A stretch of DNA of 41,270 nucleotides from contig JALUXH010000199.1 in assembly GCA_027019065.1 (NCBI GenBank), positions 1 through 41,270 on the forward strand, read 5' to 3'. A program made the translations under genes and the position numbers. How positions within the stretch are numbered: the first letter of the stretch is position 1; each line of letters starts with the position of its first letter. Shown one piece after another: positions 1-41,270 of the stretch. This stretch comes from Anaerolineales bacterium. Lineage in GTDB: Bacteria; Chloroflexota; Anaerolineae; Anaerolineales; DRMV01. The notes under the pieces are model-generated. The model was not told where the DNA came from. It saw nothing but the letters and a program-made list of their open reading frames with translations, and made no database searches.

Positions 1-2
1 AG

Positions 3-152
3 TTTTGGTTAGACCCGGTGGTCACTTTAGCGGCAAACTACGGATACGGGCGGGCCGAATTGCGGCGCATTGAACGATTGTTACAAAGGCAAATCGCTTT
101 GCTTTGGGAGCGATGGGATGACTTCTGCGGTAGTCACGGTAGCATGGCCTAA
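3..152 (+). CDS. DUF4160-family protein, 5'-truncated by window edge (putative type II TA toxin component)
   Basis: My translation of frame 3 (not in ORF track): FWLDPVVTLAANYGYGRAELRRIERLLQRQIALLWERWDDF..., stop TAA 150-152. Resembles the DUF4160 C-terminus and overlaps a DUF2442 gene, its usual partner. Confidence 0.75.
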   Translation, partial: FWLDPVVTLAANYGYGRAELRRIERLLQRQIALLWERWDDFCGSHGSMA

Positions 153-435
153 GATCATGGCTGTGCGGGTAAGCGAAGATACGCTCAGCGTGGATTTAGA
201 GGATGGGCGGACGATTTCAGTACCCCTGAGTTGGTATCCGCGGCTGGTGTATGCAACAGAGGCGGAACGGCAACACTTTGAGATTGCAGGAGCAGGGTAC
301 GGCATCCACTGGCCAGACATAGATGAAGACATTGGCGTGGAAGGCTTGTTGTTAGGGAAACGTTCCACCGAAAGCCAAACCTCTTTGAAGCGCTGGCTGG
401 CAGAGCGGGAGAAGAAGCGAAAAGATAGCGCTTAA
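118..435 (+). CDS. DUF2442-family protein (putative antitoxin partner of DUF4160)
   Basis: LSVDLEDGRTISVPLSWYPRL...GIHWPDIDEDIGVEGLL is the typical DUF2442 signature. ATG at 118 chosen over TTG at 70. Confidence 0.85.
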   Translation: MTSAVVTVAWPKIMAVRVSEDTLSVDLEDGRTISVPLSWYPRLVYATEAERQHFEIAGAGYGIHWPDIDEDIGVEGLLLGKRSTESQTSLKRWLAEREKKRKDSA

Positions 436-554
436 ACCCGCGACAGCCCCTTCACCAAATACACCTCCCCCCGCGTGAAGCCCCGTTCCAGGTAATACTG
501 CCGGGTGCCCACGGCGGCAATCACGGCCATGCGGCGGAAGCCGGCGGCGCGGGC
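432..554 (-). repeat. Duplicated 3' end of elp3 (last 40 codons plus stop), direct repeat of 2832-2954
   Basis: 123 bp identical to 2832-2954 except at 435, 513, 525 and 552; offset exactly 2400 bp. Confidence 0.97.
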
Positions 555-597
555 AGTTGTGTAGCCACAGCACCCTGACACTGCAAGTAAAACGAAG

Positions 598-627
598 ACG
601 CCCTGCTGCCAAAGCAGGGCGTTTTTT
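598..627. terminator. Intrinsic terminator, probably bidirectional, downstream of the REase
   Basis: 10-bp stem ACGCCCTGCT/AGCAGGGCGT, 5-nt loop, T tract on +, A-rich run just upstream. Confidence 0.7.
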
Positions 628-632
628 GTGGC

Positions 633-1490
633 TCAGGCGGCCAAATCAAGCGGCAGGTCGCTGATATCGCGCAGGCGCTGCCCCGAAATCATGGTTTCAA
701 GCAGGCCCTGGGCTGTTTCATCGCCGACTGCCGCAACCGCCTGCTGAAGTTCGGGCAAAGCGACGTGATACACACCATCCAGGTCGCCCGTGCCCAACGC
801 AAGGGAAGCCAGCCTGCCCGGGTGCGGCTCGGCAGTAACCACCACAATGTGCGGTGTATGCCCTTTCCGGTTGCGGATGAGGTTCAGCCCTTCAGTGCGC
901 ACGTTTTGCGAACGGTCGCTGCGGATGGTCCATTTGCAGGAAATGCTGGCGTGCAAGAGCGGCACGGTGTTGTTCACCCGGCGCAACGGTGAAAGGCCGG
1001 CGATGGTGCGCCCTTCAACGAGCTTCTCTCCCCGATTGATCGCTTCGTCAGGAAGCGGCTCACGCGCCACAATGATGTCGGGGGCAATGAGGTAATCCCC
1101 CAATGCCGCCCGCAGCGCCGGATGCGCGTGCAGCGCCTCGGTCAGGTCGGCCAAATGGCGGTATTGGGCGAAATCCTGAATGTGTGCATTGAGGTAAAAA
1201 CGCCAGTCGCCGGGGCGAAGGTGTTGCAGCAAGCCAAAGGCTTCCTCAAGGTAACGGCGGGTAACGCCTTCAAAGGATTTGCCTACCTGCTGCGGCTTGC
1301 GCTCATTCCGCGAAAGGCCACAACCAGCGTTTGTAGCAATGCTTTCCCACATCAAGCGGGCAACCTCGCGGCTGGTTTTGTTGCTCTTATCGGCATTGTT
1401 GGGATAGCCCGCCGAGGAAAGCCAAACCACCTCATCGCAAAGCGCGCGATGATAACGCTGCCGCAAGTTTTGCCACACCGTGGGCGTCAT
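633..1490 (-). CDS. NgoMIV-family type II restriction endonuclease (predicted GCCGGC)
   Basis: PDII...LHASISCKWTIRSDRSQN...LNLIRNRKG..PHIVVVTAEP matches the NgoMIV PD...SxK catalytic and RSDR recognition motifs. Start overlaps the MTase stop (ATGA). Confidence 0.9.
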   Translation of the reverse strand: MTPTVWQNLRQRYHRALCDEVVWLSSAGYPNNADKSNKTSREVARLMWESIATNAGCGLSRNERKPQQVGKSFEGVTRRYLEEAFGLLQHLRPGDWRFYLNAHIQDFAQYRHLADLTEALHAHPALRAALGDYLIAPDIIVAREPLPDEAINRGEKLVEGRTIAGLSPLRRVNNTVPLLHASISCKWTIRSDRSQNVRTEGLNLIRNRKGHTPHIVVVTAEPHPGRLASLALGTGDLDGVYHVALPELQQAVAAVGDETAQGLLETMISGQRLRDISDLPLDLAA

Positions 1491-2824
1491 GACACATCTC
1501 CCTCTTTGAGAAAGCCGAGGACATACTCCGAGTGCATCCGCTTTTCAATAGCTGAGCCAATGCCGCCGCGCCGCGTGGGCATCATCCGGCGGTCGCGGTC
1601 CAACTGACGCTCGCCAATGCCCACACAGCGCAGCCCTACCTGCTCGCCAATGGCAGCCAGGCTTTGGGGCACGCGAGCAGGCACGCCGCGCATTGTGCTC
1701 TCGCCCACAACCAACACGGCAACACCTTCAGGCGCAAGCACCCGCCCCATTTCGCTCAATCCCCGGCGCATTTCAGAGAAATACCGGTGAAGCACTTTGC
1801 CCTTTCTGGCATCCACCGCGGCAACTTCAGCCACGGCCTGCATGGCTGCAGGCGGCAGGGCTTCCATTTCAAAGCCCTGCAACGCCTCGCCGCCGATGTA
1901 TTCCTTCCGCAAAGCGCCCAATGCCCGAATGCTGTAGCCCCACCAAATCAGCGAAAACTTATGCGCCCGCATGTAGTCAATGGCGTTGGCAGCATAGGGC
2001 GGCGACGTCACAATGAGGTGAACGCTGTTCGTGGCAAAAGGAAGGCGCTGGGCATCGGCTTCGCTCAACCAGGGGGAAACCGATGGGCGCGGCGGCATTT
2101 GAGCCAACAGGCGTAAAGCCCGCCGTGCTTTTGCACGGAAGGCTTCCACTGCCGAGCGGGGGGCTTTTGCTACTTTATGGGGGCGGGTGTGGGAAAGGTC
2201 GCGTGCCTGCGCCACGCTCCCCGATTTGGCAATGATGATGCTGGAAAACACCACCCGCAAAAAAGGCTGCATGGCAGGCGGGCTTTCCTCAATGGCCGCG
2301 CTCAAAGCAAGCAGTTCCTGCTGGGTTTGAGGCAAAAACCAGTAATCGGCAAAGGCACGGGTGGGGGCGTCCAGGCGGGTTTCCCGCAAAACGGCAAGGT
2401 CTTGGGGGTTTTCCAGCATTTGCCGGGCACGGGTGAGCACGGCGTGGAAAGCCGATTCAAACAATGCGGGGGCCGGCGGGTTGGCTTTGGCCGCCACTAA
2501 CCGCAGCGCCAAAGGGTCAATGTCGGTACCTAACGCCACACGCCCCAGGCGGTGGGCTTCCAAAATCGTAGTGCCGGAACCCATCATGGGGTCAAGCACA
2601 TGGTCGCCGGGCCCGGTGAGGTGGCGGATGAAAAGCCGCGGCAACGCCGGCGGGAATTTTGCAGGGAAAGGATGGAGCGCATGTAGCGGGTCTTCCCCCT
2701 TTTGGCCGTGGAAGTTCAGGTCGCCTTCCAGCAGCAAGCGCAGTTTGGCCGCTTGCGAGGGGGCGGCAACCACTTCGGGACGCAGTTGAGGTTGAGGCAA
2801 GGTGTATTCCAGCGGCAGTTGCAT
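1487..2824 (-). CDS. DNA amino-methyltransferase, alpha-type motif order, probably N4-cytosine
   Basis: HPFPAKFPP and VLDPMMGSGTT (SAM-binding) near the N-terminus, IVTSPPY (catalytic motif IV) in the C-terminal half; coupled to the REase. Confidence 0.88.
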   Translation of the reverse strand: MQLPLEYTLPQPQLRPEVVAAPSQAAKLRLLLEGDLNFHGQKGEDPLHALHPFPAKFPPALPRLFIRHLTGPGDHVLDPMMGSGTTILEAHRLGRVALGTDIDPLALRLVAAKANPPAPALFESAFHAVLTRARQMLENPQDLAVLRETRLDAPTRAFADYWFLPQTQQELLALSAAIEESPPAMQPFLRVVFSSIIIAKSGSVAQARDLSHTRPHKVAKAPRSAVEAFRAKARRALRLLAQMPPRPSVSPWLSEADAQRLPFATNSVHLIVTSPPYAANAIDYMRAHKFSLIWWGYSIRALGALRKEYIGGEALQGFEMEALPPAAMQAVAEVAAVDARKGKVLHRYFSEMRRGLSEMGRVLAPEGVAVLVVGESTMRGVPARVPQSLAAIGEQVGLRCVGIGERQLDRDRRMMPTRRGGIGSAIEKRMHSEYVLGFLKEGDVS

Positions 2825-2831
2825 AACCTCA

Positions 2832-4442
2832 TTATACCCGCGACAGCCCCTTCACCAAATACACCTCCCCCCGCGTGAAGCCCCGTTCCAGGTAATACTG
2901 CCGGGTGCCCACCGCGGCAATCACCGCCATGCGGCGGAAGCCGGCGGCGCGAGCGATGCGGTCGGCTTCTGCTAACAGTCGCGTGCCCAGGCCGATGTGC
3001 TGGGCTGCGCCTTCCTGGGCCGCGCCTACGGGCAGCGATTGGCCGTAAACATGCACTTCGCGGATGATGGCCGCCCCCGCGAGGTCGGCCATGCCCACAT
3101 CGGGCGCTTCGGGGCGGGGCAGCGAAAGCCGCAGGAAGCCCGCCAGGCGGTCGTCGGGGGTGACGAATTGCAAAAAGTGCTCCTCCGCGTGGGCGGCGGC
3201 GTAGGTGAAGTCTTCCAGCCGCAGCAGTTCGGGGCGCACGGGCTTGCCCCGCACCTCACGGCAGCGGATGCAACGGCAGCGGGTGCCGCGGCGCGCCATT
3301 TCGGCGAGCACATCCTGCCGCAAACTGGTGCGCTTGTTGCCCGCCACCACGTGCGTGGAGGGAATGTCGCGGATCACCCGGTTGATGCGGCAATAGGGCG
3401 GCACGGTGGCCTTCACGTCGGCCAGCAGGTCAACCAGTGCCTCGGTGGTGTAGGGGGTGTAGTTCCCGGCTTTCCAGATTTCGTAGAGTTCGGTGCCGGG
3501 CAGCAGTTGAGCCGGGTAAATTTTCAGTTCGTCGGGGCACAGGCCCTGCCACAGGCGGGCGAAATCGGTGCGGTCGCTCTCCGGCGTGGCACCCAGCAGG
3601 TTGGGCATCCAGTGCGCCACGATTTTGAAGCCCGCCGCCCGCAGCAGCGCCGCGGCGCGCAGGTTGTCTGCCGCTGTGTGGCCGCGCTTGTTGAGGGCTA
3701 AAATGCGGTCGTCCATGCTCTGGAAGCCCACCTGCACCTTGGTCACGCCCAGTTCGCGCAGGCGGCGCAGGGAAGCCGGCGAAACGTGGTCGGGGCGGGT
3801 TTCCACCACCAGCCCCACATTGCGGTGGCGGGCGGTCTCGTTGTGGCGCTGGGCGGCGGCCAGCGAAGGCGCGCGGCACTCGCCTTCCTGCTGCCACGCG
3901 GCAGGGCAGTCGTCGGCGTTGAGGGCGTCGTACAGGCGGCGGATGAACCACGTCTGGTAATCCTTCGGGTAAGCCGTCCACGTGCCGCCGAGCACCAGCA
4001 GCTCAATTTTGTCGGTGGGGTGGCCGACGGCTTCCAGCGCGGCCAGGCGGGCGCGCACCTGGGCGTAGGGGTCAAAGGCGTGCATCAGCGCCCGCTGCGC
4101 GCCGGGTTCGTCGGGCAGGTAACTTTTGGGCATCCGCACATCGTCGGGGCAGAAAATGCACTCGCCCGGGCAGGGGTAGGGCTTGGTGAGCACCGTGACC
4201 ACCGTGACGCCCGAAAGCGAGCGCACCGGCTTCAGGCGGATGCGCGCCAGCAGGTCATGGTCGGCTTCCCACGCGCCGCTTTCCACCAGGCGGCGGTAGG
4301 CCGCCACTAAGGCGCTCTTGCTCAACAGCCCGCGCGGCAGCGGGTGGTGCTTGATGGCCGTCATTACATCCAGGCCGTCGCGGATGGCTTCCAGCGCGGC
4401 CACGGCCTGGGCAAAGGTTTCGGGGGAAAGGTCAGAGGGCAT
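2832..4442 (-). CDS. elp3: Elp3-family tRNA U34 modification enzyme (radical SAM plus GNAT/KAT domain)
   Basis: KPVRSLSGV, CPGECIFCP, GGTW, ETRPD, ELKIYP, RINRVIRDIP, CRCIRCRE, IIREVHVYG, QHIGLG, AVGTRQYY are Elp3 hallmarks. Confidence 0.93.
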   Translation of the reverse strand: MPSDLSPETFAQAVAALEAIRDGLDVMTAIKHHPLPRGLLSKSALVAAYRRLVESGAWEADHDLLARIRLKPVRSLSGVTVVTVLTKPYPCPGECIFCPDDVRMPKSYLPDEPGAQRALMHAFDPYAQVRARLAALEAVGHPTDKIELLVLGGTWTAYPKDYQTWFIRRLYDALNADDCPAAWQQEGECRAPSLAAAQRHNETARHRNVGLVVETRPDHVSPASLRRLRELGVTKVQVGFQSMDDRILALNKRGHTAADNLRAAALLRAAGFKIVAHWMPNLLGATPESDRTDFARLWQGLCPDELKIYPAQLLPGTELYEIWKAGNYTPYTTEALVDLLADVKATVPPYCRINRVIRDIPSTHVVAGNKRTSLRQDVLAEMARRGTRCRCIRCREVRGKPVRPELLRLEDFTYAAAHAEEHFLQFVTPDDRLAGFLRLSLPRPEAPDVGMADLAGAAIIREVHVYGQSLPVGAAQEGAAQHIGLGTRLLAEADRIARAAGFRRMAVIAAVGTRQYYLERGFTRGEVYLVKGLSRV

Positions 4443-4533
4443 GGTGTGGCCTGGGGGGAGGGGCGCCCCGCCGGGGGGCTTGGGTGAAGTGTGCGCGCCT
4501 GGCGGCGCGAGCGAGGTTGCACCCCAATTCTAC

Positions 4534-4562
4534 TTGACTTTTGCCGCCTGTGCGCCTATAAC
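4534..4562 (+). promoter_or_regulatory. sigma70-type promoter for the nitroreductase-aroH-pheA operon
   Basis: TTGACT-17 bp-TATAAC upstream of the RBS GAAGGAG and ATG 4607. Confidence 0.6.
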
Positions 4563-4606
4563 AAGGGCATTCCTGCCCGCCTGGCAGGTTTTGGAAGGAG
4601 AAAGCC

Positions 4607-5089
4607 ATGACTGTCCATACCCCTGCCCCGCCGCGCGGCCTGAAGGCCATCCCCTGGCGGCTGCCGATATGGATTTACCGCCTGCACCTCGGCTTTTTGC
4701 TCAACGAGCGCTTCCTGCTGCTGGAGCACACCGGGCGCAAAAGCGGCAAGGTGCGCCGCGCGGTGCTGGAAATCATCGGCAAAGATGCCGAACCACGGGC
4801 CTATTATGTGGCTTCGGGGTTTGGCGAGCGGTCGCACTGGTTCCGCAACGTGATGCACCATCCGGAAGTCCGCATTCAGGTGGGGCGGCGGCGTTACCGG
4901 GCGTACGCGGAGCGGCTTCCGGAAAGCGAGGCGCTGGAACGCCTGCGCGCCTATGCCCAAGCGCACCCCACGGCCCTGCGTGAACTGGTCCGGCTGCTGC
5001 ACTACCCTTACGACGGCAGCGACGAAAGCCTGGAAGCCATTGGCCGCGCCTTGCCCGTGGTGCGCTTTCGGGTGCTGGAAGCCGCATAA
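4607..5089 (+). CDS. Deazaflavin (F420H2)-dependent nitroreductase/DDN family protein
   Basis: [15 protein letters not shown]...[24 protein letters not shown] motifs. Confidence 0.88.
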
Positions 5090-5105
5090 CCCCCAGGAGG
5101 TTGCC

Positions 5106-5558
5106 ATGCCCTTGATGTGCCGTGGTGTGCGGGGGGCCACCACCGTGCCCGAAAACACCCGTGAGGCCATCTTGCGGGAAACCCGCCGCCTGCTGGCGCT
5201 GATGATTCACCTCAACGGCATCCGCGCCGAAGATGTAGCCAGCGCCACCCTGACCACCACTCCCGACCTGAACGCCGAATTCCCCGCCCTGGCGGCCCGA
5301 CAGTTGGGATGGAAGCATGTGCCGTTGCTGTGCGGGCACGAGATGAACGTGCCGGGGCAGATGCCGCGCGTGGTGCGGGTGCTGGTGCACTGGAATACCA
5401 CCAAAGCCCAGGATGAAATCGTGCATGTCTATCTTGGCGAAGCCGCCAGACTGCGCCCCGACCAACTGCACCTGCAAACGGTGGACTGGGAGGCGCTGGA
5501 AGCCTGGATTGCCGGGCAACTGGCCGCTTTCCGGCGCGGCGAGGAGGAGCAGCCATGA
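5106..5558 (+). CDS. aroH: Chorismate mutase, AroH class
   Basis: [42 protein letters not shown]; AGGAGG RBS before ATG 5106. Confidence 0.92.
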
Positions 5559-6415
5559 CCACGGTAGCCTTTCAGGGCGAGCACGGCGCTTATTCCGAAG
5601 AAGCCATCCGGCAGCACTTTGGCGGCGAAGCCCAGACCCTGCCCTGCCGTTCTTTTGAAGAGATTTTTGCGGCGGTGGAAGGCGGGCGCGCCGATTTCGG
5701 CGTGCTGCCGGTAGAAAACGCGGTCGCCGGCTCTATCAACAAGGCCTACGACCTGCTGCTGGCCCACGATTTGCGGGTGAGCGGCGAAATCTACCTGCCG
5801 GTGCGGCACCATCTGCTTGCGCCCGCGGGCACGCGCCTGGAAGACATCCACACCGTGCGCTCGCACCCCCAGGCGCTGGCGCAGTGCGAAGATTACCTCG
5901 CCGCCCACGGCTGGCGCGCCGAGCCGTGGTATGATACCGCCGGCAGCGCAAAAGACCTCGCCGCCGCCCCGCAGCCCGGCGTCGCCGTGCTGGCCAGCCG
6001 CCTGGCGGCCGAAATCTACGGCTTGCAGGTGCTGGCCGCAGATGTGCAGGACCGGGCGTGGAACGTCACGCGCTTTTTCGTCATCGGCTATGGTGAGGCC
6101 GAGCCGCAGGCGCGCATGAAAACCTCGCTGGTGTTTGCTGTGCCGCACCGCCCCGGCGCACTGGTGGCCTGCCTGGACGAATTTGCCCGCCGCGGCCTCA
6201 ACCTGACCAAACTGGAAAGCCGCCCCCGCCGCAACCGCCCCTGGCATTACGTCTTCTACCTGGATTGCGAGGGGGCCTGGCAGGAGCCGCGTTGCGCCGA
6301 GGCGCTGGTCGGGCTGCTGGCCCGGGCGGCTTTCCTCAAGTTGCTGGGGTCTTACCCCGCGGCTGAAAACCCCCTCACCAGCGCCGCGGTTTCCCCAAAA
6401 GCAAAAATCCCCTGA
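5555..6415 (+). CDS. pheA: Prephenate dehydratase (PDT plus ACT domain)
   Basis: [47 protein letters not shown]; ATGA overlap with aroH. Confidence 0.94.
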
Positions 6416-6435
6416 TTTTCCCCGTGGAGGTTGCA

Positions 6436-6882
6436 ATGACCACGATGATCAAACCCGCCAGCATTACCGCCGACCGCAAGAAGGCCGAACTGACCATTGT
6501 TTGGGAAGACGGCCACGTGAGCGTGTACTCCTTTTCCCTGCTCCGCAACGCCTGCCCCTGCGCCGAGTGCGCGGGAGGGCACGAAAACATGCACCACGAC
6601 CCCGACCCGGTGGTCTTCTTCCTTCCCGAAGAGGATTCGCCCCGCACCCACATCAAGGCCATTGACCCGGTGGGCAATTACGGCTTCAACATCATTTGGG
6701 AAGACGGCCACCACTACGGCATCTACAACTGGGATTATTTGCGGAAACTCTGCCCTTGCGAGGCCTGCCAGCGGGAGCGGGAAGCCCGGGGGCTGATTCC
6801 CGACAAGGAAACGCTGGAACGGGAAATTGAACGCCGCCTGCACCCGCCCAAACCCCAGGTGCCGATGGAATTCAAATTGTAG
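6436..6882 (+). CDS. DUF971 / GBBH-like N-terminal domain protein
   Basis: W.DGH.S.Y...LLRNACPCAEC...VGNYG..I.W.DGH..GIY.WDYL signature; GGAGG RBS. Confidence 0.85.
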   Translation: MTTMIKPASITADRKKAELTIVWEDGHVSVYSFSLLRNACPCAECAGGHENMHHDPDPVVFFLPEEDSPRTHIKAIDPVGNYGFNIIWEDGHHYGIYNWDYLRKLCPCEACQREREARGLIPDKETLEREIERRLHPPKPQVPMEFKL

Positions 6883-7211
6883 GGCAGCGCGCAGCGCCGC
6901 GGCGGGAGGCAAAAAGATTGCTGGGGAGAAAAGCACCCACTTTACCCCCTGCGGCGCGCTTTCCCGCGCGGGGTTTGCCGGAGGGCGGCATCCTCAGGCC
7001 TCGCTTGCCGGGCTTGCCTTGCAGGCTTTTTGCAAAGGCGTCGGCGTTGGCCGATGCCGGGCGCGCCGCGTGCCGACGGCAGGTTTTTGGCGGCTATGCT
7101 ACAATACAAACGTGCAAAGCCTGTTTCCCTGCCCGGCGCGCGGCGCTTTCGGATGCACGCTGCAAAAGTTTCGGCCGGCGCGCCTCCCATGATGAGAAAA
7201 GGAGTGAAAAA

Positions 7212-7892
7212 ATGAAACGTTTGTGGATTTTTCTGGCCGCCCTTGTGGTGCTGCTGATGGCCTGCAGTTTCAGTTTCGGCAGCGGTTCAGGGGGAAGCCC
7301 CTCTGCCACGGCCACGCCTCAGGCCAAAATTCTTTTCCAGGATGATTTTTCCGACCCGGGAAGCGGCTGGGACCGGGTGAAGGATGACACCACGGGCAGC
7401 CTGACCGATTACGTGGACGGCCGCTATCGCATCCTGGTGAACGAAAGCCAGACCGACATTTGGGCCAACCCCGGCAAGAACTTTGACGGCGATATTGTGG
7501 TCGCCGTAGACGCCGTGCGCAACAGCGGCCCGAAAGACAACGATTTCGGCATCATCTGCCGCTATCAAGACGCCGACAATTATTATTACTTCGTGATCAG
7601 CAGCGACGGCTACGTCGGCATTGGCAAAGTGGTCAACGGGGAGCAGAAACTTTTGAACAAAGAAGGCAAAATGGTGCCTTCGGACAAGCTGCCCCAGGGC
7701 AAAGATGCGACTTATCACCTGGTGGCCAGTTGTATTGGCGATGTGCTCACCCTGACCGTAAACGGCAAGCGCATCATGACCGTCAAAGACGGCAGCCTGG
7801 CCCCCTCGGGCGATGCGGGTTTGCTGGCAGGCACCTTTGACACCAAAGGCACCGATATCCTTTTTGACAACTTTGTCGTGCGGCGGCCGTAA
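7212..7892 (+). CDS. Lipoprotein with beta-sandwich (DUF1080/LamG-like) domain
   Basis: Lipobox LLMAC, then LFQDDFSDP.SGW...FGIICR...LTLTVNG...GDAGL...FDNFVV; AAGGAG RBS. Confidence 0.7.
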   Translation: MKRLWIFLAALVVLLMACSFSFGSGSGGSPSATATPQAKILFQDDFSDPGSGWDRVKDDTTGSLTDYVDGRYRILVNESQTDIWANPGKNFDGDIVVAVDAVRNSGPKDNDFGIICRYQDADNYYYFVISSDGYVGIGKVVNGEQKLLNKEGKMVPSDKLPQGKDATYHLVASCIGDVLTLTVNGKRIMTVKDGSLAPSGDAGLLAGTFDTKGTDILFDNFVVRRP

Positions 7893-7978
7893 AGGCCGGA
7901 AAAGGATGCTTTCAGGGCGCGTGGCGTTGGTCACGCGCCTTTTTCGCGCATCCATTCAGCCTACTTGGGGCAGGCAAT

Positions 7979-8006
7979 GTAGGGCGGGATGCCGTCTCGC
8001 CCCCAC
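7979..8006. repeat. GTAG-type REP-like palindrome
   Basis: GTAGGGCGGGATGCCGTCTCGCCCCCAC; related copy at 13071-13097. Confidence 0.55.
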
Positions 8007-8168
8007 GGCTGACACCCAGCCCTAAACCCCATCAAGATTGCCAGGGAAGGAAAACGCCGAGAGACGCAGAGGGAGCAAAGAGCGCAAAGAGATTTTCTGT
8101 TTTTGTGCTGTGATTTGTGAAATCTCTGTGGTTTCTCCTCGCCAGGGCTGAACAGTTCCCCACAATTT

Positions 8169-8381
8169 GTAACTGTTCAGCCCACCTGCGATGAAAACGC
8201 CGAGGCACACAGGAGACCAAAGGTTACAACGGCATCACGCCAAGAGCGCAAAGGGAACAAAGACGCAAAGTCAACTTCTGTGTTTTCTGCGACGCTTCTG
8301 TGCTTTCTGGGGTTGCAAGCGGTGCGAATCTGTGGAAGCTGCGTCATCTGTGGTTTCTCCTTGCCCGGGCTGAACAGTTCC
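8169..8381. mobile_element. MITE-like element with 15-bp terminal inverted repeats and 9-bp flanking direct repeat
   Basis: Left GTAACTGTTCAGCCC (8169-8183), right GGGCTGAACAGTTCC (8367-8381), one mismatch. CCACAATTT at 8160-8168 and 8382-8390. A related element end lies immediately upstream (44-bp direct repeat 8125-8168 / 8347-8390, 2 mismatches). Confidence 0.65.
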
Positions 8382-8391
8382 CCACAATTTT

Positions 8392-9186
8392 TCAATTCAT
8401 CGGTTTGTGGGCGATAAGAGCAAAAACGCGGTGAGGAACTCGCAAGGGTTCCTCAGGAAAACGGTGGCGTAGCAGACGAGCCAGGTCATCATCAAACGCG
8501 GCTATCGTTTTTGAAGCAAGACCTGCAGCAGCCACGCCGGCGCTTGCCCGTATACGCCCTCGCCAGTCTTCATGGCTGTACGGCACTTCCACATCAAACG
8601 AAAAGCTCTCAATATCCACGAATCCCCCAAAAGCCACGTCAATAAACCAATCCCGATAGATACCGGTACTGCCTGACAGTTTAAGCACCGGAAGATCAGC
8701 CCAGGCAGGGTTATAGGTTTTGATAAGTTCTTCTGTAGCCTGAACTACAGTGCCGGGCAGAGGCAGCCAGTCAAAGTGAGTGATGACCAGCTTTCCGCCG
8801 GGCCGCAAAACCCGAAAAACTTCTCCTGCCGCCTGCTGCCGCTGGAACCAATGCCAGCACTGTCCCGCACTGACCACGTCAAAGACGGCTGCTGCTAAAG
8901 GTAATGCTTCAGCCACAGCCCTTACAGGCATTAATTTTACCCCTTCTTTCTCGGCCAATTCGCAAGCCGCCAGCAGCAACGGCGCGGCTCGGTCAAGCGC
9001 AACGACTTGCCCACCGCTGGCAGCAAATCCGCGCGCCAGGCTCCCCGTGCCACTACCAATATCTAACACTCGTTGGTTAGGGAGGCCAATGGCAAAAGTT
9101 TGCAACCGGCGAAAGAGCACGAGTGGAAATCCGGCGCGGTGCCGAGCGTAGTCCGAAGCAGTGCGCCCAAAATCGATATTCGTCAT
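8392..9186 (-). CDS. Class I SAM-dependent methyltransferase
   Basis: FGRTASDYARHR, VLDIGSGTG, FDVVSAGQCWHW, RVLRPGG. Confidence 0.88.
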   Translation of the reverse strand: MTNIDFGRTASDYARHRAGFPLVLFRRLQTFAIGLPNQRVLDIGSGTGSLARGFAASGGQVVALDRAAPLLLAACELAEKEGVKLMPVRAVAEALPLAAAVFDVVSAGQCWHWFQRQQAAGEVFRVLRPGGKLVITHFDWLPLPGTVVQATEELIKTYNPAWADLPVLKLSGSTGIYRDWFIDVAFGGFVDIESFSFDVEVPYSHEDWRGRIRASAGVAAAGLASKTIAAFDDDLARLLRHRFPEEPLRVPHRVFALIAHKPMN

Positions 9187-9269
9187 GTTCTGAGAGTCGT
9201 CTGATTCCAACGCAACGTCAATCTCAATTAAGGTCTCATGTTACGCAGCTGAGTATCCACATATCTAAG

Positions 9270-9363
9270 CGCCCTCACCTTACCCCCGCTGCGCGCCCCC
9301 TCTCCTCTCCCAGTGGGAGAGGAGAGGGGGCCGAGCCGCCGCGAAGAGGGAGTGGTGAGGGCG
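9270..9363. repeat. Nested C/T-G/A palindromic intergenic repeat (CIR/RPE-like)
   Basis: 18-bp perfect IR 9295-9312 / 9314-9331 inside outer IR CGCCCTCACC / GGTGAGGGCG. Confidence 0.75.
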
Positions 9364-9480
9364 AAAAGGCCGAATGTTCAACGGTTTCATAGGGTGAAAT
9401 TGCTGCCTGTCAATCACTGCTGCGTAACGTGAGTTAAGGTGGCAGATTGGATATCGTGAACCCAAGTCCTGCGCTTTCTT

Positions 9481-11349
9481 TCAGGCGGCGCTGCCTTTGG
9501 GCCTGGGGGTGGCCCGCTTGGGCACCGGCGGCGGGAAGATGGCTTCAAATTCCTCCCGCGAGAGGGTTTCTTCTTCCAGCAGCCGCTGGGCGACGGCGTC
9601 CAGTTTGTCGCGGTATTTCTGCAGCAGGCTTTTGGCCTGGGTATAGGCTTCGTTTACCAGGCGGCGCACTTCGGCGTCGATTTGTTCGGCGATGGTTTCC
9701 GAGTAATCGCGCTGTTCGGCGATTTCCCGGCCGAGGAAGACCAGTTCCTCTTTCTTCCCATAGACCAGCGGCCCCAGGTCATCGCTCATGCCCCAGCGCA
9801 TCACCATGGTGCGCGCCAGGCGGGTGACGCGCTCTAAGTCGTTGGAAGCGCCAGAGGTAATGTCGTCGAACACCAGTTCCTCCGCGGCGCGCCCTCCCAT
9901 CAGGCCGACCATGTCGGCAAACACCTTGCGGCGCGACATCAGGGTGCGGTCTTCTTCCGGAAGGGTGAGGGTGTAGCCGCCGGCCATACCGCGGGCGATG
10001 ATGGAAACCTTGTGCACCGGGTCGGCTTCCGGCAGTGCCTGCATCACCACCGCGTGCCCGGCTTCGTGGTAGGCCACGATGCGCTTTTCGTCTTCGTTGA
10101 TGACGCGGCTCTTGCGCTGCGGCCCGGCGATGACCCGCTCAATGGCTTCCTCAAAATCCGGCTGTTCAATAATCTGGCTGCCGCGGCGGGCGGCGAGGAT
10201 GGCGGCTTCGTTGACCAGGTTTTCCAGGTCGGCGCCCACGAAGCCCGGCGTGGAGCGCGCCAGCACCTTCAAATCCACATCGGGGGAAATCGGCTTGCCG
10301 CGCACATGCACTTTGAGGATGGCTTCCCGGCCGCGCATGTCGGGGCGGTCGAGCACCACGCGGCGGTCGAAGCGGCCCGGGCGCAGCAGCGCCGGGTCGA
10401 GGATGTCGGGGCGGTTGGTGGCGGCCATCACGATGATGTTGGTGTCGCTGTCAAAGCCGTCCATTTCCACCAGCAACTGGTTGAGGGTTTGTTCACGTTC
10501 GTCGTGGCTGCCGCCCAGCCCCGCCCCCCGCTGGCGGCCTACGGCGTCAATTTCGTCCACAAACACGATGCAGGGGGAGTGCCGCTTGGCCTGGTCAAAC
10601 AGGTCGCGCACGCGGCTGGCGCCCACGCCGACGAACATTTCCACAAATTCCGAGCCGGAGATGGAGAAGAAGGGCACGCCCGCTTCCCCGGCCACGGCTT
10701 TTGCCAGCAGGGTTTTGCCCGTCCCCGGCGGCCCCACCAGCAGCACCCCTTTGGGGATGCGCGCGCCGAGGGCGAGGAATTTCTCGGGTTCTTTCAGAAA
10801 CTCCACGACTTCCTGCAATTCTTCTTTGGCTTCGTCCACACCGGCCACGTCGTCAAAAGTCACCATGGGGCGGTCGCCAGTGAACATACGGGCGCGCGAT
10901 TTCCCGAAGGCCAGCGCGCCGCCGCCCCCGCCCTGGCTCTGCCGCATCAGATACCAGAACATCGCCACCACCAGGATGATGGGCAGCACATACATCAGGC
11001 CGGTGAAAATGTCGGGCCAGATGCTGGGCGGCTGGAAATCCAGTTTGACGCGGTCGGGGGCAAGGTCGGTGGTAGAAACGCCGAGGTCGCGCAACTGCCG
11101 CAGGAAGCCTTCCCCGGGCTCGATGTTGGCATTGCGTTTGGTGCCGTCTTTGTAGATGACCTCTACCGAGGTGCTTTTGACCACCATGCGGACGATTTTG
11201 CCCGCGTGCAGGTCGGCAGCCACCTGGTTGAGGTAGAGGGGCGTTTGCTCCCCGCTTTTTCCGGCGTAACTGTACCACAGCACGGCCACCACGGCGAGGA
11301 TGATGAAAAGGTAAAGGGTAGAAGCCCGGCTCCGAGGGGGTGTATTCAC
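9481..11349 (-). CDS. ftsH: ATP-dependent zinc metalloprotease FtsH
   Basis: Two TM segments, [20 protein letters not shown] region [14 protein letters not shown]; GTG start after GGAGG. Confidence 0.97.
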
Positions 11350-11509
11350 AGAAACCTCCGTTCGCTTAAGTGGCAACAACGCCCCTCCGCCGCAGCGGGG
11401 CGGGGCTGTTGAGAGATGTCCATCACTGTTGACAAATTATACCAGCCGTCTTCCCTTTGCCGGGGGTTTTAACAAAATGCTCACGAAAGGGAACGCGCCG
11501 GGGCGGGCT

Positions 11510-12883
11510 TCAGGCCGTCTGGCGCTGGGCAGCCTGCTCGGCTTCCCGCCGTTTGAGCAGCAGGGAAAGCAGGAAAAGCACCGCCGCGATGCCGCCCAGC
11601 ACCTGGAACGAGGCGGCATAACCGGCCACGCCGCCGCCCATGCTGGCGGCCACCGCGCCGACCACCGCGCCGGTCAGCATTTGCCCGACTTTCGTCATCA
11701 CCGAAATCAGCGCCTGCGCCGAGGCGCGCTCTTCCGCCGGGGCTTCGGCCAGCATGATGTAGCGCAGCGGCGCGCCCAGCAGCGCCGAAAGCCCAAAGCC
11801 GATGAGGATGGCTGCCGTGTAAAACGCAGCCGTGCTCAGGTGCAGGAAGCCCAACATCGCCGTGCCGATGGCCGCCAGCGCCGTGCCCAACATGATGACC
11901 CGCCGCGAGCCGACTTTATCCAGCCCGTGGCCGAAAAGCGGCGCGCCAATGGAAAGCGTGGCCACCACCGGCAGCAGCATGAAACTGGCCTTCGACTCGC
12001 TGACCCCAAACGCCGCCACCAGCAGCGCCGGGATGAACACCATGCTGCCTTCCACCACGCCGGCCCCGAAGGCCAGCGCGTTGGCCAGCACCAGTTGGCG
12101 CCCGCCGAACAGCCTCGGGTGGATGATGGGGTCAGCGGCGCGGCGTTCCACCCACGCCAGCACGGGCAGCAGCACCACCCCCAGGAGCAGGAACCCCGCC
12201 ACCCGCGGCGAGCGGGCGCTTTCCGCCAGATGGGCAGCGTCTAACTGATTGAGCGCATAAGCCAGGCTGCTGAGCAAGGCCGCCAGCAGCAGCATGCCCT
12301 GCCAGTCGGCTTTCCCCTTGCCCCCCTTGCCCGTGGAAGGCAGCCAGCGCCACGCGGCCGGAATCAGCAGCAAAGCAAAGGGCAGCGGCCCCCAGAAAAG
12401 CATGTGCCACGAGAAGAACTTGAGCACCACCCCCGCCAGTATCGGCCCGATGAGGAAAGCCACGCCGAAGACCGAACCGATGATGCCCAACGCCCTTCCG
12501 CGGCGTTCGGGCGGGAAGGTGTCGCCGATGACCGCCGAAGCCACCGGGAAGATGCCGCCGGCCCCGAAGCCCTGAATGCCGCGCCCCACGATGACCCATG
12601 TGAGCGAAGGAGCCAGCGCCACCACCACCGAGCCCGCAGCAAACAGCAGGACGTCGGCAATATACACATCGCGCCGCCCCAGCCGGTCGGAAAGTTTCGC
12701 CATCAGCGGCGTGCCGATGAGGTTGAAGAGCAAATAAGTGGTGAAGACCCACACCACGGCCCGGTCGGTGGTGTGAAAACCGTCGCGAATGGCCGGCAGC
12801 GCCGGGCCGATGATGGCAATGTCAATGGCTGCCATCAGCACGCCGAGGAAAAGCACCCACAGCACAGGGTTGCGATTTTTCAT
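11510..12883 (-). CDS. MFS transporter, DHA2 (14-TM drug:H+ antiporter)-like
   Basis: AAIDIAIIGPALP, KLSDRLGRR (motif A), GRGIQGFGAGG, many hydrophobic helices. Confidence 0.9.
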   Translation of the reverse strand: MKNRNPVLWVLFLGVLMAAIDIAIIGPALPAIRDGFHTTDRAVVWVFTTYLLFNLIGTPLMAKLSDRLGRRDVYIADVLLFAAGSVVVALAPSLTWVIVGRGIQGFGAGGIFPVASAVIGDTFPPERRGRALGIIGSVFGVAFLIGPILAGVVLKFFSWHMLFWGPLPFALLLIPAAWRWLPSTGKGGKGKADWQGMLLLAALLSSLAYALNQLDAAHLAESARSPRVAGFLLLGVVLLPVLAWVERRAADPIIHPRLFGGRQLVLANALAFGAGVVEGSMVFIPALLVAAFGVSESKASFMLLPVVATLSIGAPLFGHGLDKVGSRRVIMLGTALAAIGTAMLGFLHLSTAAFYTAAILIGFGLSALLGAPLRYIMLAEAPAEERASAQALISVMTKVGQMLTGAVVGAVAASMGGGVAGYAASFQVLGGIAAVLFLLSLLLKRREAEQAAQRQTA

Positions 12884-12986
12884 CTCTCTGCTCCTTCCGT
12901 GCGTTGATTGGCAGGCGCCGGAAGCGCCCTGCTGCTGCCGGTCATACCGGATCAGGAGGGCGTACGCAAAACCGCCTGCCGGAGAG

Positions 12987-13018
12987 TTACCATTTGGTAA
13001 GTTCTGGGAATTGTACCA
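12987..13018 (-). promoter_or_regulatory. Extended -10 promoter and palindromic operator upstream of the MFS gene
   Basis: Minus strand TGGTACAAT followed about 10 nt later by TTACCA-AA-TGGTAA (12987-13000). Confidence 0.55.
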
Positions 13019-13111
13019 TAAAATGGCAACAAGACTCGCCGGAACAAACCCTCCGGCGCACTAAAATGTTGCAGGGCGGGACGCCGTTCCGCCTTACGAG
13101 GGCCTGTTTTT

Positions 13112-13306
13112 GTAACTGCCTACGCTGGGGTGCCCTCCAGGCGTCTTGATGTGCTGCGCCTTTGCCATACCCCTCCCCTTGCTCCCCTCCCCGCATGCGG
13201 GGAGGGGATGGGGGTGGGGTCAACGCAGCGGCGGCGGCGCCAAAGAAAAACGCGGTGTGAAAACACGCCTCGCATTGCCAGCGCTACGATTTGGGTAGGC
13301 AATTAC
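13112..13306. mobile_element. MITE-like element carrying a CIR-like palindrome
   Basis: TIRs GTAACTGCCTAC (13112-13123) / GTAGGCAATTAC (13295-13306), one mismatch, T-run flanks; internal perfect 26-bp palindrome at 13183-13208. Confidence 0.55.
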
Positions 13307-13416
13307 TTTTTTTCGGCGTTTGGCCGGGGTGGAGCGGGAATGCGGGGGTGCCGGGGGCAGGTATTTGCCCCCGGCCGTGAGGGTGTTCCCCACAACCTTT
13401 GGGTGCTCTTCACTGC

Positions 13417-13473
13417 TTGACAAAGGCCCTCACTCTCCCTATAATGTAAATGCGCTTCCAAATCGTTTTGGAA
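13417..13473 (+). promoter_or_regulatory. Consensus sigma70 promoter plus LacI-type operator
   Basis: TTGACA(13417)-17 bp-TATAAT(13440); operator TTCCAAATCGTTTTGGAA (13456-13473) is a near-perfect palindrome with central CG. Confidence 0.85.
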
Positions 13474-13515
13474 AAGGCGGGACGCCCCGTCCATCAGCCC
13501 AAAAGGACAGGCAGC

Positions 13516-14532
13516 ATGGCCAACGCGGTCACAATCAAAGACATTGCCCGGCGGGTGGGGAAATCGGTGACGACCGTTTCGCGGGCTCTGCATGGCTATT
13601 CGGATGTCGCGCCGGAAACCCGCGAACTGGTACAGCGCGTCGCCCGCGAGATGGGCTACACCCCCAACGTCATGGCGCAGCGCCTGCAGAAGCAGCGCGC
13701 CGAAACCCTCGGCCTCATCTTGCCGACGTTTGGGCCGCGCTTTTCCGACCCCTTTTTCAGCGAATTCGTCGCCGGGGTTGGCAACCAGGCTGCCGAGCGG
13801 GGCTACGATTTGCTGCTTTCCACCCGCGCCCCCGGAGAAGAAGAAATGGTGGCTTACCGCAAGGCGGCGTTAGGGCGGCGCGTGGATGGCTTCATCATCA
13901 TCCGCACCCGCGCCAACGACGAGCGCATCCGCTTCCTGCAACAGATCGGCTTCCCGTTCGTGGCTTTCGGGCGCACCGCCGATGCCGACGGCTTCCCTTA
14001 CGTGGACGAAGACGGCGTGGAAGGTATGCGCCAGATTGCCCACCACCTGGCCGACCTGGGACACCGCCGCATTGGCTACCTTTCCCCCCCGCTGGACCTG
14101 ATGTTTGCCCAGCACCGGCTGGAAGGCCTCCGGCGCGGGCTGGCCGAGCGCGGCCTGGCGCTGGATGAAACCTACCTGCGCATCGGCGCGCTGACCGAGC
14201 AAAGCGGCTATGCCCTGGCGCGGGAGCTGCTGGCCTTGCCTTCCCCGCCCACCGCCCTTGCCTGCGGCAACGACCTGATGGCCATCGGCGCCATGCGGGC
14301 AGCGCAAGAGCAGGGTTTGAAAATCGGCAGCGACATCGCCATCAGCGGCTTTGACGACATTCCCCTGGCCCAGCACACCTTTCCCCCTTTGACCACCGTC
14401 CACCAGCCGATTTACCAAATCGGCAAACGGGTGGCTTCCATGCTGATCAACCTGGTAGAAGGCATGCCCCTGGCCGAGCGCCAGGTTTTGCTCAAACCCG
14501 AGTTCGTTGTGCGGCAATCCACGCTACCCTGA
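13516..14532 (+). CDS. LacI-family transcriptional regulator
   Basis: TIKDIARRVGKSVTTVSRAL HTH, YTPN hinge, GFDD..., PPLTTVHQP. Confidence 0.95.
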   Translation: MANAVTIKDIARRVGKSVTTVSRALHGYSDVAPETRELVQRVAREMGYTPNVMAQRLQKQRAETLGLILPTFGPRFSDPFFSEFVAGVGNQAAERGYDLLLSTRAPGEEEMVAYRKAALGRRVDGFIIIRTRANDERIRFLQQIGFPFVAFGRTADADGFPYVDEDGVEGMRQIAHHLADLGHRRIGYLSPPLDLMFAQHRLEGLRRGLAERGLALDETYLRIGALTEQSGYALARELLALPSPPTALACGNDLMAIGAMRAAQEQGLKIGSDIAISGFDDIPLAQHTFPPLTTVHQPIYQIGKRVASMLINLVEGMPLAERQVLLKPEFVVRQSTLP

Positions 14533-14614
14533 GGAGGTGCCCTCGCCAAAATCCTGTTGTGTGCCCTACCCGAATTTTCTGACCTCAGTCGCTTTTTCTA
14601 AGGAGGAAAGCAAG

Positions 14615-16066
14615 ATGAAACGCAAACTCTATGCCCTGTTTGGGCTGCTGCTGGTCTTCAGCATGGTCCTGGTGGCCTGCGGCCAGCAGTCGCCGGCAAC
14701 GGTCGTCGTCACCAAAGAGGTCAAGGAAGTCGTGACCCAGGTTGTGACGCAGCAGGTTGTCGTAACCAAAGAAGTCCAGGCCAAACCGACCCACGTGATT
14801 GAATTCTGGACGACCGACAACGAAGAAGAGCGCGTCAAGCGGTACGAGGAAGTCGCCAACCGCTACATGAAACTGCACCCCGATGTGGAAATCCGCATCG
14901 TGCCCATTGACGAAGCCACCATCAGCCAGCGGATTGCCACCGCGCAGGCCGCCAATCGCCTGCCCGACATTGTGCGCATGGGCGTGGAGCGCGTGGCCGC
15001 ATTCGCCGCCGATGGCATTTTGGACGAAAACCTGGCGAGCAAGGCCATTGATTCCATTGGCAAAGATGATTTCCGCGCCGGCCCGCTGCAGATGGTCACC
15101 GACCCCTCTACCGGCAAATACGCCGCCGTGCCTTACGACGGCTGGATCCAGGCCATTTGGTACCGCAAAGACATTTTTGACCAGCTGGGACTGAAGCCGC
15201 CCATCACCTGGGACGACATCAACGCCGCCTGCGACAAACTGCCCGGCACCGGCAACCTGCTGTATGCTCTGGTGCTGCCCACCGACCCCGGCCAGAACTA
15301 CCCGCATCAGGTGTTTGAACAGGTTGCCATGTCGAACGACGCCTGGCCGTTTGACAAGCAAGGCAACGTCACGATGGATTCGCCCAACATGGTGGAAGCC
15401 CTGAAGTTCTACACCGGCCTGCAGCGCTGCGCCGCCCCCGGCCCGCAATACTGGCGCGGGGCGCGTGAAATGTACGAACTTGACCAATCGGGCATGCTCT
15501 TCTATTCCACCTACATCATGGACGACCTGGTCGTAGGCTCCGGCAAACAGGGCGGCGGCAACATCCAGATTGCCGTGCCCGACCTGGCGAAGAAGACCGG
15601 CTTTGCGCCTGTGATGCAGGGCCCCAACGGCCAGGCCACTTATGGCCAGCTGGTTACCCTCGGCATCATGAAAGGCGCCGATCCGGTGGCTGCCGATGTG
15701 GTCAAATTCTTTATGACCGGCCAAAACTACCAGGATATCCTCGCCCTGGCGCCGTTCGGCAAGGTGCCGGTGCTGAAGAGCGCGGTGAAAGGCTGGAAGG
15801 GCTTGAGCAAATACTTCAAGTATTACAGCCCCGAAACGCTGGATGAAATCGCCAACGGCTACGACCACATGCAGCGCTGGCTCTTCCGCCCCGACTACAA
15901 CGCCACCGAACGCGCCGTCATCGGCGACATTGAAGGCCGCCTGCTCATCCCGCAGGTCATCAGCAACATCGCACTGGAAGGCAGCATGACGCCCGACGAA
16001 GGCGCGAAGTGGCTTCAGCAGCAAGTGGAGCAACTTTACGCCGACCGCAAGAACCAGAAGAAGTAG
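14615..16066 (+). CDS. Carbohydrate ABC transporter substrate-binding lipoprotein (resembles YcjN group)
   Basis: Lipobox LVAC, VVTKEV linker, IWYRKD, YSTYI; AAGGAGG RBS. Confidence 0.85.
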   Translation: MKRKLYALFGLLLVFSMVLVACGQQSPATVVVTKEVKEVVTQVVTQQVVVTKEVQAKPTHVIEFWTTDNEEERVKRYEEVANRYMKLHPDVEIRIVPIDEATISQRIATAQAANRLPDIVRMGVERVAAFAADGILDENLASKAIDSIGKDDFRAGPLQMVTDPSTGKYAAVPYDGWIQAIWYRKDIFDQLGLKPPITWDDINAACDKLPGTGNLLYALVLPTDPGQNYPHQVFEQVAMSNDAWPFDKQGNVTMDSPNMVEALKFYTGLQRCAAPGPQYWRGAREMYELDQSGMLFYSTYIMDDLVVGSGKQGGGNIQIAVPDLAKKTGFAPVMQGPNGQATYGQLVTLGIMKGADPVAADVVKFFMTGQNYQDILALAPFGKVPVLKSAVKGWKGLSKYFKYYSPETLDEIANGYDHMQRWLFRPDYNATERAVIGDIEGRLLIPQVISNIALEGSMTPDEGAKWLQQQVEQLYADRKNQKK

Positions 16067-16079
16067 CCGTTCCACCCTT

Positions 16080-16120
16080 GCCGAGGGATGGCCGTTGTGA
16101 ACGCCATCCCTCGGCTTTTT
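16080..16120 (+). terminator. Stem-loop/terminator after the SBP gene
   Basis: GCCGAGGGATGGC ... GCCATCCCTCGGC followed by TTTTT. Confidence 0.7.
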
Positions 16121-16350
16121 TACCCCGCCCCTGCTCGGGCTTTTGCAAAACGGGCTGCGGATGGCGCAGAGAACGGTGGATGTGCGCGGCAACAGGGAAC
16201 ACCGCCACGAACTACGGCCACAAACCCGCTTTGCCGGCCCCGTTGTCTCGTCCGTTGTGCTCCTCAGGAAACGCTGTGGCTCGGCTTCTGCAGAATCTGC
16301 GGCTCGCTGCCGAGTTGAGCAGGCCCATTTCGCCTTTACCGAGGTGGCTT

Positions 16351-17286
16351 ATGTCTGTGGTTTCCCGCTGGCGGTCGCTGCGCGCCCAGGAGGCGCGGCT
16401 GGGGTGGGCGCTGCTCGCCCCAACGCTGATCATCGTCTTTGGGCTGGTCATCTTTCCGGCGTTCTTCAGCATCTGGATCAGTTTCCACGCGGTGGGGCTG
16501 CATAACCTGAACGACGTCTTCCATGCGCCGTTCAACGGCTTGGAAAACTACAAGCGCGTGGTCACCGATTTTGCCTTCAAGTACCACAGCATCCAGAACA
16601 TGGGCGCGGCGCTGACCAGCATCGTGTATTCGTTTAGCGCCACCCTTTTGGCTCTCATCGGCGGGCTGGTGGCGGCTTTGCTGCTGAACAAGCCTTTCCG
16701 CGGCCGCGGGCTGGTGCGGGCGACGTTCCTCTTTTCCTACGTCGCGCCCATCGTGAGCGTGGCTTTCGTCTGGCGCTGGATTCTGGACCCGCGCCCTTCG
16801 GGGGTGATGAACGACCTTTTGATGCGCCTGGGCGTCATCCACGCGCCGATGGCTTACCTTTCCCAGCGAGGCCTGGCGCTCATTGTGGTCATTTTGCTGG
16901 ATGCGTGGCGTTATTTCCCCTTTGCCATGCTGATGATTCTGGCGCGGCTGCAGGCCATCGACAAAAGCCTGTACGAAGCCGCCGAGGTGGACGGCGCCAA
17001 TGTGTGGGAACGCTTCCGCTACATCACCATTCCGGAACTGCGCTTTGTGCTCGGTGCGGTTTTCCTGCTGCGGCTGATCTGGACGTTCAACAAATTTGAC
17101 GACATCTTCCTGCTCACAGGCGGCGGTTTTGGCACCAAAGTTTTGCCCATTCTGGTGTACGAATTCAGTTTTCGCCTGCGCGACTTCGGCCGCGGCGCGG
17201 CGGCTGCCATGATTCTGGTGGCGTTCCTGGTGGTGTTCATTGCCGTTTACCTGCGCTTCGTGATGCGTTCCGAAGAGGAAGCCTGA
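16351..17286 (+). CDS. Carbohydrate ABC transporter permease (MalF-like)
   Basis: LYEAAEVDGANVWERFRYITIP EAA motif, TM helices; GAGGTG RBS. Confidence 0.92.
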   Translation: MSVVSRWRSLRAQEARLGWALLAPTLIIVFGLVIFPAFFSIWISFHAVGLHNLNDVFHAPFNGLENYKRVVTDFAFKYHSIQNMGAALTSIVYSFSATLLALIGGLVAALLLNKPFRGRGLVRATFLFSYVAPIVSVAFVWRWILDPRPSGVMNDLLMRLGVIHAPMAYLSQRGLALIVVILLDAWRYFPFAMLMILARLQAIDKSLYEAAEVDGANVWERFRYITIPELRFVLGAVFLLRLIWTFNKFDDIFLLTGGGFGTKVLPILVYEFSFRLRDFGRGAAAAMILVAFLVVFIAVYLRFVMRSEEEA

Positions 17287-17298
17287 GGAGGAGCCCCC

Positions 17299-18195
17299 AT
17301 GCGCGACCGTGAAAATATCCTGACCTACATGGCGCGGCGGATGAACCTGGGGAAGATCATCTGGCTGCTCACGCTGACCTTTTTCCTGGTGGGGGTGCTC
17401 TTCCCGTTTTACTGGATGGTTTCCTCTTCGTTCAAAACCCAGCGGGAAATCGCCGGCCGCCACCCCGTGTATGTGCCCCATGCCTTGCGGCTGGAAGCCT
17501 ACAAGGAATTATTTGACCCCAGCGCGCCGCATTTTCAGGATTTCGGGCGCAATATCGTCAACAGCATCAAGGTTTCGGTGCCCACCGCGTTGATTGCCGT
17601 GATTTTGAGCGTGCTGGGGGCGTATGCCATTGCCCGCCTGCGCTTCAAAGGCAAGGAACTGATGCTCAACGGCGTGCTGGCGGTGTACCTCATTCCAGGG
17701 GTGCTGCTCATCATCCCTCTGTTTGCCATGCTGGCGAAAATCGGCGACGCCGTCGGTTTTGAAGTGCAGGATAACCTCGGCGTGCTGGTCGTCACCTACC
17801 TGGCGCAAACGCTGCCGGTGGCGCTCTACATGCTCACCAATTACTTCCGCACCATTCCCGACGAAATTGAGCAGGCGGCGCTCATTGACGGCTGCAACCG
17901 GCTGGAAGTCATCTGGCGGGTGACGCTGCCGCTTTCCATCCCCGCGATTGTGTCGGTGTTCGTTTACACTTTCATGATTGCGTGGAACGAGTTTCTCTAT
18001 GCCTTCGTCTTCCTCAACAGCCGCCAGATGTTCACCATGCCCATCAAGATCCAGGCCATTTTCAGCGACCCCAGCCCGCGGCCGCATGTGGTGATGGCGG
18101 CTTCCACCATCATGACGGTGCCGGTGGTGCTGCTGTTCCTGGTGCTGGAACGCTTTTTGGAAGAAGGCCTGACGGCAGGCGGCGTGAAGGGGTAA
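17299..18195 (+). CDS. Carbohydrate ABC transporter permease (MalG-like)
   Basis: IPDEIEQAALIDGC, AWNEFLYA, C-terminal GLTAGGVKG. Confidence 0.93.
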   Translation: MRDRENILTYMARRMNLGKIIWLLTLTFFLVGVLFPFYWMVSSSFKTQREIAGRHPVYVPHALRLEAYKELFDPSAPHFQDFGRNIVNSIKVSVPTALIAVILSVLGAYAIARLRFKGKELMLNGVLAVYLIPGVLLIIPLFAMLAKIGDAVGFEVQDNLGVLVVTYLAQTLPVALYMLTNYFRTIPDEIEQAALIDGCNRLEVIWRVTLPLSIPAIVSVFVYTFMIAWNEFLYAFVFLNSRQMFTMPIKIQAIFSDPSPRPHVVMAASTIMTVPVVLLFLVLERFLEEGLTAGGVKG

Positions 18196-18263
18196 TTGCC
18201 GTCTCCCCCGTTTTATGGGCAGGATCGGCGGCGCGTGGGAACTTCCACGCGCCGCCTGGGCGT

Positions 18264-19040
18264 TTAAGGGGAATAGTGCTTTTGCAGCCAGGCGTGCCCC
18301 GGGCCCTGCTGCAGGCAGCCCGCCAGCGCCGCGGCTGTGGCGGGCGCATGGCGCGGAAGGAGCGCCAGCACGGGGGCTTCCCAGGCCGGAGGATGCACTG
18401 GCAGCGCCCGCACCTTTTGCGCGGCTTTGGGGAAAGCGCTCAGCCACGCCGCGGGCAGGAAGCCCAGCGCGGCGGCGTCGTCCTGCACGGCGGTGAGCAT
18501 GGCCTGGGGAGAGGGGGCGAGGGAAGCGTCGCCGCGGCGAGGGGCGGCCCCAAGCCAGGCATCCAGCCTGGCGCGTGCGGCCGTGCCGGGCATCGGCAGC
18601 CAGAGCGCCACGGGCGGGGGCGTGCCTTGCGTGCTGCTCCAGACCTGAACCTGCCCCATCACCATGCGGCGCAGGTCGGCCTCGGCGGGCGCGGCAGGGG
18701 TGCCGCGGGGCACCACTGCCACCAGCCGCTCACGGCCCAGCGGGAAAGCGCGCCAGCCCTCGGGCGGGCTTTCCCCCCACCACAGGCGGAGGTTGGCCGT
18801 CCCGGGCGGGGCGGCTTGCTGGGACTGCGAGAACACCGCCAGGGGGACGTTCAGGCCATGGGCACAGGTCTCCAGGGCTTCCCGCACCGGCGCCAGCGAC
18901 TGAGGCAGCGCCACGACCACCGGCTTCGGCAGGGGTGTGGGCGTCGCGGTGGGGGGCGCCGGCGCGGCGGGCGTGGCCGTTGCGGGCGCACAGGCGGCCA
19001 GCAGAAGCAAGAGCAAAAAAGTCCAGCGGCGGAAGCGCAT
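18264..19040 (-). CDS. Lipoprotein with divergent periplasmic-binding (PstS/PBP_like_2)-like domain
   Basis: Lipobox LAAC, PT-rich linker, FPLGRERLVAVV...LRRMVMGQVQVW...AVQDDAAALGFL pattern. Confidence 0.6.
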   Translation of the reverse strand: MRFRRWTFLLLLLLAACAPATATPAAPAPPTATPTPLPKPVVVALPQSLAPVREALETCAHGLNVPLAVFSQSQQAAPPGTANLRLWWGESPPEGWRAFPLGRERLVAVVPRGTPAAPAEADLRRMVMGQVQVWSSTQGTPPPVALWLPMPGTAARARLDAWLGAAPRRGDASLAPSPQAMLTAVQDDAAALGFLPAAWLSAFPKAAQKVRALPVHPPAWEAPVLALLPRHAPATAAALAGCLQQGPGHAWLQKHYSP

Positions 19041-19156
19041 GAGGGGAATATACCACACGCGCCGCGGTGTTACAATAAAAATGCAGCCTGGGCTCTTCCG
19101 GGCAGCGGGCGGGCTGGAGCGTCCAAAGGCCCGCGCGTCAGTCAAAGGAGGCAAGT

Positions 19157-20869
19157 ATGCCCGAGCATGATTTCCGCGTCGTTGCACCTTCTCCGGAGGT
19201 AGAAATCTACCTGCCCGATGGGCGGGTGATTGCCGGGCCGCGCGGCGCGCCGGTGGGCGATTTCCTGCAATTGATGGCCGACGAACTCCCCGCGCCGCTG
19301 ATGGGGGCGGTGGTCAACGGCGAGTTGCACGAATTGACGTACCCCATCCGGCTGGAAGCCCGCGTGCAGCCGGTCACGCTGGCCGATTCCGACGGGATGC
19401 GCATTTACCGCCGCTCGCTGGTGTTTTTGCTGGAAGTGGCCTTTGCCGAACTTTTCCCCAACGGGCGCCTGGCCGTGGATCATTCGGTGGTTTCGGGCGG
19501 CTATTTCTGCCGCACCACCCCGCCGCTGGACGAAGCGGCGCTGCAGCGCCTGGAAGCCCGCATGTGGGAACTCGTGGCGGCCGACCTGCCCATTGTGCGC
19601 GGCGAAATGCCGCTGGATGAAGCCATGGCTTATTTCCGGTCGCACGGCCACGGCGATAAGGTACGCCTGCTGCGCCACCGCACCAAAGATTACCTCACGG
19701 TGTATCGCCTCGGTGATTATCTGGACTATCACCACGGCTACATGGTGCCTTCCACCGGCCGTTTGCGCTGGTTTGGGCTGGTGCTGGCCGGGCACGGCTT
19801 CATTTTGCGCTTCCCCCAGCGCGAAAAGCCCACCCAACTGCCGCCGATGACGCGGCCTTCCAAACTGCTGACCACTTTCCAGCAATACGGCGACTGGCTG
19901 CGGCGGCTGGGCATCAACAACGTCGGCGCCCTCAATGATGCCGTGGGAAACGGCCGCATTCGGGAAATCGTGCTGGTGGCCGAAGCCCTGCACGAGCAGC
20001 GGATTGCCGACATCGCCGGTCAGATCGCCCGCCGCCGCGACAAGGTGCGGGTGGTGCTGATTGCCGGGCCGTCTTCTTCCGGCAAGACCACCTTTTCCAA
20101 GCGGCTGGCGGTGCAACTGCTCACCCACGGGCTTTCACCTTTCCCCCTGGAACTGGACAACTACTTTGTGGACCGCGAACAAACGCCCAAAGATGAGCAC
20201 GGGAATTACGATTTTGAACACATTGACGCGCTGGACCGAAAACGGCTGGCTTCCGATGTCGGCCGCTTGCTGCGCGGCGAGGAAGTGCAGCTGCCGCATT
20301 ACAACTTCAAGGAAGGCCGCAGCGAGCCTGGGGAAGTCATTCAGCTGGCCCCCGAGCAGATTATCATCATGGAAGGCATCCACGGCCTGGACCCCCGCCT
20401 GCTGCCGGGCATCCCGGGCGAGCAGACCTTTCGCATTTACGTTTCGGCTCTGACCCAACTCAACCTGGATTGCCACAATCGGGTTTCCACCACCGATACG
20501 CGCCTCATTCGCCGCATCGTGCGCGACGCCCGCGACCGCGGCTACACCGCCGAAGACACCATCGGCCGCTGGGAAGCCGTGCGCCGCGGCGAGAAACGCT
20601 GGATCTTCCCTTTCCAGGAAGAGGCCGATGTGATGTTCAACTCCGCGCTGGTCTACGAACTGGCGGTGCTCAAGCCGTTCGCCGTCCCGTTGTTGCTGCA
20701 GGTGCCCCACCACACCCCGGCACACATTGAAGCCAAGCGCCTGCTTTCATTGCTGGAATGGTTTGTGCCCGTAGATACGGCGCTGGTGCCCGATGATTCC
20801 CTTTTGCGGGAATTCGTGGGCGGCTCTATCTTGCGCGATTTCCTCTTGTGGCAAAACGGCATGCACTGA
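19157..20869 (+). CDS. Uridine kinase/PRK-family nucleoside kinase with N-terminal ThrRS-like (TGS/editing) domains
   Basis: GMRIYRRSL ThrRS-like segment; IAGPSSSGKTT, LDNYF, MEGIHGL, RRIVRD..RG, FNSALVYEL; AAGGAGG RBS. Confidence 0.85.
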   Translation: MPEHDFRVVAPSPEVEIYLPDGRVIAGPRGAPVGDFLQLMADELPAPLMGAVVNGELHELTYPIRLEARVQPVTLADSDGMRIYRRSLVFLLEVAFAELFPNGRLAVDHSVVSGGYFCRTTPPLDEAALQRLEARMWELVAADLPIVRGEMPLDEAMAYFRSHGHGDKVRLLRHRTKDYLTVYRLGDYLDYHHGYMVPSTGRLRWFGLVLAGHGFILRFPQREKPTQLPPMTRPSKLLTTFQQYGDWLRRLGINNVGALNDAVGNGRIREIVLVAEALHEQRIADIAGQIARRRDKVRVVLIAGPSSSGKTTFSKRLAVQLLTHGLSPFPLELDNYFVDREQTPKDEHGNYDFEHIDALDRKRLASDVGRLLRGEEVQLPHYNFKEGRSEPGEVIQLAPEQIIIMEGIHGLDPRLLPGIPGEQTFRIYVSALTQLNLDCHNRVSTTDTRLIRRIVRDARDRGYTAEDTIGRWEAVRRGEKRWIFPFQEEADVMFNSALVYELAVLKPFAVPLLLQVPHHTPAHIEAKRLLSLLEWFVPVDTALVPDDSLLREFVGGSILRDFLLWQNGMH

Positions 20870-20903
20870 ACGGCCGTCCCTGCACCTGCAGAGGAGGTAC
20901 GCC

Positions 20904-22016
20904 ATGAGCACATTAGGAGAACTGCTTGACAACCTGACCACCGAAGGGGAACTCTACGAACCGCTGGATGATGGCAGCGTGCGCTGCCTGGCCTGCGGGC
21001 ACCGGTGCGTCATCAAGCCGGGGCGGCGCGGGGCGTGCCAGGTGCGCTTCAACCGCGGGGGCAAACTGATGGTGCCGTGGGGTTACGTGGCCGGGCTGCA
21101 GGCCGACCCCATTGAAAAAAAGCCCTTCTATCATTTCATGCCCGGGACCGATGCCCTCACGTTTGGCATGTTGGGCTGCGACATGCATTGCCCCTTCTGC
21201 CAAAACTGGCTCACCTCGCAGGCCATGCGCGACCCGGCGGCCAACGTGGCCGGCCGCTTCGTCCGCCGCATCACCCCCGAAGCCGTCGTCCAGGCGGCGC
21301 TGCGCACCGGTGCTTCTACGATGGCTTCTTCCTACAATGAGCCGCTGATTTCCGGCGAGTGGGCGGTCGGCGTCTTCCGCCTGGCAAAACAGCACGGCCT
21401 GAAAACGGTCTTTGTTTCCAACGGCCACGCCACGCCGGAGGCGCTGGAATTCCTGAAGCCCTGGCTGGACGGCTACAAAGTAGACCTCAAAACCATGGAC
21501 CCGCGGGAATACCACAAACTCGGCGGCAATCTCAATCGGGTGCTGGATACCATCCGCTCGGCGCACGAAATGGGGTTCTGGGTAGAAGTGGTCACGCTGG
21601 TGATCCCCGGCTATAATGACAGCCTGGGCATGTTGATGGATGCCGCGCGTTTCATCGCCTCGGTTTCCCCCAACATTCCCTGGCACGTCACGGCTTTCCA
21701 CCCCGATTACAAGATGACCGACCCGCCCCCCACCTCGGTGGAAACGCTGATTCGCGCCGCCGAAATCGGGCAGGAAGCCGGGCTGCATTTTGTTTATGCA
21801 GGCAATCTGCCCGGCCATGTGGGGGAATACGAAACCACCTTTTGCCCCCATTGCGGGGCGCCGCTCATCCGGCGCTGGGGCTACGTGATTGAGGAATACC
21901 ACATCACGGCAGAGGGCACCTGCCCCCGCTGCGGGAAACCGGTGCCCGGCGTGTGGCCTGCCGACCCGGCCACAGTGCGCCTGGGCGGGCCGGGACGGCC
22001 GCGGCTGGTGTGGTAG
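20904..22016 (+). CDS. amrS: AmmeMemoRadiSam system radical SAM enzyme
   Basis: VRCLACGHRC...G.CQVR.N, DPIEKKPFYHF, GCDMHCPFCQNW, YNEP, WHVTAFHPDY, C-terminal CPxC pairs. Confidence 0.9.
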   Translation: MSTLGELLDNLTTEGELYEPLDDGSVRCLACGHRCVIKPGRRGACQVRFNRGGKLMVPWGYVAGLQADPIEKKPFYHFMPGTDALTFGMLGCDMHCPFCQNWLTSQAMRDPAANVAGRFVRRITPEAVVQAALRTGASTMASSYNEPLISGEWAVGVFRLAKQHGLKTVFVSNGHATPEALEFLKPWLDGYKVDLKTMDPREYHKLGGNLNRVLDTIRSAHEMGFWVEVVTLVIPGYNDSLGMLMDAARFIASVSPNIPWHVTAFHPDYKMTDPPPTSVETLIRAAEIGQEAGLHFVYAGNLPGHVGEYETTFCPHCGAPLIRRWGYVIEEYHITAEGTCPRCGKPVPGVWPADPATVRLGGPGRPRLVW

Positions 22017-22053
22017 CTCATGTGAGGCGGCGAAAGCAACATAGGGCGGGAAC

Positions 22054-22091
22054 AAAAAAGGCCTGACGGGGCAAAGCCCGTCAGGCCTTTT
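22054..22091. terminator. Bidirectional intrinsic terminator between convergent amrS and BMP genes
   Basis: AAAAAAGGCCTGACGGG-GCAAAG-CCCGTCAGGCCTTTT. Confidence 0.85.
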
Positions 22092-22109
22092 GCTTATCCG
22101 AGGGAATGA

Positions 22110-23252
22110 TTACCCGCCGGGCTTGTAGCCGGTGGAGATGCTTCCGTCGAGCAGCCCCTTGCGGATTTCGTTCAACTTGTCTTTGACATCCTGCGGGATC
22201 TTGGCGTCAAAGTCGTGGAAGGGCGCCAGGCCGGTCTTGCCATAGTAATTGCCGCTGGGGAAATCGCCCGATTTGGCTTTCTGGATAAGGTCAAACACGC
22301 CGGGGGTGATCAGTTTCATCGCGCTGCTCACCAGGCAGGGGTGCGCCTCGGGCACGGTCAGCCACTGGTCGGTGTCCACACCGATGCAGTAAACATCCTT
22401 GCCGGACTTGGCGGCGGAAGCCACCTCAATGAGCGCACCGTTGCCGGTTTTGCCGCCCGCGCCGAAGATCACATCTGCGCCCTGGTCCATGGCCTGTTTG
22501 GCGGTCGCAGCACCCCATTCGGGGTCGGTGAAAGCATTATCCAACCCGCCGGGGTGGTAAGTGGAGATGGTTTTGATATCGGGCTTGATGTACTTCGCGC
22601 CGTGTTCGTAGCCTTCCTTGAAGGCCACCACCGGCGGCACCAGGTTGGTGCCGAGCACGGCGCCAATGGTGTTGGTCTTGGTCAGCATGGCCGCCAGCGC
22701 ACCGGCGAGGAAGCCGGCCTGGTCTTCGTGGAAAATCAGGCCCGCGACATTCGCCACCGGCTTGGCCTGGAACTGGTCAACGCCGATGAACTTGATGTTC
22801 GGGTATTTCTGAGCCATTTCATCGGTCGCCTGACCGAGCGCAAAGCCCACCGTCACGATGACGTCGTAGCCGTTGTCGGCAAACAGTTGGATGTTGGTCG
22901 CGTAGTCTTTGGCATCGGTGGTTTCAATGTAATCAATTTTGTCGGCAATGCCTTTAGCCTTGGCCTCTTTGACGCCTTCCCAGGCCGACTGGTTGAAGGA
23001 TTTGTCGTCGATCTGGCCAACGTCGGTCACCAGGCCCACACAGAAAACATCGGGGCTGGTGCAGTCAACCTCGGCAGATTTGGTAGGGGCCTTGGTTGCC
23101 GCGGGCGCCTGCGTCGCGGCAGGGGCTTCGGTTGCCGCGGGCGCCTGGGTGGCGGCCGGGGCAGGGGTTGCCGTGCTCTGTTTGCCGCAGGCAGCCAGCG
23201 CCACCACGGCAATCAACAGCATGGCAACGAGAACGAAAAGTTTCTTGCGCAT
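22110..23252 (-). CDS. BMP/PnrA-family ABC substrate-binding lipoprotein (nucleoside-type)
   Basis: Lipobox LAAC, DDKSFNQSAWEG, VGF, GADVIFGAGG.TG.G, IGVD.DQ, SSAMK. Confidence 0.92.
   Translation of the reverse strand: MRKKLFVLVAMLLIAVVALAACGKQSTATPAPAATQAPAATEAPAATQAPAATKAPTKSAEVDCTSPDVFCVGLVTDVGQIDDKSFNQSAWEGVKEAKAKGIADKIDYIETTDAKDYATNIQLFADNGYDVIVTVGFALGQATDEMAQKYPNIKFIGVDQFQAKPVANVAGLIFHEDQAGFLAGALAAMLTKTNTIGAVLGTNLVPPVVAFKEGYEHGAKYIKPDIKTISTYHPGGLDNAFTDPEWGAATAKQAMDQGADVIFGAGGKTGNGALIEVASAAKSGKDVYCIGVDTDQWLTVPEAHPCLVSSAMKLITPGVFDLIQKAKSGDFPSGNYYGKTGLAPFHDFDAKIPQDVKDKLNEIRKGLLDGSISTGYKPGG
23091..23162 (-). repeat. Intragenic 18-bp tandem repeat x4 encoding an APAAT(Q/E/K) linker
   Basis: APAATQ APAATE APAATQ APAATK directly after the lipobox region. 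Confidence 0.85.
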
Positions 23253-23334
23253 CTTGCTCCTCCTGAAAGAGAAAAGGGGTCACGACGGGCGTAAGTATAG
23301 CCGTTTTTGCCGTTTCCAGCAAGGCAAAATGTCC

Positions 23335-23480
23335 GGTGATTACCCAGATCTCTCCCCACCCCCGCCCCGCCGGGGCCTCCCCCTCCCCTCCCTTTGTAAG
23401 GGAGGGGAGGGGGAAAAGCCGCCGCAGGCGGCTTGGGGGAGGGGTGAGATCACCCTTCTTCCGAGTTTTGGGTAATCACC
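23335..23480. repeat. IR-bounded palindromic repeat element (CIR/RPE-like core)
   Basis: Perfect 12-bp IR GGTGATTACCCA / TGGGTAATCACC bracketing a 17-bp IR (23378-23414) and an AAGCCGCC-GCA-GGCGGCTT hairpin. Confidence 0.7.
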
Positions 23481-23494
23481 AGCCCAAAAAGGGG

Positions 23495-23531
23495 TTGCTT
23501 TTTGAAGGATTCTAATTTATAATTGCTCTAA
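23495..23531 (+). promoter_or_regulatory. Promoter overlapped by Per/Fur-box-like sites
   Basis: TTGCTT-17 bp-TATAAT; TTATAATTGCTCTAA (23517-23531) resembles the Per box TTATAATNATTATAA, with a second weaker match on the minus strand at 23501-23515. Confidence 0.6.
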
Positions 23532-23557
23532 CCTTGATAGAATTACAAGGAAAAGCC

Positions 23558-24022
23558 ATGAACCTTTCTCCTCCCACCACAGAAGTTCCCGAAGAGCGCC
23601 TGATTGAAGCGCTGCGCGAGGCCGGCCTGCGGCTCACGCCGCAGCGGCTGGCCATCTGCCGCTACCTGGCAGGCAGCCACACCCACCCCACCCCGCAGGA
23701 AATCTACCGCGCCCTGAAGCCGGAATACCCCTCACTCAGCCTTGCCACCGTTTACAACACCCTCAGCGCGCTGGTAGAACTGGGCGCCATCCACGCCCTC
23801 GGCGATGCCGGCGACGACACCACCCACTACGACGCCGACACGGCGCCGCACATCAACCTGGTGTGCGTCCGCTGCCACCGCATCTTTGACCTTCCTCACC
23901 AGGCCGTCGCCGAACTGGAACAGGAGGCCGCCGAACACACCGGCTTCCGCATCTTTGGCGCGCGTGTCGTTTACTACGGCCTTTGCCCAGACTGCCAGCG
24001 AGCCGAAGCAAAAGAGCCATGA
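23558..24022 (+). CDS. Fur-family regulator, PerR-like
   Basis: GLRLTPQRLAI, HPT, SLATVYNTL, YD...PHINLVCVRC, CPDC. Confidence 0.88.
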   Translation: MNLSPPTTEVPEERLIEALREAGLRLTPQRLAICRYLAGSHTHPTPQEIYRALKPEYPSLSLATVYNTLSALVELGAIHALGDAGDDTTHYDADTAPHINLVCVRCHRIFDLPHQAVAELEQEAAEHTGFRIFGARVVYYGLCPDCQRAEAKEP

Positions 24023-26316
24023 GCACCCACGAACACCCCGACGAATTCCCCCGCGGGCGCTGCACCGACGTCGTCGGCGATACCCTCATCGGCTACGACG
24101 GTGTGCTGGAAACCCGGCTGGACTACGACCGCGCCCGCCTGCAAATCACCTACGACCCGCGCCGGCTGGAAGACGCCCAGGCCCGGCAAATCGCGCAGGA
24201 AGCCGCCCATCACGCCTGGGAACGCGTCCAACATTGCCCTCTGGCAGGCACCGCCTCTTGCAACGACTGCGCCGCGCGCCTGACCCACGACCTGACCCGC
24301 TTTTTCGGCCAGCCCCCCAAAGTGGTGCTTCAGGACGGCACGCTGGTGGCCCGCCTGCCCCGCCGCGCCCCTTTGCAGGCCACAGCCGAAGCAGCCATCA
24401 CCCGGCCCCCGCGAAAAGCAGCCCGCCCCCGCTGGAACAAACTCACCTGGGAAACCCTGCTGACCGTCACCACGCTGGCCGCGCTGCTGGGGGCGCTGGC
24501 AGCCGCCCGCCTGGCCGCCCCGCCGTGGGTTTCCACCGCGCTTTTCGTGCTCGCTTACGCTGCGGGCGGCTATTTCGGCTTCGTGGACGGCGTTGAACTG
24601 CTGCTCACCGAGCGGGAAATAGACGTGGATTTGCTGATGGTCGTGGCCGCCTTGGGAGCAGCCCTTGTGGGCCAGCCTGCCGACGGTGCAGTGCTGCTCT
24701 TCCTCTTCTCGCTGTCCAACACCCTTCAATCCTATGCCCTGGGGCGCACCCGCCGCGCCATTGCAAGCCTGATGGATTTGCGCCCCCCCACCGCCACCGT
24801 CCAAACCGAAAACGGCTGGGAAACCCTGCCCGTCGAGCGGCTGCGCCTCGGCGATGTGGTGATGGTGCGGCCGGGCGAGCGCTTCCCGATTGACGGCGAA
24901 GTGGTGGCCGGCAAAACCGAAGTGGACCAATCGCCCATCACCGGCGAATCGGTGCCCGTGTTCAAAGAACCCGGCGACAAGGTGTTTGCCGCCACCGTCA
25001 ACACCACAGGCACTGTTGAAGTGCGCGTGACCCACCTGGCACAGGAATCCACCCTCGCGAAAATTGTGCAACTGGTGGAAGAAGCGCAGGAAGCCAAAGC
25101 CAAAACCCAGCGCGCGCTGGAAACCTTTGAGCGCCGCTATGCCAAATTCGTGCTTGGCGGCGCGGCTTTACTGGCCGTTGTGCCGCCCCTCGCGTTCCAC
25201 ACCCCTTTCAGCCCCGCCTTCTACCGCGCCATGACCTGGCTGGTGGTGGCTTCCCCCTGCGCGCTGGTGATTTCCACCCCGGCGACCATTCTCTCGGCCA
25301 TTGCCAACGGGGCGCGCAAAGGCGTGCTCTTCAAAGGCGGCGCGCACCTGGAACGCACCGCGGCGCTGGAAGTGGTGGCCTTCGACAAAACCGGCACGCT
25401 CACCGTGGGCGAGCCGCAAGTGCAGGGCGTGTATCCTGCTGAAGGTATAGACGAAAACGACCTGCTGCGCCTGGTGGCCGCTCTGGAAGCCCGCTCTGAA
25501 CACCCCATTGCCCGCGCCCTCACCCACGCCGCCCGGGCGCGCGGCCTGGAAATCCCCCCCTCCGCCGATTTCCGGGCGGTCATCGGGCAGGGCGTGCAGG
25601 GCACGGTAGATGGCGCGCCCCTCTGGGTCGGCAACGCACGCATGTTCCACGAGCGCGCCATCTCCCTGCCCGCCCCCCTGCGCGAACAGGCCTCAGCCCT
25701 GGAAGCCGGCGGGCAAACCGTCGTCATCGCCTACCGCCCCGCCGAAAAGCGCTGGCTGGGCCTGGTGGCGGTGGCCGACACCTTGCGCCCCGAAGCCGCC
25801 GAAGTAGTCCGGAAACTGCACGCCTTAGGCGTCCGGCATGTGGTCATGCTCACGGGCGATAACGAACCGGTGGCCGCGGCCATTGCGGCCAAAGTGGGCG
25901 TGGACGAATTCCATGCCGAACTGCTGCCCAAAGACAAAGTGCGGGTGTTAAAACACCTGCAAAAGCAGTACGGCGCCGTGGCCATGGTCGGCGACGGCGT
26001 CAACGACGCCCCCGCGCTGGCACTGGCCGATGTGGGCATCGCGATGGGCGGCGCAGGCACCGATGTGGCCCTGGAAACCGCCGACGTGGTGCTCATGGCC
26101 GATAACCTCCACCATCTGCCTTACGCCATCGGGCTGGCGCGCAAAGCCCGCCGCGTGGTGTGGCAAAACCTCACCTTCGCGATGGGCGTCATCGTTTTCC
26201 TGGTGGCCTCGGCTTTCGGCGCCGGGCTTACCCTGCCGTGGGGCGTGGTCGGCCACGAAGGCAGCACCGTGCTCGTGGTGCTCAACGGCCTGCGGCTGCT
26301 GGGCTACCGCGGCTAA
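24019..26316 (+). CDS. P1B-type heavy-metal ATPase, P1B-4 subgroup (PfeT/ZosA-like)
   Basis: TGES, SPC in the metal-binding helix (VASPCAL), DKTGTLT, HP, GDGVNDAP, HEGST in the last TM; ATGA overlap with the Fur-family gene. Confidence 0.9.
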   Translation: MSTHEHPDEFPRGRCTDVVGDTLIGYDGVLETRLDYDRARLQITYDPRRLEDAQARQIAQEAAHHAWERVQHCPLAGTASCNDCAARLTHDLTRFFGQPPKVVLQDGTLVARLPRRAPLQATAEAAITRPPRKAARPRWNKLTWETLLTVTTLAALLGALAAARLAAPPWVSTALFVLAYAAGGYFGFVDGVELLLTEREIDVDLLMVVAALGAALVGQPADGAVLLFLFSLSNTLQSYALGRTRRAIASLMDLRPPTATVQTENGWETLPVERLRLGDVVMVRPGERFPIDGEVVAGKTEVDQSPITGESVPVFKEPGDKVFAATVNTTGTVEVRVTHLAQESTLAKIVQLVEEAQEAKAKTQRALETFERRYAKFVLGGAALLAVVPPLAFHTPFSPAFYRAMTWLVVASPCALVISTPATILSAIANGARKGVLFKGGAHLERTAALEVVAFDKTGTLTVGEPQVQGVYPAEGIDENDLLRLVAALEARSEHPIARALTHAARARGLEIPPSADFRAVIGQGVQGTVDGAPLWVGNARMFHERAISLPAPLREQASALEAGGQTVVIAYRPAEKRWLGLVAVADTLRPEAAEVVRKLHALGVRHVVMLTGDNEPVAAAIAAKVGVDEFHAELLPKDKVRVLKHLQKQYGAVAMVGDGVNDAPALALADVGIAMGGAGTDVALETADVVLMADNLHHLPYAIGLARKARRVVWQNLTFAMGVIVFLVASAFGAGLTLPWGVVGHEGSTVLVVLNGLRLLGYRG

Positions 26317-26349
26317 ACGCCCCGGCCGCCCCCACAAGCCCAAAAACCC

Positions 26350-26392
26350 GCCCCATCGGTGCCTGTTGGCGCAACCGATGGGGCTTTTCTTT
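26350..26392 (+). terminator. Intrinsic terminator after the ATPase
   Basis: GCCCCATCGGT ... ACCGATGGGGC followed by TTTTCTTT. Confidence 0.7.
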
Positions 26393-26437
26393 GCCAAGAC
26401 CGATAAAGAGAAACGGCGCGGCGCGCAAAGGGCGGCC

Positions 26438-27463
26438 TTATCGGCCTTCGGTTTTCCACGGAGCCACATACCACCGAAGATAGGCTTCCACATGGCGGCT
26501 CCAATAGGCTTCGTTGTGCCGGCCGACGTTGAAATGCCACTCGTGGGGGATGCCTTCCTTCGTCAACACCCCTTCAAACCAGCGCGCCGATTCGGTAATC
26601 TGGTGCTGGTCGGCATCGCCGATATCCAGGTAAATGCGCGGCCACTTGCCCGGCGGGATGCCCTGCAGCCAGGCACGAATGTGCGGCACGTCTTCCCAGA
26701 AGACCGGCGGGCTGTGGCCGCCAATGCTGCCGAACAGTTCCCAATGGGAAAGCCCCAGGTGAATGGCCCACGATGCCCCGCGGGAAAGCCCCCCGATGGC
26801 GCGGTCGCGGCGGTCGTTGCGGGTACGGAAGTGAGCCTCCACCCACGGCATGAGCACTTGCAGAAAAGTTTCATCCCAGCCGGTGTTGCGGGGCTGCTCC
26901 CATGAGCGCTCGCCGGGCATCACGATGATAAAAGGTGGCGCTTCTCCCGCGGCGATCAGGCGGTCGGCCGCGGCAGGCGCGCCCAGCCGCGCCCATTGCG
27001 TCTGGTCAAAATTTTGGCCGTGGATGAGATAAAGCACAGGGTAACGGCGGTCGGGCTGCTGCTCGTAGCACGGCGGCAGGTAAACCAGCACCGGCATTTT
27101 GTAGGTCAGGTAGCGGGAAGGCAGGGCGGCGCGGACCAGGTTCCCGCCGGCGCGCAAACAGGCGGCGGCAGGCGGCGTGGCGGTGAAGGCTGGCGCGGGC
27201 GAGAGGGCAGCGGTGGCCGCAAGGGGGGAAGGCGTTGGCAGCGGCAAAGGCGTTGCCGACGCCGCGGGGGAAACCGTCTGCGCCGGCGTCGGCGGCAACC
27301 AGGGTGTGGCCGTGCCGCGGCGCGGCGCCGCCGCGCACCCGCCCCACAAGAAAAGCCCGACGAGGAGTAACCACCATCGGGCCAATGCCGGGCGAGCCCC
27401 CCCGGCAACCTGCCGAAGCCGCGCCGGAGGCTGTTTTCCCCTTAGCGCACGCGCCGTTTCCAT
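26438..27463 (-). CDS. Exported/lipoprotein esterase (Fes/putative esterase family alpha/beta hydrolase)
   Basis: Hydrophobic signal with Cys, PT linker, VYLPPCY...YPVLYLIHG, nucleophile GGLSRG, DIGDAD, GRHNEAYW. Exact start uncertain. Confidence 0.82.
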   Translation of the reverse strand: METARALRGKQPPARLRQVAGGARPALARWWLLLVGLFLWGGCAAAPRRGTATPWLPPTPAQTVSPAASATPLPLPTPSPLAATAALSPAPAFTATPPAAACLRAGGNLVRAALPSRYLTYKMPVLVYLPPCYEQQPDRRYPVLYLIHGQNFDQTQWARLGAPAAADRLIAAGEAPPFIIVMPGERSWEQPRNTGWDETFLQVLMPWVEAHFRTRNDRRDRAIGGLSRGASWAIHLGLSHWELFGSIGGHSPPVFWEDVPHIRAWLQGIPPGKWPRIYLDIGDADQHQITESARWFEGVLTKEGIPHEWHFNVGRHNEAYWSRHVEAYLRWYVAPWKTEGR

Positions 27464-28230
27464 TCTTCTTTCAATTGCAATTGCTTTGGGCTGACGCCCG
27501 ATTCCAGCAGCAGGAAATCGGACATCAGGCGATTGAACTTGCTGGGTTCGTCCAGCATGGGAAAATGCCCCGATTTTTCAAAGACGATCTGGTGCATGTT
27601 GGCCGGCAGGCGGGCGAGGGTCTCTTCGGCCGGCAGGCCGATAAGGGGGTCGTTGCGGCCGTGCACCAGCAGGCACGGCGCTTCCACCCGCAAAACTTCG
27701 GCCAGCAAATCGGCTGCCCGGATTTCGGCCAGCGAGGTCGTGATGGCGGCCGGGTCGGTTTTCGGGGCTTCCTTGCGGGCGGTTTCCGTTGAAAGGGTAG
27801 GGGTGAGCAGCCAGGAAGCCAGGCGCTCCGGCGGTTCGCTTTGCAGCCGGGGGTGAATGGCTTCCACGGTGCTCGGCATCGCGATCATGGCCATGCGGTC
27901 TACGGCCAGCGGGTATTGCAGCGCAAAGAACAGGCCTACCACCGCGCCCAGGCCGTGGCCGATGAGCGCGACTTTCCCGATGCCCATTTCTTCCAGGAAG
28001 GCCGCCAGCAGGTGAATCTGTGCGGCGAGGGTGTAATGTTCGGGGTGCTTGTCGCTGTCGCCAAAGCCCCACAAATCCAGCGCATAGGCGCGATAGCGCT
28101 GGGAAGCGCCCTGCATCGCCGGCACCCAATAGCGCCACGAACCGACCCACCCGTGCAGGAAGAGCACGGGGCGGCCGCGTCCCAAAACTTCGTAATGCAC
28201 GATATGGTCTTTGATAATAATGGCGCTCAT
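27442..28230 (-). CDS. Alpha/beta-hydrolase-fold protein lacking the catalytic serine
   Basis: LFLHGW, ALDLWGFG, GHGLG in place of GHSxG, G.ND, SGHFPMLD. Confidence 0.88.
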   Translation of the reverse strand: MSAIIIKDHIVHYEVLGRGRPVLFLHGWVGSWRYWVPAMQGASQRYRAYALDLWGFGDSDKHPEHYTLAAQIHLLAAFLEEMGIGKVALIGHGLGAVVGLFFALQYPLAVDRMAMIAMPSTVEAIHPRLQSEPPERLASWLLTPTLSTETARKEAPKTDPAAITTSLAEIRAADLLAEVLRVEAPCLLVHGRNDPLIGLPAEETLARLPANMHQIVFEKSGHFPMLDEPSKFNRLMSDFLLLESGVSPKQLQLKEEWKRRVR

Positions 28231-28260
28231 GGGGCCACCTTCGGACGGATGAGGAAAGGG

Positions 28261-28638
28261 TCAGCCGCGGCCAACCTGTTGCAGCAGTTCGGCCACGCGG
28301 GCCGTCAACTGATCCGGAGAAAACGGCTTCAGGATGTAATCCACCGCTCCGGCGGCAAGGCCTTCCTTGACCTCGCTTTCCTGCCCTTTGGCCGAGAGAA
28401 ACACCACGGGAATGTCTTTCGTGGCCTCATCGGCTTTCAACTGGCGGCAGGCTTCATAACCGGTCAGGCGCGGCATCCGGACGTCCATCAGCACAATATC
28501 GGGCAATTCGCGGCGCACGGCCTCCACGGCTTCGGCGCCGTTGGCCGTGGGCACCACTTCGTGCCCTGCAAATTGCAGCGTGAAGGTAATCAGGTCGCGG
28601 ATGTCGCGTTCATCTTCGGCAATGACAATTTTTGCCAT
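28261..28638 (-). CDS. Single-domain response regulator
   Basis: IAEDE, DIVLMDVRMP, FLSAK, YILKPF. Confidence 0.95.
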   Translation of the reverse strand: MAKIVIAEDERDIRDLITFTLQFAGHEVVPTANGAEAVEAVRRELPDIVLMDVRMPRLTGYEACRQLKADEATKDIPVVFLSAKGQESEVKEGLAAGAVDYILKPFSPDQLTARVAELLQQVGRG

Positions 28639-28641
28639 GGC

Positions 28642-31600
28642 TCATGCCTCTCCAGCAGAATCTTCAAGTTCGGGGGGTAAAACGGGCAGCGTGAACGAGA
28701 AGGTGCTTCCCTCGCCGGGCACGCCGCTGCTTTCCAGCCAGATGCGCCCGCCGTGCATCTCTACCAACGTCCGCACGATAGACAGCCCCAGGCCGGTTCC
28801 GGCAGAGGCCATCACCAGCGGGTTTTCGCCGCGGTAGAAGCGTTCAAAGACCCGCGGCTGCTCTTCCGGCGGAATGCCGATGCCTGTATCCTGCACATCC
28901 ACCTGCACGGCGTCGCCGGCGCGCCGCGCCCGCACCACCACCCGGCCGCCTTCCGGCGTGTAGCGGTAGGCGTTTTCCACCAGGTTTTCGGCAATTTGCC
29001 GCACGCGTTCACGGTCGCCGTAGACCGGCGGCAGATCGGCGGGGATTTCCGCGCTGAAGGTCATGCTGCGGCCTTCCTCTTTTGCCACCCGCGCCTGCTC
29101 GGCAACGACCTCCTGAAGCAGGGCGGCCAGATCCACCGCTTCCAGCGCCAGCGAAATGCGCCCGGCCTCAATGCGGGAGATATCCAGCAGGTCGCCGACA
29201 AGCAGGTTAAGGCGCTCGGTGTTGCTTTTGACGGTTTCCAGGAATTTCTGCTGCTGGTCGGTGAGCGGCCCGGCCGCGCCCATCAGCAGAATGTCCACAT
29301 AGCCTTTGATGGCGGTCATGGGGGTTCGCAGTTCGTGGGAAACCGTGGCCACGAATTCCGATTTCAGGCGGTCGACTTCCACCTGGTGGGTAATGTCGCG
29401 AAACACCGACACCGTGCCCAGGAAATCTTTGCGGTAGAACACCGGCGCCAGGTGAACGGAAACCACGCGCCCGTCTTCCAGTTCCAGACGCTCTTCGTAG
29501 GCCACTTCCTGATCGCGGTAGCCTTCCGGTTCGGCAGACCAGTGGTGGATGGTTTCCATCCATTGGCGGCCTTCGCGGCCGAAAAGGCCCACGAAGTGTT
29601 CCAGCGGGCGGTTGAGGGCCTGCCCGGCGGGCAGGCCGAGGATGCGCTCGGCGGAAGAGTTGAAAAGGGTGATGACGCCTTTTCGGTCGGTCACGAGGAC
29701 GCCGTCGGCAATGGCTTCCAGAATGGCGCGGGCGCGGCTGGCTTCCACTTCCTGCTGGCGGAGCAGGCCGCCCAGCCGTTCGGCCTGTTCCCGAATCAGG
29801 TTGAAGAGTTCGGCATTGTTGATGGCCACGGCCACCTGGCGGGCGGTCGCAGAGGCCAGGTCAAGGTGGTAGTCGGTGAAGTGATGGGGCTGCGAGTGGA
29901 AGAGCAGCAGGGCGCCGAGCACATCCTGCGCCACTACCAGCGGCACGCCGATGACACTGCGGTGGGAAATCGGCAGCCCGTGGTCTTTTTTGCGCCAGCG
30001 GGGGTCTTTTTGCAGGTCGGGCACCAGCACGGCCTGGTTGTGGGCGATGATCCACCCGGCGAAAGAATCGGTGGCGGAAATATCGGTCGGGCGGCCGCCG
30101 AGGGGCGGCTGTTCGGCATAGCCCCGCCCGGCGCGCAGAAACAGCGTGGGGGCGTCGGGGCGTTTGAGCAGAATGCTGCTTTGCTCGGCGCTCAGGGCGT
30201 CGTTGAGCAGGTCAAGGGTGCGGTTGAGCACCTGGTCAAGGTCAAGGCTGGCCGAAAGTTCGGTGATGATGCGCAGCAAGGTTTGGGCGCGGTGGTGTTC
30301 CTGCTGCAGCCGGCGGGTGCGGTCGGCCACTCGGGCTTCCAGTTCTTCGGTAAAGCGGCGGCTGGCGGCGTAAAGGCGGGCGTTTTGGAGGGCGACGGCG
30401 GCCTGTTTGGCAAGCGTTTGGACGAGTTCAATTTCATCGCCGGTGAGGGACGCTTTTTCGGGCAGGTGGATGAACAGCGTTCCGAAGAGGGTTTGTCCGG
30501 CCGGAAGCGGCACGACGGTGACTTTGGGGGCGCGTGCAGCCAGGAAGGCTTCCAGCGGCTGCAAAAGCGGCTCGGTGTGCACGTCGGCATCGGCCAGCAC
30601 GCCCAGGCTTTCGGCAAGATGGGCAAAAACGGGCGCAAAGGGCAGTGTTTGGGGCAGGGGCTGCTCTTTTGGGGCGGGGGCTGTGGCCAGCAGGGTGGGG
30701 GTTTCGTCTTCCAGCAGCACAAAGGAAACCGCGCGGTTGCCCAGCGCCTCGTGCAGGCGGCGGGTGGTGTATTCGGCAATGTAAGCCGGGTCGAGCGATG
30801 CGGAAAGTTCGGCGGTCACTTCATAAACCAGCGCCAGACGGCGGGTGCGGTGGTCAAGTTCTTCGGCGTGGCGGCGCACTTCTTCGTAAAGGCGGGCGTT
30901 GCCCAGCGCGGCCGCGGCCTGCCCGGCAAAGGTTTCGGCCGTTTCAACCCAATCGCGGGTGAAGAAACCCGGTTCTTGCTTTTCAAGGGCAATCACGCCC
31001 AGCACTTCGTCTTTGAACCGCAGGGGCAGCCCCAGCCAGGAGCGGTTGGGCACGGCTTCCGGCGCCGGAAAGCGGTCGTCGGCGTGGGTGTCTTCCACAA
31101 CCAGCGCCTGACCTGAATCCAGCATTTCCTGGAAGAGGCGGCTGTCTTCCACGGCAATGGTGATGCCGAGCAGTTCTTCGGCGTTGGGGAAGCCGCGGGC
31201 GTCGCGCACCTGCAGCCGGTTGCCTTCCCGCAGCCAAAGGGTGCCGCCGTCGTAGGGCAGCACGGCAGCCAGGTGTTCAAGCAGCGAGGTTTCCACTTCT
31301 TCCAGCGAAAGGCTGCGCGCCACCAGGCCCGACGAGGCGCCGGCGAGGGCGTGCAGTTGCGAGGCGCGCCGCTCGGCCGTGCGCAGCAGGCGGGCGTTTT
31401 CCAGGGTGAGGGCCGTTTGCCCGGCCAGCGACACCACCAGCGACTGGTCTTCGCGGGTGAAGGCCGCCGTGGTGTTGAAGTTATCTAACACAATCACGCC
31501 CAGGGGGCGCTCGCCGGCGCGGATCGGCACCATCATGCTGGAAACCGGGATGCGGTCGGCCGTGGCGCGGCGGTAAGCGGTCAGGGCGTCTGATGCCAGC

Positions 31601-34600
31601 GGGTAAGCGGCGGCGAAGTCCAGTTCGCCAATGCGCCGCGGGCGGCCTTCCAGCATCACCTGCGCGGGCAGGCTGGTTTGCGGGAAGGTGATGGCGAGCA
31701 TGGCGCCGGCATCGGCATAGCCGCCGGCGACCTGGGGCTGAAGTTCGCCGCGCTCGGCATTCCACAGCGCCACGAAGCCGGCGTGGGCGTGCTGCAACGC
31801 GCTGAGGGTGCTTTCCATGAGGGTTTGGAGGATGCGGTTGGGGTCCAGCACGCCCAGCTGGCGGCTGAAGGTCAGCAGCAGGTCCACTTCCTGCAGGCGG
31901 CGGGAAGTGTGCGCCAGCAAATCCAGGTTTTGGAGCACGATGCCCACCTGCCGCCCCACGAGGTCAAAGATCATTTCGTCCTGAGCGGTGAAGGAAGGGG
32001 TCGGCATACTGGAAGTCGCCAGCACGATGTGATCTACGGTGGGCGTCTGGCTGCCCTGCTGCTCCACCAGCACAGGGAAGGCGACAAAGCTCTGCGCCTG
32101 CAGCCGCTGCAAAAGGGGTGAGCGCTGCCATTCGGGGGTGCGGTCTATATCGGAAACGACCAGCACCTGTTTCTGGTGGAAGGCTTCGGCCAGGGGGTTG
32201 CGCTGGCCGAGGAGCATATCCAGTTTGAGGGCGGGGGGCAGTTCTCCGAAGGTTTGCAGCAGGCGGACGCCGCCTTCTTCTGTTGCGCCGGGCACAAAGG
32301 GCGTGGGTTCGGCAATGAGCACGTAGTTGAAGCCGAAGCGCTCCATCAACTGGCGGCCGAGGGTTTGCAGCACGGCCGTGTGGCTGGGCTGCCGGTTGAG
32401 CAGGGCGGTGATTTCCAGGCTAATCCGCAGCCGTTCGGCCTGCCGGGCCAGGGCGTAGCGGTCAAGGGTTTGCTGCAGGTCTTTGTGCAGCCAGCGGGGG
32501 ATGTTGTTTTGCGCCTGGCGGGCGGCCGCTTCGGCTTCGGCCACGCGGTCGGTCAGGCGCTGCCGGTCGGTTTCCCATTCATCGGCCAGGTGCTGCACCT
32601 GCAGCAGCCAGGCCGCGGTGGCGGCAAACAGGCGCAGGATGTCTTGGGCGGGGGCATCGGGGCGGCGGGCGTCGCTGGGGGCATCAAGGTAGAGCAGCCC
32701 CAGCGGCTCGCCCTGGGTGGTACGCAGGGGGGCCAGCAGCAGGTCGCGCGGGTGCCAGGTGCGCGCGTCGGCGTGAGCGGGCATCGGGCGGGAAATTTCA
32801 GGCAGCGCCAGGCTGGCAGGCAGCCGGGGGCGTTCTTCCTGGGGAATGAAATACACACCGTGCTGTTGAAAACGGTCTTCCAGCAGCAGGCTGAGGTCAT
32901 CCCACCGGATGGGCTGCAGGGTTTCCATGCCCACCGAAGCCACCGGCTGCAAATGGCCGTTCTCGTCCAGGCGGGTCAGCAGCACGGCGTCGAAGCCCAG
33001 GGCTTCGCGCACCAGGGTTACAAAGGCCTCCACGGCCTCGCGCGGGGCCTCAAGGGGATGGGCTTTTTGCAAATAGCGTTGCAGCAGGTGCAGGGCGCGC
33101 ACCTGCCGTTGAAGGGCGACGTTTTCCTGAAAGAGGTTTTGGGCGTGCCGGGCGCTGCCCACGGCCAGGGCAATGTGTTGCGCCAGAAGGCGGGCGAATT
33201 GCTGCCGCGCGCCGCTGAAATGGTTGGGGTGGCGGCTGTGCAGATGGATCACGCCGACGAGGGTGTTTTGATAGCGCAGGGGCAAAGCAAGGGATGCCCG
33301 CACGCCTTCATGGGGCTGGGGGTAAGCCGCCACGCGGTAGTCGGCCACCTGCTCCGGGGTGCCGTGTTCCAGGGCGGCGTGGTCCAGGGGGTGAAAATGG
33401 AATTCGCAGGGCCCGCCGGTGTGGTGCAGCACCTTCCAGCCCCCGTTGGCACCGGCAGCCACCAGCATGGTTTGGCCGCAGTCGGCTTCGGTCAGCGCCA
33501 CCATTTGCTCATGTGCATAGGCCAGCAGTTGTTCTAACGACGAAAAAGCCGCCAGTTCCCGGCTGAGGCGGGTGAGGGTGCTCAGTTCCTGCACCTGGGT
33601 GCGCAGGGCTGCGTCGCTGCGGCCGAGCAGGCGCTGGCGCTCCACGCCGATGGCCATTTGGGCGGCGGTGGCGGCGGCCAGCTGCAGGTCGTTGCGGTCA
33701 AAATGGCCGGTTTGCGGGTGGCCGAGCAAAATTTCGCCCATGTTCTCGCCGTGCGCCTGCAGGGGCACCACAATGGCCGAGCGCACATCGCCCAAAGCCC
33801 GCAGCAGGGGGCGGTACGCGGCAATCACCCGCCGGTCGGTGGTCAGGTCGGCGGAAAGGAAAGGCCGCCCGGAACGGGTCACGGTGAGCGGGAAATCGGG
33901 GGCATTGGAAGGGATGGTGCCAATGGCGCGGGCTTTTTCGGGCGAAATGCCAAACAGGGAAGGTTCATGGGGGGCCAGTTGCGTTTGGTGTTCGTCCAGC
34001 AGCAACACGGCGGCGTAGCGGGCATCGACCAGGCGAGCCAGTTCCACCAGCGAGAATTTGAACAGTTCATCCAGGGTGGCAGGCGAAGCGGTCAGGCTGG
34101 CAATGCGGCGGAGGGCTTCCGCGCGGCGGGCGCGCTGGCGGGCTTCCTGGAAGAGCACCGCGTTTTCCAGCAGGGGGGCCACCTGGGCGGCAATCAGCGT
34201 GAGCACTTGCAGGTCGTCGTCGCCAAAGGGGCTGCCATCGGGCTTGTTGGCCGCCTGCAAGAAGCCGAGGAAGCGCTCGCCCGTGGTCAGAGGATAGAGC
34301 ACACTGGCATGAACGCCCGCCGTGCGGTTGAGTTCATCCAGGCCGAGGGTTTGCCAGCGGGCATCGGCGGCGGCTTCTTCTGTGGTCAGGGGTTCACCGG
34401 CCAGCAGCAGGGCTTCGGCTTCGCTGCCTGCCGGAATGCGCGTCTGGTAGGCGGCCACAAAACCCTCGGGAAGGCCGACAAACGGCCATTGCGCCGCCAG
34501 GGTGCGGTGGACTTCGTCGTAAAGCAGGAAGCCCAGCATTTCGGCCGGAAGGAGGGGACGGATGTTTTCCAGAATGCGTCCGACCAGTTCCTCAACCTGC

Positions 34601-35643
34601 CGCGCGCCGCCCACCGAGCGGGCAATTCCGGCCAGGCTGCGGAGTTCTTCCAGACGGCGGCGGGTTTCGCTGAACAGGCGGGCGTTGTGCAGCGCCAGCG
34701 CCACTTCCCGCCCGATGAGCGCCAGAAATTCCAGATCCGAGCGGCTGTACGCGGCGGGCGAGAACAAGGCCACTTCCAGCGTGCCCACCATTTCTTCGCC
34801 CACTTTGAGGGGCACGCCCATATAGGCGCGCAGCGGGTGGCGGCGGCGGTCCACCGCCGGCGGCACGGGGGTGTACCGGTCAATATCGTCCAGCAAAAGC
34901 GGCTGCTGCCGGCCGACCAGATAGCCGGTCAGGCCTTCATCGGGGGCGTAACGGGCAGGGGCAGGGACGGCTTCCACCCCCCGGCCGGTCGCCATGTAGC
35001 GGTGAGGCACCAGCCCCTGGTGGCGTTCATCCCAAAGGGTAATTTCCAACACATCGGAAGGCAGCAGGCGGTCCACGGCCTCGGCCACGGCCCGAATGGC
35101 TTCTTCCAGGTCAAGGCGGCTGCCGATTTGCTCGCCCAGTTCCAGCAAAACTTTCAGGGCTTCGGAAGGCGGTGCGCCTTGCGCCGTCTGTTCGCCGGCG
35201 GCTGCCATCAGGCGCGCCGGCCGCAGCGTGACGACCAGCGCCACGCCTTCGGGGGAAGGCACGGCAAACGAGGCGCCTTCCAGGGCGCGGGTGCTCAGGG
35301 TGAGCCGTGCGCGGCCCGGGGCCGCGGAAAGGCGGATGAATTCGTCGGAAGGGCGGATGCGCTGGGCAAGGAACTCCAGGGAAGGCTGGTCTTCGGGCAA
35401 AAGGCCAAACCATTCGCGGGCGCGGGCGTTGAGATAACCCACCCGACCGCCGGCCAGCACAACCACTACGGCGTCTTCGTCGTTTTGGAGGTGGGCAAAG
35501 GTGGCATCTGCAGGTAATGCAAGGGGCATGGCGCCGCGCGTCACGGCTTCCCCCAGCTGCGTCATGGTACGGGCAACGAGCCACAGGCCCGCGCCGATAA
35601 GGGTCAGCGTAATGCCTAACGCAACGGCTTCGGTTCCAAACAT
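28642..35643 (-). CDS. Giant sensor histidine kinase: N-terminal TM, PAS-like, about 10 GAF, PAS, HisKA, HATPase
   Basis: Ten GAF-like blocks with ..VPL...G.L/I... motifs, most ending in NARL-type helices; SHELRTPMT H-box; ENLVENA, DTGIGI, FERF, GTGLGL boxes. Confidence 0.93.
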   Translation of the reverse strand: MFGTEAVALGITLTLIGAGLWLVARTMTQLGEAVTRGAMPLALPADATFAHLQNDEDAVVVVLAGGRVGYLNARAREWFGLLPEDQPSLEFLAQRIRPSDEFIRLSAAPGRARLTLSTRALEGASFAVPSPEGVALVVTLRPARLMAAAGEQTAQGAPPSEALKVLLELGEQIGSRLDLEEAIRAVAEAVDRLLPSDVLEITLWDERHQGLVPHRYMATGRGVEAVPAPARYAPDEGLTGYLVGRQQPLLLDDIDRYTPVPPAVDRRRHPLRAYMGVPLKVGEEMVGTLEVALFSPAAYSRSDLEFLALIGREVALALHNARLFSETRRRLEELRSLAGIARSVGGARQVEELVGRILENIRPLLPAEMLGFLLYDEVHRTLAAQWPFVGLPEGFVAAYQTRIPAGSEAEALLLAGEPLTTEEAAADARWQTLGLDELNRTAGVHASVLYPLTTGERFLGFLQAANKPDGSPFGDDDLQVLTLIAAQVAPLLENAVLFQEARQRARRAEALRRIASLTASPATLDELFKFSLVELARLVDARYAAVLLLDEHQTQLAPHEPSLFGISPEKARAIGTIPSNAPDFPLTVTRSGRPFLSADLTTDRRVIAAYRPLLRALGDVRSAIVVPLQAHGENMGEILLGHPQTGHFDRNDLQLAAATAAQMAIGVERQRLLGRSDAALRTQVQELSTLTRLSRELAAFSSLEQLLAYAHEQMVALTEADCGQTMLVAAGANGGWKVLHHTGGPCEFHFHPLDHAALEHGTPEQVADYRVAAYPQPHEGVRASLALPLRYQNTLVGVIHLHSRHPNHFSGARQQFARLLAQHIALAVGSARHAQNLFQENVALQRQVRALHLLQRYLQKAHPLEAPREAVEAFVTLVREALGFDAVLLTRLDENGHLQPVASVGMETLQPIRWDDLSLLLEDRFQQHGVYFIPQEERPRLPASLALPEISRPMPAHADARTWHPRDLLLAPLRTTQGEPLGLLYLDAPSDARRPDAPAQDILRLFAATAAWLLQVQHLADEWETDRQRLTDRVAEAEAAARQAQNNIPRWLHKDLQQTLDRYALARQAERLRISLEITALLNRQPSHTAVLQTLGRQLMERFGFNYVLIAEPTPFVPGATEEGGVRLLQTFGELPPALKLDMLLGQRNPLAEAFHQKQVLVVSDIDRTPEWQRSPLLQRLQAQSFVAFPVLVEQQGSQTPTVDHIVLATSSMPTPSFTAQDEMIFDLVGRQVGIVLQNLDLLAHTSRRLQEVDLLLTFSRQLGVLDPNRILQTLMESTLSALQHAHAGFVALWNAERGELQPQVAGGYADAGAMLAITFPQTSLPAQVMLEGRPRRIGELDFAAAYPLASDALTAYRRATADRIPVSSMMVPIRAGERPLGVIVLDNFNTTAAFTREDQSLVVSLAGQTALTLENARLLRTAERRASQLHALAGASSGLVARSLSLEEVETSLLEHLAAVLPYDGGTLWLREGNRLQVRDARGFPNAEELLGITIAVEDSRLFQEMLDSGQALVVEDTHADDRFPAPEAVPNRSWLGLPLRFKDEVLGVIALEKQEPGFFTRDWVETAETFAGQAAAALGNARLYEEVRRHAEELDHRTRRLALVYEVTAELSASLDPAYIAEYTTRRLHEALGNRAVSFVLLEDETPTLLATAPAPKEQPLPQTLPFAPVFAHLAESLGVLADADVHTEPLLQPLEAFLAARAPKVTVVPLPAGQTLFGTLFIHLPEKASLTGDEIELVQTLAKQAAVALQNARLYAASRRFTEELEARVADRTRRLQQEHHRAQTLLRIITELSASLDLDQVLNRTLDLLNDALSAEQSSILLKRPDAPTLFLRAGRGYAEQPPLGGRPTDISATDSFAGWIIAHNQAVLVPDLQKDPRWRKKDHGLPISHRSVIGVPLVVAQDVLGALLLFHSQPHHFTDYHLDLASATARQVAVAINNAELFNLIREQAERLGGLLRQQEVEASRARAILEAIADGVLVTDRKGVITLFNSSAERILGLPAGQALNRPLEHFVGLFGREGRQWMETIHHWSAEPEGYRDQEVAYEERLELEDGRVVSVHLAPVFYRKDFLGTVSVFRDITHQVEVDRLKSEFVATVSHELRTPMTAIKGYVDILLMGAAGPLTDQQQKFLETVKSNTERLNLLVGDLLDISRIEAGRISLALEAVDLAALLQEVVAEQARVAKEEGRSMTFSAEIPADLPPVYGDRERVRQIAENLVENAYRYTPEGGRVVVRARRAGDAVQVDVQDTGIGIPPEEQPRVFERFYRGENPLVMASAGTGLGLSIVRTLVEMHGGRIWLESSGVPGEGSTFSFTLPVLPPELEDSAGEA

Positions 35644-35670
35644 TGCCTTCCCCTTGTGAGGGGTGAAAGG

Positions 35671-36567
35671 TCAGTTTTCGGTGGGCGTGTCTTTGCGGCG
35701 GGCTTCCGCAGCCAGTTCGGTGATTTCCCGAATGTCGGCGAACTGGTACTGAGAAGGTGAAACGATGCCCATGGAAAGGGTCATCAGGGGCACCTGGCGG
35801 GGGGCGCCGTCTTCTTCCACGGTGATGTAGCCCTGTTCACGGTCCATGAAGTTGTAATGGCTTTTGACTTCATCGGCAAAGCGCTCTTTCAGGCGGGCGC
35901 GGATGGCCGGCGCGGCTTCTTCGGTGGTGATGACCACAAAGTTTTCGTCGCCCGGGTGGCCGATAAAGTCTTCCGGCGTGCCGAGTTCGTCAACCACTTC
36001 ATTGAGCAGCATGGCGGTGAAGCGGAGGACGTCGTTGGCCGCCACGAAGCCGTACACTTCCCGGAAGGCGTCGTAGTAGTTGATACGGATATCCATCAGC
36101 GCCCAGCCGTCGGTGCGGATGATGCGGCGCAGTTGCTCTTCAATCAGCCGCCCGGCAGGAAGGCCGGAGCGCGGGTCGGTGAGGCTTTCCCGTTCGGCGC
36201 GGCGGATGGCGTTTTGCACCCGCAGGCGCAGTTCTTCAATGTCAAAGGGCTTGGTGATGTAGTCGTCCGCGCCGAGTTCCAGCCCCTGCAGGCGGTCGCT
36301 GCGCTCGTCTTTCTGGGTGAGGAAGATGACCGGGATATGGCTGGTGCGGATGCTGGTGCGGAGGCGGCGGCACACTTCGTAGCCGTCAATATCCGGCAGC
36401 ATGATATCCAGCACAATCAAGTGCGGCATACTCTGGCGCGTTTTCTCCAGGGCGTCAGAGCCGCGGGGGGCGAGTTCCACCTCGTAGCCCTGGCTGGAGA
36501 AGTAGATCTGGAGCATGTTGGCGATGTCCAAATCGTCTTCCACCACTAAAATGCGAGCCTTGCTCAT
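35671..36567 (-). CDS. Response regulator with degenerate GGDEF domain
   Basis: Intact REC (VVEDD, LDIMLP, FLT, KPF); DPRSGLP linker; signature reads GHPGDENF. Confidence 0.88.
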   Translation of the reverse strand: MSKARILVVEDDLDIANMLQIYFSSQGYEVELAPRGSDALEKTRQSMPHLIVLDIMLPDIDGYEVCRRLRTSIRTSHIPVIFLTQKDERSDRLQGLELGADDYITKPFDIEELRLRVQNAIRRAERESLTDPRSGLPAGRLIEEQLRRIIRTDGWALMDIRINYYDAFREVYGFVAANDVLRFTAMLLNEVVDELGTPEDFIGHPGDENFVVITTEEAAPAIRARLKERFADEVKSHYNFMDREQGYITVEEDGAPRQVPLMTLSMGIVSPSQYQFADIREITELAAEARRKDTPTEN

Positions 36568-36570
36568 AGC

Positions 36571-37671
36571 CTACCTCCCTGCTCGCGACGCCCGCCGTTT
36601 CTGGGCTGCGGCGCGCACCCGAGCGATGTGTTCGGCGGTGACCGGTTTTTCGAACGACCGGAAACCGCTCAGGCGAAAACCGTGCTTGCCTGCAATGCGG
36701 GTAATTTCTTCCACCTGGGCAAGGGAAATCTCTTTGCCGACGGTGTAGTCTTCAAAACGTCCTTCCAGGGCCAGGGCCATCGTTTCGGCCATGCAGGCAT
36801 ACGCCTTGCCGGGCGGGAAACCGAAATCAAAGTGGAAATCGACCGGCCCGGGCACCTCCACCATGCCGCCGTCAATGACCAGGACGTCGTCGCGCGCGGC
36901 AGCCACCTGGGCGGAAACGTCGCGCGGCCGGGCGACGTCGCAAACCACGCTGCCGGGCTGCAGGTGTTCGGGGGCAATCACGGCATCCAAGGCGCTGGTC
37001 ACGGTCAGGATTAACTGGGCGTGGCGCAGGTCGCGCATCTCGGTGCTGACGCGCAAGCGCGCCCGGCCGCCGTCGGCGGCAATGCGTTCCCGCACGGCTT
37101 CCAGGGGGGCACGGTGCCGTCCCATTAAGTATACCTCACCCGCGCGGCGGGCAATCAGGGTCGCGGCAACCCGTCCAATGGCGCCGGAAGCCCCCACCAC
37201 GGCTGCGGTGGCTTCCGCCGGGGGGATGGCCATCAGGCGGGCGGCTTCCCAAACGGCGTCCACGGCAATGGCTACGGTGTAGGAATCGCCGGTGGTGACG
37301 GGCACGTCCAGCGCCCGCGCCACCGTGGCCCCGGCATCGCCCACCACCGAGGTGAATGCCCCCAACCCTAAAATTTTGGCGCCCAGCCGCTCGGCCAGGC
37401 GTCCGGTCTGGATGATTTTCCGGTACACCATCCGCTCGGGCAGTTCCAGCATCCGCCGCGGGGTGTAGGGGCAGGCAATGAACCAGCCTTTGATTTCTTT
37501 GCCGGTGGCCTGAGAAACGATGCCTGTAATTTCGGAAATGTAAACCGGCGGGAAGAAAGTGGAAAAAAAGTCAATTTGCCGCTCGGTGAGGATGCGCCCC
37601 AAAAGTGGGAACTTGCGGCTGACATCGCGTTTGGGGTCAATGGGGTGAATGATAAAAGCAAAAGTATCCAT
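36571..37671 (-). CDS. Long-chain acyl-ACP reductase-like NAD(P)-dependent oxidoreductase (COG5322-type)
   Basis: FAFIIHP, LGAFTSVV, VTTGDSYT, VVGASGAIG, DVARPRDV, IDGG, YACMAETM parallel the cyanobacterial AAR motifs. Confidence 0.7.
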   Translation of the reverse strand: MDTFAFIIHPIDPKRDVSRKFPLLGRILTERQIDFFSTFFPPVYISEITGIVSQATGKEIKGWFIACPYTPRRMLELPERMVYRKIIQTGRLAERLGAKILGLGAFTSVVGDAGATVARALDVPVTTGDSYTVAIAVDAVWEAARLMAIPPAEATAAVVGASGAIGRVAATLIARRAGEVYLMGRHRAPLEAVRERIAADGGRARLRVSTEMRDLRHAQLILTVTSALDAVIAPEHLQPGSVVCDVARPRDVSAQVAAARDDVLVIDGGMVEVPGPVDFHFDFGFPPGKAYACMAETMALALEGRFEDYTVGKEISLAQVEEITRIAGKHGFRLSGFRSFEKPVTAEHIARVRAAAQKRRASRAGR

Positions 37672-37737
37672 AAGCGCGGCGCTGCAAGGGTGATGGTCTG
37701 GTGGAGGGGGCCGTCGGGGCCGGAAGGCTGCGCGGGG

Positions 37738-39021
37738 CTACCAGGAATGCGAACTTTGTTCGCCCGGGCGGGGGTAAAGGCGGGGATGGCGGTGCCCACC
37801 GCGAAGGTGGTGGTGGTCGCTTTCCTCGTAAGGGACGTCTTTCATAATGACCCGCCGTTCGGGCGAGGCCGCCAAAACGACATCCGATTCAATCATGCGG
37901 GCGGGGTAAATGACCAGCCCCGAGCCCAGGCGGCAGTTGTGACCCACACAGCCGCCGAGCACCGGGCGGTTGGCGTCGCGCAGCAGGCCGTGGCCGTCGC
38001 GGGCTTTGATGGGGGCGGAAATCAGGTTGAAATCGGTAAAGGTGGTCCCCGCGCCGATAAAAGTGTTGCGCCCTACCACGCACATTTGCAGGCAGGTGTT
38101 TTGGGCCACCATGCTGTTGTCCATCAGCGTGGTCATGAAAAGGGCGGCGCGAAAGGGCAGGAAGGCGCCGTCGCCGACGACCGAGAGCAGCAGCTGGCAG
38201 CCCTGGGAAATGTTGACGTTATCGCCGATGATGCAGTTATCTACCACGGCGCCCGCGCCGATGGTGACGTTATCGCCGATGAGGGTGGGCCCGTGGATGA
38301 CGGCGGTGGGGTCGATCACGGCGTTGCGCCCCACAACCACCAGCGGCGAAGCCGAGAGCACCTGCTTCCCTTCGTACATGGCTTTGGCGAGCACACGCAG
38401 TTTGAAGAACGGGTCGCGGTTGAGGCGGGCTTCAAAGCGCGCCCCGCGGGCAAAAACGCCGAAGACCACATCGGCAATAAAAATGTGTACCCAACTGTCA
38501 ATGGCCAGCAGCGCCCGCAGCGGCACCTGGAACACCAGGTCGCCCTGCTCGGTGGCCATATAAGTCGGGACGTGGTAATAGCCGATTTCCCGCGCCTGCA
38601 GGTCGATGACCAGCGGCTCCGGCGTTTCATCGGTGGCGGTGCCGTGGGGGTAGTACCACAGGTCGGCAAGGTAAAGGTCGCCCTGAGGCGTGTATGAGAC
38701 GGAAAGGGGCAGGGCGTGTTCGCGGAAGGCCGGGTCATCGGCCGCCAAAGCGGCCTGCACCGGGCGGCCGCGCTTGCGGGCGGCTTCCAGGAAAGCCCGG
38801 ATGTAGAATTCGTCAAAGAAAAGGTTGTCGCGATAAACAATGGCTTCTTCGCGCACCGGCGGCAGGCGGCGGCCGGCGCGGATCTCAATTTCCCGCTCCA
38901 CGTAGGGCGTCAGCACATCGCGCTGGGCCAGCCAGAGCGGCTTGTTGTGAATTCGCAAGTCGCGTGCCGGTTCGTTGAAGGGCGGGATATGCCGGTCGTC
39001 GCGCAGAATGATTTTGAGCAT
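37738..39021 (-). CDS. Left-handed beta-helix (hexapeptide repeat) protein with degenerate nucleotidyltransferase-like N-terminus
   Basis: VGRNAVIDPTAVIHGPTLIGDNVTIGAGAVV... repeats, FIGAGTTFTDF; N-terminal PARDLRIHNKPL. Confidence 0.72.
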   Translation of the reverse strand: MLKIILRDDRHIPPFNEPARDLRIHNKPLWLAQRDVLTPYVEREIEIRAGRRLPPVREEAIVYRDNLFFDEFYIRAFLEAARKRGRPVQAALAADDPAFREHALPLSVSYTPQGDLYLADLWYYPHGTATDETPEPLVIDLQAREIGYYHVPTYMATEQGDLVFQVPLRALLAIDSWVHIFIADVVFGVFARGARFEARLNRDPFFKLRVLAKAMYEGKQVLSASPLVVVGRNAVIDPTAVIHGPTLIGDNVTIGAGAVVDNCIIGDNVNISQGCQLLLSVVGDGAFLPFRAALFMTTLMDNSMVAQNTCLQMCVVGRNTFIGAGTTFTDFNLISAPIKARDGHGLLRDANRPVLGGCVGHNCRLGSGLVIYPARMIESDVVLAASPERRVIMKDVPYEESDHHHLRGGHRHPRLYPRPGEQSSHSW

Positions 39022-39048
39022 GGGCTGTCGGAAGCGCGCCCGGGCGCT

Positions 39049-39606
39049 TCAGTGCAGGGGGTGCTGCGGAATGTAGAGCGCGGCCGGGAAATCGTCGGCG
39101 GGGCGCACGGCAAACCATCGCCCGCCGCTCAGCCAGTAGAGCATTTCTTGCAGATAGCCTTCCCACGGGGTGCAGCGGAAGGCTTGCGCGGGGTGGGCGG
39201 GTGCGAAGGGGCAGCGCTGCGAATGCCAGAGCATGGCGCGGGGCAGGGTTTCTATCTGGACGGCCAGGCCGAACCACGCGGAGGTCAGCGCTGCGAGGTG
39301 GTGCAGCCCGGTGGCCATTTTGCGGGGCCACGGCAGGAAACGAAACGCCGCGGCCTGGAAGATGCTTTCTTCGGCAAGATGGGGAATCATCTGGCGGGCA
39401 AAGGCGCGGCCAATCCGCAGCCCTATGCCCAGCCCGGCCGCCTCGCCGTAATGCGCGCACAGGGCGGGCAGCAGGGTTTCCCACGGGCGCAGCGGGGTTT
39501 CCGCCTGGGGCAGGAAATCTGCCGGCCCGAGAATTTCGCGCACGGCTTCCTGCCATGCCCTGGCAACATGCACATCCACAACCGCTGCTGCCGGCGAGAA
39601 AATCAT
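39049..39606 (-). CDS. V4R (4-vinyl reductase)-like domain protein, degenerate
   Basis: YG...G.G..LRIGRA, AFRFLPW..K..TGL, W..QRCPF, C...EGYLQEMLYWLSGG pattern; C-terminal Cys pair missing. Confidence 0.65.
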   Translation of the reverse strand: MIFSPAAAVVDVHVARAWQEAVREILGPADFLPQAETPLRPWETLLPALCAHYGEAAGLGIGLRIGRAFARQMIPHLAEESIFQAAAFRFLPWPRKMATGLHHLAALTSAWFGLAVQIETLPRAMLWHSQRCPFAPAHPAQAFRCTPWEGYLQEMLYWLSGGRWFAVRPADDFPAALYIPQHPLH

Positions 39607-40418
39607 GTTTCCGGTACCTCGGCCAGGTCGGGATGGGCGCCTTCCAAAAAGGCGTGCAGGGACGCCACAAAGGCATGCGGCTGGTCAAGCATGATGAAAT
39701 GCCCGGCTTCTTTGAAGCGCACAATTTCGGCATGGGGCACGCCCCGTTTGAGGGCTATCCACTGGCGGGGGTTGACGATGACGTCTTTGTTGCCGTACAT
39801 GCCCATCACCGGCACCCGGATTTGGGAAAGGGAGGGTTCCAAATTGGTGCGCCGCAAGGAAGCAATGCTGTGCAGGAAAGATTCCAGCGTGGTTTGGGAA
39901 AGGTCGCGGTCCATCATTTCGGGCCAGCGGGGGTCTTTAGAGATAAGGGGTGAAGTCAGGCGAATGCCCAGTTTGAGCAGGGTCATTTGATGATAGACCA
40001 GGAAGGCGATGGGGCGGTAACCGGCCAGTTTGAGGGGGAGGGAAAGGGAGTTGCCGTCAATGGGAGAGCCAATGACCACCACCCGGCTGACGCGCTCGGG
40101 GTAGCGGATGGCCACGCTGAGGGAAACCGTGCCCCCCATGCTGTGCCCCACCAGCGGGGCATGGCTGATGCCGAGTTGTTCCATGAATTGATCTACCAGG
40201 CTGACGAAGTCGGCAACATCGTAAGAGTCGCGCTTTTTGCCGGATTCCCCAAACCCCCAAAAATCCAGCGCGTAGGCGCGGTAATACTGCCCCAGGTAGG
40301 CCATGGTTTCCTGCCACACGCCCCATGAGCCGAGCCAGCCATGCAGCAAAATCACAGGTTTGCCGCGCCCGAAAACCTCGTAATGAACAACGCCCTGATC
40401 GGTGGTAATAGAAGACAC
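39603..40418 (-). CDS. Alpha/beta hydrolase with intact Ser-Asp-His triad
   Basis: LLHGW, GHSMGG, GNKD, AGHFIMLD; GTG start. Confidence 0.9.
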   Translation of the reverse strand: MSSITTDQGVVHYEVFGRGKPVILLHGWLGSWGVWQETMAYLGQYYRAYALDFWGFGESGKKRDSYDVADFVSLVDQFMEQLGISHAPLVGHSMGGTVSLSVAIRYPERVSRVVVIGSPIDGNSLSLPLKLAGYRPIAFLVYHQMTLLKLGIRLTSPLISKDPRWPEMMDRDLSQTTLESFLHSIASLRRTNLEPSLSQIRVPVMGMYGNKDVIVNPRQWIALKRGVPHAEIVRFKEAGHFIMLDQPHAFVASLHAFLEGAHPDLAEVPET

Positions 40419-40531
40419 AACGGCCTCGGTGTTCTAAAATGAGGGGGAAGGCGCGCCCGCCGCGGCAGCGCCGCCTCGCCTGGGCGCGCTTTCTGCTCTC
40501 GCGGGCAGGGGCGGCCGGAACACCCAGGCGG

Positions 40532-41071
40532 TCACGCCCGATTGCCCTCAATTTCTTCCATGATGCTGAGCAGCAATTCCAGCAGCACCTTTTTCACCGA
40601 TTCTTTGTCGGTGGCCACGCAGGGCAACAGCTTGACGTGCGTATCCAGCCGGAGGGCAATGCGCATATCGTCAAGTTCCCAGGCATCGTCCATATCCTGT
40701 TTGTTGGCGGCAACCACGTAAGGGGTAGGGGCATAAGCGCGGAAGGTTTCCAGGATGCTGCGGGCTTCCCGAAAGGTCTCCGGGCGGGTGCTGTCAACCA
40801 GCACAATGAACCCCAGCATGCCTTCAGAGAGAATTTCCCACATGAAGTCAAAGCGACGCTGGCCAGGGGTGCCGAAGAGGTAGAGCACCAGGTCTTCATC
40901 CACGGTAATGCGGCCAAAATCCATCGCAACGGTGGTTGTATCTTTGACTCTTTCGGCCTCGCTGGTAATTTTGCGCTCCGTCGCGACGACGTCAATTTCG
41001 CTGACGGTCTGAATGAAGGCCGTTTTGCCTGCGTTGAAGGGGCCGGTCACCACAATTTTTACAGTCTGCAT
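40532..41071 (-). CDS. MglA/conservon CvnD-like small GTPase
   Basis: GPFNAGKT (G1), TTTVAMDFG (G2), FGTPGQRRF (G3), NKQD (G4). Confidence 0.92.
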   Translation of the reverse strand: MQTVKIVVTGPFNAGKTAFIQTVSEIDVVATERKITSEAERVKDTTTVAMDFGRITVDEDLVLYLFGTPGQRRFDFMWEILSEGMLGFIVLVDSTRPETFREARSILETFRAYAPTPYVVAANKQDMDDAWELDDMRIALRLDTHVKLLPCVATDKESVKKVLLELLLSIMEEIEGNRA

Positions 41072-41168
41072 GGCATAATTCCTCGGTCAAAGGATCGTTG
41101 AAAAAGGGAAAGCCGCTGCCTCGGGGAAAAACAACCGTTGAGATGATACCGGGGGGGGCAGAAAACCC

Positions 41169-41270
41169 TCAGAGGCCGCGAATGCGGGAAATCAGACGAT
41201 TGACCAGCGAGCGTTGCTCTTCTTTGGATTTGCCTTCCAGTGCCGTGTGAATGGGGCGGGGCGGGGCGGG
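41169..41270 (-). CDS. C-terminus of upstream gene, probably the DUF4388-type partner of the GTPase (truncated by window edge)
   Basis: My translation: PAPPRPIHTALEGKSKEEQRSLVNRLISRIRGL*. The amphipathic RL..RIR.L ending is typical of conservon CvnC/DUF4388-type proteins that precede MglA-like genes. Confidence 0.55.
   Translation of the reverse strand, partial: PAPPRPIHTALEGKSKEEQRSLVNRLISRIRGL

Follow-up and report, generated by a model that had tools for sequence, protein, structure and literature searches.

A restriction-modification operon fused to the 3' end of elp3 and bracketed by a duplicated elp3 tail in an Anaerolineales bacterium

The window, that is, the whole 41,270-nt stretch of DNA analysed here, is the entire contig C199 of G000, a 277-contig MAG of an Anaerolineales bacterium with 3% contamination. 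Near its left end, an REase (restriction endonuclease) gene and an MTase (DNA methyltransferase) gene lie between elp3 and a detached copy of the elp3 3' end, which in turn adjoins a DUF2442 gene (Table 1). Elp3 scores 481 bits against the NCBIfam model (cut-off 350) and carries the Pfam domains Radical_SAM and Radical_SAM_C. The REase matches NgoMIV_restric (PF09015; E 3e-102, profile positions 1-274 of 275) and is like NgoMIV itself (PDB 1fiu; E 4e-73) over its full length, residues 8-284 of 285, the SCKWTIRSDR stretch included; recognition of GCCGGC is presumed from this homology. Its partner MTase, being of the N6/N4 amino-methyltransferase type, is counted as a difference from the NgoMIV system. 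The stop codon of the MTase gene overlaps the start codon of the REase gene (ATGA). The restriction-modification (RM) genes are 59-62% GC, against 66-70% for elp3. GCCGGC is mildly depleted in the window, with 48 sites where 63 are expected and fewer in 1 of 100 shuffles.

Table 1. Features at the left end of the window
Feature	Position	Strand	Basis
Small ORF truncated at the contig end (3' part), preceding its partner, the DUF2442 gene	3..152	+	ORF list
DUF2442 gene	148..435	+	Pfam PF10387, E 6e-24
Orphan elp3 tail, last 40 codons plus stop (repeat copy 1)	432..554	-	Repeat search
GCCGGC, presumed REase recognition site	540..545	.	Specificity inferred from NgoMIV homology
Junction J1, switch from tail to spacer	546..555	.	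Alignments, suggestive only
Spacer: remnant of the 3' flank of a periplasmic binding-protein gene plus two-way terminator hairpin	555..632	.	Alignment, terminator scan
Full-length Type II restriction endonuclease of the NgoMIV family, 285 aa	633..1490	-	Pfam PF09015
DNA methyltransferase, N6/N4 amino-methyltransferase type, 445 aa	1487..2824	-	Pfam PF01555 N6_N4_Mtase, E 1e-20
Gap from elp3 stop to MTase start, 7 nt, with GAGG ribosome-binding motif (junction J2)	2825..2831	-	Sequence
elp3 (radical SAM + GNAT), 536 aa; last 123 nt (2832-2954) are repeat copy 2	2832..4442	-	TIGR01211

The direct repeat reported in the initial annotation was recovered by a repeat search of the window and by script comparison: 432-554 and 2832-2954, 123 nt each, are 97% identical and spaced by 2400 nt. 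As had been stated there, the repeat brackets the MTase, the REase and the terminator alone, the remaining ORFs overlapping both genes in other frames, and the unit is free of integrase and transposase genes according to the ORF list and a Pfam search of the contig (the overlapping ORFs lie outside the Pfam scan). No recombinase gene was found between or beside the repeats within the contig, which stops 431 nt to the left of copy 1. Nor were long inverted repeats found flanking the unit, those detected being short, imperfect and away from its ends. Judged from sequence features, the unit is a recombinase-free, translationally coupled Type II RM operon fused to the 3' end of elp3, and it is probably transcribed together with elp3.

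Comparisons were made with 22 other genomes of the family, of which G002 and G004 are congeneric with G000. The small ORF, for which searches of Pfam and NCBIfam returned no matches, and the DUF2442 gene are also neighbours in G002 and G018 (81% nucleotide identity); in G002 this module is placed between orthologs of genes that are adjacent on contig C244 of G000. The DUF2442 stop codon TAA (433-435) overlaps the orphan elp3 stop codon on the opposite strand. No continuation of the left end was found among the contig ends of G000, none of which has a 21-31-mer in common with window positions 1-150.

The two repeat copies differ at 435/2835 (A/T), 513/2913 (G/C), 525/2925 (G/C) and 552/2952 (G/A). 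All four mismatches occupy the third codon position in the minus-strand reading (GTT/GTA, GCC/GCG, GCC/GCG and GCC/GCT), and both copies encode the same 40 residues and stop, in agreement with the earlier claim that the differences are synonymous. With the mismatch at 552 only 3 nt from the repeat end, the homology may end at 551, leaving 120 nt with three differences. Among the 360 possible single substitutions in the repeat codons 103 are synonymous; the probability that all four changes would be so is 0.0067 if every change fell in a neutral copy and about 0.04 if they were split between a neutral and a constrained copy. Outgroups assign two changes to each copy, with a probability of 0.08 that both of the orphan's would be synonymous. 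On its own, the all-synonymous pattern is statistically weak evidence.

These figures bear on a history in which the tail was duplicated in place and later diverged under upkeep by gene conversion, an empty site being then an excision product. Both the division of the changes by outgroup and the modest improbability (about 0.04-0.08) of the all-synonymous pattern would suit such a history, and direct repeats 2.4 kb apart are able to recombine. Furthermore, both copies share several letters unlike those of G002, including a TCG codon and an extra G that lengthen Elp3 by 3 residues relative to G002. However, no simple mechanism places 120 nt beyond a 2.3-kb operon. Together with the points against it given below, this makes duplication in place decidedly improbable.

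One such point comes from the junctions. J2, comprising the elp3 stop, ribosome-binding site and MTase start, is present in G002 without any duplication, and thus only the far junction (551-555) is new. Homology to G002 ceases exactly at the REase stop. In G004, too, the REase is followed by the spacer and terminator, which lead there into the end of a binding-protein gene of convergent orientation; between the spacer and G004 contig C221 the identity is 91%, down to window position 563. The ortholog of this gene in G000 is on contig C10, with a 3' flank different from that in G004 and only weakly resembled by the spacer. The spacer next to the orphan thus appears to be a donor-type flank as in G004, which argues against duplication in place. 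The sequence GGCGCG (546-551) is common to the elp3 tail and to the 3' end of the REase-abutting binding-protein gene of G004; the match spans 6 nt, the genome being GC-rich, and positions 553-562 align imperfectly to G004. The terminator-like hairpin (598-622) has a T-run on the plus strand too according to the terminator scan, and could end the DUF2442 transcript as well.

The functional elp3 shows a history tied to that of the RM genes. The REase-MTase-elp3 block (633-4426) is 91-93% identical to its counterparts in G002 and G004, against 70-88% for other genes. In G002 the identity (93%) is even along the length, 23 of 25 consecutive 150-nt segments from 633 to 4382 standing at 90-98% and the other two at 78% and 87%; past the elp3 start it drops to 74%, and 13 other segments shared by G000 and G002 are 70-82% identical. 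In G004, elp3 is 91% identical, as is the REase with spacer, against 77% for the F420 gene adjoining elp3 and 71-88% for 15 other segments. The elp3 tree rejects the pair G000 and G005 (p-AU 6e-6), which gene A supports at 100/99, and genes A and B reject the elp3-tree grouping of G000, G002 and G004 (p 3.5e-5 and 0.0026), the groups for these AU tests having been picked after the identity tables had been inspected. Block identity and the conflict between the elp3 and neighbour trees together indicate that elp3 and the RM operon move together. The functional elp3 of G000 is thus supported as the allele that travels with the RM operon, and in this genus of Anaerolineales elp3 and operon appear to be inherited and exchanged as one 3.8-kb block in which elp3 would serve as a homology arm. 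The orphan, 97% identical to the functional tail, is about 75-83% identical to the tails of G005, G006 and G013; the recipient allele would therefore already have been of the block type, so that at least two rounds of exchange are needed. Pairs of MTase and REase genes were not found beside elp3 in G011, G018, G014, G015 and G021, where pairs (65-71% nucleotide identity) are on other contigs.

The association was also surveyed across 62 Anaerolineae elp3 loci from species-representative genomes, a set not independent of the G-numbered genomes, which are drawn from species representatives as well. RM homologs lie downstream of elp3 in one of the 60 loci that retain the 3' end (L059). Pfam searches of the two longest ORFs in the first 2.5 kb downstream, made for the 50 loci whose flank is 2 kb or longer, turned up ordinary, lineage-specific genes; further RM genes were absent, as were genes for integrases and transposases. 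The survey of downstream cargo proposed in the initial annotation, run here in Anaerolineae, thus speaks against the elp3 3' end as a general RM landing site, and that idea was rejected. Duplications of a locus's own elp3 tail occur in two of the 60, neither with RM cargo; one is a match of 34 nt in a long-read assembly with frameshifts and the other is L113. A metagenome scan with a degenerate tail-peptide pattern, which may leave out records near the genome of the window, returned three loci, all distant (63-65% amino acid identity), with no strain-level relatives among them.

Further evidence comes from public sequencing runs, used as Logan k=31 contigs: X1 is the source sample, X2 belongs to a different study and X4 represents a diverged lineage. 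A 350-nt contig of X2 (word depth 9.6) covers 257-525 with no differences, skips 2400 nt and resumes at 2926, joining DUF2442 directly to elp3; the joint can be placed anywhere in 525-551. A k=31 graph cannot form this join from the two copies, the SNPs at 525 and 552 being separated by just 27 nt. The empty site anticipated in the initial annotation, elp3 abutting DUF2442, is thus present in X2 with a single-copy repeat, on one contig; none of the 22 other genomes of the family has an empty site with DUF2442. The tail at the empty site has the orphan's letters at 435, 513 and 525, so that the orphan would be the copy matching the resident allele, and the proposal that the copies represent two functional elp3 alleles gains support. 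In X4, a 670-nt contig covers 451-1077 at about 93% identity, and the orphan-spacer-REase junction is accordingly present in a diverged lineage as well and is no isolated artefact of assembly.

These contigs also bear on whether the arrangement was produced by mis-phasing in assembly, an empty-site strain having been joined, through the 77-nt identical core of the repeat, to a cassette that is circular, in tandem or elsewhere. The setting is one in which this could happen: copy 1 is close to the contig end, the X1 Logan contig begins at the same first base as the MAG contig, the MAG is fragmented and slightly contaminated, and the empty-site form is present in X2. In X1, moreover, 435 and 513 are unphased in contigs across the core (records 1 and 2). 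However, G513 and G525 stand on the X2 contig that extends from DUF2442 across the core, in the phase of the MAG contig, and ordinary 150-nt reads bridge the 79 nt between 435 and 513. The orphan-type tail and spacer junction occurs in two runs, exactly in X1 and at about 93% in X4. A form in which C2913, C2925 and A2952 are linked to the elp3 body has to exist somewhere too, and the assembled path places the four junctions most simply. Mis-phasing is accordingly regarded as very unlikely.

The elp3 bodies in X2 differ from that of the window. Among the contigs listed on 3136-4062 the differences amount to 3.4-9%, most of them at third codon positions. Of the 21 variable places listed for 3075-3591, 16 show a non-window letter throughout the X2 depth; at the other five (including 3354, 3357 and 3372) the contigs with the window letter differ from the window at 3351 and 3363. 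The divergence of the tail (3/120) fits the allelic divergence of elp3 in X2, the empty-site contig being linked to the divergent elp3 contigs by similar depth only. X2 also holds RM pieces 100% identical to the window (595-2020 and 2190-2702), and no X2 contig covers J1 or J2. That the X2 elp3 body is a different allele speaks against duplication in place, as does the identity of the empty-site tail to the orphan at three of three informative sites, for which the chance under a random crossover is about 0.2. The empty site is more readily taken for the ancestral state than for a product of excision.

The same observations weigh on a Campbell-type integration, in which a 2.4-kb circle (tail, spacer, REase, MTase) from another chromosome entered by a single crossover in the empty-site tail, thereby duplicating it, the reverse reaction excising the circle. 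In E. coli, circles bearing a portion of a target yielded duplications of 109-950 bp on integrating by a single crossover, in the account given by the consulted part of PMC3240628, and a cycle of insertion, amplification and release is among the proposals of Furuta et al. in the part of PMC2853133 used here. The SNP pattern is compatible with a crossover in 526-551, although the crossover would then be confined to the last 26 of 120 nt. In X1, the Logan contig spanning 436-2865 begins and ends with the same 30 nt and thus forms a closed path, as a circle would; it is nevertheless neutral, since a k=31 graph yields the same closed path for the integrated form. Integration of a circle predicts a resident elp3 body, but the body in G000 is 3-9% off the elp3 contigs of the empty-site run and stands out from the 70-88% background in its 91-93% identity to G002 and G004. 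The tail-spacer junction of the circle would, in addition, require an earlier illegitimate event. Such an integration is therefore thought unlikely. Word depth in X1 is 8.3 for the cassette and 6 and 9.1 for the flanks, contig depth being a poor measure; with cassette depth equal to flank depth, the suggestion of the initial annotation that the unit could excise or amplify through the repeats was not borne out as to amplification.

Slightly better than even confidence is given to an origin by one homologous crossover in or upstream of elp3 and one illegitimate join, with the orphan as the resident allele. The donor would have had the order elp3, MTase, REase, terminator and end of the convergent binding-protein gene, and the recipient chromosome a DUF2442 gene abutting elp3. 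After the homologous crossover, an illegitimate join at GGCGCG, 120 nt short of the resident gene's end, would have completed a homology-facilitated illegitimate recombination (HFIR). The resident elp3 would thus have been replaced save for its last 120 nt, the tail staying as an orphan attached to DUF2442, and the result would look like an insertion with long target duplication. Since it is two working alleles that they separate, the differences between the repeats would be synonymous. The route may have been direct recombination of donor DNA or the later passing-on of such a product by homologous recombination. Should the age of J1 match what the 7% divergence of X4's strain suggests, a clean orphan would need repeated refreshing by recombination or gene conversion, which is assumed. 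The earlier proposal that the cassette brought an elp3 tail with it and recombined in thus holds as regards recombination; what arrived was apparently not a tail only but the whole of elp3 with MTase, REase and terminator, and apparently also a scrap of the donor's next gene in the spacer.

RM operons with long direct repeats of their target have reportedly been catalogued since 2000, and the locus offers a clear natural instance of an already known mode of RM operon movement. Like that long-target-duplication class it has R and M genes, no mobility gene and a repeat that spans the target stop codon and is single-copy at an empty site; the insert of about 2.28 kb is below the class limit of 20 kb, and the repeats of 120-123 nt exceed the 30 bp asked for. 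The likeness drawn in the initial annotation stands for these features but not for a copied target, the repeat being better read as a donor tail and a resident tail. Unlike the class, the locus has an elp3-MTase junction that a relative shows with no duplication at all, and a target gene whose allele is of foreign type. As described in the part of PMC2853133 consulted (Furuta, Abe & Kobayashi 2010), many of the repeats span the target stop codon and leave the gene intact, and double-strand breakage is put forward as one cause they may have in common; by a word search, 'illegitimate' does not occur in PMC2853133. The portions of the literature considered leave open how repeat-flanked RM operons enter.

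HFIR itself is said to go back to de Vries & Wackernagel (2002) and Prudhomme et al. (2002). The locus resembles it in that one end is anchored by homology (elp3) with foreign genes carried between, elp3 being of block type with donor-type sequence on the incoming side. The other end may, from genome comparison, have been joined without homology at a short GC-rich match. These likenesses are to HFIR as outlined in the sections of PMC3240628 and PMC5361080 drawn on; the predicted outcome in those of PMC3240628 is a deletion, whereas 120 nt of the target are retained here at either side. In those of PMC5361080, C-terminal displacement at Rhs and T6SS effector-immunity loci leaves orphan 3' ends, an incoming module with a common 5' part pushing the resident 3' part downstream, much as here; those loci hold arrays of differing toxins and immunity proteins, whereas the same 40 residues and RM cargo are found here. 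HFIR as a cause of long target duplication was not met in the passages of the literature treating both, which is not to claim its absence from print.

A role for the enzyme may be considered as well. GCCGGC at 540-545 directly adjoins the junction microhomology and is also present at 2940-2945; the chance of such proximity to the junction is estimated at a few percent, having been spotted post hoc. A simple join at a restriction cut was rejected, as the orphan retains GCCGGC and 6 nt beyond it. More speculatively, and with rather low confidence, the RM operon may have made a housekeeping gene its vehicle, forming a recombinase-free elp3-RM block whose joining is aided by restriction breaks. 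Such a block would cross species borders within the genus by homologous replacement of elp3. The displaced tail would give homology on both sides, allowing insertion or loss by plain homologous recombination, and the orphan would be renewed from a working allele at every transfer. Breaks at the presumed GCCGGC site in an unmethylated recipient would help the illegitimate join. If true, the vehicle reading would supply a concrete mechanism for the entire long-target-duplication class.

Three forms of the locus are found in vent-metagenome Anaerolineales: the donor type (G004 and G002), the empty recipient (X2) and the product (this contig and the X4 copy). They favour ordinary homologous recombination combined with a single illegitimate join over a dedicated insertion mechanism. 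A defence operon can carry a housekeeping allele across species lines. Should reads confirm it, the locus would be a test case for the spread of recombinase-free defence genes. It also warns against treating elp3 as a clean phylogenetic marker within this group.

A single long direct repeat is found within positions 1-6000 of the window by repeat search, at 432-554 and 2832-2954, each copy being 123 nt long, 97% identical to the other and 2400 nt away from it. The second copy is the tail of the functional elp3 gene and the first is an orphan elp3 tail; the two enclose a cassette of methyltransferase (MTase), restriction endonuclease (REase) and terminator. The four mismatches (435, 513, 525 and 552) all fall at codon position 3 on the minus strand in a script comparison, and translation of both copies gives the same 40 residues plus stop. 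Repeat search and codon comparison thus bear out the repeat, its spacing and its synonymous differences as first described in the initial annotation, and the gene content named there matches the ORF calls and the profile and structure hits. The elp3 stop lies 7 nt from the MTase start, ahead of which is a GAGG motif, and the MTase stop overlaps the REase start. As the window is a whole contig, the contig end is only 431 nt from the orphan copy; the source MAG consists of 277 contigs and is 96.5% complete and 3.0% contaminated.

Features of the elp3-restriction-modification (RM) locus, in window coordinates
Feature	Position	Strand	Evidence
DUF2442 gene	148-435	+	E 6e-24
Hairpin, 10 pairs, T-runs on both strands	598-622	both	terminator scan
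NgoMIV-family endonuclease (REase)	633-1490	-	Pfam E 3e-102; PDB 1fiu E 4e-73 over residues 8-284
N6/N4-type DNA methyltransferase (MTase)	1487-2824	-	profile assignment
Elp3	2832-4442	-	NCBIfam TIGR01211, 481 bits vs cut-off 350

Synonymous changes make up 103 of the 360 possible single substitutions in the 40 tail codons. By our own arithmetic, four synonymous changes have P = 0.0067 if all arose in a freely drifting copy and P ~0.04 if a drifting and a constrained copy both contributed. Polarised by alignment with the tails of eight relatives, the derived state at 552 belongs to the functional copy, as probably does that at 525, and those at 513 and 435 belong to the orphan; with two of the four changes derived in the orphan, only two test it (P 0.08). 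The change at 435 also makes the DUF2442 stop codon. Both tails have letters in common that are unlike those of the related genome G002, including a TCG codon and an extra G with which Elp3 is three residues longer in the source genome (G000). Overall, the synonymous pattern is suggestive of two functional alleles, short of decisive.

Elp3 is present in 37 of the 41 genomes searched, G000 counted, and among the 23 genomes of the family the same RM operon lies behind elp3 in G000 and G002 only, plus probably G004. The G002 locus is 93% identical to the window over 633-4426, and homology ends at both limits, the REase stop and a point just within the elp3 start; no orphan tail or nearby DUF2442 was found at it, and its neighbourhood differs from that of G000 on both sides. 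G002 Elp3 (L032:8590-8610; window 2832-2845) stops three codons sooner, at TAG. Compared with the window, one nucleotide is deleted immediately ahead of the MTase ribosome-binding site both in G002 and in the abundant G002-like strain of public run X3, where the deletion falls at 2837 and where homology stops at 633. For G004, identity is 91% both in elp3 (window 2931-4423) and in the REase with its spacer (563-1455); the elp3 contig breaks off within the tail, and the MTase was not found in this 82%-complete bin. Left of the G004 spacer there is no elp3 tail; a convergent periplasmic binding-protein gene ends there. The first 35 nt of the G004 REase gene (L043:1-130, contig G004:C221) are swapped for unrelated sequence reaching the contig end, with no in-frame start codon found at L043:1-130, and the G004 cassette may be decaying or interrupted by a repeated element. 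RM genes are absent after elp3 in G003, G005, G006, G007 and G008, of the genus, and in G013, and the elp3-downstream genes of these six are unlike one another.

G000 and G002 are uniformly similar over REase, MTase and elp3 (90-98% identity in 23 of 25 150-nt windows); identity falls to 74% beyond the elp3 start and is 70-82% in 13 other segments. Other G000-G004 segments are 71-88% identical, with the F420 gene adjoining elp3 at 77%. G005 is closest to G000 in two neighbouring genes (91% and 83%); in elp3 the closest are G002 and G004 (92%, vs 85% for G005). The elp3 tree rejects G000+G005 (p-AU 6e-6), gene A, a neighbouring gene, rejects G000+G002+G004 (p 3.5e-5) and gives G000+G005 100/99 support, and gene B, another neighbour, rejects G000+G002+G004 too (p 0.0026), the groupings having been picked once the identity tables had been seen. 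The tree conflict together with the even block identity indicates that elp3 moves with the RM operon as one unit. GC content is 59-62% in the RM genes, 66-70% in elp3 and 54% in the DUF2442 module. Between G002 and G004, gene B is 97.6% identical and elp3 96.2%, with gene A at only 80.2% (L056/L057 vs L050/L052), a mosaic that would reflect either rampant recombination in the genus or one mixed bin.

Public sequencing runs were compared as Logan k=31 contigs, without reads. Run X1, probably the source sample, holds exact contigs for 1-465 and 436-2865, the latter self-closing via the repeat core; the integrated form gives the same closed path in a k=31 graph, so this contig leaves phase unsettled. 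Run X2, from a different study, holds a 350-nt contig (word depth 9.6) that follows 257-525 without difference and resumes at 2926, skipping 2400 nt, with the joint anywhere within 525-551. Judged from its sequence, this one contig is the empty site sought in the initial annotation, DUF2442 abutting full elp3. SNPs 525 and 552 are only 27 nt apart, so neither repeat copy in the filled form could supply 31-mers with G525 and A552. At 435, 513 and 525 the empty-site tail agrees with the orphan, and the X2 phase across these positions is the same as in the MAG, which argues against mis-phasing of the MAG contig during assembly, an improbable explanation. The observation is real; its main weaknesses are contig-level phasing and dependence on single contigs from public runs.

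Elsewhere in X2, RM pieces 595-2020 and 2190-2702 are identical to the window, and contig coverage is absent from 526-594 and 2703-2925, which flank them. The X2 elp3 contigs listed on 3136-4062 differ from the window by 3.4-9%, and X2 elp3 differences lie mostly at third codon positions. Within 3075-3591, the whole X2 depth has a non-window letter at 16 of the 21 listed variable places, and for the remaining five every X2 contig with the window letter departs from the window sequence at both 3351 and 3363. Had a 2.4-kb circle entered an empty-site chromosome by one Campbell-type crossover, the same map would result and the elp3 body would still be resident-type; the X2 data argue otherwise, and such integration is unlikely. 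Run X4 holds a 670-nt contig matching 451-1077 at ~93% identity (45 differences, 1 gap) that spans orphan, spacer and REase, so a diverged lineage has the junction as well; an elp3 of the same allele family is present in X4 too, with a different sequence again downstream of it.

At 91% identity the spacer (563-632) matches the G004 REase flank, a likeness that by eye extends to ~555 and reaches the final codons of the G004 binding-protein gene. The G000 ortholog of that gene (75% aa) sits on contig C10 with a 3' flank just loosely similar, so the window spacer is a second, G004-like copy of the flank. GGCGCG occurs at 546-551 in the elp3 tail and GGCGCGG at the end of the G004 gene, and the orphan G552 agrees with G004. 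The true repeat may therefore end at 551 (432-551, three differences), with donor flank attached inside a 6-nt microhomology; a GCCGGC site at 540-545 directly adjoins this stretch. With the elp3-MTase junction already in G002 and REase-terminator-flank already in G004, only 551-555 is new. The orphan shares 97% identity with the incoming tail and only 75-83% with the G005, G006 and G013 tails, so the recipient elp3 was already block-type. Duplication of the tail in place followed by drift would also give two copies; it accounts neither for the donor-type flank nor for the empty-site tail and is rather improbable.

The simplest history, towards which we lean, is that donor DNA carrying elp3, MTase, REase, terminator and a gene-end scrap recombined with an empty-site chromosome through a single homologous crossover, located within elp3 or upstream of it, the second end being made by one illegitimate join within the resident elp3 tail, with the orphan as the resident allele. 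The far junction probably arose once and was later passed on by homologous recombination, with orphan and elp3 as arms. The initial proposal of donor and recipient alleles brought together by recombination is largely right, given the empty-site tail and the tree conflict, and was too narrow in having the donor bring just an elp3 tail and not, as now seems likely, the whole of elp3.

A survey of 62 elp3 loci from Anaerolineae and neighbours, 60 with the 3' end present, finds RM homologs behind elp3 at one of the 60 and a second copy of the gene's own tail at two, and Pfam searches of the two longest downstream ORFs at 50 loci return ordinary genes only. This survey of elp3-downstream cargo, suggested in the initial annotation, reveals no general RM landing site; the elp3 3' end as a general landing pad is rejected, the RM link being restricted to a few genomes of a single genus. 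A further orphan elp3 tail, without RM cargo, occurs in an Acidobacteriota MAG (L113:6582-7163), where the final 153 nt of elp3, together with the flank, recur 332 nt downstream at 94% identity, with at least five 23-nt tandem units arrayed between the copies. The small-ORF and DUF2442 pair (window 1-442) is 81% identical to a G002 copy (L044:5438-5879) whose insertion separates the orthologs of two neighbouring genes of G000 contig C244, and a further copy is present in G018; the pair behaves as a mobile two-gene module, possibly toxin-antitoxin-like. At window 9235-9436, a ~70-200 nt element has 80-99% matches at dozens of sites in G002, G013 and G004, far exceeding genome background, which suggests a dispersed repeat, e.g. 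MITE or REP-like; ARAGORN finds no tRNA there.

The proposed history fits homology-facilitated illegitimate recombination as outlined in portions of PMC3240628 and PMC5361080. The locus likewise agrees with 'insertion with long target duplication' as delimited in the relevant sections of Furuta et al. (PMC2853133), where long target repeats often span the stop codon, with the target gene kept intact, and double-strand breakage is suggested as a cause that such insertions might share. The elp3-RM locus adds a new, well-documented case to a known class, and the mechanism proposed for it is plausible.

Follow-up and report, generated by a model that had tools for sequence, protein, structure and literature searches.

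What is encoded by a run of co-oriented genes that places a small GTPase, a giant histidine kinase and several enzyme-fold proteins side by side, and do these genes belong together? The window, meaning the whole stretch of DNA that was analysed, comprises 41,270 nt of an Anaerolineales bacterium (GCA_027019065.1, contig JALUXH010000199.1), in which an operon of eleven genes, all on the minus strand, occupies positions 26438..41270. By their coordinates, neighbouring genes overlap by 4 bp at one junction and by 22 bp at another, and the remaining gaps measure 3, 3, 27, 27, 30, 66, 97 and 113 bp. A preliminary description had reported at least eleven co-oriented genes with overlaps or gaps of 3–113 bp and had named their domains, and all are present as claimed.

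Table 1. Genes of the operon, in order of transcription, with positions in the window.
Feature	Coordinates	Strand	Remarks
DUF4388/PATAN gene, 3' end	41169..41270	-	33 codons + stop
Small Ras-like GTPase, MglA family	40532..41071	-	GTPGQ type
Active-type alpha/beta hydrolase	39603..40418	-	GHSMGG
Degenerate V4R-family member	39049..39606	-	185 aa
Nucleotidyltransferase-like/LbH protein	37738..39021	-	nucleotidyltransferase-like fold, then left-handed beta-helix
AAR/PigE-N-type NAD(P)-dependent thioester reductase homologue	36571..37671	-	
Response regulator, REC + weak GGDEF	35671..36567	-	
Histidine kinase	28642..35643	-	2333 aa; 10 GAF, PAS, HisKA, HATPase_c
Single-domain response regulator, REC	28261..28638	-	
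Nucleophile-less alpha/beta-hydrolase-fold protein	27442..28230	-	GHGLG
Exported esterase	26438..27463	-	PF00756, 3.8e-27

We compared AAR-anchored loci from about 80 Anaerolineae species, counting a gene only where the locus was long enough and leaving out one locus owing to its truncated AAR gene. The order GTPase, active hydrolase, (V4R), LbH protein, AAR-like reductase, REC-GGDEF-fold regulator, multi-GAF kinase, REC and serine-less hydrolase recurs in about 80 species, which places the arrangement far beyond chance and bears out the earlier proposal that the genes form a conserved unit, with synteny not confined to this genome. The LbH protein is present in 75/75 loci and the REC protein in 51/51, and a serine-less hydrolase follows REC in 54/54. 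The REC-GGDEF-fold regulator was found in 75/77 (the miss in L021 is a script artefact, and L038 truly lacks the gene), the kinase in 72/74 (L010 an artefact, L038 a true miss), the active hydrolase in 55/63, the GTPase in 51/60 (L071 an artefact, the other eight true misses) and DUF4388 in 47/54. Median intergenic gaps across related loci are 3–26 bp, and the cluster proteins are as conserved as FtsH, with identities in the same genomes of 64–73% for FtsH, 70–73% for the LbH protein and 83–89% for the GTPase. Because gene order is kept across a whole class of Chloroflexota, the cluster is, judged from sequence, a real and strongly conserved signalling system.

Other classes keep a core of V4R, LbH protein, REC-GGDEF-fold regulator, GAF kinase and nucleophile-less hydrolase, with V4R immediately preceding LbH in five families, and carry the PATAN-GTPase pair and an AAR-like domain elsewhere in the genome. 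One lineage (L085) has a single run of DUF4388, GTPase, Roadblock, V4R, LbH, alpha/beta hydrolase and Roadblock genes, and thus a roadblock inside the cluster itself. The LbH family seems confined to Chloroflexota, which we treat as a lead only. In one sample of 401 genomes, with presence lists compared by eye, the GTPase occurred in 66/66 LbH-positive and 5/335 LbH-negative genomes, a co-occurrence that is inflated because relatives share ancestry and are not independent; within family f3 both genes are jointly present in one of nine genomes, and within f9 in one of two. In 8/60 loci of Anaerolineae, and in four families besides, the part formed by PATAN, GTPase and active hydrolase stands apart from the remaining genes; it could therefore be a separate system that often happens to lie close by.

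Roadblock/MglB genes, which the preliminary description had suggested might lie upstream, are absent there; a roadblock gene is found instead at a second conserved locus of the same genome, where it adjoins paralogues of the V4R and REC-GGDEF-fold genes. This locus reads Roadblock, V4R, REC-GGDEF-fold paralogue (46% identical) and GT2, and it is conserved in 3/3 other genomes examined, with the GT2 gene in two of the three.

We see roughly even chances that these genes make up an undescribed, phylum-wide system with many pseudo-enzymes, in which an MglA-family GTPase is coupled to a phosphorelay. The stretch would then represent, in its Anaerolineae version, a signalling system that several Chloroflexota classes inherit vertically and that has two coupled parts. 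One would consist of the GTPase and its PATAN/DUF4388 partner, together with the roadblock (MglB-like) protein and the conserved V4R protein from the second locus; the other would be a phosphorelay of a giant, mostly cytoplasmic multi-GAF/PAS kinase, a REC-only regulator and a REC-GGDEF-fold regulator predicted not to synthesise c-di-GMP, accompanied by the nucleotidyltransferase-like/LbH protein and the nucleophile-less hydrolase, both of which appear to have lost their catalytic signatures. The sequences show which genes are present, their order, how far they are conserved and co-occur, and the state of their motifs; each step of the signal flow, and its output, we infer. The flow might run from intracellular ligands read by the GAF array, through phosphorylation of both receivers by the kinase, to the always-adjacent LbH protein, on which the REC-GGDEF-fold regulator would act by contact between the proteins or by binding nucleotides. 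An on/off or positional switch could be added by the GTPase, whose cycling would depend on roadblock and perhaps on V4R or PATAN, and the likely output would be envelope glycan or lipid synthesis, or cell or filament polarity. In Anaerolineae, an AAR-like thioester reductase and an active hydrolase, catalytically intact by their residues, would have been recruited into the operon.

The GTPase carries the motifs GPFNAGKT (G1), TT (G2), GTPGQ (G3) and NKQD (G4), and tblastn found no second such gene in the assembly. Its assignment to the MglA family was confirmed: GTPGQ, NKQD and the Thr-Thr of G2 fit MglA groups 2–5 as set out in PMC4316618, as opposed to group 1, with its TVPGQ motif and intrinsic Arg finger. 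The GTPGQ motif is also common to conservon GTPases, and the actinobacterial conservon (CvnA-D) corresponds to MglA group 2 of Wuichet and Sogaard-Andersen 2014 (PMC4316618). Like a conservon, the locus genetically couples a GTPGQ GTPase to a histidine kinase, includes a roadblock/LC7 protein (here at the level of the whole system and not adjacent in this genome) and has no obvious DNA-binding regulator as output. The likeness ends short of membership, which the earlier label of conservon-like had implied and which is ruled out by the absence of DUF742/CvnC, by a kinase with 10 GAF domains and PAS in place of the TM-HAMP architecture of CvnA, and by a G4 motif of NKQD, not NxFD. The kinase also lacks a terminal LPxR motif, two response regulators are present against none in conservons, and the hosts are Chloroflexota, not Actinobacteria. 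The MglA/MglB polarity switches of Myxococcus and Thermus, which have PATAN-domain proteins nearby (PMC4316618; bioRxiv 10.1101/2021.06.11.447907), resemble this system in an MglA-family GTPase lacking the G3 Asp, a PATAN/DUF4388 gene directly upstream, roadblock genes in the genome and a link to response regulators; here, however, the operon of the GTPase also encodes enzyme-fold proteins and a giant GAF kinase, a setting that has not been described for MglA systems. The earlier DUF4388 assignment holds, although only the C-terminal 33 codons lie inside the window. They correspond to the C-terminus of a 274-aa DUF4388 protein in locus L047; the 236 N-terminal codons are found in this assembly at the edge of another contig, C187 (L093:2-709, minus strand; PF14332, 6.6e-28), with about six codons missing in the assembly gap between the two contigs.

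Within the putative phosphorelay, the kinase has a hydrophobic N-terminus followed by the GAF array, PAS, HisKA (SHELRTP at residue 2102) and HATPase_c. Both receivers keep their phospho-acceptor (Asp52, conserved, in the single-domain REC; Asp54 in the REC-GGDEF-fold regulator), and a domain search detected no DNA-binding domain in either. The GGDEF motif reads GDENF in the window, and GG[DE]EF occurs nowhere in the proteins of 86 relatives, 86/86 of which have GGDNF, GDENF or worse, so that cyclase activity is unlikely and the earlier description of this domain as dead proved correct across relatives; inspection by eye found no RxxD site upstream of the motif. WspR, PleD and DgcR share the REC + GGDEF architecture and fold (Foldseek 1.5e-21 to 8e-19) and the intact acceptor, and differ in that this family lacks the GG[DE]EF signature. 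The call of a dead hydrolase was likewise sustained: across 61 relatives the nucleophile position holds G in 38, D in 10, N in 6, S in only 4 and A in 3, with the Asp and His of the triad retained. Receptor-type or pseudo alpha/beta hydrolases include RsbQ, KAI2/D14 and GID1; like these, the protein has a genetic link to a PAS/GAF signalling protein, and like GID1 it has no nucleophile. Its closest sequence relatives, however, are meta-cleavage-product and epoxide hydrolases and not RsbQ or KAI2, and the Asp at the nucleophile position in 10/61 relatives is as in epoxide hydrolases.

Among proteins that join a nucleotidyltransferase domain to LbH, GlmU, ST0452 and GMPPB are enzymes, and GMPPA, GlgD and eIF2B gamma/epsilon are regulatory and non-catalytic. 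The protein encoded here shares this two-domain fold, with top Foldseek matches to ST0452 (4.4e-12), GMPP, GlmU and eIF2B, but at only about 13% identity; Pfam recognises its hexapeptide repeats and returns no NTP_transferase family match at E <= 0.01. The N-terminal position of what we take to be the nucleotide-binding glycine-rich loop is occupied by KIILRDDRHIPPF. The missing family match and this motif suggest that the protein may be non-catalytic, and given a sugar-nucleotidyltransferase-plus-LbH fold without that match, it may not be a lipid-chemistry enzyme at all.

The reductase is homologous over its full length to solved AAR (1.1e-24) and PigE (1.4e-36), although its scores fall far below the equivalog cut-offs of NCBIfam PigE, N-terminal part (3.4e-62, 210.9 against 850 bits), and AcACP_reductase (3.1e-30, 105.7 against 449.7 bits). 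Like cyanobacterial AAR and the thioester-reductase domain of PigE (PMC8341465) it has the active-site Cys (YACMAET), which aligns with that of the solved proteins and is kept in 80/80 relatives, and a conserved Rossmann GxxGxxG; unlike PigE it has no fused aminotransferase. The nucleophile Ser of the active hydrolase (GHSMGG elbow) is present in 62/62 aligned relatives. Linkage of these two genes to the signalling genes is limited to Anaerolineae and close kin, and elsewhere in the phylum the AAR-like domain is part of a 684–691-aa fusion at another locus. The best reading of this distribution is that they are additions specific to Anaerolineae and close kin. The window's V4R protein, whose gene overlaps that of the active hydrolase by 4 bp, has no Pfam or NCBIfam match of its own. 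The earlier V4R-like call is true through its relatives, since 36 of 41 aligned family members match PF02830, while this copy is degenerate: of five C-terminal cysteines that are kept in 34/41 members, two or three are missing from the window's copy and from its four closest relatives. The gene is also absent from 11/58 related loci, and V4R therefore appears dispensable at this position.

Lipid chemistry as the heart of the system, as originally proposed, does not fit the restricted linkage of reductase and active hydrolase. In that model, which we now regard as unlikely, these enzymes and the LbH protein, acting as an acyltransferase, would make and process an acyl-derived molecule that V4R, the dead hydrolase and the GAF kinase sense and pass to the phosphorelay and the GTPase. 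The conserved catalytic Cys and Ser are consistent with it, as are weak LbH matches to the acyl-ACP-dependent LpxA and LpxD, the placement of the nucleophile-less hydrolase beside the kinase in 54/54 loci, as expected of a receptor-type pseudo-hydrolase, and the binding of small molecules by V4R domains, including palmitate by TRAPPC3 (PMC10933270). However, outside Anaerolineae and close kin, the LbH protein, REC-GGDEF-fold regulator, kinase and nucleophile-less hydrolase stay together with no AAR-like gene or active hydrolase in the cluster. V4R has lost its cysteine cluster in the window and is absent from 11/58 loci, and in fold the LbH protein comes closest to sugar-1-phosphate nucleotidyltransferases and eIF2B subunits and not to lipid acyltransferases.

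The catalytic residues kept in all relatives of the reductase and first hydrolase also make a metabolic reading of the Anaerolineae operon possible, in which reductase, LbH transferase, hydrolases and exported esterase build an envelope lipid, glycolipid or glycan, the two-component genes only regulate it, transcriptionally or allosterically, and PATAN-GTPase is a separate neighbour. The GT2 glycosyltransferase ending the paralogous locus, an alpha/beta hydrolase after the AAR-like fusion gene in one other-class genome, and the detached PATAN-GTPase loci agree with this account. We nevertheless consider it improbable, as both response regulators lack a DNA-binding domain, catalytic signatures are missing from several of the 'enzymes', LbH and GTPase co-occur genome by genome even where unlinked, Roadblock and V4R stand between GTPase and LbH in L085, and the esterase is limited to four nearest relatives. 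That order is conserved by descent or co-regulation only, with the genes serving unrelated functions, would agree with the break-up of the cluster into modules in some lineages, yet it is very hard to reconcile with order and short gaps kept across about 80 species at such FtsH divergence, with modules that re-associate in different combinations in other classes, with the repeated V4R and REC-GGDEF-fold pairing at the paralogous locus, and with the GTPase in every LbH-positive genome; we give this account very little credence.

The esterase gene, absent from six loci with at least 1.3 kb beyond the nucleophile-less hydrolase, probably lies outside the conserved unit; its product has a lipoprotein-type N-terminus, and it overlaps the gene of that hydrolase by 22 bp.

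The window comprises the whole of contig C199; the assembly totals 2.48 Mb over 277 contigs. Between position 26438 and the contig end, the window carries eleven minus-strand genes. Pfam and NCBIfam searches bore out the preliminary description of this stretch, in that the eleven genes are co-oriented, contain the named domains and are separated by short junctions; from the coordinates, two junctions are overlaps (4 and 22 bp) and the remaining ones are gaps of 3–113 bp. Because a P-type (E1-E2) ATPase gene on the opposite strand converges on the cluster, the operon ends at ~26438. A promoter and terminator scan was uninformative (promoter-like, 3 vs 2.2 expected; terminator-like, 26 vs 18.5 expected) and returned no convincing intergenic minus-strand terminator. 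At the other end, the 33 C-terminal residues encoded by the first gene correspond to the final residues of a DUF4388 (PATAN) protein of 274 aa in a related locus (L047), and the gene's N-terminal 236 codons lie at the edge of contig C187 of the same assembly; about six codons thus fall in an assembly gap that interrupts the gene. Both the C187 part (97.6 bits) and the L047 orthologue (102.4 bits) passed the PF14332 (DUF4388) gathering cut-off of 25 bits.

Genes and other features discussed in the text, on the window unless another contig or locus is named
Feature	Location	Strand	Remarks
DUF4388/PATAN gene, 3' end, last 33 codons	41169–41270	minus	1st in transcription order
Ras-like GTPase, 179 aa		minus	2nd; ATP_bind_1 1.5e-20, Ras 8.3e-11
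Alpha/beta hydrolase with GHSMGG (active hydrolase)	39603–40418	minus	3rd; Pfam/NCBIfam
185-aa protein		minus	4th; no family match of its own
Hexapeptide-repeat, left-handed beta-helix (LbH) protein, 427 aa	37738–39021	minus	5th; Pfam/NCBIfam
Reductase, 366 aa, homologue of acyl-ACP reductase (AAR) and PigE N-terminal part		minus	6th; Pfam/NCBIfam
REC plus weak GGDEF protein	35671–36567	minus	7th; Pfam/NCBIfam
Kinase, 2333 aa: ten GAF stretches, PAS, HisKA, HATPase_c		minus	8th; Pfam/NCBIfam
REC, 125 aa		minus	9th; Pfam/NCBIfam
Alpha/beta hydrolase with GHGLG (nucleophile-less)	27442–28230	minus	10th; Pfam/NCBIfam
PF00756 esterase, lipoprotein-type N-terminus		minus	11th; Pfam/NCBIfam
P-type (E1-E2) ATPase	23983–26316	plus	converges on cluster
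FtsH	9481–11379		
Three long ORFs	14585–19202		535, 381 and 406 aa
AT-skew drop	16001–18000		-0.206
NgoMIV-type restriction endonuclease and DNA methylase genes	633–2824	minus	endonuclease PF09015, 3.2e-102
Roadblock/LC7	C166 (L100) 6044–6499	plus	second locus
V4R	C166 6518–7156	plus	second locus; Pfam match
REC-GGDEF paralogue	C166 7160–8011	plus	second locus; 46% identical to window's
GT2 glycosyltransferase	C166 8015–8740	plus	second locus
Roadblock/LC7	C88 (L101) 12004–12375		upstream of CTP synthase
Single-run cluster, family f14	L085 (G015:C23) ~8039–13899	minus	seven genes
AAR-like fusion genes	L094:5033–7087; L096:4794–6869; L099:5636–7693		684–691 aa
Insertion in place of V4R gene	L042 ~6287–8700		2.4 kb

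This gene order is conserved within the Anaerolineae. A search with the reductase, using one genome per species, returned at least 451 relatives, and we analysed the best 80 loci, all from Chloroflexota and mainly Anaerolineales; the window proteins were mapped onto them by tblastn, one locus was dropped as its reductase gene is cut off, and each gene was counted solely in loci long enough to judge. The LbH gene lies directly upstream of the reductase in 75/75 loci, the small REC gene is present in 51/51, and the nucleophile-less hydrolase follows REC in 54/54. The REC-GGDEF gene was found downstream of the reductase in 75/77 loci and the kinase in 72/74; one miss in each case is an artefact (L021, from ORF picking, and L010, respectively), and the other, in L038, is a true absence of both. 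Somewhat lower counts were obtained for the active hydrolase (55/63), the DUF4388 gene (47/54) and the GTPase (51/60, with one artefact, L071, and eight loci truly without an upstream GTPase). Median intergenic gaps across the related loci were 3–26 bp. Identity to the window copy, measured in four genomes belonging to its order, is 70–73% for the LbH protein, 83–89% for the GTPase and 64–73% for FtsH, which argues that selection acts on the first two as strongly as on this housekeeping protease. The esterase was seen solely in the four nearest relatives (L001, L002, L045 and L047), with most loci ending too early to judge; it was rejected as a core member, having no match in L029, L033, L036, L042, L084 and L087, which extend at least 1.3 kb past the nucleophile-less hydrolase gene.

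The GTPase carries the motifs G1 GPFNAGKT, G2 Thr-Thr, G3 GTPGQ and G4 NKQD in 56/56 aligned relatives, thus combining a Ras-like G domain with the G1 GxxxxGKT, Asp-less G3 (xxPGQ) and G4 NKxD of the MglA family; solved MglA structures are among its matches (2e-06), and tblastn found no other such protein in the assembly. In PMC4316618, MglA group 1 is defined by TVPGQ and an Arg finger and the conservon GTPase, group 2, by G3 GTPGQ and G4 NxFD; judged by these motifs, the protein belongs to the MglA family within groups 2–5, and neither to group 1 nor to conservon group 2. The label "conservon-like" in the preliminary description therefore fails on the G4 motif, even though G3 agrees, and two further components speak against it. 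CvnC (DUF742, PF05331) has no match over the cut-off in the whole assembly, where the two sub-threshold matches both lie on contigs other than the window's, and the kinase departs from the CvnA type (TM, HAMP, C-terminal LPxR), with no HAMP match and a C-terminus reading ...LPVLPPELEDSAGEA. We consequently rejected a classical conservon, on account of the missing DUF742 protein and CvnA-type kinase, the NKQD motif, a roadblock gene that is not adjacent and the response regulators that the cluster, in contrast to conservons, contains. In its GTPase part the cluster is alike to MglA/MglB/PATAN systems, and PATAN genes near group 1 and group 5 MglA genes have been noted previously (PMC4316618; bioRxiv 10.1101/2021.06.11.447907).

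A look upstream for roadblock/MglB genes, as the preliminary description had proposed, found none: C187 encodes a TRAM/methyltransferase, an M16 peptidase, a luciferase-like oxidoreductase and a DNA polymerase III delta' subunit, and no roadblock/LC7 gene occurs in the window, on C187 or in the 80 related loci. Two roadblock genes lie elsewhere in the window's genome, and adjacency to the GTPase was observed only in L085, a locus of family f14, another family of the phylum. Using tblastn with the cluster proteins against the window's assembly, we detected paralogues on contig C166, where roadblock, V4R, REC-GGDEF and GT2 glycosyltransferase genes are co-oriented with gaps of 3–18 bp. The roadblock, V4R, REC-GGDEF order recurs in 3/3 other genomes of the order and the GT2 gene in 2/3, and the C166 roadblock protein is ~70% identical to both in-cluster roadblock proteins of L085. 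The other roadblock gene, on C88, lies directly upstream of CTP synthase, with no GTPase nearby.

Across the phylum, the LbH protein was detected in 66/401 genomes, including 24/24 of family f2, 25/25 of f22 and 1/9 of f3, and in none of many other families. Twelve loci from other families share a constant core of LbH, REC-GGDEF, multi-GAF kinase and a mostly Ser-less alpha/beta hydrolase, and have neither reductase nor GTPase. A well-conserved V4R gene stands directly upstream of LbH in f38, f59, f68, f14 and f9, and in these genomes the DUF4388–GTPase pair sits elsewhere. In L085, DUF4388, GTPase, roadblock, V4R, LbH, alpha/beta hydrolase and a further roadblock gene form one run; a guanylate kinase gene follows it, and a REC-GAF-kinase hybrid and a LuxR-type regulator are encoded upstream. 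The AAR-like domain of other classes is the C-terminal half of a fusion protein, whose 310-aa N-terminal part belongs to no Pfam family and resembles none of the cluster proteins; the fusion gene of L094 is followed by an alpha/beta hydrolase gene, the two overlapping at stop and start. The GTPase occurs in 71/401 genomes (E <= 1e-40), and comparison of the lists by eye placed it in 66/66 LbH-positive genomes vs 5/335 LbH-negative ones, the two proteins sharing the same single genome in f3 (1/9) and in f9 (1/2). Since the relatives are non-independent, this co-occurrence counts as support, not proof, for a link between the two.

The AlphaFold model of the LbH protein (pLDDT 83.6, 49 aligned relatives) gave ST0452 (4.4e-12), GMPP, GlmU and eIF2B subunits as best Foldseek matches, at ~13% identity. 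The fold thus matches that of the GlmU class, and the family match that would go with it is absent: residues 1–220 have no NTP_transferase-type match in Pfam or NCBIfam. At the site where we presume the glycine-rich nucleotide loop to lie, the sequence is KIILRDDRHIPPF. We therefore treat the protein as nucleotidyltransferase-like/LbH, with a catalytic activity that is uncertain and possibly lost; public names of its relatives ('multidrug transporter', 'DapH/DapD/GlmU-related', 'carbonic anhydrase/acetyltransferase-like') are uninformative. The predicted structure of the REC-GGDEF protein (pLDDT 89.4) matches WspR, PleD and DgcR. Its GGDEF-fold domain reads GDENF in the window and GGDNF, GDENF or worse in relatives, with the diguanylate cyclase motif GG[DE]EF in 0/86, so "dead" is apt for the GGDEF domain; the acceptor Asp is kept in both receivers of the cluster. 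Complex prediction of the LbH and REC-GGDEF proteins, with two alignments, scored 0.01 and is evidence neither way.

The alpha/beta hydrolase near the end of the operon, rightly described as dead, has Gly in place of the nucleophile in the G-x-Nu-x-G elbow; among 61 relatives this position is G in 38, D in 10, N in 6, S in 4 and A in 3. The triad Asp and His are kept, and the best matches of this hydrolase among solved structures include Asp-nucleophile epoxide hydrolases. The other hydrolase retains the Ser nucleophile in 62/62 relatives. The reductase Cys (YACMAET) aligns with the Cys of the solved AAR and PigE structures (6jzq and 4ppm) and is kept in 80/80; the protein has the active-site Cys and NAD(P) fold of TIGR04058, at 105.7 bits against an equivalog cut-off of 449.7. 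By sequence it is homologous to AAR and to the thioester-reductase domain of PigE (PMC8341465), with scores below both equivalog cut-offs.

The 185-aa protein had been termed V4R-like, a description that holds by descent and not for the window copy itself. Pfam V4R (PF02830) was matched by 36 of its 41 aligned relatives and MetOD1 by 30, and their consensus reads ...ERCPLCW...C...C...C; the window protein has no V4R match at E <= 0.1. Of the five C-terminal Cys that 34/41 relatives keep, the window copy has 2, and two or three are missing in this copy and in those of the four closest relatives. In the 58 loci where both flanking genes are present, 45 contain the V4R gene and 11 have a gap of <=235 bp, too short for it. 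At this position the V4R gene is thus decaying, and the window copy is a decayed member of the family. In one locus only, L042, an insertion between the hydrolase and LbH genes replaces the V4R gene.

Taken together, the operon is most likely the form that a three-part, modular system found across the phylum takes in one lineage. One part would comprise PATAN, the MglA-type GTPase, roadblock and V4R; another the nucleotidyltransferase-like/LbH protein, the REC-GGDEF protein, the multi-GAF kinase, REC and the nucleophile-less hydrolase; and the third, confined to the Anaerolineae, an active-type thioester reductase and an active-type hydrolase. The GAF array would signal to the kinase, and the kinase to the two receivers, after which the REC-GGDEF protein would act on the LbH protein, and the GTPase, cycled by roadblock, would provide a second switch. 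Envelope synthesis or polarity would be the output; weak pointers to a glycan or glycolipid are the GT2 gene of the second locus and the sugar-nucleotide fold seen in the LbH protein, and the genome's one T2SSE ATPase would allow a link to pili. We rate the system as belonging among small-GTPase-plus-two-component systems.

A different reading, which we consider unlikely, would make the cluster a bacterial regulatory assembly for small GTPases, composed of folds that also surround the Rab, Rag and eIF2 GTPases of eukaryotes. V4R and/or the nucleotidyltransferase-like/LbH protein would then supply the exchange factor or effector that GTPGQ-type MglA GTPases are missing, and the giant GAF kinase would gate the assembly via the REC-GGDEF protein. 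The folds concerned would be roadblock (the Ragulator fold), the nucleotidyltransferase-LbH pseudo-enzyme (the eIF2B gamma/epsilon fold), PATAN, and V4R, which has been proposed as the ancestor of TRAPP Bet3/TRAPPC3 (PMC2253512 and PMC10933270). That proposal makes the position of V4R beside a GTPase and roadblock noteworthy, and such a neighbourhood in bacteria is relevant to how eukaryotic GTPase regulators arose; the text of PMC2253512 that was searched mentions neither GTPases nor roadblock.

Small Ras-like GTPases of the GTPGQ type occur widely in bacteria, and by the account of PMC4316618 none is characterised beyond the actinobacterial conservon, with neither exchange factor nor output known for them. 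The modular system favoured here offers a defined candidate partner set, in that a GTPase lies in an operon as conserved as FtsH and co-occurs, genome by genome, with a pseudo-enzyme, a non-catalytic REC-GGDEF protein and a ten-GAF kinase, and several enzyme folds within it appear to have been turned into signalling parts. A literature search found no description of the cluster, and the supplementary MglA gene-neighbourhood tables of PMC4316618 may list its genes. All parts are known folds; what is undescribed, as far as we have seen, is their combination, the conservation of that combination, and the second locus. The one trace that the search turned up is for Anaerolinea thermolimosa, where PMC8756737 tabulates DUF4388, GTPase, alpha/beta hydrolase and glmU-like genes consecutively and makes no functional claim; in its appendix table the next gene after the glmU-like LbH gene is one for cytochrome cd1 nitrite reductase, and the cluster may be interrupted there in this species.

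Elsewhere in the window, three long ORFs have no Pfam family, and AT skew falls to -0.206 within that stretch. An NgoMIV-type restriction endonuclease gene adjoins a DNA methylase gene, and the two form a type II restriction-modification pair.
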